Source: Eledone cirrhosa
Lineage: Eukaryota
Direction: 5' to 3'
Assembly: GCA_964016885.1 (NCBI GenBank)
Contig: OZ024756.1
Location: forward strand, 14,384,001 to 14,448,000
Length of the DNA stretch: 64,000 nucleotides
The notes under the pieces: generated by a model
Database searches by the model: none
The model's input: the letters and a program-made list of their open reading frames with translations, nothing else
Told to the model about the DNA's origin: nothing
Made by a program: the position numbers and the translations under genes
Shown: one piece after another, positions 1-64,000 of the stretch
Layout: every line of letters starts with the position of its first letter
How positions within the stretch are numbered: position 1 is the stretch's first letter

Positions 1-10
1 TCTCAACTCA

Positions 11-48
11 CCTTTTGAAAAGCAGAAGAACTGCGAAACCGGTAAAGG
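11..48 (+). ncRNA. Minimal type I hammerhead ribozyme, U3:A8 core variant
   Basis: CCTT-TTGAAAA-GCAG(AAGAA)CTGC-GAAA-CCGG-TA-AAGG: stem I CCTT/AAGG, stem II GCAG/CTGC, palindromic stem III ACCGGT, GUA cleavage triplet; followed by AT-rich tail and (TA)n at 122-166. Confidence 0.7.
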
Positions 49-118
49 AACCAAATAAATATATATATTTTTTAAAAAAAATAAGACTCCAGTTGCATTT
101 TCGATTTCATCTCTTTTT

Positions 119-169
<51 letters not shown>

Positions 170-299
170 GAAGTTCTATTTAAATTGTTGGGATACAACA
201 AGCAAATATTTTTATAACTGATATAAAGCACTCAACAAATTATTGGAGTAAAAATACGATATATTAACACATGGAAACTATATTTATAAAACCATATTT

Positions 300-362
300 A
301 TTTCATTATACATATTTCAAGGACACCAAGTTAAATTATGGTGTGCTTTCATCAGATAAAAT
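300..362 (-). ncRNA. Type I hammerhead ribozyme in a (TA)n-adjacent non-coding element (about 167-400)
   Basis: Minus strand ATTTTAT-CTGATGA-AAGCACACCA(TAATTTAACT)TGGTGTCCTT-GAAA-TATGTA-TA-ATGAAAT; element end (167-270) resembles 5100-5210 and 33205-33300. Confidence 0.7.
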
Positions 363-459
363 ATAATATAGAGCAGTTTTATAAATAAATATTGACATAC
401 CCTTAAAGAAAGCGACCATTTCTGTTGGAAGCTCCCAATGGTCGCATTTATACATCATT

Positions 460-1905
460 TATACATGATGTTCTGGCCGGCTATTGGGCGGTAATTTTTA
501 GCAAGGGTGGTTTGGCTATTTTGGGGGATGAGGAGAGTAGTGGCAGTTGATAACCATTGGGGCAGTTCTTGTGTGCCTTTGATGGTTTCTCTAAACAGCC
601 GTATGAGATCTTGCCGATAGAAGGGGGAAATTCTTCAGCCAGTATCCTGTTATGAGGTCTGGGCCTGGTGATTTCCTATTCGACATTTTCTGCAGAGCTG
701 TTTCCAGTATTGACCCATATGTCATATTCTTTTGTCTGGACATGCTGGCAGCATTCCTGTTCCAGTTCTTTTAGCCATTTAGTTTGTTTACTAAACCCGT
801 CATTCGTTTCCCATACAGATCTCCAGTAGCTATCAACCTGTTCTTTTGTAGGGTGTCATTTAGAGATTGAGCTTTTTCCATTGAAGCTGCGATAAACTGA
901 TTTAGGATCTCTGACAAATAATCTATTTAGTACTTGCCGTTTATATTTTAGTCTTTCTGCTACAGCTGTGAGTTGTTGTTTTAACTTGTGTAGTTTTAAA
1001 TCTTGTATCTCCAAATCGCCTCTGTAGTTTTTTCTTACGTCTTCCTGATGTCGTGTGAAGTTGCTTTTTATGTTGCATTTTATAATTACAGTGATCTGTG
1101 CGATACTTCGTCTCATGGACAAAATTTTGGCTTTTAAATTACGCATCCACGCTGGTTCAGGCTTTGTGTTTGTATCTTGGTTGCGTGGTTTTAGTTGTTT
1201 ATGATAGGATAGCAATGTGATAGCTGAAACATATAACAAAATATTATGCATTTCATATGTCGTCTCCACATCTTTGGACCGTGTGGCCTTCAGATAATTG
1301 TCAGCTATTTCGTTTACTGTTCCCAATTCCAATTTAGTGGGTTGTTTACTGATTCTGGTGTTGTATGGTCTGTTGCTCACATTAAGGCTGTGTATCTCTT
1401 GAGACATATCATCCCATATCACTTGTAATGTGTCCACAAGTCTTTGGTGTTCTGTTTGTACAGTAGAAGTATGGATTTCAGCTAGGTTGTTGGTGAGCTG
1501 TTTACTGCTAGATTCAGCTGACCATTCTCTCTGTTCATCAGTGGAAGTGGGGTGGATGTCAGCTACGTTGTTGGTGAGCCGTTTATTGCTAGATTTAGCT
1601 GACCATTCTCTGTGTCTGTCAATGGAAATGGAATGATTGTCTTCAATAGTGTCACTCAGTTCCATTAGATGTATCAATTTACATCTAATGATACGTTTTG
1701 CCTTTTCATTTAAATGTTTTTGGGAAAAGTCTAATTCTGGGTGTTTGGAGTTCCACAAAGTTTTTTAGCCTCTGCATAAAACCGAACTTTTGGGGGTCTG
1801 ATTGTTTGTAAGCTTCATGTAAATCTTTGTTGAGATCATAGCTCCATTGTATACAATGGTTGTAGTTGCGATTTGGTCGAAGGAGATTTATACGTTTTGC
1901 CATGA
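460..1905 (-). mobile_element. R4/Dong-clade non-LTR retrotransposon, degenerate 5' part of ORF through RT domains 0-1
   Basis: Frameshifted pieces WSYDLNKDLHEAYKQSDP, RLFVRDPKSVYRSF, PTKEQVDSYWRSVWE, KSPGPDLITGYWLKNF, PQWLSTATTLLIP..KNYRPIA. Confidence 0.8.
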
Positions 1906-2573
1906 TGAGTTCGTCTATTCACTAATATTTATTTATTTTTCAAAATGGGTCAAATCACCCCTTATATCCCTTTGAAAAAAATTCAAACTAACTCCTGTAC
2001 CTATATGATAGAAAAGTATCAAGTATTAGGTCAATATCTTTGATAGTTTTGAAATCGTAGGCCTTTATAATATTAATTAATTTTACATTTTTTTCCCGAA
2101 CGAGACTCCCGGACCAACTTGAGACAGCCATTTCTCCTCTAATAAGCTAAACACGACTTTGAAATCGTGTGTTTGGGGCTAACTTCTTCTGTAGAGTTCA
2201 AATATCTTATCACATCAAGTGTATCTTGTATATTTTTACACCTACAGGCCTCTGAAAATTGCCAAGAATTAAATGTACAGCAAATGTATGCCTCTTTTAG
2301 GTATTTTTATCTTAATAGGTACACTAGATAAAGCAACCATAATTGTTTTCCTGTTACTTAGCATATAGTAGACCATTTCTGAGCAGTAACTATGTTAGTT
2401 ACTATTATGGGAGTGTTAGAATACTTTTTTGAAATATGTGCGATTTCAAAATTTCTCAAAAAAAATGCCCATTTTGATGCCCTTAGTTGACCCTGTGGGC
2501 AGTTCACTATCATTTTCAATTGGTAAAAAAAATCTATAATTAATTAATATTTCAAAACTATCAAAGATATTGG

Positions 2574-2648
2574 AGAGAGAGAGAGAGAGAGAAAGAGAGA
2601 AAGATAGATAGAGAGAGAGAGATAGAGAGAGAGAAAGATAGAGTGAGT

Positions 2649-2708
<60 letters not shown>
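2574..2708. repeat. (GA)n microsatellite
   Basis: Direct inspection. Confidence 0.95.
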
Positions 2709-2712
<4 letters not shown>

Positions 2713-2955
2713 GAGAGGGGTATAAGTATAGATTCGTGAATGTATAAGCAAACAGATGGATAGATAGATTCATAAATCGAGAGGCAGACATATCTTTTTT
2801 TCCCTCGGATGAATAGCTAAATATAGATTAGATAAGATAAGATAGACATAGATTGTTCAACAAGATAACAGTGTTTCCATAAATTATTTTGGTTAAGCCG
2901 ATAAACATTTTCAAGTTAACTTTTATCAGCATATTCATACATTTAAGTGTTAAGG

Positions 2956-3235
2956 TACGTGGCGCAGTGGTTACGGGTGTTTTGCTCCCGATTGTGATTC
3001 TCGGCGACCATTGTATCCTTGAGCAAGACACTTTTCACGTTGCTCAAATGTACTCAGCAGAAAAAGAAAATAAGTTGTACCTGTAATTTAAAGGGCCAGC
3101 CTTATGTCACGTTGAACGTCCCTGAAAATTACATGTGGTACACGTGTCTCTGGATTGCTCCTCCTTTGCACGTTAATTCCATGAGCAGCCTGCTCCATTG
3201 ATCCAACCAATTGGAACATCACCAGAATCGACAGA
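2956..3235 (+). mobile_element. tRNA-derived SINE (same family as 14590-14916)
   Basis: A-box-like TGGCGCAGTGG, CCTTGAGCAAGACAC motif, 3' GCACGTTAATT..GAGCAG.CTG.TCC.TTGATC shared with the reverse complement of 14630-14670. Confidence 0.75.
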
Positions 3236-3900
3236 AGTTCATCAATATGTATTTAAAAAATCAGAAAAAAAGAAAAGGTTTTTCGCAAACCTTTCCAAGC
3301 AAATTTGTTTTAAAAGAAACAGGATTAACGGCGTGTAAAAATTCAATGGTCAAATTTCGGCCACGTCACTATGACCTGAATAGTTTCGTTTATGAACCGT
3401 GAACTGATTAAACGATAAATTATTTATATTATTTAAAGATAACTAGGGATTAAACAAACGGTTAGACATGTTAGGTCATTGTAGACACACTTCGAAGTAT
3501 TTACTTAACAATTATGTACCTCCGGATAGGTGATTCAACTAACAATATGTATTTCATATGTATTTCAAAATTCAGAAACCTTAACCTTCAATTTGAAAGA
3601 CTCCGACTCAGCCAGCATTTTCCTCCTACATTGATAAATTGTTTTACGCACGTGCGCAATTCTCAAAGATTTTACTGAGGGATATTATAAAAAAAAAGTG
3701 TATATAGTTTAATGTCGTGTTTTGATTCTCGACCCTGTGCAGAAAATTATGTTATTTGTTGGAATGTGTGTTTACTGTGTGTATAAACTGTTTTTGTTAG
3801 CATCTTTTTTTTAAATTTGAACTCAACGTTACCAAGTCAGAAGCAGGAATCCAACAACTTTACGACGCAAAGACTATTTATGTAAACAAATCTCTTTCAG

Positions 3901-3981
3901 CCTTCCCCGGTGTCCACCCACAGCTGGAAAGCCATTCGTGAAGTGGAAGGCTACACAAAGCCACATTCATTGCCATGGGAG
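3901..3981 (+). CDS. Internal coding exon A of an unidentified plus-strand gene ([27 protein letters not shown])
   Basis: Acceptor tctctttcag, donor gtcagt, 81 nt, phase 0/0, open frame, compatible with exon 7570. Confidence 0.7.
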
Positions 3982-4125
3982 GTCAGTTCGAATTGCTGGT
4001 ACTTTAGTTCTATCTTGCTTACAAGAACACGCCAGCTTGCCTGCTTACAAGAACACGCCAGCTTGCCTGCTATTCCTACACTCCAGCCAATGCTATAATT
4101 CATAATTGCTACACACACACATGTG

Positions 4126-4156
<31 letters not shown>

Positions 4157-4277
4157 GTATATATATATATGTATATATATATATGTATGTATATATATGT
4201 ATATATATATATGTATATATATATATGTATATATATATATGTATGTATATGTACATATGTATATATACATATGTACA

Positions 4278-4405
4278 TAACGAAGGAAATATGGAAAGGA
4301 ACCAGATGGACCATAGCACACCAGAGTACTCAATACTTAGGGTAATAGGAAAAAGTATGACCCCCGACGGCAGAGCTCAAGCCGTTTCGACGGCTATTTC
4401 AGAAA
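4278..4405. mobile_element. One-armed copy of the (TA)n-embedded foldback family at 15941-16138
   Basis: Near-identical to 15941-16075 (ACCAGAGTACTCAATACTTAGGGTA...GACGGCAGAGCTCAAGCCG), flanked by (TA)n and (CA)n. Confidence 0.75.
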
Positions 4406-4527
4406 CGCAACCATACACTCCCACGCATCCACACCACCCATAAACACACACACACAAACACGTGTGTATCCTCACATACACCTACTTTACCTGTATATAT
4501 ATATACATATATATATAGATATTTGTA

Positions 4528-4570
<43 letters not shown>

Positions 4571-4777
4571 GTGTGTGTGTGTGTGTTCATATATATATAT
4601 ATATAGTGAACAAAGATAGAATATAGAAACAAAAATATACACTCAAACGTGAACACACACACCAGACATTAAACACACTCGCTAACGCATGCGCAGAGAC
4701 AGAGACAAGAAGAAATAAATCAATTAAATAAAAATGGCGTAGACTTTACAATACAAAGGGAGGAAACATAATAGTTC

Positions 4778-4815
4778 CACTGATGATGTCGCAGAGTTGT
4801 GACGAAAGAACTTTG
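4778..4815 (+). ncRNA. Hammerhead-like motif with weak stem I (family shared with 54578)
   Basis: CA-CTGATGA-T-GTCGCA(GAGT)TGTGAC-GAAA-GAAC-TT-TG, directly followed by (TA)n. Confidence 0.5.
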
Positions 4816-4818
4816 ATA

Positions 4819-4854
<36 letters not shown>

Positions 4855-5058
4855 CTGTATGAAGAAATATATATATATATTTGTATTTTTAACCGTTGGT
4901 CAATGAATGATAAACATTGATTGCCAAATAAATTAACTATGGAGATATAAAAGATACAGAAGCGAAAACGAACCCTAACTAAACAGTGAGTGTGTTCCGT
5001 TATTATTTCTGGCAATATTATAACAATATGACTCTCCCCAAGTATAACAATTATATAT

Positions 5059-5099
<41 letters not shown>

Positions 5100-5102
<3 letters not shown>

Positions 5103-5474
5103 GGAGGTGAGTTTTATTGTAGTACAATAAAGCAATGCAGATATCGGATAAGTAGCACTCTACAGTTTGTAGGACTGGAGTATAAATAATATATAAGATC
5201 AAAAGATGGTTAAAAGAGTTCCATGTATTTTATTATGCGCATTTCAAATGCAAATATCACACATCAATCTAAAACTACTTTTCATATGTTGATTTAAAAC
5301 TGCACTATGTTGATTTAAAACTGCACTATGTTGATTTAAAACAGCACTTCATATCATGTCTCCCTATTTTATCTGACGAAAACGCAAATGTCATCGCATG
5401 ATGATATTTGTTTTTGAAATGCGCATAATAAAATACTTGGAATTCTTTTAACCATCTTTTGATCTTATATATTA
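5100..5474. mobile_element. Foldback non-coding element between (TA)n tracts (Penelope pLTR-like)
   Basis: Inverted repeat 5187-5258 / 5402-5474; internal 3x21-bp repeat TATGTTGATTTAAAACTGCAC; contains a hammerhead. Confidence 0.7.
5365..5435 (+). ncRNA. Type I hammerhead ribozyme, intact core
   Basis: TATTTTAT-CTGACGA-AAACGCAAATGTCATC(GCAT)GATGATATTTGTTTTT-GAAA-TGCGCA-TA-ATAAAATA: 8-bp stem I, long stem II, palindromic stem III ATGCGCAT, AUA triplet. Confidence 0.8.
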
Positions 5475-5765
5475 CATATATATATATATTGTTATATATA
5501 TATATATTGTTATATATATATATTGTTATATATATATATGCCTTCTTTCAGATAAATTGTTACTTGCTATCGCTTTTTTTTTTTTTTTACAAATGCCGCT
5601 TTTAGAATTGCTTTTTAATAGCTGGGTACTGTGTCTTTGGTATTGATTTTTATGTGTTGGGTGCTTGAAATATTTGGAGAGTTAAAAGGAGTTTAGGTCA
5701 TAAGCATGATTTTGATATGACGTCATCTCCTCACTCTCTTCTTTCCCCTTCTCTCTTTTCTCTTA

Positions 5766-5875
5766 CAGGTTGCCCCCCCCCCCAAAAAAAAAATGTATAC
5801 ATACTTTGATTACCTGTGTAGGCAATATCTATTAGAATGCTGTTGAAGTGTGTATACATTTTTTGGGACACCCTA
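5766..5875. mobile_element. About 100-bp Tc1/mariner-type MITE
   Basis: TIRs CAGG..CC..AAAAATGTATACA / TGTATACATTTTTTGGGACACCCT; copies at 17845, 37988, 60636. Confidence 0.7.
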
Positions 5876-6137
5876 TATCATCATCATCATCATCATACCC
5901 CTTTTCTTCCACGCTAGCATGGGGAAGAAGAAGGACGAGGTGCTAGATCTTCATTATGTGACGCGCGTTTCGCGATTGATCAGCTCAAGGCTTGATCTAT
6001 ATCGATCTGGCCAGACTCTGTAATGAAAAGCTCATCGAACTTCTGTTATGGCAATGACAGAATGATCCATATATAAATATATATACACACACATGCACGT
6101 GTGTATATATATATATATACACACACACACACATACA

Positions 6138-6193
<56 letters not shown>

Positions 6194-6204
6194 TTCATGC
6201 ACAT

Positions 6205-6592
6205 ATCATCATCATCACCGTTTTACGTCCGTTCTTCCAAGCTAGCATGGGTTAGACGGGTTGTCCTGTTGTGGGCAGTGTCCGGCCGGCTGACCATGTC
6301 TTGCTCATACGGGAATTGATTCTGGCTTGATTTCTACAGCTGGATGCCCTTCCTAACACCAACCTCATTTACAGTGAGTGCTGGGTGCTTTTTTGCCGTG
6401 GCACCTCCACGACCACTTTGCAGTGGAATGATAGGGACTCCAGTCCCTATCATCTCATTTCTACAGCTGAGTAAACTGGAGCAATGTGAAATAAAGTGTC
6501 TTGCTCAAGGAAACAACACATCACCCGGTCTGAGAATTGAACTCACAACCTCTCGATTGCAAGCCCAATGCTCTAACCACTAAGCCACGCGC
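6205..6592 (-). mobile_element. Full-length tRNA-derived SINE with RTE-derived tail type A
   Basis: Head GGCGCGTGGCTTAGTGGTTAGAGC..GTTCAATTC (A and B boxes); tail CCCGTCTAACCCATGCTAGC..GGACGTAAAACG(ATG)n; near-identical to 47008-47396. Confidence 0.85.
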
Positions 6593-7056
6593 CTATATAT
6601 ATATATATATATATATATACGCACACATACATATATATGCACACATACATATATAGAGATATGCACACATACATGCATATATAAATATATATGCACACAT
6701 ACATATATAGAGATGCACACATACATAGATATGCACATATACATGCATATATAAATATATATGCACACGTACATATATAGAGAAATGCACACATACATAT
6801 ATATGCACACATACATGCATATATAAATATATATGCACACATACATATACATGCATATATAAATATATATGCACACATACATATATAGAGATATGCACAC
6901 ATACATATATATGCACACATACATGCATATATAAATATATATGCACACATACATATATAGAGATGTGCACACATACATATATATGCACACATACATGCAT
7001 ATATAAATATATATGCACACGTACATATATAGAGAAATGCACACATACATATATAC
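6593..7056. repeat. Compound TA/CA-rich minisatellite (resumes at 7306-7360)
   Basis: Repeated GCACACATACATGCATATATAAATATATAT-type units. Confidence 0.85.
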
Positions 7057-7099
7057 AATTAACAACAAAGAGCGCTTAGAACATAGGTATATCTTTAAT

Positions 7100-7145
7100 T
7101 GCTAACAGTGTTTCGTCCACACTAGAAGTGGGACTCTTCAGAGCA
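7100..7145 (-). ncRNA. Minimal type I hammerhead ribozyme in a ~250-bp insert (7057-7305) within the TA/CA minisatellite
   Basis: Minus strand TGCT-CTGAAGA-GTCC(CACTTCTAGTGT)GGAC-GAAA-CACTG-TT-AGCA; canonical core, G10.1-C11.1 pair, GUU triplet. Confidence 0.8.
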
Positions 7146-7569
7146 TAAAGAGTAAATACATAGTATACAAGCATTGACAAAGCCAAAACAGAAGAATATA
7201 TGTGGGGATACCATAAGTTGGGAGGGCTCTGTCCTCTGACATTGAGCTAACCATATACTGCCTATTTGATAAGGGAGTGTTACACACTCCCAATTCTCTC
7301 CCTTATATACACATACATATATATGCACACATACATGCATATATAAATATATATGCACACATGCATGCGTATATATGTGTGCAACAACTAATCATACTGA
7401 AAAGCTCATATTCCCACAACACTAAACAATGAAGTGAAGCTCTCTGAACTCTGTTACAATAGTTTGCTGCCGTTTCATCACGCTTCTTTTCGTTCCACCG
7501 TTTCTCCCTCTATTTTATTCTTCATATAACTTTGGTTTTTCTTGTTTCTAACTCTGTTTCCTGTTTTAG

Positions 7570-7697
7570 CATCGACTTGATAGTCATGTCGTACCGGAAC
7601 TGCATATTCCTAAAACGACCATCCCCTACAGTAACGTGCGAGATCAAGTGAGAGATGTTCAGGACAAGATGGATCGCCACCGGCAGTTGCTTGACAG
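7570..7697 (+). CDS. Internal coding exon B (HRLDSHVVPELHIPKTTIPYSNVRDQVRDVQDKMDRHRQLLDR)
   Basis: Long polypyrimidine acceptor ctgtttcctgttttag, donor AG/gtaaaa, 128 nt phase 0/2, open frame with a coiled-coil-like end. Confidence 0.75.
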
Positions 7698-7963
7698 GTA
7701 AAACTCCCTTCTCACCTATCTAGAGAGGTAACACTCCCTCCTCACTTATCTAGAGAGGTAACACTCCCTCCTCACTTATCTAGAGAGGTAACACTCCCTC
7801 CTCACTTATCTAGAGAGGTAACACTCCCTCCTCACTTATCTAGAGAGGTAACACTCCCTTCTGACTTATCCAGAGAGGTAACACTCCCTTCTCACTTATC
7901 TAGAGAGGTAACACTCCCTCCTCACTTATCTAGAGAGGTAACACTCCCTCCTCACTTATCTAG
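7696..7963. repeat. 30-bp tandem repeat, about 9 copies, starting at the exon B donor
   Basis: Unit AGGTAACACTCCCTCCTCACTTATCTAGAG. Confidence 0.95.
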
Positions 7964-8360
7964 ACATCTCTCCGGACAACAATTGATTCCCTTCTTTAAG
8001 TATCACTTTAGAAGGAGAATCAGGGTGGAGAGAGAGGCACTGCACCCCAGTAAATTTACTGAAAGGTGGGTGAATGAAGCGAAAATGGCCCGAGTGATTG
8101 GGCCTTCTCTGTTTATAAGCCTGTAGGTTGAAGAAGAGAGCAAAAGGAAAAAAGGAGCACTTGCACAACACGCTCCCGAAGTTGAGGGTTGTTCTATCGA
8201 CAGGGTATTAAACAACCCATTTGTGGAGCCTCCCCCCTATTGGGGATTTCGATTGTTGTAATTGTTTGTTTTTATATTTTTTACACGACTGTATGTAAAA
8301 TCCCCGGCATGTCTTTGTATTGTCCCCTTTTCTTGTGCGCCCTTGTGGCTAATAAAGAAA
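7964..8360 (+). mobile_element. L1/Tx1-clade LINE, 3' fragment
   Basis: LSGQQLIPFFKYHFRRRIRVEREALHPSKFTERWVNEAKM..* (ORF2 C-terminus-like), then 3' UTR ending CCTTGTGGCTAATAAAGAAA. Confidence 0.65.
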
Positions 8361-8769
8361 TATATCTATCAATCTATCTAAGGACAAATTAATGATAATA
8401 ATAAAGGAACCCTTACGTCTTAATGGAGTCATAGATGCGATGTCCTGATACACGTAGGACATTTTAACACTAGGAGCCCATCCCTCTCTAAGTCAGAACA
8501 TGGTTCATTTCTTCTAGAGAGAGAGGGGGGGGGGCAATTGACCCCGGTACTAACCTTTTATCGATCTCGGAAGGATGATGGGAAATGTTGACCTCAGAGC
8601 GCTTGAGCTGGAATAAATACCACAAGGCATTTAATCTGACACACGAATGACTACCAATTCGCATGGTGTGTGTGTGGGTGGCTGGCTATTTTCAGTGAGA
8701 AGTTTCTGTTATAGGAATTATTATAAGTCATAAGTATCTCACATTAAAAGCTGAGTTTCTTCAATTGAT

Positions 8770-9235
8770 TCCTGGAAATCTAGCAGAGTAAATACGTTTA
8801 ATCTCAGCACTTTGGCCCTTTTGATGCCACCCTTGATTCCTCCTTCACCACTTATTCCTGAGAGGTAGTGGGGACCGAGTCCTCAAGCTCTCCTTCCAGT
8901 GGGCCCCGTCAGAAGCAACCGTCTCCAACTGGATCCTCAAGCGTGACCAATCAAACTCATGGATGTTATCCAACAATCTTGCTTGAGGGTCTATCCCTGG
9001 GTCTCCTACCAGTTGGTTTTGCCCATAAAATCTGTCCAGCGATTCTTTCTACAGACATTCTAAGCACATGCCCATAGTATCAGAGCTGTGGCCTCTCAAT
9101 TCAGCGAAGTAGCGGCTCTACCTGGACTGACTCTCTGATCTACGAGCTATTCACTTTATCGAGTAACGTTACTCCAAAGACCCTTCGGAGGAATCCCATT
9201 TCGGCCGCTTGTCTTCACGATCGCATTCTTTCATA
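8770..9235 (-). mobile_element. RTE-clade LINE, 3' fragment
   Basis: QAAEMGFLRRVFGVTLLDKV..IRE..VEPLL..YYGHVLRM..RI..PTGRRPR with stops. Confidence 0.75.
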
Positions 9236-9254
9236 TAAAATTGTGTTACTAAAA

Positions 9255-9410
9255 AGCGGCGAATTGGCAGAGTCGTTAGAACATCGGATAAAATAATTTA
9301 CGGTATTCGTTTCGGCCCTCTAATCTCCGAGTTCAAATCCCGCCGAGGTCAACTTAGCCTTTCAGCTATTCGAGGTCGATAAAAAAAGTACCAGTCTAGT
9401 ACTGGGGTCA
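9255..9410 (+). mobile_element. tRNA-derived SINE with MetaSINE-like central domain
   Basis: TGGCAGAGTCGTTAG..GTTCAAATCCCGCCGAGGTCAACTTAGCCTTTCA..GGTCGATAAAA..GTACCAG; minus-strand copies at 8535-8660, 15130-15315, 19358-19537, 45352-46845, 59110-59253. Confidence 0.75.
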
Positions 9411-9619
9411 ATTCTTCCTCTATATGTCTTTCTCAATTCCTTTCTCTCGTTTTCTGGAAAAAAATCTGTATTCAAACCTGGAGAGGAGTTTGGCTCCACC
9501 AGGTTATAAAAATGACATAGCAACGCTGTATGTCAATATGGTGCCTCAACGACTCCTTTAGAAATTACAGGACCATAAATATTAATCTTTCCGAATTATT
9601 ATTAACTCTCTCACAATTT

Positions 9620-10830
9620 GAGAAAAATATTAGGCGGTGTCTTTCATTATAAATATGGTAAAAGTTCTAAAGTATTTACATTTATCTAAAAACCTTTCAC
9701 CATAATTTTATGTAAGAACCTTTGTTAAGTTATTCTCCAAAAACCAGCTAAATAATAAAGTTAGTTATATTATTAAATCCACTCTAAATTCCTGATTGTT
9801 AAAAAAAATATTTGAAAATACGGTAACAAAATAGTTAAATTGTTTATATTTTGTAAGAACCTTTCCTAAGTTATGTTCCAAACTTAATTAGAAAGTTAGT
9901 TATAATACAGAATTCCCCTTCCAAATCCATGAATTTTCCCTTATGATTTTATGTAAGAGCCTTTATTCAGTTATGTTCCAAACCACCAGCTTAATAATGA
10001 GAAAGTTATATTATTAAATCCTTCTAAATTATTACTAAACCTTTCAAAATTAAAGATTTATACATAAAACTACGATGGAGGCTTTTTAGATAAATATAAA
10101 CAAATTGAAATCTTTTCTTGCCATATTTTTAATGTAAAAAACTTTATGTTGTGCTCGAAAACACTGTGTGTATGTTTACTTCTATTCAATCGATATTATA
10201 TGCTTGGCCAATTGTGCCTGATAATGTTACTAATTATTGTAGATGTGATTATAATGTTATGCTATAAGAGAGAGAACATATTTCTGTAGAAGAAAAACAA
10301 AGGAATTTTAGTTTTAGGAAGAAAGTTCGATATTTTATTATCTTCATACAAATGTCTTTTTATGAACTTAGAAGTTAACTAATGTGGAATAATAAAGTTA
10401 GTTATATTACTAAACGCTCTCATAACTCATGATTGTTCAGACAATTATTTGTAATTCATGGAGAGAGTTTTTTTTTTTTTAGAAATATGGCAACGAAAGA
10501 ATTAATGTGTTATATTTATCTACAACCCTATCCCCATAATTTTATATAAAAACCTCTATTAAGTTATGTTCCAAAACACCAGCTAAATAGTGTGACAAAG
10601 TTAGTAATATTACTTAATCCATGTAAATTCTTTATTATTGAAAAAAAAAAGCATTTGATAATAACGAGCAGTGTCTTTCATTGGAAATAGGAGATTAAGA
10701 GTTCAAATTTTTATATTATTTACCTAAAACCCTAACCCCTCATCATGATTTATATCAGAACCTCCGTTAAGTTATGTTCTAGACAACAACTAAATAGTAA
10801 CAATGTTAATTATATTACCGAATCCTTCCA
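9620..10830. repeat. Degenerate AT-rich iterated repeat
   Basis: Recurrent AAGTTATGTTCCAAA..AAAGTTAGTTATATTATTAAATCC blocks, one apparently inverted near 10040-10130; related piece at 58560-58690. Confidence 0.55.
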
Positions 10831-10887
10831 TTATTTGCAACAATCTTTCGTTAAGACTAATCTGTATTTATCGTTGTGTATTTTCAG

Positions 10888-10948
10888 GTATTCTCATGAT
10901 GGACTGGATAGTCACTCCTCTCCCATTGGTTACTCTGGCGGACATTCG
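10888..10948 (+). CDS. Internal coding exon C (R-YSHDGLDSHSSPIGYSGGHS)
   Basis: Acceptor gtgtattttcag, donor gtatga, 61 nt phase 2/0; completes the AG|G Arg codon from exon B. Confidence 0.7.
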
Positions 10949-11006
10949 GTATGACAGCTTTACATTCCCATTCACTATTTTCTCATAATTTTAGAACATT
11001 ATCAAT

Positions 11007-11120
11007 GCGTGGCTAAGTGGTTAGAGAATTGGATTCGCAATTGTGAAGTTGGGATTTCGATTCCCGAACTGGACGATGCATTATATCCTGCAGCAAGACA
11101 CTTTATTTCATGGTGCTCCT
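11007..11120 (+). mobile_element. tRNA-derived SINE head
   Basis: GCGTGGCTAAGTGGTTAGAG..TTCGATTCCC..AGCAAGACACTTTATTTCA. Confidence 0.65.
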
Positions 11121-11313
11121 TCTGCCTAGATTTGCGACTGACAGATAGTATTAGCAATTGGAAAGACAAATGGAAGCACTGTTTCCTCGGTCTGATTTGA
11201 CGAGCTTCACCCCATTCGTTAAGCGAATGAAGTCTGCGACCTTGTCGATCAACTGTTGATTAATGGTATATCGATATATTACAGTAGTCTAGTTACACAA
11301 TATATTACAGTAG

Positions 11314-11690
11314 GGTATAGCGTGATGTAATAATTTGTGGAAGAGAACGTTAAAATATCATTATATATATCACCTGTAGACTGTGGACAAAAACCATTAA
11401 TCTGGATACCTAAATATGGAATGTTACGCGATGGGGCCTCCCCACAGCCCCGGCGGACAGGATGGAGAAGGCGGTCCCACGGAGGACGGCAAGGGAGACG
11501 CGCTGGAAAAGCCACTTCAACTCGCGGGGTTCACACCTGCGGCTGGCCAGCTCAGCGCCTATGGTGGTGAGTAAGGAGGACACCAGAAGTCTCCTCTGCC
11601 AGGGGTAGAACCGCAAACCTGTAGGAGAGCGACCAGTATTTGAGGAGTTTGGTCTCCTCAACCCGACGTGCAGCAGAACCTGGGTTAGTC
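11314..11690 (-). mobile_element. CRE-clade non-LTR retrotransposon 3' fragment inside the 26-bp satellite
   Basis: PGSAARRVEETKLLKY..PLAEETSGV / LLTTIGAELASRRCEPRELKWLFQRVSLAVLRGTAFSIL matches the C-terminal restriction-like endonuclease region of CRE elements; GC-rich island. Confidence 0.7.
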
Positions 11691-14565
11691 GTAGTCTAGT
11701 TACACTATATATTACAGTAGCCTAGTTACACTATATAATACAGTAGTCTAGTTACACTATATTACAGTAGTCTAGTTACACTATATATTACAGTAGCCTA
11801 GTTACACTATATATTACAGTAGTCTAGTTACACTATATATTACAGTAGCCTAGTTACACTATATATTACAGTAGTCTAGTTACACTATATATTACAGTAG
11901 TCTAGTTACAATATATATTACAGTAGCCTAGTTACACTATATATTACAGTAGTCTAGTTACACTATATATTACAGTAGTCTAGTTACACTATATATTACA
12001 GTAGTCTAGTTACACTATATATTACAGTAGCCTAGTTACACTATATATTACAGTAGCCTAGTTACACTATATATTACAGTAGCCTAGTTACACTATATAT
12101 TACAGTAGCCTAGTTACACTATATATTACAGTAGTCTAGTTACACTATATATTACAGTAGTCTAGTTACACTATATATTACAGTAGTCTAGTTACACTAT
12201 ATATTACAGTAGTCTAGTTACACTATATATTACAGTAGTCTAGTTACACTATATATTACAGTAGTCCTAGTTACAATATATATTACAGTAGCCTAGTTAC
12301 ACTATATATTACAGTAGTCTAGTTACACTATATATTACAGTAGTCTAGTTACACTATATATTACAGTAGTCTAGTTACACTATATATTACAGTAGCCTAG
12401 TTACACTATATATTACAGTAGCCTAGTTACACTATATATTACAGTAGTCTAGTTACACTATATATTACAGTAGCCTAGTTACACTATATATTACAGTAGT
12501 CTAGTTACACTATATATTACAGTAGTCTAGTTACACTATATATTACAGTAGTCTAGTTACACTATATAATACAGTAGCCTAGTTACACTATATATTACAG
12601 TAGCCTAGTTACACTATATATTACAGTAGCCTAGTTACACTATATATTACAGTAGTCTAGTTACACTATATATTACAGTAGTCTAGTTACACTATATAAT
12701 ACAGTAGCCTAGTTACACTATATATTACAGTAGCCTAGTTACACTATATATTACAGTAGCCTAGTTACACTATATATTACAGTAGTCTAGTTACACTATA
12801 TATTACAGTAGTCTAGTTACACTATATATTACAGTAGTCTAGTTACACTATATAATACAGTAGCCTAGTTACACTATATATTACAGTAGCCTAGTTACAC
12901 TATATATTACAGTAGTCTAGTTACACTATATAATACAGTAGCCTAGTTACACTATATATTACAGTAGTCTAGTTACACTATATAATACAGTAGTCTAGTT
13001 ACACTATATATTACAGTAGTCTAGTTACACTATATAATACAGTAGTCTAGTTACACTATATATTACAGTAGTCTAGTTACACTATATATTACAGTAGTCT
13101 AGTTACACTATATAATACAGTAGTCTAGTTACAATATATAATACAGTAGTCTAGTTACACTATATAATACAGTAGTCTAGTTACACTATATAATACAGTA
13201 GTCTAGTTACACTATATATTACAGTAGCCTAGTTACACTATATATTACAGTAGTCTAGTTACACTATATAATACAGTAGTCTAGTTACACTATATATTAC
13301 AGTAGCCTAGTTACACTATATATTACAGTAGCCTAGTTACACTATATATTACAGTAGCCTAGTTACACTATATATTACAGTAGTCTAGTTACACTATATA
13401 ATACAGTAGTCTAGTTACAATATATATTACAGTAGCCTAGTTACACTATATATTACAGTAGTCTAGTTACACTATATATTACAGTAGCCTAGTTACACTA
13501 TATATTACAGTAGCCTAGTTACACTATATAATACAGTAGCCTAGTTACACTATATATTACAGTAGTCTAGTTACACTATATAATACAGTAGTCTAGTTAC
13601 ACTATATAATACAGTAGTCTAGTTACAATATATATTACAGTAGCCTAGTTACACTATATAATACAGTAGCCTAGTTACACTATATATTACAGTAGCCTAG
13701 TTACACTATATAATACAGTAGTCTAGTTACAATATATATTACAGTAGCCTAGTTACACTATATAATACAGTAGTCTAGTTACACTATATATTACAGTAGC
13801 CTAGTTACACTATATATTACAGTAGCCTAGTTACACTATATATTACAGTAGTCTAGTTACACTATATATTACAGTAGCCTAGTTACACTATATATTACAG
13901 TAGCCTAGTTACACTATATATTACAGTAGTCTAGTTACACTATATATTACAGTAGCCTAGTTACACTATATATTACAGTAGCCTAGTTACACTATATATT
14001 ACAGTAGCCTAGTTACACTATATAATACAGTAGTCTAGTTACACTATATATTACAGTAGTCTAGTTACACTATATATTACAGTAGTCTAGTTACACTATA
14101 TATTACAGTAGTCTAGTTACACTATATATTACAGTAGTCTAGTTACACTATATATTACAGTAGTCTAGTTACACTATATATTACAGTAGTCTAGTTACAC
14201 TATATATTACAGTAGTCTAGTTACACTATATATTACAGTAGTCTAGTTAGACTATATATTACAGTAGTCTAGTTAGACTATATATTACAGTAGTCTAGTT
14301 ACACTATATATTACAGTAGTCTAGTTACACTATATATTACAGTAGTCTAGTTACACTATATATTACAGTAGTCTAGTTACACTATATATTACAGTAGTCT
14401 AGTTACACTATATATTACAGTAGCCTAGTTACACTATATATTACAGTAGTCTAGTTACACTATATAATACAGTAGTCTAGTTACACTATATATTACAGTA
14501 GCCTAGTTACACTATATATTACAGTAGTCTAGTTACAATATATATTACAGTAGTCTAGTTACACA
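11691..14565. repeat. 26-bp minisatellite, about 110 copies (plus about 1.5 units at 11275-11313)
   Basis: Unit TTACACTATATATTACAGTAG(T/C)CTAG. Confidence 0.97.
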
Positions 14566-14589
14566 AATTTACACAACCACTGTGTGTTC

Positions 14590-14916
14590 GTGTTTAACCT
14601 CCGTCGAGTTCGAAGATGTGTTCCGGTTGTTCGATCAACGGAACAGCCTGCTCTTGGAATTTAACGTGCAAGTGGCTGAGCATTCCACAGACAAGTACAC
14701 TGTTAACGTAGTTCTAGGAGAGAGTCAGTGTGGCGTAACGTGTGAAAATGTTGATGCCTTTGAAATACAAGCACAACTCATTCTTTTGCCAGCTCAGTGG
14801 ACTGGAACAACGCGAAGTAAAGTGTCTTGCTGAAGAACACAACGCACTACCGTAAATCGAACTCATGTCTTAAAGATCGTGAGTTAAATAACCTAACAAC
14901 TAAGACACCAGCCTTC
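14590..14916 (-). mobile_element. tRNA-derived SINE (family of 2956-3235)
   Basis: Reverse complement head GGTGTCTTAGTTGTTAGG..GAGTTCGATT, AGCAAGACACTTTA, GCACGTTAAATT..GAGCAGGCTGTTCCGTTGATCG. Confidence 0.75.
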
Positions 14917-15719
14917 ATATACACACAATTTATATAGACATAAGAATGATAGATAGTATATATTTTAGTATAGGATATAAATAAGCAAGGCTTGGAGAAG
15001 GATGGACTCTGCAAGGCTTAAAATGCCCAAGAAACGCCGTATGTCAATACAGTGCCCCAACGACTCTATTGGGAGTTATGGGGCCATACATTCATGCAAA
15101 AATAAGCAATGACGATAATTCTTTCTAATATAGACCAGCAATTTAGGGGGAAGGGAAAGCCGATTATATCGACCCCAGTACTTAACTGGTACTTTATTTT
15201 ATTGGCATCGAAAGGATGAAAGTTAAAGCTGATCTTGGGGGAGTTTGAACTCTGAACATAAAGAGATGAAGCAAATACCGCAAATTTTTGTCTGCATGTT
15301 TTGATTCTGCCAATAATGGTTTCTGATTTAGGCACAAGGCCAACAATTTTGAGGGAGGGGAAAGTTGATTAGATTTACCCCAGTGGATATATATATATAT
15401 ATATATATGGATGTTTTGGCATTAGATAAATTGTTTTAAATGCTTCTCTGATTCTTTTCATTGAGATATCCAATATTAGTGACAAATAGCGTTCTGTCTG
15501 AAATCTATATATTTCAGAAGATCCCGTAATAGGCTGAAAGCAGAGATTCTTTGCTTAAACTTTAATCTGTACTAATAATAAATATTTGCTCTATGGGTTT
15601 ATATATACTTATATATACTGGTAATGGGGTAGTGCTTAATACTACCCTTTCATATTTATAATTATATATAACTCATATATAAGTATAAATATTATATATA
15701 TAACTCATATATAAGTATA

Positions 15720-15758
<39 letters not shown>

Positions 15759-15854
15759 CATATATAAGTATAAATATTATATATATATATATAAACTCAT
15801 ATATAAGTATAAATATTATATATATATATATATATAAACTCATATATAAGTATA

Positions 15855-15891
<37 letters not shown>

Positions 15892-15905
15892 CATATATAA
15901 GTATA

Positions 15906-15940
<35 letters not shown>

Positions 15941-15943
<3 letters not shown>

Positions 15944-16135
15944 CGAAGATGTGGTAAGGAACCAGGTGGACCATAACGCACCAGAGTACTCAATACTTAG
16001 GGTAGTAGAGTGGAGAATAGGAAAATGTAGTATGACCCCGACGGCAGAGCTCAAGCCGTGTCGACGGCTATTTCTGGACTCAGAAATACCCGTCGAAACG
16101 GCTTGAGCTCTGCCGTCGGTGGTCATACATTTCCC

Positions 16136-16138
<3 letters not shown>
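15941..16138. mobile_element. (TA)n-embedded foldback element
   Basis: About 60-bp GC-rich arms 16017-16076 / 16081-16138 around loop GACT; right arm carries GTC-GAAA-CGG (hammerhead 3' half-like). Confidence 0.75.
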
Positions 16139-16167
<29 letters not shown>

Positions 16168-16342
16168 ATAAAATACCAGTCAAGTACTGTTCAACTTTGC
16201 CGTTCCCCCCAAATTTGTTGACCTTGTGCCTAAATTAGAAGATGGGGTGTAATAGTAATTTAAGGGAGCGTAGTTAGGGGATAGGTTTAGAATTTTTAAA
16301 GATGAAATTTATGTTTCTCCTGTTGTTGTTAATGTTTTAAAC

Positions 16343-16817
16343 CAGAGGTTCTCAAAGTGGGTGCTATCAGGCATTAAGTAAGTCCTGGGGGCACTGGGGT
16401 ATGAGGGCGCAGTGAGGAAAAGGGCGGTAGAGATTATATATAGTATATTAAATATCAAATTATACATCTATCTATCTAAGGCGGGTAAAATTCCCGAGAT
16501 CCATGGACGAGTTCTCTCCAGCGGTCTCTGTCCCTCATTATCGCTGCCATGTCCTGCGTCTCCAACAGACCAGTGTCTGTCCTTAGGGCATCAACATATG
16601 TTAACCTTGGTCTTCCTCTTCCAGTGTGTCCAAATTATACATATTATATATAAATGTAGTAAAATAAAAAAAAATATAATATTCATACATAGTGTATAAT
16701 ATATTATTTACAACATGCATGTAGGTAGGTCTCTCTGGAAATAAGGATGGGTGGGGGTGGGGGCTAGGGGTATTACGTGAGAATGAGGCGGGGCGATGTC
16801 CCCAAAAGTTTGAGAAG
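16343..16817. mobile_element. hAT-like MITE interrupted by an RTE 3' fragment (16468-16631, minus)
   Basis: CAGAGGTTCTCAAA ... TTTGAGAA termini; insert translates GRGRPRLTYVDALRTDTGL..MRDRDRWRELV with an (ATAG)n tail. Confidence 0.6.
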
Positions 16818-16871
16818 AAAAGTTTAAAAGAATATGGCCAATAAAACCGTCATAAATTGCTCCTTATTCAG

Positions 16872-16898
16872 TCGTTCCCTCATCCAAAACCTACATAA
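16872..16898 (+). CDS. Candidate terminal exon of the plus-strand gene (SFPHPKPT*)
   Basis: Acceptor tccttattcag, phase 0 matching exon C, stop TAA, AATAAA near 16924; very short, weak support. Confidence 0.3.
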   Translation, partial: SFPHPKPT

Positions 16899-17214
16899 CA
16901 CACGTCTCGATGATGAGTGTTATAATAAAAATTGGCTGTTATTTTGTAAGACATTATACCCTACCCCCCCCCCCCCCCCCCCCTCTCCCAGAGAATATTT
17001 CTAAGACATATTACAATTTTTTTTGTATATTCTATATTTTTATGATTAATATCATATATAGTTTGTAATTTATATGAAGCAACGTGGAATATATGTGGTT
17101 GGGATTGTGTTAAGAAAGTCGGTACAATGCAAGTTAGACAAGAAGGAGTGAAAACTAGAGTAAAGTAAGACAAGCAAATGAAAAAGAAAGCAACAAAACT
17201 TTTACCTTACATAC

Positions 17215-17259
17215 CTTGATATTTGGGGTTTATGGCCGCGTTTTCTCAAAAGAAAGCGA
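17215..17259 (-). CDS. Candidate small exon M4 (S-RFLLRKRGHKPQIS)
   Basis: Acceptor cacacttcag, donor AG/gtatgt, phase 2/2, compatible with M3. Confidence 0.25.
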
Positions 17260-17414
17260 CTGAAGTGTGATGGTTAAGAGAAGGCGAGCTCTTCTGTTCA
17301 GATATGGCATCGGAGGGGGGGGGGGGTGATATGGATAGCCATCTAGAATCATATTAGACTATCGGTTTCGCGTAACTCGCATTTCTAAATAATCCCTCAA
17401 TACTTCATGTAAAC

Positions 17415-17467
<53 letters not shown>

Positions 17468-17644
17468 AATCTATAAATATGGATAGTAGTACTAGCCGGT
17501 TACTGGTATGACAAAAGGCTCAATGCAAATTTTCAAGTGTTTTACAGAGTCGAGATACAAAGTGTTAAAACGATCAAATTATAAATATATAAATGTCGTG
17601 TGTGAAACTCGATTTTTCGAACTTACTAAGCACCAAGGAAATAA

Positions 17645-17827
17645 ATATATAAGATGTAGGAAGCCCAGACACAGAAAAATAACTACAATTACAGTCAAAT
17701 TCTATAAAATAGCTTATGAAGACTCCCTAGAGATGGTAAAATCTTTAGGGGTCGTTACCCGATTTTTATAGCAACTGATTATAATTGTAGTTATTTTCTA
17801 CGTCTGAGCTTCCTGCATCTTATATAT
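17645..17827. mobile_element. (TA)n-associated foldback element
   Basis: Imperfect arms 17645-17710 / 17762-17827 with an internal stem GACTCCCTAGAGAT/ATCTTTAGGGGTC. Confidence 0.65.
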
Positions 17828-17844
17828 GTATATACATATATATA

Positions 17845-17943
17845 CAGGGTGTCTCCAAAAATGTATACACACTTTGATTACCTATGCAGGCAATATTAAT
17901 TAGAACGTTGTTGAAGTGTGTATACATTTTTGGGGGACACCCT
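17845..17943. mobile_element. About 100-bp Tc1/mariner-type MITE
   Basis: TA-CAGGGTGTCTCCAAAAATGTATACACAC...GTGTGTATACATTTTTGGGGGACACCCT. Confidence 0.8.
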
Positions 17944-18097
17944 ATTTATATATATTTTTTCTATTTGATAATACATTAAGGTATATTATTATATGTTTCT
18001 GTCTGTTTTTATGTGATAGCATTGCTTTTGATAAAATATCTTTGTAAAATATCTGAAGAAAACAAAATGGCGCATGCTTTCTTGTGTATTGTTTTGC

Positions 18098-18158
<61 letters not shown>

Positions 18159-18503
18159 ATTTACATATATATTTATACATATTTTATTGTTATCTTTTAT
18201 CTGTATATATTTGTGTGAGGACACGCAGCTTTTCAGTGCACGGTTTAAGCATTTGAGAATCGCAATATTTCTCCCCTGCCCCACCACCGTATTCTTTTTT
18301 TTCCTTTCTCTTGTTTTTTTTTTTTTTTATTTAAATTTAAATTTAAATTAAATTGAATAAAAAAAAAAATATTAAGATCAAATTTCACCACGTTCTTACC
18401 ACATAAGTTTCTATGGAAACTTCACGCCTCTGTCCACCTCCAACACCGCCACCACTTCATTCTTGACCACACACATTGACACTACACTACACACTCTACT
18501 TAC

Positions 18504-18535
18504 CTCTGCATGATGATCGTTATCTGTAATGACCA
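18504..18535 (-). CDS. Candidate micro-exon M3 ([WSLQ]ITIIMQ)
   Basis: Consensus donor AG/gtaagt; two in-frame acceptors (exon start 18535 or 18523), phase 0/2. Confidence 0.3.
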
Positions 18536-18813
18536 CTACGAGATCAATGAAAATGTAAGATGGCTCAACCAATTACCCCCCCCCCCCCACCTCTTTAATT
18601 CATTCGTAATTCTTACCTTTATTCCTCTACCTATTGTTCTACTCAACCCACCACCCACTTACTTTCAAATTCGAATGTCCACCGCCCTGCCAACAACACC
18701 ATTACTCTGACCATCCCACTTGCATTGTCAACTCTACCACCACCACCATTACCGTCCCCTTTTCATTACTCTCACTACTCCCCCCCTTCCTCTTCTATCA
18801 CCATCCCCTACAC

Positions 18814-18954
18814 CAGTGGTTCCCAAAATGGCTTCCACAAAGGAGTGTCTGGTAGAGGAACATATTTATATTACGACCGTATGACAGTATTAGACTTTGG
18901 GGTCCCCCCCGAAAGTTTCTGAACCAAAAAGGGTTCCGTGTTTGGGTAACCCTG
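18814..18954. mobile_element. hAT MITE with 8-bp TSD
   Basis: CAGTGGTTCCCAAA / TTTGGGTAACCCTG termini; TSD CCCTACAC / CCCTACAT. Confidence 0.7.
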
Positions 18955-19251
18955 CCCTACATATACACACCCGCTATAATAATAATAATAATACCCCCCA
19001 CTCCCCCTATCATTAACCAATATCACTCTACCCCCACCCTCTTCTATCAATATCCCCCCCCCACCTCGCTACATCATTAACCAATATCACTACCCCCACC
19101 CTCTTCTATCACCATCCCCTACACACACACACACCCTATAACATTCCCTCCCCCCACCTCGCTACATCATTAACCAATATGTAGATACACTTAGTTCATA
19201 GCAGCCTTTTATGTATCTGTTATTACCTGGCACTCCTAACTCTTTTGTTGT

Positions 19252-19305
19252 CATGTGATTGTACCACGTGATTGTACCATGTGACGTTTCAGAAAGCCTA
19301 TAAAA
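19252..19305 (+). promoter_or_regulatory. Triple E-box cluster followed by a TATA-like box
   Basis: CATGTG, CACGTG, CATGTG at 13-bp spacing, then TATAAAA at 19299; function untested. Confidence 0.25.
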
Positions 19306-19589
19306 ATGTTGAATTATTTAAATATTAATTAATGTAGTAGAAAGAACACCTGAATAATTGTTTCTACTTTTGGCACAAGGCCAGTAATTACCCCAGTGCA
19401 TTACCGGTACTTTATTTTATCGACCCCGTAAGGATGAAAGGCAAAGTTAACCTCGGCGGGATTTGAACTCAGAATGGCAAGGGCCGTAACTCTATGCGTC
19501 AAAGCATGGCGTCCGACCCTCGACCGATACTGCCAATCTAATGAAACATTAATTTAGTGGAGAACATGCTTTCTAATTAATTGAAAGAT

Positions 19590-21275
19590 TGGTTGAGTGG
19601 TTGGTTGAGTATATGAATGACTGAGTGAGGGATTGGGGGAGTGATTGAGTGAGTGAGGGATTGATTGAGGGAGTGGTTGAGTGAGGGAGGGATTGGGAGA
19701 GTGATTGAGGGAGTGAGGATTGATTGAGGGAGTGGTTGAGTGAGGGAGTGGTTGAGTGAGTGAGGGATTGGGGGAGTGATTGAGGGAGTGAGGGATTGAT
19801 TGAGGGAGTGGTTGAGTGAGGGAGGGATTGGGGGAGTGATTGAGTGAGTGAGGGAGGGATTGGGAGAGTGATTGAGGGAGTGAGGATTGATTGAGGGAGT
19901 GGTTGAGTGAGGGAGTGGTTGAGTGAGTGAGGGATTGGGGGAGTGATTGAGGGAGTGAGGGATTGATTGAGGGAGTGGTTGAGTGAGGGAGGGATTGGGG
20001 GAGTGATTGAGTGAGTGAGGGATTGATTGAGGGAGTGGTTGAGTGAGGGAGGGATTGGGAGAGTGATTGAGGGAGTGAGGATTGATTGAGGGAGTGGTTG
20101 AGTGAGGGAGTGGTTGAGTAAGTGAGGGATTGGGGGAGTGATTGAGGGAGTGAGGGATTGATTGAGGGAGTGGTTGAGTGAGGGAGGGATTGGGGGAGTG
20201 AGGGATTGATTGAGGGAGTGGTTGAGTGAGGTAGGGATTGGGAGAGTGATTGAGGGAGTGAGGATTGATTGAGGGAGTGGTTGAGTGAGGGAGTGGTTGA
20301 GTGAGTGAGGGATTGGGGGAGTGATTGAGGGAGTGAGGGATTGATTGAGGGAGTGGTTGAGTGAGGGAGGGATTGGGGGAGTGATTGAGTGAGTGAGGGA
20401 TTGATTGAGGGAGTGGTTGAGTGAGGGTGTGGTTGAGTGAGGGAGGGATTGGGGGAGTGATTGAGTGAGTGAGGGAGTGGTTGAGTGAGGGAGTGGTTGA
20501 GTGAGGGAGGGATTGAGGGAGTGATTGAGTGAGTGAGGGATTAGGGGAGTGAGGGAGTGATTGAGTGAGTGGTTGAGTGATGGATTGATTGAGAGAGAGA
20601 GAGAGAGTGGTTGAGTGAGGGAGTGGTTGAGTGAGTGACTGAGGGAGTAATTGAGTGAGGGGGTTGAGGGAGTAATTGAGTGGTTGACTGGAGGATTGAG
20701 GGAGTGGTTGAGGGAGTGAGTGGTTGAGGGAGTGAGTGGTTGAGGGAGTGAGTGGTTGAGTGAGGGAGTGGTTGAGTGAGAGTGGTTGAGTGAGGGAGTG
20801 GTTGAGTGAGTGATTGAGGGAGTGGTTGAGTGAGAGAGTGGTTGCGTGGTTGAGTGAGGGAGTGGTTGAGTGAGGGAGTGGTTGAGTGAGAGTGGTTGAG
20901 TGAGGGAGTGGTTGAGTGAAGGATTGAGTGAGTGATTGAGGGAGTGGTTGAGGGAGGGAGTGGTTGAGTGAGAGAGTGGTTGAGTGAGAGAGTGGTTGAG
21001 TGAGTGACTGAGGGAGTAATTGAGTGAGGGGGTTGAGGGAGTAATTGAGTGGTTGACTGGAGGATTGAGTGAGTGATTGAGGGAGTGGTTGAGGGAGTGA
21101 GTGGTTGAGGGAGTGAGTGGTTGAGGGAGTGAGTGGTTGAGTGAGGGAGTGGTTGAGTGAGGGAGTGGTTGAGTGAGAGTGGTTGAGTGAGGGAGTGGTT
21201 GAGTGAGTGATTGAGGGAGTGGTTGAGTGAGAGAGTGGTTGAGTGGTTGAGAGAGAGAGTGGTTGAGTGAGTGAG
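19590..21275. repeat. G-rich, almost C-free complex repeat (GAGT/GAGG/GGTT/GATT tetramers)
   Basis: GAGGGAGTGGTTGAGT-type units with internal block duplications; the 594-aa minus ORF is an artefact. Confidence 0.92.
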
Positions 21276-21432
21276 TTAGGAGTGCTAAGTTGAGGTGTAG
21301 AAGGGGGGGGGGCAAAGACAATTCTAGTATCCCAGCCTCAATCAGGTTGTAGATCAAATGAAGTTTTGTGTCACTTCACAACAAGGCCCAATGAAATGTA
21401 GCTAGAACCCACCGACTGAAAACTAATAAAAG

Positions 21433-21728
21433 ACCCAGACCAGATATAAAATATAGCCCCCCCCCCCCCTTATAAAGCTGGTAAGAGGCCCTGACCAGAT
21501 GTAAAATATAGCTACCCCCTTATAAAGCTGGTAAGAGGCCCAGACCAGATGTAAAATATAGCTACCCCCTTATAAAGCTGGTAAGAGGCCCAGACCAGAT
21601 GTAAAATATAGCTGCCCCCCTTATAAAGCTGGTAATAGGCCCAGACCAGATGTGAAATATAGCTGCATATAGCTGCCCCCCTTATAAAGCTGGTAAGAGG
21701 CCCAGACCAGATGTAAAATATAGCTACC
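21433..21728. repeat. 50-bp tandem repeat, about 5.5 copies
   Basis: Unit CCCAGACCAGATGTAAAATATAGCTACCCCCTTATAAAGCTGGTAAGAGG; diverged relative at 31370-31450. Confidence 0.9.
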
Positions 21729-22016
21729 TCCCGCAACCACACAGTCATTCCACCACACAAACACTTAGTCACCCCATCCCACACAGACACACACACATAT
21801 TGTTGCCTCCCCCTCCACCCAGTCACCATTTCCCCCCTACACCGTTGACCCCCCCACACCACATACATGTCTTTGACTAATGAATACATTAAGGGGGGAG
21901 GGTGCAGTTTGAGGTGGGGGTTGGTACTAGTGGTCATGGCTGATTTACATAACTACTGCTTCACTGTTACATATTGTTGTTGTTGTTACTGTTGTTGTTT
22001 GGGCAGTTTCTTTTAC

Positions 22017-22093
22017 CTCCCTCTGCCATATCTTGTTAATTGAGTTCACATTGAAAATTGGAAAAATGCAAAGGCATGAGAGACACAACATCA
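22017..22093 (-). CDS. Candidate exon M2 (V-MLCLSCLCIFPIFNVNSINKIWQRE)
   Basis: Acceptor cctttattttcag, donor GAG/gtaaaa, phase 1/0, hydrophobic segment. Confidence 0.3.
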
Positions 22094-22137
22094 CTGAAAA
22101 TAAAGGATGGATACAAACAAAATATCTTTATAAAGGA

Positions 22138-22168
<31 letters not shown>

Positions 22169-22214
22169 TTGCAAGGTTTTTGATATGAAATCCTGTGTTG
22201 AAACAGATATCGTA

Positions 22215-22446
22215 ATATTTGGGGAGGGCCATGTTATAATATTTCCAGAAATATATAGTAAAACACACTCATTATTTTTTATATTTATATATAATTAATT
22301 CAGCTGGCAATCAATGATAAACATTGATTGCCAGCTGAATTAATTATATATAAATATCAAAAATATATACTGCAGCAAAAACCAAACAGTGAGTGTGTTT
22401 TACTATATATTTCTGGCAATATTATAACATGGCCCTCCTCAAATAT
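22215..22446. mobile_element. (TA)n-associated foldback element
   Basis: Perfect 36-bp inner arms 22281-22316 / 22322-22357 (loop ATAAA) plus about 55-bp outer arms; related copy at 4880-5050. Confidence 0.75.
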
Positions 22447-22689
22447 AACAATATATATATTACCATCACTGCTACGATGACCGCCATTACCACGACGACC
22501 ACCACTCCTGAGAAGACCACCACCACTCCCACTATTTCCTTTTCTATATTTTTTCCCTTTCTTCTCTGAGGGTTGTCTTTGGTGTCAATCACACCACTCT
22601 TCATCAACACAGTTGTGCTTGCCATTACTTCTACCTTTGTCCTTGCACCTGCCTATGTCATCACATTATGTCCTCGCAACTGTCTATGC

Positions 22690-23986
22690 CAGGGGTGTGC
22701 AACATATTCCATTGGCGGGCCACTTTTGAACATTGGAACAACTATTAGGGCCATTAATATTTATTAAGCACTATTCCAAAGATTCTTCCACAACATGGAA
22801 CTGGGAAATTATAACACACATAACCCTATCAGTGAAGCCCTTTAGTATAGGTCAACTGGGAAATTATAACACACATAACCCTATCAGTGAAGCCCTTTAG
22901 TATAAGTCAACTGGGAAATTATAACACATATAACCCTATCAATGAAACCCTTTAGTATAGGTCAACTGGGAAATTATAACACACATAACCCTATCAGAGA
23001 AGCCCTTTAGTATAGGTCAACTGGGAAACTATAACACACATAACCCTATCAGTGAAGCCCTTTAGTATAAGTCAACTGGGAAATTATAACACACATAACC
23101 CTATCAGTGAAGCCCTTTAATATAGGTCAACTGGGAAATTATAATACACATAACTCTATCAGTGAAACCCTTTAGTATAGGTCAACTGGGAAAATATAAC
23201 ACACATAACCCTATCAGTGAAGCCCTTTAGTATAGGTCAACTGGGAAACTATAACACACATAACCCTATCAGTGAAGCCCTTTAATATAAGTCAACTGGG
23301 AAATTATAACACACATAACCCTATCAGTGAAGCCCTTTAGTATAGGTCAACTGGGAAACTATAACACACATAACCCTATCAGTGAAGCCCTTTAGTATAG
23401 GTCAACTGGGAAACTATAACACACATAACCCTATCAGTGAAGCCCTTTAGTATAGGTCAACTGGGAAATTATAACACACATAACCCTATCAGTGAAGCCC
23501 TTTAGTATAGGTCAACTGGGAAATTATAACACACATAACCCTATCAGTGAAACCCTTTAGTATAGGTCAACTGGGAAACTATAATACACATAACTCTATC
23601 AGTGAAACCCTTTAGTATAGGTCAACTGGGAAACTATAATACACATAACTCTATCAGTGAAACCCTTTAGTATAGGTCAACTGGGAAAATATAACACACA
23701 TAACCCTATCAGTGAAGCCCTTTAGTATAGGTCAACTGAGAAATTATAACACACATAACCCTATCAGTGAAGCCCTTTAGTATAGGTCAACTGGGAAACT
23801 ATAACACACATAACACTATCAGTGAAGCCCTTTAATATAGGTCAACTAACAGAAAATTGTATTACGGTTATGAAAAAAATTTTAAATAAGCCAACAAGGT
23901 GAAAATTAAAACTGGTCATCATGGGCCACTTTGACTGGTCTGGCGGGCCGGATTGTGGCCTGCGGGCCGCCTGTTGCACGCCCCTG
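22690..23986. mobile_element. Non-autonomous hAT element with perfect 8-bp TSD, carrying an internal minisatellite
   Basis: TIRs CAGGGGTGTGCAAC / GTTGCACGCCCCTG, subterminal GCGGGCC motifs, TSD GTCTATGC on both sides. Confidence 0.9.
22799..23847. repeat. 55-bp tandem repeat, about 19 copies
   Basis: Unit AACTGGGAAATTATAACACACATAACCCTATCAGTGAAGCCCTTTAGTATAGGTC. Confidence 0.97.
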
Positions 23987-24114
23987 GTCTATGCCATTGC
24001 ACCTGTCTATGCCATCGCACCTGTCTATGCCATCGCACCTGTCTATGCCATCATATCTGCTTTTGTCATCACAACTGTCTTTGTCATCATGTCTCCATAA
24101 TCACATCTCACTCG

Positions 24115-24478
24115 TTCAACACACCTGTTATTATCAACACACCTGACATTGTCAACACACCTGTCTTTGACAATACACCTGTCTTTGACAATACACCTGT
24201 CTTTATCATCACATCTTTCTTTGTCAACACACCTGACATTGTCAACACACCTGACATTGTCAACACACCTGTCTTTGTCAACACACCTGTCTTTGTCATC
24301 ACATCTTTCTATCACTGTTATCACTGTATTTGTCATCATGTCTCCATAATCATATCTCACATCTCACAATACACCTGACATTGTCAACACACCTGACATT
24401 GTCAATACACCTGACATTGTCAACACACCTGACATTGTCAACACACCTGACATTGTCAACACACCTGACATTGCCAAT
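24115..24478. repeat. 18-bp degenerate tandem repeat
   Basis: ACACACCTGACATTGTCA units. Confidence 0.85.
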
Positions 24479-24929
24479 ACATTCAATACATTGAATATTA
24501 CAACTGCTTACTAATAAACATTAACATTAAATTTACCATCCAATATTTAAACCTTAACTCTTTAGCATTTAAACTGGCCATATCTGGCCAGAATTCTCTA
24601 CCTCTTCCTGTTCAAACCAGCTGTAACTGGCCACTCATACTGATGTTAAGGTATTATTCTCAAAATAAATAATATCAAAATGTCATAGATTTGATTATAA
24701 TGAAATGATCTGTATATTGATTAATTAATGACCAGTTAAATTACAAGAAAATGGGACACATGGGTTTAGGTGTACAAATAACCACTGGTTAGATTAAACT
24801 GATTAAAGATGGGTTATAATTAACCTTTTCTTACAATGAAATCAGACATAGAGAAATTAACCACTGTTTGAATTAAAGTTAAGCCTTACGTATTATAATT
24901 AACCACTGGTTAAATTATAATGAAGTCTT

Positions 24930-25195
24930 AAGCACTGGTTAAATTAAAACTAAACCTTATGCATAGTAAGTAGCCACTGGTTAAATTAAAACTAAACCTT
25001 ATGCATAATAAGTAGCCACTGGTTAAATTAAAACTAAACTTTATGCATAATAAGTAGCCACTGGTTAAATTAAAACTAAACTTTATGGATAATAATTAGC
25101 CACTGGTTAAATTAAAACTAAACTTTATGCATAATAATTAGCCACTGGTTAAATTAAAACTAAACTTTATGCATAATAATTAGCCACTGGTTTAA
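24930..25195. repeat. 42-bp tandem repeat, about 6 copies
   Basis: AGCCACTGGTTAAATTAAAACTAAACTTTATGCATAATAA(G/T)T. Confidence 0.9.
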
Positions 25196-25374
25196 CTACA
25201 GTGAAACAAGACATAAAAATCATTTGTTAAAGGGGTGAGATTATAATAGTTAATGATTAGTTTATTATTAGAATTCTTTTAGTGACAGATAAGAGAGAAA
25301 TATAAAAATATAGGCATCTAAAAATGAAATCTGAAGCAACATTATCAACTCTACCTCCTATACTGACACATACC

Positions 25375-28300
25375 TCCACCATTAGCACCTATACTATCTA
25401 CCTTTACCAAAACTACTGCTAAATACCTCCTATACATATTATACCATCACCATTAGCACCTATACTATCTACCTTCACCAAAACTAAATACCTCCTATAC
25501 ATATTATACCACCACCATTAGCACCTATACTATCTACCTTTACCAAAAAAAATTCCTCCTATACATATTATACCACCACCATTAGCACCTATACTATCTA
25601 CCTTCACCAAAACTAAATACCTCCTATACATATTATACCATCACCATTAGCACCTATACTATCTACCTTTACCAAAACTAAATACCTCCTATACATATTA
25701 TACCATCACCATTAGCACCTATACTCTCTACCTTTACCAAAACTAAATACCTCCTATACATATTATACCACCACCATTAGCACCTATACTATCTACCTTC
25801 ACCAAAACTAAATACCTCCTATACATATTATACCATCACCATTAGCACCTATACTCTCTACCTTTACCAAAACTAAATACCTCCTATACATATTATACCA
25901 CCACCATTAGCACCGAAACTATATACCTTTACCAAAACTAAATACCTCCTATACATATTATACCACCATTAGCACCTATACTATCTACCTTTACCAAAAC
26001 TAAATACCTCCTATACATATTATACCACCACCATTAGCTCTTATACTATCTACCTTTACCAAAACTAAATACCTCCTATACATATTATACCACCACCATT
26101 AGCACCTATACTATCTACCTTCACCAAAACTAAATACCTCCTATACATATTATACCACCATTAGCACCTATACTATCTACCTTTACCAAAACTAAATACC
26201 TCCTATACATATTATACCACCACCATTAGCACCGAAACTATATACCTTCACCAAAACTAAATACCTCCTATACATATTATACCACCACCATTAGCACCTA
26301 TACTATCTACCTTTACCAAAAAAAAATACCTCCTATACATATTATACCACCACCATTAGCACCTATACTATCTACCTTTACCAAAACTAAATACCTCCTA
26401 TACATATTATACCACCATTAGCACCTATACTATCTACCTTTACCAAAACTAAATACCTCCTATACATATTATACCACCATTAGCACCTATACTATATACC
26501 TTTACCAAAACTAAATACCTCCTATACATATTATACCACCACCATTAGCACCGAAACTATATACCTTCACCAAAACTAAATACCTCCTATACATATTATA
26601 CCACCACCATTAGCACCTATACTATCTACCTTTACCAAAAAAAAATACCTCCTATACATATTATACCACCACCATTAGCACCTATACTATCTACCTTTAC
26701 CAAAACTAAATACCTCCTATACATATTATACCACCATTAGCACCTATACTATCTACCTTTACCAAAACTAAATACCTCCTATACATATTATACCACCATT
26801 AGCACCTATACTATATACCTTTACCAAAACTAAATACCTCCTATACATATTATACCACCACCATTAGCACCGAAACTATATACCTTCACCAAAACTAAAT
26901 ACCTCCTATACATATTATACCACCACCATTAGCACCTATACTATCTACCTTCACCAAAACTAAATACCTCCTATACATATTATACCACCATTAGCACCTA
27001 TACTATATACCTTTACCAAAACTAAATACCTCCTATACATATTATACCACCACCATTAGCACCGAAACTATATACCTTCACCAAAACTAAATACCTCCTA
27101 TACATATTATACCACCACCATTAGCACCTATACTATCTACCTTCACCAAAACTAAATACCTCCTATACATATTATACGATCACCATTAGCACCTATACTA
27201 TATACCTTTACCAAAACTACTGCTAAATACCTCCTATACATATTATACCACCACCATTAGCACCTATACTATCTACCTTTACCAAAACTACTGCTAAATA
27301 CCTCCTATACATATTATACCACCACCATTAGCACCTATACTATCTACCTTCACCAAAACTAAATACCTCCTATACATATTATACGATCACCATTAGCACC
27401 TATACTATATACCTTTACCAAAACTACTGCTAAATACCTCCTATACATATTATACCACCACCATTAGCACCTATACTATCTACCTTTACCAAAACTACTG
27501 CTAAATACCTCCTATACATATTATACCACCACCATTAGCACCTATACTATCTACCTTCACCAAAACTAAATACCTCCTATACATATTATACGATCACCAT
27601 TAGCACCTATACTATATACCTTTACCAAAACTACTGCTAAATACCTCCTATACATATTATACCACCACCATTAGCACCTATACTATCTACCTTTACCAAA
27701 ACTACTGCTAAATACCTCCTATACATATTATACCACCACCATTAGCACCTATACTATCTACCTTCACCAAAACTAAATACCTCCTATACATATTATACGA
27801 TCACCATTAGCACCTATACTATATACCTTTACCAAAACTACTGCTAAATACCTCCTATACATATTATACCACCACCATTAGCACCTATACTATCTACCTT
27901 TACCAAAACTACTGCTAAATACCTCCTATACATATTATACCACCACCATTAGCACCTATACTATCTACCTTCACCAAAACTAAATACCTCCTATACATAT
28001 TATACCACCACCATTAGCACCTATACTATCTACCTTTACCAAAACTACTGCTAAATACCTCCTATACATATTATACCACCACCATTAGCACCTATACTAT
28101 ATACCTTTACCAAAACTACTGCTAAATACCTCCTATACATATTATACCACCACCATTAGCACCTATACTATCTACCTTTACCAAAACTACTGCTAAATAC
28201 CTCCTATACATATTATACCATCACCATTAGCACCTATACTATCTACCTTCACCAAAACTAAATACCTCCTATACATATACCATCACCATTAGCACCTATA

Positions 28301-30728
28301 CTATCTACCTTTACCAAAACTAAATACCTCCTATACATAGTATACCACCACCATTAGCACCTATACTATCTACCTTTACCAAAACTACTGCTAAATACCT
28401 CCTATACATATTATACCATCACCATTAGCACCTATACTATCTACCTTCACCAAAACTAAATACCTCCTATACATATTATACCACCACCATTAGCACCTAT
28501 ACTATCTACCTTTACCAAAACTACTGCTAAATACCTCCTATACATATTATACCATCACCATTAGCACCTATACTATCTACCTTCACCAAAACTAAATACC
28601 TCCTATACATATTATACCACCACCATTAGCACCTATACTATCTACCTTTACCAAAACTACTGCTAAATACCTCCTATACATATTATACCATCACCATTAG
28701 CACCTATACTATCTACCTTCACCAAAACTAAATACCTCCTATACATATTATACCACCACCATTAGCACCTATACTATCTACCTTTACCAAAACTACTGCT
28801 AAATACCTCCTATACATATTATACCATCACCATTAGCACCTATACTATCTACCTTCACCAAAACTAAATACCTCCTATACATATTATACCACCACCATTA
28901 GCACCTATACTATCTACCTTTACCAAAACTACTGCTAAATACCTCCTATACATATTATACCATCACCATTAGCACCTATACTATCTACCTTCACCAAAAC
29001 TAAATACCTCCTATACATATTATACCACCACCATTAGCACCTATACTATCTACCTTTACCAAAACTACTGCTAAATACCTCCTATACATATTATACCATC
29101 ACCATTAGCACCTATACTATCTACCTTCACCAAAACTAAATACCTCCTATACATATTATACCACCACCATTAGCACCTATACTATCTACCTTTACCAAAA
29201 CTACTGCTAAATACCTCCTATACATATTATACCATCACCATTAGCACCTATACTATCTACCTTCACCAAAACTAAATACCTCCTATACATATTATACCAC
29301 CACCATTAGCACCTATACTATCTACCTTTACCAAAACTACTGCTAAATACCTCCTATACATATTATACCATCACCATTAGCACCTATACTATCTACCTTC
29401 ACCAAAACTAAATACCTCCTATACATATTATACCATCACCATTAGCACCTATACTATCTACCTTTACCAAAACTACTGCTAAATACCTCCTATACATATT
29501 ATACCATCACCATTAGCACCTATACTATCTACCTTCACCAAAACTAAATACCTCCTATACATATTATACCACCATTAGCACCTATACTATCTACCTTCAC
29601 CAAAACTAAATACCTCGTATACATATTATACCACCACCATTAGCACCTATACTATCTACCTTCACCAAAACTAAATACCTCCTATACATATTATACCATC
29701 ACCATTAGCACCTATACTATCTACCTTTACCAAAACTACTGCTAAATACCTCCTATACATATTATACCATCACCATTAGCACCTATACTATCTACCTTCA
29801 CCAAAACTAAATACCTCCTATACATATTATACCACCATTAGCACCTATACTATCTACCTTCACCAAAACTAAATACCTCCTATACATATTATACCACCAC
29901 CATTAGCACCTATACTATCTACCTTCACCAAAACTAAATACCTCCTATACATATTATACCATCACCATTAGCACCTATACTATCTACCTTCACCAAAACT
30001 AAATACCTCCTATACATATTATACGATCACCATTAGCACCTATACTATCTACCTTTACCAAAACTACTGCTAAATACCTCCTATACATATTATACCACCA
30101 CCATTAGCACCTATACTATCTACCTTTACCAAAACTAAATACCTCCTATACATATTATACACCACCATTAGCACCTATACTATCTACCTTTACCAAAACT
30201 AAATACCTCCTATACATATTATACCATCACCATTAGCACCTATACTCTCTACCTTTACCAAAACTAAATACCTCCTATACATATTATACCACCACCATTA
30301 GCACCTATACTATCTACCTTTACCAAAACTAAATACCTCCTATACATATTATACCACCACCATTAGCACCTATACTATCTACCTTTACCAAAACTAAATA
30401 CCTCCTATACATATTATACCACCACCATTAGCTCTTATACTATCTACCTTTACCAAAACTAAATACCTCCTATACATATTATACCACCACCATTAGCACC
30501 TATACTATCTACCTTTACCAAAACTAAATACCTCCTATACATATTATACCACCACCATTAGCACCTATACTATCTACCTTTACCAAAACTAAATACCTCC
30601 TATACATATTATACCACCACCATTAGCACCTATACTATCTACTTTTACCAAAACCACTGCTAAATACTTCCTATACATATTATACCACCACCATTAGCAC
30701 CTATACTATCTACCTTCACCAAAACTAA
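25375..30728. repeat. 65-bp (62/65/71 variants) G-poor satellite, about 80 copies, with higher-order repeats
   Basis: Unit AAATACCTCCTATACATATTATACCACCACCATTAGCACCTATACTATCTACCTTTACCAAAACT. Confidence 0.97.
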
Positions 30729-30910
30729 AGCTAAAGCTATGACATCTACTTATATAACACCACCATTACTACTTTTACTACTGCTCGTACTATTTTACCA
30801 ATACCATCCCTACTTTCAACTTATACCTCTATACCATTATCACAACAACTAAAACTACCTCCCAATATAATATACAACATTCGACCACTACCAACCCTAC
30901 AATAAGTATA

Positions 30911-30948
<38 letters not shown>

Positions 30949-30983
30949 CATACATACATACATACACATATATTTTCCTTTAC

Positions 30984-31025
30984 CCATCACTTTAAATAAG
31001 AATTTCTTAATCTTGCGTAAAGTCA
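30984..31025 (-). CDS. Candidate exon M1 (TLRKIKKFLFKVM)
   Basis: Acceptor gcttttcag, donor G/gtaaag, phase 1/1, compatible with M2. Confidence 0.25.
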
Positions 31026-31607
31026 CTGAAAAGCTGCGTTCTCTTCATTTGCTGTTTTATGATGTATGTATATATATATGTGTGTTATGTATGTATACAT
31101 GTGTGTGTTACGTATGTATATATGTGTGTAATGTATGAACATGTGTAATGTATTCATGTAATGTATGTATGTATGCAAAGTATGTATATATGTATGTAAT
31201 ATATGAATGTGTGTTATGTATGTATGCAATGTATGTATTAATATGTGAGTGTTAAGTATATATGCAATATATGTGTAATGTATGTATTTATACAACATAT
31301 ATATGCATCTATATATGAACACAAAGTCTACAATGTTTGAACATGTAGTTGTTACTTTGGTTGTCTCCAGGCCCCTAAAAGCTGGAGTAATAGTTCCAGA
31401 CCACATGTAAAATGTAGGCCCCTAAAGTAGGTAATAGGTCACATGTGAATTGTAGACACCATTTCAAAAGGCTTATTAAGTATCTTAGTAATCAATGCTA
31501 AATACATATGATCTATAGGTCTACGTATGTACATGTAGCCTACATGATATACTTACAAGTAACATGTACATATGAATGTTTAAGTTGACTTTGCAGTCAT
31601 ATTGCTG

Positions 31608-32652
31608 CGGGTTTGATCCCCACTGCTCGGCATCTGAGACAAGTTTAATCAAATATGGTCAGATTGGATTGTTGTGGGTTTGATCCCCACTGCTCGGCAT
31701 CTGAGACAAGTTTAATAAAATATGGTCAGATTGGATTGTTGTGGGTTTGATCCCCACTGCTTGGCATCTGAGACAAGTTTAATAAAATATGGTCAGATTG
31801 GATTGTTGTGGGTTTGATCCCCACTGCTCGGCATCTGAGACAAGTTTAATCAAATATGGTCAGATTGGATTGTTGTGGGTTTGATCCCCACTGCTTGGCA
31901 TTTGAGACAAGTTTAATCAAATATGGTCAGATTGGATTGTTGTGGGTTTGATCCCCACTGCTCGGCATCTGAGACAAGTTTAATCAAATATGGTCAGATT
32001 GGATTGTTGTGGGTTTGATCCCCACTGCTTGGCATTTGAGACAGGTTTAATCAAATATGGTCAGATTGGATTGTTGTGGGTTTGATCCCCACTGCTCGGC
32101 ATCTGAGACAAGTTTAATAAAATATGGTCAGATTGGATTGTTGTGGGTTTGATCCCCACTGCTCGGCATCTGAGACAAGTTTAATAAAATATGGTCAGAT
32201 TGGATTGTTGTGGGTTTGATCCCCACTGCTTGGCATCTGAGACAAGTTTAATCAAATATGGTCAGATTGGATTGTTGTGGGTTTGATCCCCACTGCTTGG
32301 CATCTGAGACAGGTTTAATAAAATATGGTCAGATTGGATTGTTGTGGGTTTGATCCCCACTGCTCGGCATCTGAGACAAGTTTAATAAAATATGGTCAGA
32401 TTGGATTGTTGTGGGTTTGATCCCCACTGCTTGGCATCTGAGACAAGTTTAATCAAATATGGTCAGATTGGATTGTTGTGGGTTTGATCCCCACTGCTTG
32501 GCATCTGAGACAAGTTTAATCAAATATGGTCAGATTGGATTGTTGTGGGTATGATCCCCACTGCTTGGCATCTGAGACAAGTTTAATCAAATATGGTCAG
32601 ATTGGATTGTTGTGGGTTTGATCCCCACTGCTTGGCATTTGAGACAGGTTTA
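31608..32652. repeat. 67-bp tandem repeat, about 15.5 copies, probably SINE-head derived
   Basis: Unit GGGTTTGATCCCCACTGCTCGGCATCTGAGACAAGTTTAATCAAATATGGTCAGATTGGATTGTTGT; contains B-box-like GTTTGATCC. Confidence 0.93.
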
Positions 32653-32654
32653 AT

Positions 32655-32882
32655 TTAACTCTAGCATTTAAAGCAGATGTATCTGGCCAGAATTCTCTCA
32701 CCTTTTTCCGTTCAAACCGGCTGTAACCGGCCACACCTACCAGATGTTAAGGTATTGTTCTCACAATAAATAATATCAAAATCTCATAGATTCGATATAA
32801 TGTGAGATAATTAGGTGAGATGAAGACTTTACTGCGGAAATATAATAGTAAATATAGAGTAATGGAAATGCTAAAGGGTTAA
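32655..32882. mobile_element. TTAA-flanked piggyBac-like MITE
   Basis: TTAA CTCTAGCATTT ... AAATGCTAAAGGG TTAA; partial copies at 24555-24705, 52793-53000, 57303-57475. Confidence 0.65.
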
Positions 32883-33133
32883 CTTAATATGGGTTTGATC
32901 TCCACTGCTTGGCATCAAGTTTAAATTAATATGGTTGGATTGGATCAACTATACCCTTGACAGTAAAATTAGGTAGATGGAAAGTCTATGGCTGCCTGTC
33001 AGAGAGATTGTAGCTTTAATTTAAAGGAACAGCCTTGTCAAACACTGTGTCACGCAGAATCTCACTGAGAATTCTGTTAAAGTTATGTCTCCAGAGAATG
33101 CTCAACCACTTATGCAATAATACAAGGTGGACA

Positions 33134-33192
<59 letters not shown>

Positions 33193-33294
33193 CGTGTGTA
33201 TAACCAAAGATTAGTATGGTTCATTGATTACTCAACGAATACAATTTTACAATAGATTAGAAGCATTCAACAGTAGATTTTCCAGGAGTTTTTA

Positions 33295-33501
33295 ATATTA
33301 TTCAAAATGTTAACGAATGAAAAATATTCACATAATCAAAATATATACTTTATTATATATATTTCAAAGGTACTATGTTGTTTAAGTACGTTTTTCTGAT
33401 GAAAACGTACTTAAACAACATAGTACCTTTGAAATGTGTATAATAAAGTATATATTTTGATGATGTGAATATTTTTCATTCGTTAACATTTTGAATAATA
33501 T
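33295..33501. mobile_element. Near-perfect hairpin with about 100-bp arms and a hammerhead core at its apex
   Basis: Arms 33295-33394 / 33402-33501, loop TCTGATG; right arm reads CTGATGA-AAACGTACT(..)AGTACCTTT-GAAA-TGTGTA-TA-ATAAA (33396-33447). Confidence 0.8.
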
Positions 33502-33696
33502 ATATATGTATATATGTATATATATGTATATATCTATATATATGTATATATGTGTATATATATGTATATATCTATATATATGTATATATGTGTATATATA
33601 TGTATATATCTATATATATGTATATATGTGTATATATATGTATATATCTATATATATGTATATATGTGTATATATGTATATATATGTATATATATG

Positions 33697-33741
<45 letters not shown>

Positions 33742-33893
33742 GTATGTATATATATATGTATATATGTATATATGTATATATAAATGTATGTATATATGTA
33801 TATATAAATGTATATATATATGTATATATAAATGTGTATATATATATACATGTATATATATGTATATATACATGTATATATATGTATATTTAC

Positions 33894-33953
<60 letters not shown>

Positions 33954-33980
33954 GTGTATATATATATATATATATACACA

Positions 33981-34177
33981 TACGAGGGTTGGCTGTAAAG
34001 TCCATAGGCTGACCAAGATACTCTCATGGAATGACTAAATGAGGTTTATTATTCAAGATCGTCCCTGAAAAGAAACAATGTTGTTAATTATAACAAAGCT
34101 GAAATTAATGCATGCAAAATTTCACAGCTCTAGCATCCCTCCTTTATAGTCAGCCTCTGAAATTTTCAGCCGACCAT
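33981..34177. mobile_element. Mariner-type MITE
   Basis: TACGAGGGTTGGCTGTAAAGTCCATAGGCTGAC ... GTCAGCCTCTGAAATTTTCAGCCGACC inverted termini. Confidence 0.6.
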
Positions 34178-34214
<37 letters not shown>

Positions 34215-34284
34215 GTGGGTGTGAATGTATATATCAATGTGTGTGTTTTTGTGTCTGCGTGTATATAATATATATATGTATGTA

Positions 34285-34322
<38 letters not shown>

Positions 34323-34531
34323 GTATTTGTGTCTATGTATGTATGTTATATGTATATATAAATGTGTGTGTGTTTTGGTGTCTGCATCTATATATATATA
34401 AATATATATATGTATGCTATCTCTCTCTCTCTATGTATATATATGTATATATATGTATATGTATGCTATATCTCTCTCTCTATATATATATATATTTATA
34501 TATATATATATATATGTATATGTATGCTATA

Positions 34532-34600
<69 letters not shown>

Positions 34601-34674
34601 GTATTTGTGTCTATGTATGTATGTTATATGTATATATAAATGTGTGTGTGCGTTTTGGTGTCTGCGTGTATATA

Positions 34675-34709
<35 letters not shown>

Positions 34710-35068
34710 GTATGTATATATGTGTGTTTTTGTGTCTATGTATGTATATTATATGTATATATAAATGTGTGTGTGTGTGTGCATGCGTGTGAAAGAGTGT
34801 TTCTGTGTCAGCAGATGTCTAACTATATGCTGCGTCCCTTATTAGCAGAATGAAGACGTAGCAGGTGGTGATATACTGGGGAAAGTGTCCCCCTTACGCA
34901 GGAAAATTAGGAAGGTCATATGCAAATCCCGTCGTGACCCTTCTTACTTTGATGATTAGTTGCCCAACATTACACTGTTGTCAGGTCAGCTAGGAGGGTA
35001 GGTATACTAATTCACATATTTTTGCACCACACACACATACGCCTACATGCATGTAGACACATAAACAT

Positions 35069-35099
<31 letters not shown>

Positions 35100-35160
35100 A
35101 ACATACGTATTTGTGAGTGTGTATGTATGTATGGAGATATATAAACTTACATATCTGCAT

Positions 35161-35214
<54 letters not shown>

Positions 35215-35326
35215 ATTCATATATGTGTATGCATACATGTGTACACATGCATATATATGTATATATGTGTGTATACATACATACAGCCGCATACACATAC
35301 ACACACGCACATATATATATATATAC

Positions 35327-35388
<62 letters not shown>

Positions 35389-35703
35389 ACACACACATTT
35401 ACAGTACTACATTTTCATACAGACGCATCTATATAATAATAATAACAATAAAAATAATAACAATAAAATAATAACAATAAAAATATATATAATAACAATA
35501 AAATAATAACAATAAAAATATATATAATAATAATAATAACAACAATAAACATAATGACAATGTTTAATGTAATGCTTTTTAGCATAATCTATAATGCTAT
35601 AAATCAATAAAGCAAAATTTCGGAAGAATAGATTTACATGGATGTAAAACAGACTTGAGTCTCTCCAAGAAGATTTGAACTGAAGAACTCAGGGCATAAA
35701 CAT

Positions 35704-35739
<36 letters not shown>

Positions 35740-36179
35740 TTAATATTAATAATATTAATAATAAACTATGCCAATGAAGATTTTAATACAGCTGGAAATG
35801 TTGAAGAAGATTATCAACAGTATCAGATACATCAAAAGATATTCTTTTCTTTTTTTACACACATAAGATGTAAGTCTCTAGTTCAGCAGCATGGCTAATA
35901 TATATATATATACATACACACACACAGACATATGTATATATCATCATCATCATTTAATGTCTGTTTTCCCTGTCAGCAAGGTTTGCTTTCCATGTCAGAT
36001 AGTTTGGGGCTCACATCCCCCTTACACACGTCCCTGTGCACAACAGGGCACATATTTTATCTTGACACCAGCACTAGGGAGGTTATCATGTCTTTGAAAC
36101 AACTGAAGAGTGCTCTCCACCCTTTTTTTTGGTATGTTTTCTATAGTGGGATGCCCCTGCTATCATTTATGACTTCATA

Positions 36180-37030
36180 GCAAGTACTGGGTGTCATAAT
36201 GTGTCTCCCACTCTAGAGAGTTTGTTGTACCCTTTACACACTGAAGATGACTCTTCGCCCTTTAGATGCCCCTGCTATCATCCACCACTACACAGCAAGT
36301 ACTGGGTATGTCTTAATGTGTCTCCCACTCTAGAGAGTTTGTTGTACCCTTCACACACTGAAGATGACTCTTCGCCCTTTAGATGCCCCTGCTATCATCC
36401 ACCACTACATAGCAAGTACTGGGTATGTCTTAATGTGTCTCCCACTCTAGAGAGTTTGTTGTACCCTTCACACACTGAAGATGACTCTCTCCCCTTTAGA
36501 TGCCCCTGCTATCATCCACCACTACATAGCAAGTACTGGGTATGTCTTAATGTGTCTCCCACTCTAGAGAGTTTGTTGTACCCTGCACACACTGAAGATG
36601 ACTCTCTGCCCTTTAGATGCCCCTGCTATCATCCACCACTACATAGCAAGTACTGGGTATGTCTTAATGTGTCTCCCACTCTAGAGAGTTTGTTGTACCC
36701 TTCACATACTTAAGATGACTCTTCGCCCTTTAGATGCCCCTGCTATCATCCACCACTACATAGCAAGAACAGGGTATGTCTTCATGTGTCTCCAACACTA
36801 GAGAGTTTGTTGTACCCTTTACACACTGAAGACGACTCTTCGCCCTTTAGATGCCCCTGCTATCATCCACCACTACACAGCAAGTACTGGGTATGTCTTA
36901 ATGTGTCTCCCACACTAGAGAGGTTGTTGTACCCTTCACACACTAAAGAGGACTCTCCGCCCTTTAGATGCCCCTGCTATCATCAACAACTTCACAGCAA
37001 GAACTGGATATGTCTTAATGTGTCTCTAAC
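36180..37030. repeat. 117-bp tandem repeat, about 7 copies
   Basis: 39-aa periodicity in ORFs 36201-36713 and 36786-37268; one unit has an in-frame stop. Confidence 0.92.
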
Positions 37031-37300
37031 ATTAAAGAGGTTGTCATGTCTTCACAGCCAGTACTGTCATTTGAACATATACCATTTTTGTTACAAAGCA
37101 TTGTTCATGTTAATCACTGTGCATGCATTTTGCTCATTCTGCTCACTATTATATACACACACAATCATACATATCCGCACATGTATGTATACTCACACAC
37201 ATACTCACATATATATATATAATGCATGTACATATACCAAGATCATACATTTTAAGAAATGCTACTAATACACCTCTAAACAATTGTGATATATATATAT

Positions 37301-37448
37301 ATATTTATTAAAATAACAGAGTAAAGTTTAAGCAAAGAGTTGCTGCTTTCACTCTAAACGGGATCTTCTCATGAGTTTCAGAAGATCCCGTTTAGGGTGA
37401 AAGCAGTGATTCTTTGCTTAAACTTTAATCTGTTATTTTAATAAATAT
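37301..37448. mobile_element. (TA)n-embedded foldback element with a degenerate hammerhead-like right arm
   Basis: About 69-bp arms around CATGAGTTTC; right arm CAGAAGA-TCCC(GTTTA)GGGT-GAAA; related copies at 15510-15620 and 60183-60207. Confidence 0.75.
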
Positions 37449-37678
37449 TTGCTCTAGGGTTCTATTTGATATATATTTATCCTTATCGAGCCCTCTTTGG
37501 ATTTTAGTCTTCACATTTATTATTATTACTATATATATATATGTGTGTGTGTGTGTCACACTTTCTGCACTGTAAATATAAACAACATATACTATCACAT
37601 AAGCTTTCATTATATATTTCATTTTTTTTTTATTTTATGCTTTTATCACCTTCTTACTTTTTGCCTGCTCATACACAT

Positions 37679-37738
<60 letters not shown>

Positions 37739-37782
37739 TTTATAAGCTTGCAAGTGAGAAATATATATATATATATATACAC

Positions 37783-37870
37783 AAGTGGAGAGATGCTGTG
37801 CTGAATAGGACCCGTACAACCCTTGCAAGCAGGGAAAAGCGGACGTAAAATGATGTTGATGATGATGATA
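37783..37870 (+). mobile_element. 5'-truncated RTE tail (type B) with about 30-bp flanking direct repeat
   Basis: Matches reverse complement of 61168-61245; direct repeat ACACAG.T.ATAAGCTTGCAAGTGAGAAA at 37732-37761 and 37873-37902. Confidence 0.7.
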
Positions 37871-37987
37871 TACACACAGCTAATAAGCTTGCAAGTGAGA
37901 AAATGCAAACGAATCGTCAAAGTGCATATTTATAGTTAATCAGTAAGGTGGCAGAGTTTGGGTGATGATACTTGCATATCATATATA

Positions 37988-38564
37988 CAGTGTGTCCCCG
38001 AAAAATGTATATACACTTTGATTACCTGTACAAGCAATACAGGTTCACAATGTTTTATCTGAAATTCCAAAAACCAAACATTTTTTCCTGTGCACCAAAG
38101 CTCACGTTTGGCACTAAACTTGACCCAAAATGACCCACAGTCAACCCAGAGCACACAGTTGCATCTCAGTGCTCTTACCAGCACTCTACTGCTGAGTCAC
38201 CCTGTCCCCTGTAATGTTTTATCTAAAAAAATTTAAAATCTACACTTCTTCTTATCATGTCTACAAAATCTTGGCTTGATGTGGTTCCACCACAGCTGAA
38301 CACATTCCTGCCCTTTCTTATTAAACTCTGCCAAGTCCAATGCTGTGCAGGGGTGTTCCAGGAGGTGGCATATCAGGAGGTGTTGCATAGCTTATGGTTC
38401 AATGCTGCAGTCACACACAATGTCCCCATCCTTTAAAAATGTTCCATTCTGAAATCTGAAAATTCTGAAGTGTCTGATCCCAAAGCTTTTGGATAAGAGA
38501 TTGTGAACCTGCATTTATGAGAATGCACAGCCTTTGTGTATATATTTTTTGGGGGAACACCCTG
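37988..38564. mobile_element. 100-bp MITE split by a nested pogo/Tigger-like non-autonomous element (38040-38511)
   Basis: Outer halves match the MITE at 17845; inner TIRs CAGGTTCACAAT..TTATC / GATAAGAGATTGTGAACCTG. Confidence 0.7.
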
Positions 38565-39459
38565 TATTTATTTCTATATTTCTCTCTCTATATATATATC
38601 TTTATATTGATATACTTCTCTCTTCTCCACAGATAAGGTATGTCAGACATATTTTCTAAAGACCTTTGAAGGACAAACACCATGAAGAAGAATAACCAAA
38701 TCACAAGACAACAGACACGATAAATTAATCCCTACCCAACCACTTTGAAAGAAAAAAAAACATAACAAATCTGTATTAATTTAATATAAATTAATATAAA
38801 CCTTAATTTATAATTTTAATTAATCTAAAAAAAAACAAACAAAATTTTAATAACCGAAATTTTGAAATCTTGAAAAACACTTTTTGGTAAACTTGCCCCC
38901 GACTGGATTTTGATACTTATTTCTCGATAACTCTGCTGTAGCTACTATAGCAAAAGAACACACATATATAAACACACACACACACGCATGCACAGAGCCA
39001 CAAACATGAACACACACATGCACACATACAAGAAGAACATATTTCCATACAGTCATGTATGAAGTATAAGCCTGCCTCCTGCCTGCCTTGCAAGTAAATC
39101 TGTGACCTCCATGGATGTCACTCGTCCGCCTGACTTTTCGTGCAGCCACATTTCGTATCCTGTGTCTTTCTTATTTCTGATCTGGATTTTACAGACCGGC
39201 TTCTTCTCTTTAATCAATATAGTGAAGTAATTAATTAATTAATTAAGTAATCAATCAATTAATTACGAAAAAAATTTAAAATAAAAAATCAAAACAAAAA
39301 AATATAAAATTTATAAAGAAAATCTCTGTTTCTACTAATATACATCTATACACACTCACACACATACTTCATATACATATATATATATATAATATATATA
39401 TATATAATATATATATATATATAGGTATTAAAGTATATATGTAAACCTATAGGTGTGTG

Positions 39460-39519
<60 letters not shown>

Positions 39520-39786
39520 ATAATATTAAATATGGATGTGTGTATATATATTGGAAATAATAGCAAATTTTACTGGAACAATGGGTAAAAAGTAGAATGA
39601 TGACAATTGAAAACTGGGCATGGCTACAGATTCAGTGTCTTTTCACTGTTCTGTCCGAAAATGATAATCTGATTGGATTCCATTGAACAAGATTTCACCT
39701 CCAAACCTTGTTTCTCAAAAGTCTTATGTGAACTTTAAACATTGCCCCAAACCCCTCTAGTACCACAAAACATGGAACATAAACAT

Positions 39787-39836
<50 letters not shown>

Positions 39837-39917
39837 CATACTTGTGTGGCATATTGTTCAAACAAACAATGATCTTGTGCATTTGTATGTATGTGTACAC
39901 ATGTATATACATACACA

Positions 39918-39956
<39 letters not shown>

Positions 39957-40547
39957 ATGTGTATATATATATCTATCTATATATATATATAAATACACGC
40001 ACATATGTATGTATGCACATATATATATATATATATATATATAGATAGATACATATATAGCTGTGGGTCTTCTTTCTCTCTTCTTCTACACAATGAATGT
40101 GGCCACACTTTTTTCTTTCTTTCTTTAATTTATTCATTAATTTTTCTGTAATTTCAAACAATTTTCTCAGAAATGAAGTTTTTCTTGTAACGTTTCTTTA
40201 TTGTTATTATTATTATTATTATTATTATGATTATGATGATTATTATTATTATTATTATTATTTCTGCTCTCTCTCTCTCTCCCTCTCTCTCTCCACCAAA
40301 GTAAAAAAATAATGAAACCAAAGAAATTGATTTTCTTTAACAAGTTGTTGTTGTTGTTGTTAATGCAAATAATAATTTTAATATCTTCTCATGAAATACT
40401 TTTACTTTTTTTATGGGAAGAGAGAGGGAGAGAGAAAAGATGGTGAAATAAGAAAGAATGCCTCCCACTACCTCTCCCTCCGCCACCACTCATTAATAAT
40501 TTGCAGTCACATGACTAGAAAAAGATTAATATACATATATCATGTAC

Positions 40548-40591
<44 letters not shown>

Positions 40592-40865
40592 GTTCATCTA
40601 TATAATATATATAATCTATGAATTAGAACTAGGGTAGTTGTCAATAATTTTGGGGTGAGGAGGGGTGGGGACACAGTAACATGACAAGTCAAGTAATAAC
40701 AATGGCAGACAGACTCAGATTATTTCAGACAGTGCACCACACATGCACCACGCAGTCGCAAAATACCGCACACGCGTGTACACACAAACTTATGCAATGC
40801 ATTCATGCACATTTGTTCGTGTCAATAGATAAATATACAAATATATATATATATATATATGTATA

Positions 40866-40904
<39 letters not shown>

Positions 40905-40939
40905 GAGAAAAAAGAACTCAATACATAATATTGAGTATG

Positions 40940-41085
40940 AATATATTTCATTTTTTGAAATTGATAAAACAAAAACAAAAATGCTTTAGTAATTATTCGG
41001 ACACATAAATTCTGTGCTTGATATCTCATTGACAAAATTCTTGTGCCTGATAAATATTACAGCTATATTTTTCATTTTCAAAAAT

Positions 41086-41095
<10 letters not shown>
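40940..41095. mobile_element. Degenerate foldback element between (TA)n tracts
   Basis: TTTTGAAATTGATAAA / TTTTTCATTTTCAAAA and GTAATTATTCGGACACATAAATTCTGT / ACAAAATTCTTGTGCCTGATAAATATTAC inverted pairs. Confidence 0.5.
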
Positions 41096-41124
<29 letters not shown>

Positions 41125-41767
41125 TACATATATGCATATATATATATATATATATATACATACATATATATATATACATATTTATATATACAAACATATA
41201 TATATATAGATATATACATACATACACATATATGTATTAAGTGGAGATTACTCTATGGTGCCCTATGTCGTCGACAGCATGTTAAAGGTTAAAATAGTAA
41301 TATTTATTCGTTGCTATGAATTGTGGGTGCCACTATATCCATAATATTAATAATAATAGTAATAATGATTTCATTTATTGGCAACAAGGGCAATAATAAT
41401 AGTAATAATAACAATAGTAATGATAATAATGTTGATGGCGATGATGATGATGATGATATGAATAATAAAAGCAATTAGTGTTAAACAGACTGATATTTGC
41501 TGGTTTGTTTTTAGTTGATAATTCTGTGAATATTTTCTTTTTTTTTATGTTATAATAAATTAAATTTTTTGTTATTACTGCTGTTGAAATATAATTGATT
41601 ACTTAATTAATGATATCATATAATTACTGAACAACAAAAGGTATCATTGTCTAAATCAGTGGTTCCCAACATGGGTGCACACCCGACAGGGGGGCAATTT
41701 GAAAATGATGTTAATGAGCGCAAACTTCAGATTTTACCCTATAACTTTTACACTGAGGCAACTTATG

Positions 41768-42710
41768 GTCAGAAACTCCTGTCTCACCTCCTCCACACAT
41801 GTTATTGTACATCTGGCACCACCTATACCAAGGTAACTTTGGTAGACATTACTGTCAGAAACTCCTGTCTCACCTCCTCCACACATGTTATTGTACATCT
41901 GGCACCACCTATACCAAGGTAACTTTGGTAGACATTACTGTCAGAAACTCCTGTCTCACCTCCTCCACACATGTTATTGTACATCTGGCATCACCTATAC
42001 CAAGGTAACTTTGGTAGACATTACTGTCAGAAACTCCTGTCTCACCTCCTCCACACATGTTATTGTACATCTGGCACCACCTATACCAAGGTAACTTTGG
42101 TAGACATTACTGTCAGAAACTCCTGTCTCACCTCCTCCACACATGTTATTGTACATCTGGCACCACCTATACCAAGGTAACTTTGGTAGACATTACTGTC
42201 AGAAACTCCTGTCTCACCTCCTCCACACATGTTATTGTACATCTGGCATCACCTATACCAAGGTAACTTTGGTAGACATTACTGTCAGAAACTCCTGTCT
42301 CACCTCCTCCACACATGTTATTGTACATCTGGCACCACCTATACCAAGGTAACTTTGGTAGACATTACTGTCAGAAACTCCTGTCTCACCTCCTCCACAC
42401 ATGTTATTGTACATCTGGCACCACCTATACCAAGGTAACTTTGGTAGACATTACTGTCAGAAACTCCTGTCTCACCTCCTCCACACATGTTATTGTACAT
42501 CTGGCATCACCTATACCAAGGTAACTTTGGTAGACATTACTGTCAGAAACACCTGTCTCACCTCCTCCACACATGTTATTGTACATCTGGCATCACCTAT
42601 ACCAAGGTAACTTTGGTAGACATTACTGTCAGAAACTCCTGTCTCACCTCCTCCACACATGTTATTGTACATCTGGCATCACCTATACCAAGGTAACTTT
42701 GGTAGACATT
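41768..42710. repeat. 86-bp tandem repeat, about 11 copies, preceded by a hAT-like end (CAGTGGTTCCCAAC at 41658)
   Basis: ORF track repeats every 86 bp; units nearly identical. Confidence 0.97.
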
Positions 42711-45120
42711 AAGAGCGGGACGTTCCCAGAAAGGTCTCTAGACGTTGGAAGAAATCTGGTCGTCCTGTTGGGGCATAGACGGCTACTAGCCTGAAAGCAT
42801 TACCTTCACTGCCGGTCACATGCAGCACCACTGACTTACCTTCTGGGTCCAAGATGATGGTCCATATGGCGAGCTCGAAGCCTCTCCAAAAAAGCACAGC
42901 ATCTCCTCCACCCCACCCGCTCCCGGACGGCTGGGAGATGCATATGCATCGTAGACGCCGAAGATCGGTGCAAAGGCACGTGTTTTGGAAATTTTGGACT
43001 CTCTGATGGCCACTTCATCTATGTTTAGTGACCTAATGTCGTTAAGCAGGTGGCCCTGCTTCCAAGATGACCCCAGGCCACGTACATTTATACTGCCTAT
43101 TCTAAGTAAGGCCATGTTGGGTGAGGAATGGGGTAAGTGAGAAAGGATCACCTACCTTGATTGTGTGGGAAATTGACGGTTGAACAGTCCCTTTGGCTGG
43201 TCATGGGTGTCTCAAAGATAATGTCCGTGTATATTCTCTTGGTAACCGACCCTCTGAAGTCTCCAACTGTGTTGGGGAATATTTGTTTTAGATGTTTATA
43301 ATGTTCCAATTTAATTTCAACAATGTTTATATGTTTGGGTAATGTTCTTGGTGTTGGTGGGGTGTAGTAATTTCTGTTTATAATGTCTGTGTGCTGCTTT
43401 ATATGTTTTATGAGTTCTTTATTTGCCATGTTTATGGCTGTGTAACATTTGGGAGAGGGGAGGGTTGCTGCTGTTGGCTGTCTGTACCTTGTTGTGTTTG
43501 CGATGTTGGTGTGGTTGTTGTTGATGGTGATGCTTGTGGTGGTGATGTTGCTGCAAGTTGCCTTGCAGCCTTTACCCCTCTTTGTTTCCTTTACTTTTGG
43601 AGGGTGAAGCTAAGGGGTTCTTTCTTTTATTTTTGTGGCAGACCTTTTGCCACTCCCGCCTCACACTCCATGTGTGAGGGGTATGTGCTCCACGGCTGTT
43701 GGTGGTTGTAGTGGAGCCCGCTCCAGCAATTTTGTCATTGGTGTAGCTACTGTGACTGTAGCTATTGGTGTTGCCGCCATTGCTGTCGCTGTCTTAGTTG
43801 TCTGTGGCCTTGGTATGGGTGCCACGGACGTTGACTTACTACTCACTGTGGAAGGGTCTACCACCTCTGTTGCTTGCTCTGCTCCTGGTAGCAGCGGGCC
43901 AGGTGTCAGAAGGAGGGAAGGCGCCTTCTTCTTTGCTGTCTTCTGCAGGCAAAAGGCCCTGAGGTGACCCTTTGACCCACAAAGATAGCATTTTGGGCGC
44001 CTTCCTTTCACACTTATAGGGAGTTGGACTCCTTCGAGGTCTATAATGTCCGGGATAGCCTCAATACACTCCTGGTTAGTTTGGATTAGCATTTGCATTT
44101 CTATACCCGACCAGTTCTCCCTCCCTATCCTCTGTACTTGCAGAGTGGTCGTCCTGTCCTTGATTCCAGCAAGGACAGACGCAGCTAGCCGATGTATGGG
44201 CACATCGGGTGGGACCTGGGTCACTTTGACTATCACAATCTTCTGCCCGCAGTAAGAGGGCACGAAAACTATCTCCTCACTCTTTAGGGTTACCAAAGAG
44301 TGGGACTTCGCTGCTTGCGGGGGTGGGGTGGCATACATTTTGCCTCGGGTGATGTGGGTTTTGCGTGCCCAGACGCACCCCAAAGCCTTTTGAATTTGAG
44401 CCTCCGTGGTTCTCTCCACCCGATGTGATCTTTTGCTTACAGTGCGGTGAGTCACCGTCAGCAGCTGCTGGTCCTTGAGAAAAAATCGGGTGGAGGTTTC
44501 AGGGAGACTCGATTGGCATTTCTAGTCACCATGGCCCTTGAGACTGCCACTTCCTCCTCCGTGACTACCACTGTCACTGTCTCTATATTTCGGGCCACAC
44601 ACACAAAAGAAGTGGCCCCTTTTTCAGTGGCACCATTATTGCTGCTGCTACTGGTCTTGTTGTTGGTGTTGGGATCGTTGTTACTGCTATTGATGTTGTT
44701 ATTGTTGTTGTTTTCGTTGATACTGTTGCTGTTGTTGTTGTTTTCGTTGATACTGTTGCTGTTGTTGTCGTTATTGTTGTTTTCGTTGATACTGTTATCG
44801 TTGTTGTTGTTGTTGTTTTCGTTGATACTGTTATCGTTGTTGTTATTGTTGTTTTCGTTGAAACTGTTGTTGTTGTGACTGTTGTTATCGTTATTGACCT
44901 TATTCTCGACGTTATTTTTGTTGTTGCTGTTGTTATTAATGGTGTTGTTGTTGGTGTTAGTACTATTTAGTATTTTTAAATCTGAAACAATATCATTAAA
45001 AAGGATATTGTTTCTCTTTTCTTTCGTATTCATCTTCGCTCGAACGCTGTCTTGTTGACATGTTGACATGTTGACAAAGTCCTCCTCTCTCTGTGTCGTC
45101 TGACAGCGCTCTCTCTCTTT
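42711..45120 (-). mobile_element. L1/Tx1-clade LINE 5' part: frameshifted ORF1 (Asn-rich N-terminus, CCHC knuckle) and ORF2 AP-endonuclease start
   Basis: ORF1 CYLCGSKGHLRAFC (CX2CX4HX4C); ORF2 MALLRIGSINVRGL..IDEVAIRESK..FRLVAVYAP; ends abruptly at the 86-bp array. Confidence 0.88.
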
Positions 45121-45351
45121 CTAGTGGTATCCATGTTTGAAGGAAAAATGTTTTCAAGTAAATTTTGCAGAATACGAGACCCCATAACAGGTGTCATAAT
45201 ATTTATGAGTGAACCCCCTGTAATAAGTGGGTCACTTCCTCTAAACACTTATAAAGTTTAAAACTTGAATAAAATGTTAGAAACGGTCGAAATAGATGTA
45301 TACAGTTGAAAAAACTGGAGCCGATAAGAAGCGTGGCTTCATCTTCAATAA

Positions 45352-46845
45352 TAATTGTTTCTACTTTTGGCACAAGGCGAGCAATTAACAGTGTATTACT
45401 GGTACTTTATTTTATCGACCCCGTAAGGATGAAAGGCAAAGTTAACCTCAGCGGGATTTGAACTCAGACTGTAATAATAATAATAATAATAATAATTGTT
45501 TCTACTTTTGGCACAAGGCTAGCAATTACCTAGTACATTACTGGTACTTTATTTTATCGACTATTGAATGGGATTTGAACGTAAAGGAACGTAACTATGC
45601 TAGAAATAATAAGTGGGAATTAAAAGAGGATTTGGGATTGTCATAAGATCAAGGTGGTCCCGAGTGTCATAAGAGCACTAGGTACTATCTCGAAAAGTTT
45701 TCAAGCATGGTTAAAGAACATTAATCCAGCCCCCTTTTTTGGAACACTTCAAAAAACATGCTTGCTGGGAACAATGAGAACCCTCCAATACATCTTGAAT
45801 ATCTGAGGCTGTGGGTAATGGCTTATGTTCATTTGAACAAACTCTCCAGTTACATAACATCAATGACTGAGACTCCAATGAAAATAATTGTTTCTACTTT
45901 TTGGCACAAGGCCAGCAAATTATCCAGTACATTACTGGTACTTTATTTTATCGACCCCGTAAGGATGAAAGGCAAAGTTAACCTCGGCGGGATTTAAAAT
46001 CAGACTGGCAAGGGCCGTAACTCTATGCGTCAAAGCATGGTGTCCGACCCTCTACCGATACTGCCAAGGAACACAAAGGAGCTGGTTGGCAGATCAGCCA
46101 CCACCACCACCACCACCACCACCACCACCACCGCCGCCACCAAGATTGTGTGAAGATAAAAGTTTAGGGATGTCACCCTGTTATGAAACAAACTAGCGTG
46201 CGTATACATATATATATGTGGACAAATATAGTATATTTCTTAAAATATACATACAATATATATATGTATATGTATACACACACAGGCACAAACACACACA
46301 GGCACAAACACATATTACTTCAGGATTATCAAATAAATTCTTTTGATTGGATAATTTTGTTGTTACTTTCTTACTTTTTTTATTCAAATTTACTTCATTT
46401 TTATTGGTCAATTGCTGCTAGACACTGTTACATATAGATCATATATAATTGTTTCTACTTTTGACACAAGGCCAGCAATTACCCCAGTGTATTACTGGTG
46501 TTTTATTTTATTGATTCCGTAAAGATGAAAAGCAAAGTTAACCTCGGCGGGATTTGAACTCAGAACGTAAAGGGCCATAACTCTATGCTGAAAAGCATGG
46601 TGTCTGATGCACTACCGATACTGCCAATCCACTGCCCTTTAGATCAAATACAGGTCATATATAATTGTTTTTACTTTAGGCACAAGGCCAGCAATTACCC
46701 AGTGCATTACTGGTACTTTATTTTATCGACCCCGTAAGGATGACAGGCAAAGTCAACCTCGGCGGGATTTGAACTCAGATCGTAAAGGGACGTAACTATG
46801 CTGGAAAGCATGGCGTCCGACCCTCTACCGATACTGCCAATCCAC
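45352..46845 (-). mobile_element. Cluster of five MetaSINE-like copies
   Basis: Repeated GGCACAAGGCCAGCAATT..CTGGTACTTTATTTTATCGACCCCGTAAGGATGAAAGGC at about 45370, 45510, 45903, 46463, 46679. Confidence 0.8.
45600..45888 (+). mobile_element. R4/Dong-clade LINE 3' fragment
   Basis: IKVVPSVIRALGTISK..LQKTCLLGTMRTLQYILNI*, typical C-terminus after the restriction-like endonuclease. Confidence 0.7.
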
Positions 46846-47007
46846 CATACAGGTCACATATAATGGCCTCTGTTTTGCAGACTGAGCTGAAGATTAAATC
46901 AATAGACTCAAATCTTAGCATTGTCTTGAAGTGCTATATTGGCATGACAGAAGAGCTATTTAAAAACAAATTTTACAGTCACATATCTTATGGTAAATAT
47001 ATGGAAA

Positions 47008-47396
47008 TCATCATCATCAACGTTTTACGTCCATTCTTCCACACTAGCATGGGTTAGACGGGTTGTCCTGTTATGAGCAATGCCAGGTCAGGTGACCATG
47101 CCTTGCTTATATGGAACTGATTTTGGCTTAATTTCTACAGCTGGATGCCCTTCCTTTCACCAACCTCATTTACAGTGTCGGCAGGGGGCTTTTTTGCCAT
47201 GGCACCTCCATGACCACTTTGCAATGGAATGATATGGACCCCAGTCCTATCATCTCATTTCTACAGCCGAGTAAACTGGAACAATGTAAAATAAAGTGTC
47301 TTGCTCAAGGAAACAACACATCACCTGGTCCGAGAATTGAACTCACAACCTTTCGATTGCAAGCCCAATGCTCTAACCACTGAGCCATGCGCCTTC
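47008..47396 (-). mobile_element. Full-length tRNA-derived SINE, tail type A
   Basis: Near-identical to 6205-6592. Confidence 0.85.
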
Positions 47397-47879
47397 ACAA
47401 ATGTATGAAGAATCTTGAGTTACACCTTATACTTAAAATAAAAAAAATTTACAAACTACAATTGCAACTAGAAAATCATTTGAAAGTTGTTGGCCTTATA
47501 TATATATATATATTGCAGGAAATGATGTGGCATCTGCACCGTAAAGAAAAGACTGATCCTTAAAGTCTTACTGAAAGCAGGGATATAGTGAAATGCTAAA
47601 TCAGAAACATCCAGTAAATGTAAATATCCTGACAAATTTATATTGTACAAATGGTCATAGCTACTCTAAAGGGAATAATTGATTCATGCAGGTCTTTGTG
47701 AGGGTGCATGGATGCAGAATTTTTAGACATGCTTCCCTTTAATGCGTTTATATAGTAAAATCATTTGGAAAGCTTTCTTATAGTAGAATCAGCAATACAT
47801 TTACATAAAATGAGCACGGCACTGGTACATTTAAAAATAAAAAATGAAAAAAGGTTTATAATAAATAAATCATTTAAAA

Positions 47880-48200
47880 ATATATTTTAAGCACCTTGGT
47901 TGTGTAGCAAATTCCTCTACTACTATCTTATGACATTTTTGTTCTAAATTGCTGAGAGTCTGTTTCTTAATGGAAATATGGGCCAGAGAAACAACCATCT
48001 TTAAAGTGATCAAATTCTGTCAAAGATTAAGTAATGTATTTTGTTTTAACCAGAGTTGCACGGATGGTCAGGAAAATTTAAATAAGTCTAACAGTTTCAT
48101 AGCAATTTATGAAGTAACACTAAAATAGCATTGCTTGACCTACATTTTTTAAAGCCATTGTTATTATGCATAGAACTGAAGTCATTTACCAAGGATTTAT
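47880..48200 (-). mobile_element. Possible decayed hAT transposase C-terminal fragment
   Basis: LTIRAT..SLAHISIKKQTLSNL..VVEEFATQPR resembles the hATC dimerisation region; heavily frameshifted. Confidence 0.3.
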
Positions 48201-48231
48201 AATGAAGCCAAGCAGGATAGCTAGCAACACT

Positions 48232-51200
48232 GATGTCTTGTCTTGTGTCACTGTCATGAGAGATCATAGCTAGCAGCCCTGATGTCTTGTCTTATGTCAC
48301 TGTCATGAGAGATCATAGCTGACAACAGTGTCTTATTTTACTGTAATAACAGATCATAGCTGACAACACTGTCTTATGTTACTGTAATGACAGATCATAG
48401 CTGACAACAGTATGTCTTATGTTACTGTAATGACAGATCATAGCTGACAACACTGTGTGACTTATGTTACTGTAATGACAGATCATAGCTGACAATAGTC
48501 TTATGTTACTGTAATGACAGATCATAGCTGACAACCGTATGTCTTATGTTACTGTAATGACAGATCATAGTTGACAACACTGTGTCTTATGTTACTGTAA
48601 TGACAGATCATAGCTAACAACAGTATGTCTTATGTTACTGTAATGACAGATCATAGCTGACAACAGTGTGTCTTATGTTACTGTAATGACAGATCATAGC
48701 TGACAACACTGTCTTATGTTACTGTAATGACAGATCATAGCTGACAACACTGTCTTATGTTACTGTAATGACAGATCATAACTGGCTACACTGTGTCTTA
48801 TGTTACTGTAATGACAGATCATAGCTGACAACACTGTCTTATGTTACTGTAATGACAGATCATAACTGGCTACACTGTGTCTTATGTTACTGTAATGACA
48901 GATCATAGCTGACAACACTGTGTCTTATGTTACTGTAATGACAGATTATAGCTGACAACACTATGTCTTATGTTACTGTAATGACAGATCATAACTGACA
49001 ACACTGTCTTATGTTACTGTAATGACAGATCATAGCTGACAACACTGTGTCTTATGTTACTGTAATGACAGATCATAACTGGCCACACTGTGTCTTATGT
49101 TACTGTAATGACAGATCATAACTGACAACACTGTGTCTTATGTTACTGTAATGACAGATCATAGCTGACAACACTATGTCTTATGTTACTGTAATGACAG
49201 ATCATAGCTGACAACAGTATGTCTTATGTTACTGTAATGACAGATCATAGCTGACAACAGTATGTCTTATGTTACTGTAATGACAGATCATAACTGGCTA
49301 CACTGTGTCTTATGTTACTGTAATGACAGATCATAACTGACAACACTGTGTCTTATGTTACTGTAATGACAGATCATAGCTGACAACAGTATGTCTTATG
49401 TTACTGTAATGACAGACCATAGCTGACAACACTATGTCTTATGTTACTGTAATGACAGATCATAGCTGACAACAGTATGTCTTATGTTACTGTAATGACA
49501 GATGATAGCTGACAACAGTATGTCTTATGTTACTGTAATGACAGATCATAGCTGACAACACTGTCTTATGTTACTGTAATGACAGATCATAGCTGACAAC
49601 ACTGTCTTATGTTACTGTAATGACAGATCATAGCTGACAACACTATGTCTTATGTTACTGTAATGACAGATCATAGCTGACAACACTGTCTTATGTTACT
49701 GTAATGACAGATCATAGCTGACAACACTGTCTTATGTTACTGTAATGACAGATCATAGCTGACAACACTGTCTTATGTTACTGTAATGACAGATCATAGC
49801 TGACAACACTGTGTCTTATGTTACTGTAATGACAGATCATAGCTGACAACACTGTCTTATGTTACTGTAATGACAGATCATAGCTGACAACACTATGTCT
49901 TATGTTACTGTAATGACAGATCATAGCTGACAACACTGTGTCTTATGTTACTGTAATGACAGATCATAGCTGACAACACTGTCTTATGTTACTGTAATGA
50001 CAGATCATAGCTGACAACACTGTGTCTTATGTTACTGTAATGACAGATCATAGCTGACAACACTGTGTCTTATGTTACTGTAATGACAGATCATAGCTGA
50101 CAACACTATGTCTTATGTTACTGTAATGACAGATCATAGCTGACAACACTGTCTTATGTTACTGTAATGACAGATCATAGCTGACAACACTGTGTCTTAT
50201 GTTACTGTAATGACAGATCATAGCTGACAACACTGTCTTATGTTACTGTAATGACAGATCATAGCTGACAACACTATGTCTTATGTTACTGTAATGACAG
50301 ATCATAGCTGACAACACTGTGTCTTATGTTACTGTAATGACAGATCATAGCTGACAACACTGTCTTATGTTACTGCAATGACAGATCATAGCTGACAACA
50401 CTATGTCTTATGTTACTGTAATGACAGATCATAGCTGACAACACTGTCTTATGTTACTGCAATGACAGATCATAGCTGACAACACTATGTCTTATGTTAC
50501 TGTAATGACAGATCATAGCTGACAACACTGTCTTATGTTACTGTAATGACAGATCATAGCTGACAACACTGTCTTATGTTACTGTAATGACAGATCATAG
50601 CTGACAACACTGTGTCTTATGTTACTGTAATGACAGATCATAGCTGACAACACTGTGTCTTATGTTACTGTAATGACAGATCATAGCTGACAACACTGTC
50701 TTATGTTACTGTAATGACAGATCATAGCTGACAACACTGTGTCTTATGTTACTGTAATGACAGATCATAGCTGACAACACTGTGTCTTATGTTACTGTAA
50801 TGACAGATCATAGCTGACAACACTATGTCTTATGTTACTGTAATGACAGATCATAGCTGACAACACTGTCTTATGTTACTGTAATGACAGATCATAGCTG
50901 ACAACACTGTGTCTTATGTTACTGTAATGACAGATCATAGCTGACAACACTGTCTTATGTTACTGTAATGACAGATCATAGCTGACAACACTATGTCTTA
51001 TGTTACTGTAATGACAGATCATAGCTGACAACACTGTGTCTTATGTTACTGTAATGACAGATCATAGCTGACAACACTGTCTTATGTTACTGCAATGACA
51101 GATCATAGCTGACAACACTATGTCTTATGTTACTGTAATGACAGATCATAGCTGACAACACTGTCTTATGTTACTGCAATGACAGATCATAGCTGACAAC

Positions 51201-52675
51201 ACTATGTCTTATGTTACTGTAATGACAGATCATAGCTGACAACACTGTCTTATGTTACTGTAATGACAGATCATAGCTGACAACACTGTCTTATGTTACT
51301 GTAATGACAGATCATAGCTGACAACACTGTGTCTTATGTTACTGTAATGACAGATCATAGCTGACAACACTGTCTTATGTTACTGCAATGACAGATCATA
51401 TCTGACAACACTATGTCTTATGTTACTGTAATGACAGATCATAGCTGACAACACTGTCTTATGTTACTGTAATGACAGATCATAGCTGACAACACTGTGT
51501 CTTATGTTACTGTAATGACAGATCATAGCTGACAACACTGTGTCTTACGTTACTGTAATGACAGATCATAGCTGACAACACTGTCTTATGTTACTGTAAT
51601 GACAGATCATAGCTGACAACACTATGTCTTATGTTACTGTAATGACAGATCATAGCTGACAACACTGTCTTATGTTACCGTAATGACAGATCATAGCTGA
51701 CAACACTGTCTTATGTTACTGTAATGACAGATCATAGCTGACAACACTGTCTTATGTTACTGTAATGACAGATCATAGCTGACAACACTGTCTTATGTTA
51801 CTGTAATGACAGATCATAGCTGACAACACTGTGTCTTATGTTACTGTAATGACAGATCATAGCTGACAACACTATGTCTTATGTTACTGTAATGACAGAT
51901 CATAGCTGACAACACTGTCTTATGTTACTGTAATGACAGATCATAGCTGACAACACGATGTCTTATGTTACTGTAATGACAGATCATAGCTGACAACAGT
52001 ATGTCTTATGTTACTGTAATGACAGATCATAGCTGACAACACTGTGTCTTATGTTACTGTAATGACAGATCATAGCTGACAACAGTGTCTTATGTTACTG
52101 TAATGACAGATCATAGCTGACAACACTGTGTCTTATGTTACTGTAATGACAGATCATAGCTGACAACACTGTCTTATGTTACTGTAATGACAGATCATAG
52201 CTGACAACACTGTCTTATGTTACTGTAATGACAGATCATAGCTGACAACACTATGTCTTATGTTACTGTAATGATACATCATACCTGACAACACTGTGTC
52301 TTATGTTACTGTAATGACAGATCATAGCTGGCAACACTGTCTTATGTTACTGTAATGACAGATCATAGCTGACAACACTGGCTTATGTTACTGTAATGAC
52401 AGATCATAACTGACAACACTATGTCTTATGTTACTGTAATGACAGATCATAACTGACAACACTGTGTCTTATGTTACTGTAATGACAGATCATAACTGAC
52501 AACACTGTGTCTTATGTTACTGTAATGACAGATCATAGCTGGCTACACTGTGTCTTATGTTACTGTAATGACAGATCATAGCTGGCTACAATGTGTGTCT
52601 TATGTTAATATAATGACAGATCATAGCTGGCTACACTTATGTTGTGTGTCATAGGTTATTGTAATGACAGATCAA
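48232..52675. repeat. 41/43-bp minisatellite, about 105 copies
   Basis: Unit GTCTTATGTTACTGTAATGACAGATCATAGCTGACAACACT(+GT/AT); divergent edges, homogeneous core. Confidence 0.97.
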
Positions 52676-53099
52676 AGGTGGATTTTCAAATGTGTTCACG
52701 TTCAGAATCTTCTGATCATAATTTGTTTTTGCAGCCCTTCACCTATCGGCAACATGACTAGGGCAAAATTAAAACAATACAGTCTACTTACTTAACCCTG
52801 TAGCATTTACATTATATACACTATTGTATTTTTGTGGTAAAGGCTTTACCTTACATAATTATCTCACATAATATTGAATCTATGACGTTTTGATATTATT
52901 TATTTTGAGAACAATACCTTAACGCCAGTACAAGCAGCTGGTTATGGCTGGTTTGAACAGAAAGAGTTGAGAGAATTCTGGCTGGATACGGCTGGTTTAA
53001 ATTTTATTCATATAAACAGCAACATTTATTTAAGACAATACTTTGTTATGAAGTTCAACAAAATTATAGCCCTTGAAAGTGGTGAGTTAGAACCATTTC

Positions 53100-53740
53100 A
53101 GATTAAAAAAATTCGCCTTCTTGCATTTGCGGTACAACAAACATGATAAGTCACAGCAGAAACAGTAAAAGCATCCAAAGTTAAGACATAGGAGGACTTT
53201 GGGGTTAAGCTGGAATCTGACTTCAGATCAGCAAATAAAGTGTTTTGGCAGACCATCCACCAACTTTGTAATAAGAAGTCCTCCTCCACACCTGCTATCA
53301 AGAATGTGTCTGGGGTATCTTCTCTTCAGAGAGGTGCATTTTTGCAAGGTGGAGAGAATACTTTGTTGATCTCCTAAACCTGGTTGCAACAGCATCTTCT
53401 GATGTACATCTAGGAGCGATGACTAATCTCTCGGAGGCTGAAGTCATAAGAGCATTTAAAGAGCTCAAATGTGGCTAGGCTGCTGGGGAAGTTGAGATCT
53501 AGCCAGAGATGTTAAAAGCCTTAAATAGAGATGGTATTCTCTGGCTGACTTGTGTGTGTTGGGTGGCTTGGATCTCTGGAAAGGCATCTAAGCAATGGCA
53601 AGCACGTACGATAATCCCAATTTTCAAAATGGGAGATAAGAGAGATTGTTCCAATTATCGAGGGATCTCCTTCTTAAGCCTCCTTGGTAAAATCTATGTT
53701 AAGTGCCTGGCAAAGAGATGGAGGGAGATTGTAGGGAGAA
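53100..53740 (+). mobile_element. RTE-clade LINE, N-terminal RT fragment
   Basis: ANKVFWQTI, RWREYFVDLLN, PEMLKAL..IIPIFKMGDKRDCSNYRGISFLSLLGKIY. Confidence 0.85.
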
Positions 53741-53892
53741 AGACTAGTCATGCAGTTTCAATAACAGGTTTCATATTCCTAATAGGATTTTTTTTTTAGG
53801 CAGTGTTTTATAACCGGCTCTCGTTCTTGGTTCCAAGTCTTTAGGTCACCTTTTATGACATGCAAGGAGAGTCTACCTATTGTAAGCTAGAT

Positions 53893-54265
53893 ATACAAAG
53901 GGATGTGGTGCACCTAGTGTAAATCAAATATACACAGGGATGTGGTGCACCTAGTGTAAATCAGATATACACAGGGATGTGGTGCACCTAGTGTAAATCA
54001 AATATACACAGGGATGTGGTGCACCTAGTGTAAATTAGATATACACAGGGATGTGGTGCACCTAGTGTAAATCAGATACACTCAGGGATATGGTGTTCCT
54101 AGTGTAAATCAGATACACTCAGGGATGTGGTGCACCTAGTGTAAACCAGATATACACAGGGATGTGGTGCACCTAGTGTAAATTAGATATACACAGGGAT
54201 ATGGTGCACCTAGTGTAAACCAGATACACACAGGGATACGGTGTACCTAGTGTAAACCAGATACA
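53893..54265. repeat. 37-bp tandem repeat, about 10 copies
   Basis: ACACAGGGATGTGGTGCACCTAGTGTAAATCAGATAT. Confidence 0.93.
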
Positions 54266-54577
54266 GGCATTACACATATTTTAATAATATATCAACAAAC
54301 AGGTATTTTAATATAACAGTACTTTATTGGTGAATTTGCAATCATTTATAAAGAATTTGTGATTAAAGTTTTTGTAGTTCATCAAACTAGATGTTCAATA
54401 TTTGGCATTCCTCAGATTCTGAGCAGTGAGAATAACACACACACACACACATGTACTAATATTGTTTCATGACTTTTTCAGATACAAACTTCAAGATGAT
54501 TCACACACACAACACATACAAACAAAATGGTGTAGGACAGAACAGAGGAGAGACACACAAAAAAAAAACCAAAACAG

Positions 54578-54618
54578 TCACTGAGGAGGTCACAGAATGT
54601 GTGATGAAAGAGCTTTGA
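54578..54618 (+). ncRNA. Minimal hammerhead motif (family of 4778)
   Basis: TCA-CTGAGGA-G-GTCACA(GAATG)TGTGAT-GAAA-GAGC-TT-TGA; upstream AAAATGG(C/T)GTAG shared with 4731. Confidence 0.55.
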
Positions 54619-54812
54619 ATATAAATAAACAACCATCCGGTTATCAAACAAACCAACAGGTGCATGTGTTTTTGATTGGAAACATGACCCTCTGAATGTA
54701 TAACCATATATATATAGGAGAGAATTCATGAAAAGAACATGTTTTCATTACAGGGTGTATATTACCACTAAAGTGAAAGACATAAAAACTGTGAAAGGTT
54801 CATCGCTTCATA

Positions 54813-54855
<43 letters not shown>

Positions 54856-54856
<1 letters not shown>

Positions 54857-56122
54857 GAGATTTGTCCCAAAAGTAAAGGTACTGATTTTCCTATGTATGA
54901 CATAGTAAAGCAGCACCTCGATGTATATACATGTGTTGGCTATGAACTTGGTTGCATGGACATGTACAGATTTGTTTCAACATGATCGATTGAGTCAGAC
55001 GCGAGTTATAAACATATAACTGCAGTTTGTTTGCAATGCAGGAAAATATTGAACAACGGTATGTGATAAAATTTTCTGTGAAACTCAAAAAATTTGCCAA
55101 ACAAATTCTTTAACACAAGTTTATGGCGATGCCACTCTATCGAGAAGTAAGGTGAGGTGACACAAAGCTTTCAAAGAAAGGCAAGAAAATGTTGAAGACA
55201 AACCTCGTCTGGAAGGCTAATCTCGTCAACAAAATGAACAAAATGTGGAAGTAGCGCGAGCCATGAAGGAGAAAGATCGCTGATTAAGTGTTTGGATAAT
55301 TGCAGAAGAAATGGGTTTGGATGAAAATACAGTTCACAGATTTTTAACAGACCATTTGCACATGTGAAAAATTTGTGCAAAATTAGTGCCCAAACACTTG
55401 TCTGGGGAGCAAAAAGCAAACTGGCTGGAAATTTGTCAGGATTTGCTAGAAAGACTCAAAATTGAGCCAAATTTCTAGGATAAAGTAACAACAGGAGATG
55501 AATCATGGGTATCTGAGTACAAAACAGAGACAAAACGGCAAAGTGAAGAGTGGCACATGAAAAATACTCCTTGTCCGAAGAAAGCACACATGAACAGAAA
55601 ATGATGATTATCAATTTTTTTACAACAGCTGTGATATCGTTCACAAAGAATTTTTACCTCCAGGACAGTCAGTTAATTGCATCTTCTACAACGATGACTT
55701 GGAACAACTTCGAAAATGGATCCAGCAAGTCTGAAAGGACATTGCAGGAGATTGGGTACTGCACCATGATACACCACTTTCAAACAGAGAATTTCTGGTG
55801 AAGAAAAACATTCCCACTCTTCCACATCTTCCCTACAGCCCAGATCTAGCTGCGTGAGATTTCTACCTTTTCTCTAACTTGAAGTCAAAGTGGAAGAATC
55901 ATCATTTTGGGACTGTGGAAAACATACAAAAAATTGTAACTGACAAGCTAAGGAGACTCACAGAAAATGACTTCTTGTACTGCTCCTACCAATGGAAAAA
56001 ACGTTGAAACCACTGTATGACTTCCAAAGGGTTGTATTTTGAAGGAAATAATTTGTAATTTTATGTATGTCTAACATACATTTAAATAAAGCATCAGTAC
56101 CCTTACTTTTGGGAAAGCCTAG
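54856..56122 (+). mobile_element. Full-length defective mariner transposon
   Basis: About 30-bp TIRs (TCCCAAAAGTAAAGGTACTGAT / ATCAGTACCCTTACTTTTGGGA); relics EQRYVIKFSVKL, VTTGDESWV, HLPYSPDLA. Confidence 0.9.
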
Positions 56123-56277
56123 TATATATATATATATATATACATAAATATATATATATATACATACATATATATACACACACACTTACACACATATGTA
56201 TATAAATATATTGTCATCATGGTTTAACATCCATTTACCTTGCAAGTATATATATATATATAGTATATATATATATA

Positions 56278-56659
56278 GATGAGGTTCATACTACATTAAC
56301 ACATTGCAAATTACAAGCACATTCAAAAGCAACAGCAAAGCAGAAGTGGTGTTAAAAAACAGTATATCAAAATTTAGTACTTCTGTACATCCAGACATTA
56401 ACAGACATACGATTAAAATTATATGAGAATTTTAGTGTGCATATTGACAAAGACAACACTTTTAGGAAAAAGAAACTCAGGGCCTCAACTTCGTTGGCTT
56501 GTAATTTGCAATGTATTGATATGGTATAACCTCATCTCTTGTATGTATTACTCTTGAAACTTATAATAATATCTAAATTCCTGAGGATATGTAGAGCAAG
56601 GGACAGATACCTCATATATATCATGGTATGGTCTACCGCTATACAACATATGTAGAATT
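56278..56659. mobile_element. (TA)n-embedded element with inverted repeat (56278-56318 / 56497-56537) and broken hammerhead (56576-56659, plus)
   Basis: AATTC-CTGAGGA-..stem II..-AA-CATATG-TA-GAATT; palindromic stem III, but GAAA reduced to AA. Confidence 0.6.
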
Positions 56660-56792
56660 AAAATTATGTTTTAAATACAACTTGGTTATTCTCTCCCCAT
56701 TTACATATATATATCATCATCATCATCGTTTAATGTCCACATTTACAGTGTGTGCTGGGTGCTTTTTGTCGTGACTCCTACATGACCACTTT

Positions 56793-56825
<33 letters not shown>

Positions 56826-56924
56826 CGTACACGCATACACACACATCAGAAAAAAAATAGCAAAATATATTATTTAGAGAGGCACTTAACAATTTTACGC
56901 AATCAGATTAATTTATGCAGTAAT

Positions 56925-57032
56925 TCAGTAGTATTTCTTTAATTGTTTGTTTTCAAGTTTCAGCTGTTGATTTTCAGCCATCAGATCTTTGACAAAAGAT
57001 AACTGCTGCTGGAAGCCATTGAATAGTTCAAC
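56925..57032 (-). CDS. NEDD1: NEDD1-like (GCP-WD) terminal coding exon (VELFNGFQQQLSFVKDLMAENQQLKLENKQLKKYY*)
   Basis: Acceptor gtttcctttcag, phase 0, 36 codons to TGA; coiled-coil end resembles the NEDD1 C-terminus (recalled EIERLREENKRLR). Confidence 0.7.
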   Translation of the reverse strand, partial: VELFNGFQQQLSFVKDLMAENQQLKLENKQLKKYY

Positions 57033-57476
57033 CTGAAAGGAAACATACATACAAAGATACTTTAGTGGTTAGTTTACACAATTGATTCTTAACCTTTAGC
57101 ATGCTAGTAATTTTTATGAGTTGTTTCCCTTGAGATTGCATTATTTATTTAGGGGAGATTACTCTTATGGGACCCTGTGTCGCCAACAACACATTGAAGG
57201 TTAACTGCCTGAAACCACTCCAGGTTTTAGGATATAAAACAACAGATTATTTTAAAGTGATTATATTTATCTAAAAATGCTTCCATCATTATTCAATATA
57301 AGAACCTTTAGCATTTAAATTGGCTGTATCCGGTCAGAATTCTCTCACCTCTTTCCATTCAAACCGGCTGTAACCAACCACTCATACTGATGTTAACGTA
57401 TTGTTCTCAAAATAAATAATATCAAAATCTCATAGATTCGATATTATATGAGGTAAAGCCTTTACTGTGAAAATAT

Positions 57477-58500
57477 CATCATCATCATCGTTTAATGTCC
57501 ATCTTCGACGCTAGCATGGGTTAGACGGGAATTGTCCCAATTTGAAGCAAGGTTGGTCGGGTGACCGTGTCTCGCTCATATAGGACTATCTGGCAGGTTT
57601 TCTACGGCTGGATGCCCTTCCTAACACCAACCACATTTACAGTGTGGACTGGGAACTTTTTACCGTGTTACCTACACCGCCACATTACAGTGTGGACTGT
57701 GTTTTTTTTGTCGTGACCTACACGATCTCAATCTCATTTTCTCATTTATTTGGACTGGATGTTGTGGTACCAACTTTACAGAGAGAGGGTGGTGTTGGTG
57801 AGAGTGGGAGGCTGGAGCGGGGGTAGTGGATTGGGGTGCATATTTGGTTAAGAGGTGCCTACTAACTGCAGGTTTCGCTTTGTACATAGGCAAGGTGGGT
57901 CTTCTGTATTATTGCGTAGCGCCAAAGATCTGTGCAAGTGTGTAAGGTCGGAATTTATCAAATCTCCCTGGTTTTTCTGGGTCTACCTACTCCGTAACTT
58001 CCATCAATTTTGATCGCCCTGCACTTTCTTATACAGCTGTCATCTTTCATGCGCATCACGTTACCATACCAACGTAGCCTTCTCTCAAGTAAACATCTGA
58101 TCCCTCTTATTCCTAATTTCTCACTTAGCTCATTTATGCTTTGCCGTTCATGTATATTACTATTACATATCCAATGGAGCATGCATGCTTCGTTCCTTTC
58201 CAGTCTGTGCAGGTCCTCTGCACACAATGCCCATGTCTCACTGCCATGTAATATTGCTGTTCGTATACAGGCATCATGCAATCTGCCTTTCATTTTTAGA
58301 GAGAAACCTTTTGTGGTCAACAGCGGTATAAGCTCTCTGAACTTTTTCCATCCTATTCTGACTCTGGCTACTGTAATTTCAGAACACCCTCCTCCACTGC
58401 TGATTTTGTCAGGTAACAGAAAGTGTCCACTATTTCTATAGAACCATCTGGGCAATAGAAGGAGCTAGTATCCTGTGGGTACTTGCTACTTATTGCACCT
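57477..58500 (-). mobile_element. RTE-clade LINE 3' part with probable long 3' UTR ending in tail type A
   Basis: ARVRIGWKKFRELIPLL..LHGSETW..RRLRWYGNVMRM..GRPRKT, then non-coding sequence ending CCCGTCTAACCCATGCTAGC..(ATG)n. Confidence 0.8.
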
Positions 58501-58799
58501 GAGCATCAAAATCTACGTTCTTAAATAGTTTACCTGGTGATGTAAATGTTAAAGGGTTAAGTTATGCCCCCAAACACCAGAATAAACCTTTAACTTATTG
58601 AGCATTTTCAATATCATAGACAGTGTCTTTCATTAAAAATATGAAAGAGTTAACTAAAGTGTGTTATGTTGATAATCCCTCTAAATTATTTATTTTTAGG
58701 TTAACCAAAATTTGGTAGATGGGAGCTGTGTAGAAACCCATTATATAAATATTTATAGATTATCAGCATCATCACCGTTTTATGTCAATTTTTCCATAA

Positions 58800-59090
58800 C
58801 ATGCTTTGACCAATCACGCAATCTGTAACGGTTCCAAAAGGTGGCCATTAACTTAGACCACCGAGCAGATGACGCTGTGCATTGCAGTGATCCATCTTCT
58901 GAAGATGGGACCAAAGCCAGCTGCCTTGAAGATAGCTTCCAGGTATCGATGGTCAATCCTATCGAAAGCTTTTAATCGATCTAAATCAATTAGGGCCCCA
59001 TCAAAGCTAAGTTTACACCCTACCCTCTCTATGATGTATCATATGAGGTGGAGGTTGTCATGTATGGATCTAATCAGGATTGTGCACTTA
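58800..59090 (-). mobile_element. L1/Tx1-clade RT fragment
   Basis: RSIHDNLHLI..GALIDLDRLKAFDRIDHRYLEAIFKAAGFGPIFRRWI..VNG. Confidence 0.8.
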
Positions 59091-59303
59091 TGGTTCTTGT
59101 AACATGAAGTTCTGATTTAGGCACAAGGCTGACAAATTTGTGGGGAGCGGGGGAAAGTTGATTACCCCCCCCCCCCCCAGTGCATTACTGGTGCTTTATT
59201 TTTTTGATCCCATAAGGATGAAAGGCAAAGTTAACCCCAGCGGATTTGAGTTCAACAACACCAACACCAACAACAATAATAAAGGCTGGAGAAAGAGTCT
59301 TAC

Positions 59304-59636
59304 CTTTTGTTGTTGCATCATACGCAAAAAATTCATCTGCATACAGAGGAAATCATTGTGGATATTGTCGGTGAACTCTTCCATTGCATCCTGCACAACA
59401 CTGTGCACCAACTTGAAGGAAATTGAGCTGGATGATGGGATGTATGGTGCTGCTGCTGTAGTACTGCTGGGAACAACAAATTCTGTTGCAACTGCTCCTG
59501 CAGTAGTTGTTGTGGTGGTGGTTGTTGTTGTAGCTGTCGCTGCTTTCAGTGTTTCTGGTGCGAAGTGAACGCTGGGTGCAGTGAAAGCAGCAGACATTTT
59601 CTGCATTAGAGGCGTACTTGTTACAGGTGTAGATTC
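59304..59636 (-). CDS. NEDD1: NEDD1-like penultimate coding exon (111 aa; Thr-rich linker then gamma-TuRC-binding helix)
   Basis: Acceptor ctctttgcttccag, donor AAG/gtaaga, phase 0/0; SISFKLVHSVVQDAMEEFTDNIHNDFLCMQMNFLRMMQQQ aligns by eye with NEDD1 IRFIQNMIQETLDDFREACHRDIVNLQVEMIKQF. Confidence 0.75.
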
Positions 59637-59671
59637 CTGGAAGCAAAGAGAGTGAGAGAGAGTGAGAGTGA

Positions 59672-59733
<62 letters not shown>

Positions 59734-59982
59734 TTTCTTGTGCGTGTAGGGACATATACTTTATTATTATTATTCTCCTCTTGGTTGAGAAAAAATTTGG
59801 TCGTTCTGACTGCTACTAGTTATAGCGGGAGCAGACTGACCTCCCTGCCTTTGCTTCTATCTTTACACACGGCACTTGAAGGAATTGCTTCTACTTCATT
59901 TATTCTCATCTCGGGAACAATTTTGAATAGCGCCAGTTCGTAATTTGAACTCGGGAATTTTATATTCTCCGAGTGAAAAGAT

Positions 59983-60066
59983 CCTTCTGAGGAGAGTTTA
60001 TCTTTGCAATGGATGCCGTATGGACTGTCCGTTTATTTTTGAGACTCGAAACCGATTCGGTAAAGG
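59983..60066 (+). ncRNA. Type I hammerhead ribozyme, intact core, in a ~410-bp (TA)n-flanked element (59732-60140), intronic and antisense to NEDD1
   Basis: CCTT-CTGAGGA-GAGTTT(long loop)AGACTC-GAAA-CCG(ATT)CGG-TA-AAGG; GUA triplet; stem III can close as a monomer. Confidence 0.82.
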
Positions 60067-60136
60067 TAACCATAGTAAGTAAAGTTAATTTTTTAAAATT
60101 TATTTTGAAACTTTTTCTTATTTGCTAAACCTTGAT

Positions 60137-60190
<54 letters not shown>

Positions 60191-60319
60191 TAACAGATTA
60201 AAGTTTAGGGAACGTCTCCATGAACCACCTAATAGAATATTAGTCTACGACTTCATTTATACCATGAATGTGGTTTTGTCTTTGCGTGGAATTGTTTTCA
60301 CCGCTCCAAATAATGAAGT

Positions 60320-60630
60320 ATTGTTTCCTTGAGCAAGACATTTTATTTCACATTGCTCCAGTTCACTCAGCTGTAGAAATGAGATGATAGGGACTGGGGT
60401 CCCTATCATTCCACTGCAAAGTGGTCGTGGAGAGGCCACGGCAAAAAAGCACCCAGCCCACACTGTAAAGTGGACGTGTAGCTGCAACGGAAAAACAGCA
60501 CCCAGCACTCACTGTAAATGAGGTTGGTGTTAGGGAGGGCATCCAGCTGTAGAAATCAAGCCAGAATCAGTTCCCGTCCCACCCTTGCAAGCAGGGAAAA
60601 GCGGACGTAAAATGAAATGATGATGATGAT
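60320..60630 (+). mobile_element. 5'-truncated tRNA-SINE with tail type B
   Basis: Body matches the 6205-6592 family; ends CCCGTCCCACCCTTGCAAGCAGGGAAAAGCGGACGTAAAATG(ATG)n. Confidence 0.8.
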
Positions 60631-60635
60631 ATATA

Positions 60636-60736
60636 CAGGGTGTGCCAAAAAAATGTATACACACTTTGATTACCTGTACAGGCAATATTTATAACAAATC
60701 CATTCAGATGTGTATATATTATTTTGGAATACCTGT
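60636..60736. mobile_element. About 100-bp Tc1/mariner-type MITE
   Basis: TA-CAGGGTGTGCCAAAAAAATGTATAC ... TTTTGGAATACCTG-TA. Confidence 0.7.
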
Positions 60737-60756
60737 ATATATACATATATATATAT

Positions 60757-60788
<32 letters not shown>

Positions 60789-61167
60789 GAAAATTGAATT
60801 AGTAGATTTTGCCGTAACTTTCACTAAATAAAATAATGTAATAATAATGGAGTGTGTCACCCCACGCACCCTCCCATTTCCGTCCACTGTGTCGGTGACA
60901 CAACAAAAAGCACCCAGTCCACACTGTAAAGTGGTCGTGTAGGAGACACGGTAAAATGGCTCCCAGTCCACACTGTAAAAGTGGTTGGTGTTAGGAAGGG
61001 CATCAGCTGTAGAAAACCTGCCAGAGACACTTCTGTACGAGCGAGATACGGTCTCCCGACCAATCCCGCATCAAATGCAACAAATCCGTCTAACCCATGC
61101 TAGTGTGGAAGATGGATGTTAAACGATGATGATGATGATGATATATATATATATATTTATATACATA

Positions 61168-61860
61168 TCATCATCATCATTTTACGTCCTCCTTTCCCTG
61201 CTTGCAAGGGTGGGATGGGTCCTATTCAGCACAGCATTTCTCCATTCGTCATCTCCTCTGTCAGTTTCAGCGATCTGGGGTCTGCTCTCACCACCTCCGC
61301 CCATGTTTTTTGTGGTTTTCCTTTACTGCATCTTCCTTCCACTGGGATTTCTTGGCATTTCTTTACCCAGCGGTCATCTTGGCATCACATGTCCATAAAA
61401 TCGCAGTCTTTTCACCCGCACAACACAGCTTATCCCTCTTATACAGTTTCTCTCTCAACTCATCTATGCTTGGTCATTCACGCACATTGACATTTCACAT
61501 CCAACGGAGCATGCTTGCTTCATTTCTCTCCAGCTGTTGCATATCCTCTGTAGTTGCTGCCCATGTCTCACTACCATGCAGCATCGCGCATCTCACACAG
61601 GCATCATATAACCAGCCTTTCGTACGTAGGGAGAAAACCTTCTTTGTCAACATAGGAAGCAGCTCCCTAAACCTCTTCCAAACCGTCCTTATTCTAGATA
61701 CTATGGCCTCGGAGTACCCTCCTCCCTTGCTAATCTGATCTCCTAGGTATCGGAAGCTATCAACCACCTCTATAGATCCTACCTGCATTTGAAAAATGCG
61801 TCTATCACTACCACTTCTATTCTCAAATTTCCCTGAACATCTACTGCACATGTAGTTTTC
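61168..61860 (-). mobile_element. RTE-clade LINE 3' part with tail type B
   Basis: IEVVDSFRYLGDQI..WKRFRELLPML..MLHGSETW; ends CCCACCCTTGCAAGCAGGGAAAGGAGGACGTAAAATGATGATG. Confidence 0.85.
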
Positions 61861-61887
61861 CCTACCTATATATATATAGGTACATGG

Positions 61888-62228
61888 AGGTACATGGCTT
61901 AGTGGTTAGAGCATTGGCCTTGCAATTGAAAGGTTGTGAGTTCAATTCTCAGACTGGGTGATGTGTTGTTTCCTTGAGCAAGACACTTTATTTCACATTG
62001 CTCCAGTTTACTCAGCTGTAGAAATGAGATGATAGGGACTGGGGTCCCTATCATTCCACTGCAAAGTGGTCGTGGAGGTGCCACGGCAAAAAAGCACCCA
62101 GCACTCACTGTAAATGAGGTTGGTGTTAGGAAGGGCATCCAGCTGTAGAAATCAAGCCAGAATCAGTTCCCATCCCGCCCTTGCAAGCAGGGAAAAAGCG
62201 GACGTAAAATGAAATGAAATGAAAATGA
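61888..62228 (+). mobile_element. Full-length tRNA-SINE with tail type B
   Basis: Head TGGCTTAGTGGTTAGAGC..GTTCAATTC; body nearly identical to 6205-6592; different 3' end. Confidence 0.85.
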
Positions 62229-62242
62229 TATATACACACACA

Positions 62243-63206
62243 CAGGGTGTAACAGGTAAATTGGGACCATTTAAATATATTTATTATAATTGGTATAACT
62301 CGGAAAAAACAAACACTGTAAATTTTATGTTTATGCCAATTTATTGTGGAGTGTTTAGCATTTATTTAAGTTCAATGTGACTGCCATTTGCTTTCTTTAC
62401 CAGTTCAATCTGCTTATGAAATGATACGTATGCCTTGACTATTTCTTCCTTTTTCATTTTGCTGAATGCTTGATTAATGGAAGCCTTCAGTGAAGACAGT
62501 TGTGAGAAGTTGTATTGGATATTGCTTCAACTGCAGCCCATAGCCAAATATCACACAGATTCAAATCTGGTGAACTAAAAGGCTAGATATCTTTAGGGAC
62601 AAACATGAGTAATTCCTTCTTCAAAAATTCTTGCATCATAATGCTTCTTAATCGAAGGCAATAAAACATCTAAGACTTTGAGATACTCTGCTGTGTTGAA
62701 TTTAAGACCAGCTTCAATAAAATGAGGAGGCATCAATTTCCCATCACTTGCAACAGCTCCAAAGACCATAATGGAAGCCAGATTCTTGCTATGCATAGAT
62801 GAAGGAACTTGGGAAGGGTTGGTGTGTTTTCACAGTTTGCAACTACGTCTACCTCGAACGTCTTTTCATCCACGAAGAAGCAGACGTTTCCACCATGATG
62901 TTTCAGATGATTAACAAGTTTAGGACTTTTTTCAGCTCTAAAAACAGTAGATTTGGCAAACTTTGTGGCTCCAACACTCTCCCCAGCACTTTTACCGGTG
63001 CGGAATATTTCTGCAATTACATTTCTATGGTTTAATTCTTTATTAACATACTACTTTTTTTAAATTTCTTTTTTTTATTTCAGATTGAATAAATTATGAA
63101 TAAGTGATTACTCAAGCTGGTAATATTTAAAATTTAGACTCCAATAAAATCTATACAATTAGAAATATACCCATTTGAAACTTGTACCAATTTACCTGCT
63201 ACACTC
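62243..63206 (-). mobile_element. Defective Tc1/mariner-superfamily (maT-like) transposon
   Basis: TIRs GTGTAACAGGTAAATTGG / CCAATTTACCTGCTACAC; relics IMVFGAVASDGKLMPPHF..YLKVL and SSPDLNLCD. Confidence 0.8.
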
Positions 63207-63535
63207 AATGAGGAGGTGCGAAACAGAATTTGGCAAACCCTCCGGCCCTATGAAGACCTGTTGACCATTGTAAAAAAACACAAATTGAGATGGTACGGGA
63301 ATGTGATAAGATCTTCAGGGCTTGCCAAGACGGTCCTGCAGGGAACAGTACAAGGAGGAAGGAAGAGAGGCAGTCAGAAAAAGAGATGGGAGGACAACAT
63401 CCCGGAATGGACAGGCATGAGGCCAGGTGCAACCATGAGGAAGTCAGAGAGGGAAGAGGAATGGAAGAAGCTGGTTACTAGGTCATCTGTGGCACCCCAA
63501 CAGTCCACCAGTCTATGGGACAGATAAGATAAGAA
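63207..63535 (+). mobile_element. RTE-type LINE 3' fragment
   Basis: EDLLTIVKKHKLRWYGNVIRSSGLAKTVLQGTVQGGRKRGSQKKRWEDNI, with (GATAA) tail. Confidence 0.8.
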
Positions 63536-63569
63536 AATAAGATATATATATATATAAACACACATACCA

Positions 63570-64000
63570 AGCCATGTATAGGGAAGCAGTCAGCAAAGTT
63601 AGGGTTAACAATGGCTATAGCGAGGAATTTAGCATACAGGTCGGTGTCCACGAGTATTGCAGGCTATAACAGAAGAGCTTAAGACCGGATGCCCATGGGA
63701 ACTTCTGTATGCGGATAATCTTTCACTTATAACTGAATCTATGGTGGAACTAGAGAAGACATTCCAAACATGGAAGGGACTAGAAAGAAGGGGTCTTAAA
63801 GTCAACCTAACAAAGACTAAGGTCCTCATAAGTAGACGAGAAAACAAAACCCAGATCCCCTCAGGGAAATGGCCTTGATCAGTATATAAGAAAGGTGTAG
63901 GTAGGAATTCCATGCTCTGCCCCAAATGAGGTACACAAGAGATGTAGTGGGATCTCAGGAAGCTTAGTTAGGAATGTAGGCTTTACATGCAGCAGCAAAC
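63570..64000 (+). mobile_element. RTE-clade RT core fragment
   Basis: AITEELKTGCPWELLYADNL..GLERRGLKVNLTKTKVL (decayed YADD motif). Confidence 0.8.

Follow-up and report, generated by a model that had tools for sequence, protein, structure and literature searches.

Scattered type I hammerhead motifs in Eledone cirrhosa are most probably 3′ ends of Penelope-like elements beside (TA)n tracts, with one non-coding exception

In the available portions of Craig et al. 2021 (PMC8557442), Hydra-clade Penelope-like elements (PLEs) have a C-terminal GIY-YIG domain, a CxCX5C linker, a DKT motif and no CCHH, along with a hammerhead ribozyme (HHR) at the 3′ end, insertion at (TA)n, inverted truncated copies and an optional tail; Hydra-1_Obim from Octopus bimaculoides is listed there with (TA)n and a canonical HHR. 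For Neptune/Nematis-type PLEs, the corresponding portions of Cervera and de la Pena 2014 (PMC4209133) report a minimal type I HHR with an extra base after A9, a palindromic helix III, the U3-A8 variant and many families per genome, and single motifs are described as probably truncated PLEs. This literature already reports the U3-A8 core, palindromy of helix III and, in an octopus, a Hydra family inserted at (TA)n. The word hammerhead does not occur in the available text of an Octopus vulgaris repeat paper (PMC13282606). The elements described here share these traits with the two groups, and the system as a whole is a known one, namely PLE ends with minimal hammerheads at (TA)n.

The window analyzed is a 64,000-nucleotide stretch of the E. 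cirrhosa genome (contig OZ024756.1, positions 14,384,001 to 14,448,000). Searched with a descriptor of type I hammerheads, allowing CUGANGA or UUGANAA as core and requiring at least 3 bp in stem I, it gives six matches, at 11-48 (+), 299-363 (−), 5365-5435 (+), 7100-7145 (−), 54578-54618 (+) and 59983-60066 (+), so that six of the seven sites called intact by a first-pass annotation are recovered where it had placed them, the type I core (CUGANGA, GAAA and UH) with its three helices occurring above chance. Among the six, only 11-48 departs from the claimed CUGANGA, its core reading UUGAAAA (the U3-A8 variant). The seventh site, 4778-4815, holds as a family motif with compensatory stem II variants; with just 2 bp in proximal stem I, it escapes the descriptor. 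Helix III is palindromic, as had been noted, for ACCGGT, ATGCGCAT, ACATATGT and ACGCGCGT.

Across 100 block-wise dinucleotide shuffles of the window, the mean was 0.2 descriptor matches and the maximum 1, clearly below the real density. Also, 370 kb sampled elsewhere in the genome gave 21 matches against 2.65 in the control, and a further genome sample gave 35 motifs against 1 in the reversed control; the sampled density, about one motif per 11-20 kb, is below that of the window. That the motifs are chance matches in AT-rich, repeat-rich DNA would agree with the lack of any Rfam hammerhead at gathering score (in an E-value run, the matches listed, of 316, were mostly miRNA matches to TA repeats) and with single-motif folding z-scores that are unremarkable at 10 sites (−1.8 to +0.6); support for the motifs therefore comes from descriptor, controls and family structure and not from folding energy. 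However, the excess over all three controls and the thousands of exact copies, with reversed-pattern counts of zero for each of families B, C, F and G, refute this explanation and leave it a negligible probability. The exception is the damaged motif claimed at 17353 (17300..17415, −), which is unconfirmed because a search of 935 kb of sampled genome (E<1e-6) gave no match. By their sequence, the scattered motifs are thus genuine type I hammerhead motifs and putative ribozymes.

With a probability of about 0.9, these motifs mostly belong to 3′ ends (pLTRs) that carry a hammerhead, lie beside (TA)n and derive from at least six EN+ PLE families, family F being the non-coding exception. About 15 PLE-end insertions lie in the window, including stubs missed in the first pass. 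The sites at 11, 300, 4778, 5365, 7100, 37379 and 54578 represent six families and one subfamily (A, B, C, D, D2, E and G), and for all of these, autonomous-type elements with the same ends are found elsewhere in the genome, in which RT and then a C-terminal GIY-YIG domain (EN) lie upstream of the pLTR. Within the window, tblastn with 10 PLE protein queries (E<0.01) gave no RT or GIY-YIG match, in agreement with the first-pass annotation; given the coding links at other copies, the window copies are 5′-truncated ends of autonomous-type PLEs.

For example, the family C 3′ stub at 1..121 (+, HHR 11-48), which starts just upstream of the window edge and ends at (TA)22 (122-166), matches at 97% the 3′ end of locus L162, which carries a 770-aa RT+EN ORF; the coding link of this family comes from L162 and L130 (93% over 1,416 bp), and 11,632 exact 27-mers are counted genome-wide (control 0). 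The family E window copy (7053..7309, −), a stub at 7053-7225 with HHR 7100-7145 followed by an inverted tail at 7225-7309, matches at 100% identity the pLTRs on either side of the L127 ORF, and an ORF lies between tandem HHRs in L126 and L127 (two of the four pairs examined). Family A (5099..5464, +, HHR 5365-5435) has TA on both sides and combines an inverted 5′-truncated copy with tail (~5099-5259, minus) and a direct stub; its own EN/RT lies within 1.5 kb upstream in 9/30 loci (7 sense, 2 inverted), with RT+EN reading frames in L031-L033. For family B, a 3′ stub with tail at 168..437 (−, HHR 299-363), RT and/or EN is found upstream in 4/4 pairs examined, and 3,963 exact 30-mers occur genome-wide. 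A non-LTR fragment is present at 856-1764. HHR B was considered as the end of that fragment and rejected, since B relatives diverge from the window at ~437 and link to a Hydra-type ORF.

The family D 3′ stub at 4660..5051 (+) has its HHR core at 4780, followed by a TA tract and then the tail, and EN ends at a fixed upstream position in 15/30 relatives. Moreover, its stem II covaries, as TGTCGCA..TGTGAC in 4 copies and TGTTGCA..TGCAAC in 9, counted among the 12 commonest forms listed. The D2 stub at 54505..54800 (+, HHR 54578-54618, a descriptor match) has EN-linked relatives, the subfamily being found downstream of a Neptune/Nematis-type EN in L151 and L153. Family G contributes a palindromic stub with tail at 37289..37528 (+, HHR-fold motif 37374-37425), a second stub at 15512..15617 (+, core CAGAAGA) missed in the first pass, and a rearranged fragment at 60186..60322 (no strand assigned), directly 3′ of the TA tract that follows family F; RT+EN is present in four of five pairs examined, with tandem pLTRs 3,259 bp apart in L216. 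Tandem pLTRs are also seen in L126, L127 and L225. Most ORFs examined carry frameshifts or stops, that of L162 being open for its 770 aa, and pairs without any ORF occur in families E (2/4), C (2/3) and G (1/5).

The first-pass annotation had read the whole population as non-autonomous, non-coding elements, and in its general form that reading, of retrozyme- or SINE-like units spreading as short RNAs or circles, is very improbable: every unit in the window is indeed short and non-coding, and family F fits it (dimers, short frames, a circular fold z of −4.3), but six families and D2 continue into RT/EN at other loci and have ragged 5′ ends. For families A-E and G it is refuted, their ORF links and ragged 5′ ends being at odds with a non-coding tandem unit, and retrozyme-like units are left at 59983 (family F) only. 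The claim of many families of PLE-type type I hammerheads tied to microsatellites stands, and the preferred reading is that of truncated PLE ends.

RT and EN domains were recognized via motifs and mutual tblastn, Pfam giving no significant match for the Hydra-type proteins and for family D only a weak RVT_1 (E 0.0036); therefore, the clade calls are based on motifs read by eye. A CxCX5C linker occurs in the proteins of A, B, E and G, and DKT and an R-W motif in those of A, E and G, with CxxC and CxH around E/N; as read by eye, the marks include R-W-R/I instead of RWK and no CCHH. Judged by the motifs that Craig et al. 2021 list, families A, B, E and G classify as Hydra-type PLEs, and an assignment of the A/E/G proteins to the Nematis type was rejected, their match to the published Hydra motifs being the closer one. 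In families C and D, a CX4CxxC linker and a second cysteine pair inside EN are seen, which would fit the CX2-5CxxC linker and CCHH-bearing EN of Neptune or Nematis. Compared with the Hydra-clade PLEs of that paper, as far as its available text goes, there are at least four Hydra-type families here, with thousands to tens of thousands of copies, and whereas the described elements are generally <3 kb, those found here measure 3.3-5.9 kb and have long 3′ UTRs.

Among the sites first listed as damaged, 37379 is not: its CAGAAGA core is the norm of family G, being found in 26/29 copies in one count, in 39/40 in another and in 100/100 among the matches listed. The family has 17,750 exact 31-mers genome-wide (control 0), more than any of the other three for which such counts were made, and is only ~2% divergent among 40 copies; it thus has a fixed U4-to-A change together with a U.U pair at 10.1-11.1, and lacks the canonical U4 of what is predicted to be a hammerhead-like fold. 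The Hydra rows of File S2 in Craig et al. all read CUGANGA, as the descriptor used there required, unlike the U4A of family G. U3-A8, U10.1.U11.1 and U4C are natural core variants in Perreault et al. 2011 (PMC3088659), the main text of which, figures aside, does not contain the term U4A, and a whole-word search of the literature at hand returned no paper on cleavage by U4A mutant hammerheads. In the available text of Roberts et al. 2023 (PMC9901934), on a different hammerhead, single and double mutants of the CUGA region have low activity except for a C-G swap. Given the fixed U4A and the U10.1.U11.1 pair, family G is predicted to cleave poorly, and the core change likely weakens or abolishes cleavage. 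At slightly less than even odds, this hammerhead would be either a catalytically dead protein-binding or priming signal or an active core variant rescued by the protein of the element. The G pLTR contains two sub-repeats of ~140 bp; searched for another ribozyme, these gave only Rfam matches of E>5, and a scan of viral contigs with the family G RT found no relative.

Two further damaged copies have relatives elsewhere in the genome. The family I copy (56497..56700, +), in which 56576 was rightly called damaged, has an eroded GAAA box and helix III ACATATGT, its relative L213 being intact; a Hydra-like EN lies upstream in 1/3 relatives (E 1e-7). The copy at 5957 (5905..6062, −) belongs to multi-copy family H, the three best relatives of which all read CCGAYGA (U4C), with helix III ACGCGCGT and no ORF link in these three. 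Also, 33396 marks a CUGAUGA in a B-related palindromic stub (33200..33490, +; 85% to L061) whose 5′ stem I arm was lost to an inverted duplication. Family J, missed in the first pass, is represented by a stub at 4275..4410 (−) and a palindromic stub at 15943..16135 (no strand assigned), both broken off inside stem II; it has 62 matches in sampled loci and a full motif with a U3-A8 core in L166.

The insertion pattern is common to several families. In the genome sample, 15/21 motifs have (TA)n downstream at a distance of up to 200 bp (12% under the null), which bears out the adjacency first proposed. Under a lenient test, (TA)3 within 16-18 nt, the scored ends adjoin TA in 28/30 (A), 30/30 (E), 28/30 (F) and 25/30 (C) loci, these loci, like those for the tail and inversion counts, being best matches and not a random draw. 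There are two discrete 3′ ends with a fixed tail length of 98 (A), 86 (E), 113 (F) and 66 bp (C), longer than the 30-40 bp reported; where copies are in tandem, the tail corresponds to what separates pLTR from ORF, an arrangement also described by Frangieh et al. 2024. An inverted upstream copy is seen in 11/30 (A), 6/30 (E), 7/30 (F), 23/30 (C) and 2/30 (D). Partial tandem pLTRs, an inverted 5′-truncated copy and an optional tail, which are PLE hallmarks, are thus all found, with counts for A, C, E and F.

From published PLE work, we infer that the GIY-YIG domain would nick AT-rich or (TA)n DNA and that RT would start at one of two sites 3′ of the hammerhead, giving copies with or without the 66-113-bp tail. 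RT would usually halt after no more than a few hundred bases, in many cases following strand inversion, and the short stubs are likely left by such early termination. Hammerheads would then owe their abundance to a position adjoining the RT start and not to selection on individual copies. The majority of single stubs would be inert, and minimal motifs would need to be in a dimer, or assisted by protein, in order to cleave; the ribozyme with which family G spreads is likely weak or dead.

Family F (59733..60136, +), a partial monomer with TA on both sides and a 5-bp helix III in HHR 59983-60066, is the only true non-coding unit and is retrozyme-like. The unit is 481-488 bp long, 626 exact 26-mers occur genome-wide, and head-to-tail dimers, with the type I HHR in two consecutive units, are present in 7/30 loci; the longest ATG frame is 37-70 aa in three dimers checked, and the predicted circle folds with z = −4.3 against 40 shuffles. 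[quoted passage not shown] However, its 483 nt exceed the 170-400 nt given there, falling within the 51-972 bp of the preprint of Li, Clavereau and Pollet 2026 (10.64898/2026.07.22.740005, available text), and it differs from retrozymes in that most copies are partial monomers scattered at (TA)n and bearing PLE tails; no pLTR that could be its parent was found. It has no significant similarity to six autonomous loci, and among the first 100 matches listed there are 8 same-strand pairs 471-487 bp apart and none at 2-6 kb. The sequencing runs listed for F include no RNA run, which has no bearing on its expression.

It is unlikely, though well above negligible, that F is only the pLTR of an unsampled autonomous PLE, its dimers arising by template jumping. 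The two-end tail and inverted copies are as in the autonomous families, the copies read, of at least 626, amount to 31 loci and a few incidental ones, and L054 has a broken Hydra-type piece directly upstream of its F copy. Nonetheless, upstream sequence differs in 30/30 loci, with no shared non-F sequence; where a run exceeds one monomer, what follows is a further F copy; and the 1,545-bp pair in L221 holds two partial copies. Family F is thus best taken as a retrozyme candidate targeted to (TA)n. Its insertion signature suggests PLE machinery, and it likely borrows the same enzymes as the PLE families.

The contribution of this genome lies in its scale, extrapolated to the order of 10^5 motifs: about 1.5-2.8 x 10^5 per genome, against 2,000-9,000 in Schistosoma, coelacanth and Xenopus in the available text of PMC4209133, figures obtained with a narrower descriptor and not directly comparable. 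It also brings together, as a set of natural variants, cores of the canonical, U3-A8, U4A and probably U4C kinds. Craig et al. 2021, in the available portions, call it unclear what the hammerhead does in PLE transposition, and in Frangieh et al. 2024 insertion in vitro did not require it. If the family G ribozyme is dead, this would be genome-scale evidence that PLEs do not need self-cleavage, and natural sequences, those of family G set against the canonical A, B and E to which it is related, make the question of what the hammerhead does open to testing.

The first-pass annotation had reported type I hammerhead (HHR) motifs across the window, which has a GC content of 36% and is rich in (TA)n tracts and satellites. 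This is supported by a structural descriptor, which gave 6 matches at the claimed coordinates, whereas 100 block-wise dinucleotide shuffles averaged 0.2 and never exceeded 1; when stem I had to span 4 bp or more, the figures were 5 and 0.11. Site 11-48 is indeed a hammerhead, although its core is of the U3-A8 kind (UUGANAA) and not the CUGANGA proposed; site 4778, whose stem II forms are compensatory among copies, was missed by the descriptor because its proximal stem I has only 2 bp. Neither Rfam nor the folding energies of single motifs supports the motifs by itself. Elsewhere in this 3.0-Gb genome of 1,796 contigs, presumably that of an octopod cephalopod, sampling 10 kb at each of 37 round coordinates (369,800 bases) yielded 21 descriptor matches, confined to 9 of the 37 samples, against 2.65 in 20 shuffles. 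With the descriptor relaxed at stem II, CUGANGA, UUGANAA and CAGANGA cores numbered 17, 11 and 7, against 0, 0 and 1 in reversed sequence. Scaled to the whole genome, these counts come to about 1.5-2.8 x 10^5 motifs, an approximate number since matches cluster. Moreover, the claimed proximity to (TA)n is borne out, 15 of the 21 sampled motifs being followed by (TA)5 within 200 bp, compared with 12% of random positions.

The earlier observation was largely right; of its interpretation, kinship with Penelope-like elements (PLEs) stands, whereas non-autonomy fails for every family but one, F (59983). For example, family A (5365) has its own GIY-YIG endonuclease (EN) or reverse transcriptase (RT) within 1.5 kb upstream in 9 of the 30 best-matching loci, and RT+EN frames occur in three loci elsewhere in the genome (L031-L033). 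L126 and L127 each hold an RT+EN ORF between two HHRs of family E (7100), spaced 5.3 and 5.9 kb, and their HHR-carrying ends (pLTRs) are 100% identical to the window stub; two fetched inverted HHR pairs had no RT+EN ORF. Family D (4778) shows an EN end at a fixed upstream place in 15 of 30 loci; in one other locus the EN lies farther upstream, and three have it inverted. A related EN precedes family D2 (54578) in L151 and L153. A 770-aa ORF is present in one of three fetched pairs (L162) of family C (11; 11,632 exact 27-mers genome-wide), and L130 matches the 3' end of that locus at 93% over 1,416 bp. The first 8 relatives fetched for family B (300; 3,963 exact 30-mers) were without a linked ORF, which was found in 4/4 wider pairs. 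Family G (37379) has RT+EN in 4/5 fetched pairs. For family I (56576), the HHR is intact in one relative, L213, and one of three relatives is preceded by a Hydra-like EN. Family H (5957), for which 40 of 2,407 candidates were scored and gave 41 matches, has the core CCGAYGA in 3/3 relatives and no ORF link in these three. The motif claimed at 17353 has no relative in 935 kb of compared genome sequence (E<1e-6). A very common U3-A8 family, J, with a long stem II and a long helix III, was also seen at 4275-4410(-), 15943-16135 and in L166, the window copies being truncated in stem II.

A Pfam search of the family proteins was uninformative for clade. The CxCX5C linker is common to the A, B, E and G proteins, three of which (A, E and G) have the DKT and R-W motifs as well; all are marks of the Hydra clade (Craig et al. 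2021, PMC8557442), to which these families are assigned by motifs. In File S1 of that paper, (TA)n is the site given for almost every Hydra family, among them one from Octopus bimaculoides, and File S2 gives canonical HHRs for Hydra families. Families C and D are provisionally placed by their CX4CxxC linkers in the Neptune/Nematis type.

The family G motif had been described as damaged, a view contradicted by the A at position 4 in 39/40 copies and in 100/100 among the matches listed. Its fold reads AGUUU / CAGAAGA / U-CCC loop GGG-U / GAAA / 5-bp helix III / U U / AAACU. The natural variants U3-A8, U4C and U10.1.U11.1 are described by Perreault et al. 2011 (PMC3088659), whose main text does not contain "U4A", and a literature term search on U4A hammerhead mutants found no paper. 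Because U4A is not among the variants named there and CUGA-turn changes gave low activity in deep mutagenesis of another hammerhead (Roberts et al. 2023, PMC9901934), the family G hammerhead is expected to cleave weakly or not at all; nevertheless, this is the commonest of the four families counted exactly (17,750 exact 31-mers). A hitch-hiking founder mutation and retained function are equally open explanations, since the copies are too young for selection on the core to be decided (mean divergence of 2.3% over 52 nt in 40 copies). Just upstream of the U4A motif, two diverged sub-repeats of ~140 bp with small hairpins are observed (L216:3076-3384, in a family G pLTR, and a window fragment at 60207-60322); these could be a second RNA signal, and Rfam gave nothing below E 5 for them.

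In the four families scored, insertions finish at either of two discrete points: some copies have a short end, others a tail of constant length, 98 (A), 86 (E), 113 (F) or 66 bp (C). Where copies are in tandem, this tail corresponds to the stretch separating pLTR and ORF. By a lenient test, the end abuts TA in 28/30 (A), 30/30 (E), 28/30 (F) and 25/30 (C) loci; an inverted copy lies upstream in 11/30 (A), 6/30 (E), 7/30 (F), 23/30 (C) and 2/30 (D). The two end points match the two RT start sites mapped in a lizard PLE (Frangieh et al. 2024). The lizard element also nicks DNA at AT-rich sites, its HHR is assisted by protein, and in vitro it inserts without HHR cleavage. By analogy, two RT starts and AT-rich nicking would also operate in these families. 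Ends of different PLE families are stacked at a shared TA tract in each of the segments 122-437, 4822-5464 and 59681-60322 and at many other loci (e.g., L015, L023, L041 and L142); therefore, one insertion site draws further insertions.

Other repeats share the window. A 302-aa frame at 856-1764(-), without significant Pfam matches, and the remains downstream of it, reaching ~440, resemble an R4/Dong-type non-LTR element at its N-terminus; the insertion of family B truncates them. The C-terminal non-LTR piece at 11410-11721(-), which we take to be a CRE/HERO-like restriction-like endonuclease element, ends at a 110-copy minisatellite (26-bp array, 11691-14564), and a similar frame occurs at L160:1502-2689. 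LINE-type fragments at 42709-45120(-), 57958-58464(-), 61495-61905(-) and 63138-63527(+) presumably contain a zinc-knuckle ORF, an endonuclease start and RT C-termini, Pfam giving zf-CCHC alone (E 0.07). Two tRNA-like Rfam matches barely above the gathering score, at 6526-6589(-) and 47330-47387(-), are probably tRNA-derived SINE heads. The 117-bp tandem array at 36150-37026, most units of which contain CTGAAGA but no GAAA fold downstream, failed the descriptor.

Finally, family F (626 exact 26-mers genome-wide) forms head-to-tail dimers in 7/30 loci with a spacing of 481-488 bp. Its monomer has a GC content of 37-38% and no ATG frame above 70 aa (three dimers checked), and its circular fold gives z = -4.3 against 40 shuffles. 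These features fit the way a 2026 preprint (10.64898/2026.07.22.740005) defines non-LTR retrozymes by their tandem units. An autonomous parent may exist among unsampled copies, and in L054 a broken Hydra-type piece lies immediately upstream of F; comparison with six autonomous loci revealed no significant similarity, and the DNA upstream differs per locus in 30/30 loci. Since this retrozyme-like unit carries PLE tails and inversions, use of a PLE protein in trans is likely. Elsewhere, L173 (G000:C3:280000001-280010000) holds four repeats, spaced 311 bp, of an HHR with helix III ACGCGT, and a further copy is dispersed; this is a putative second retrozyme-like tandem family. Taken as a whole, the HHR system at PLE ends is an already-known arrangement, described earlier by Cervera and de la Pena 2014 (PMC4209133) and Craig et al. 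2021 (PMC8557442), carried here by new families.
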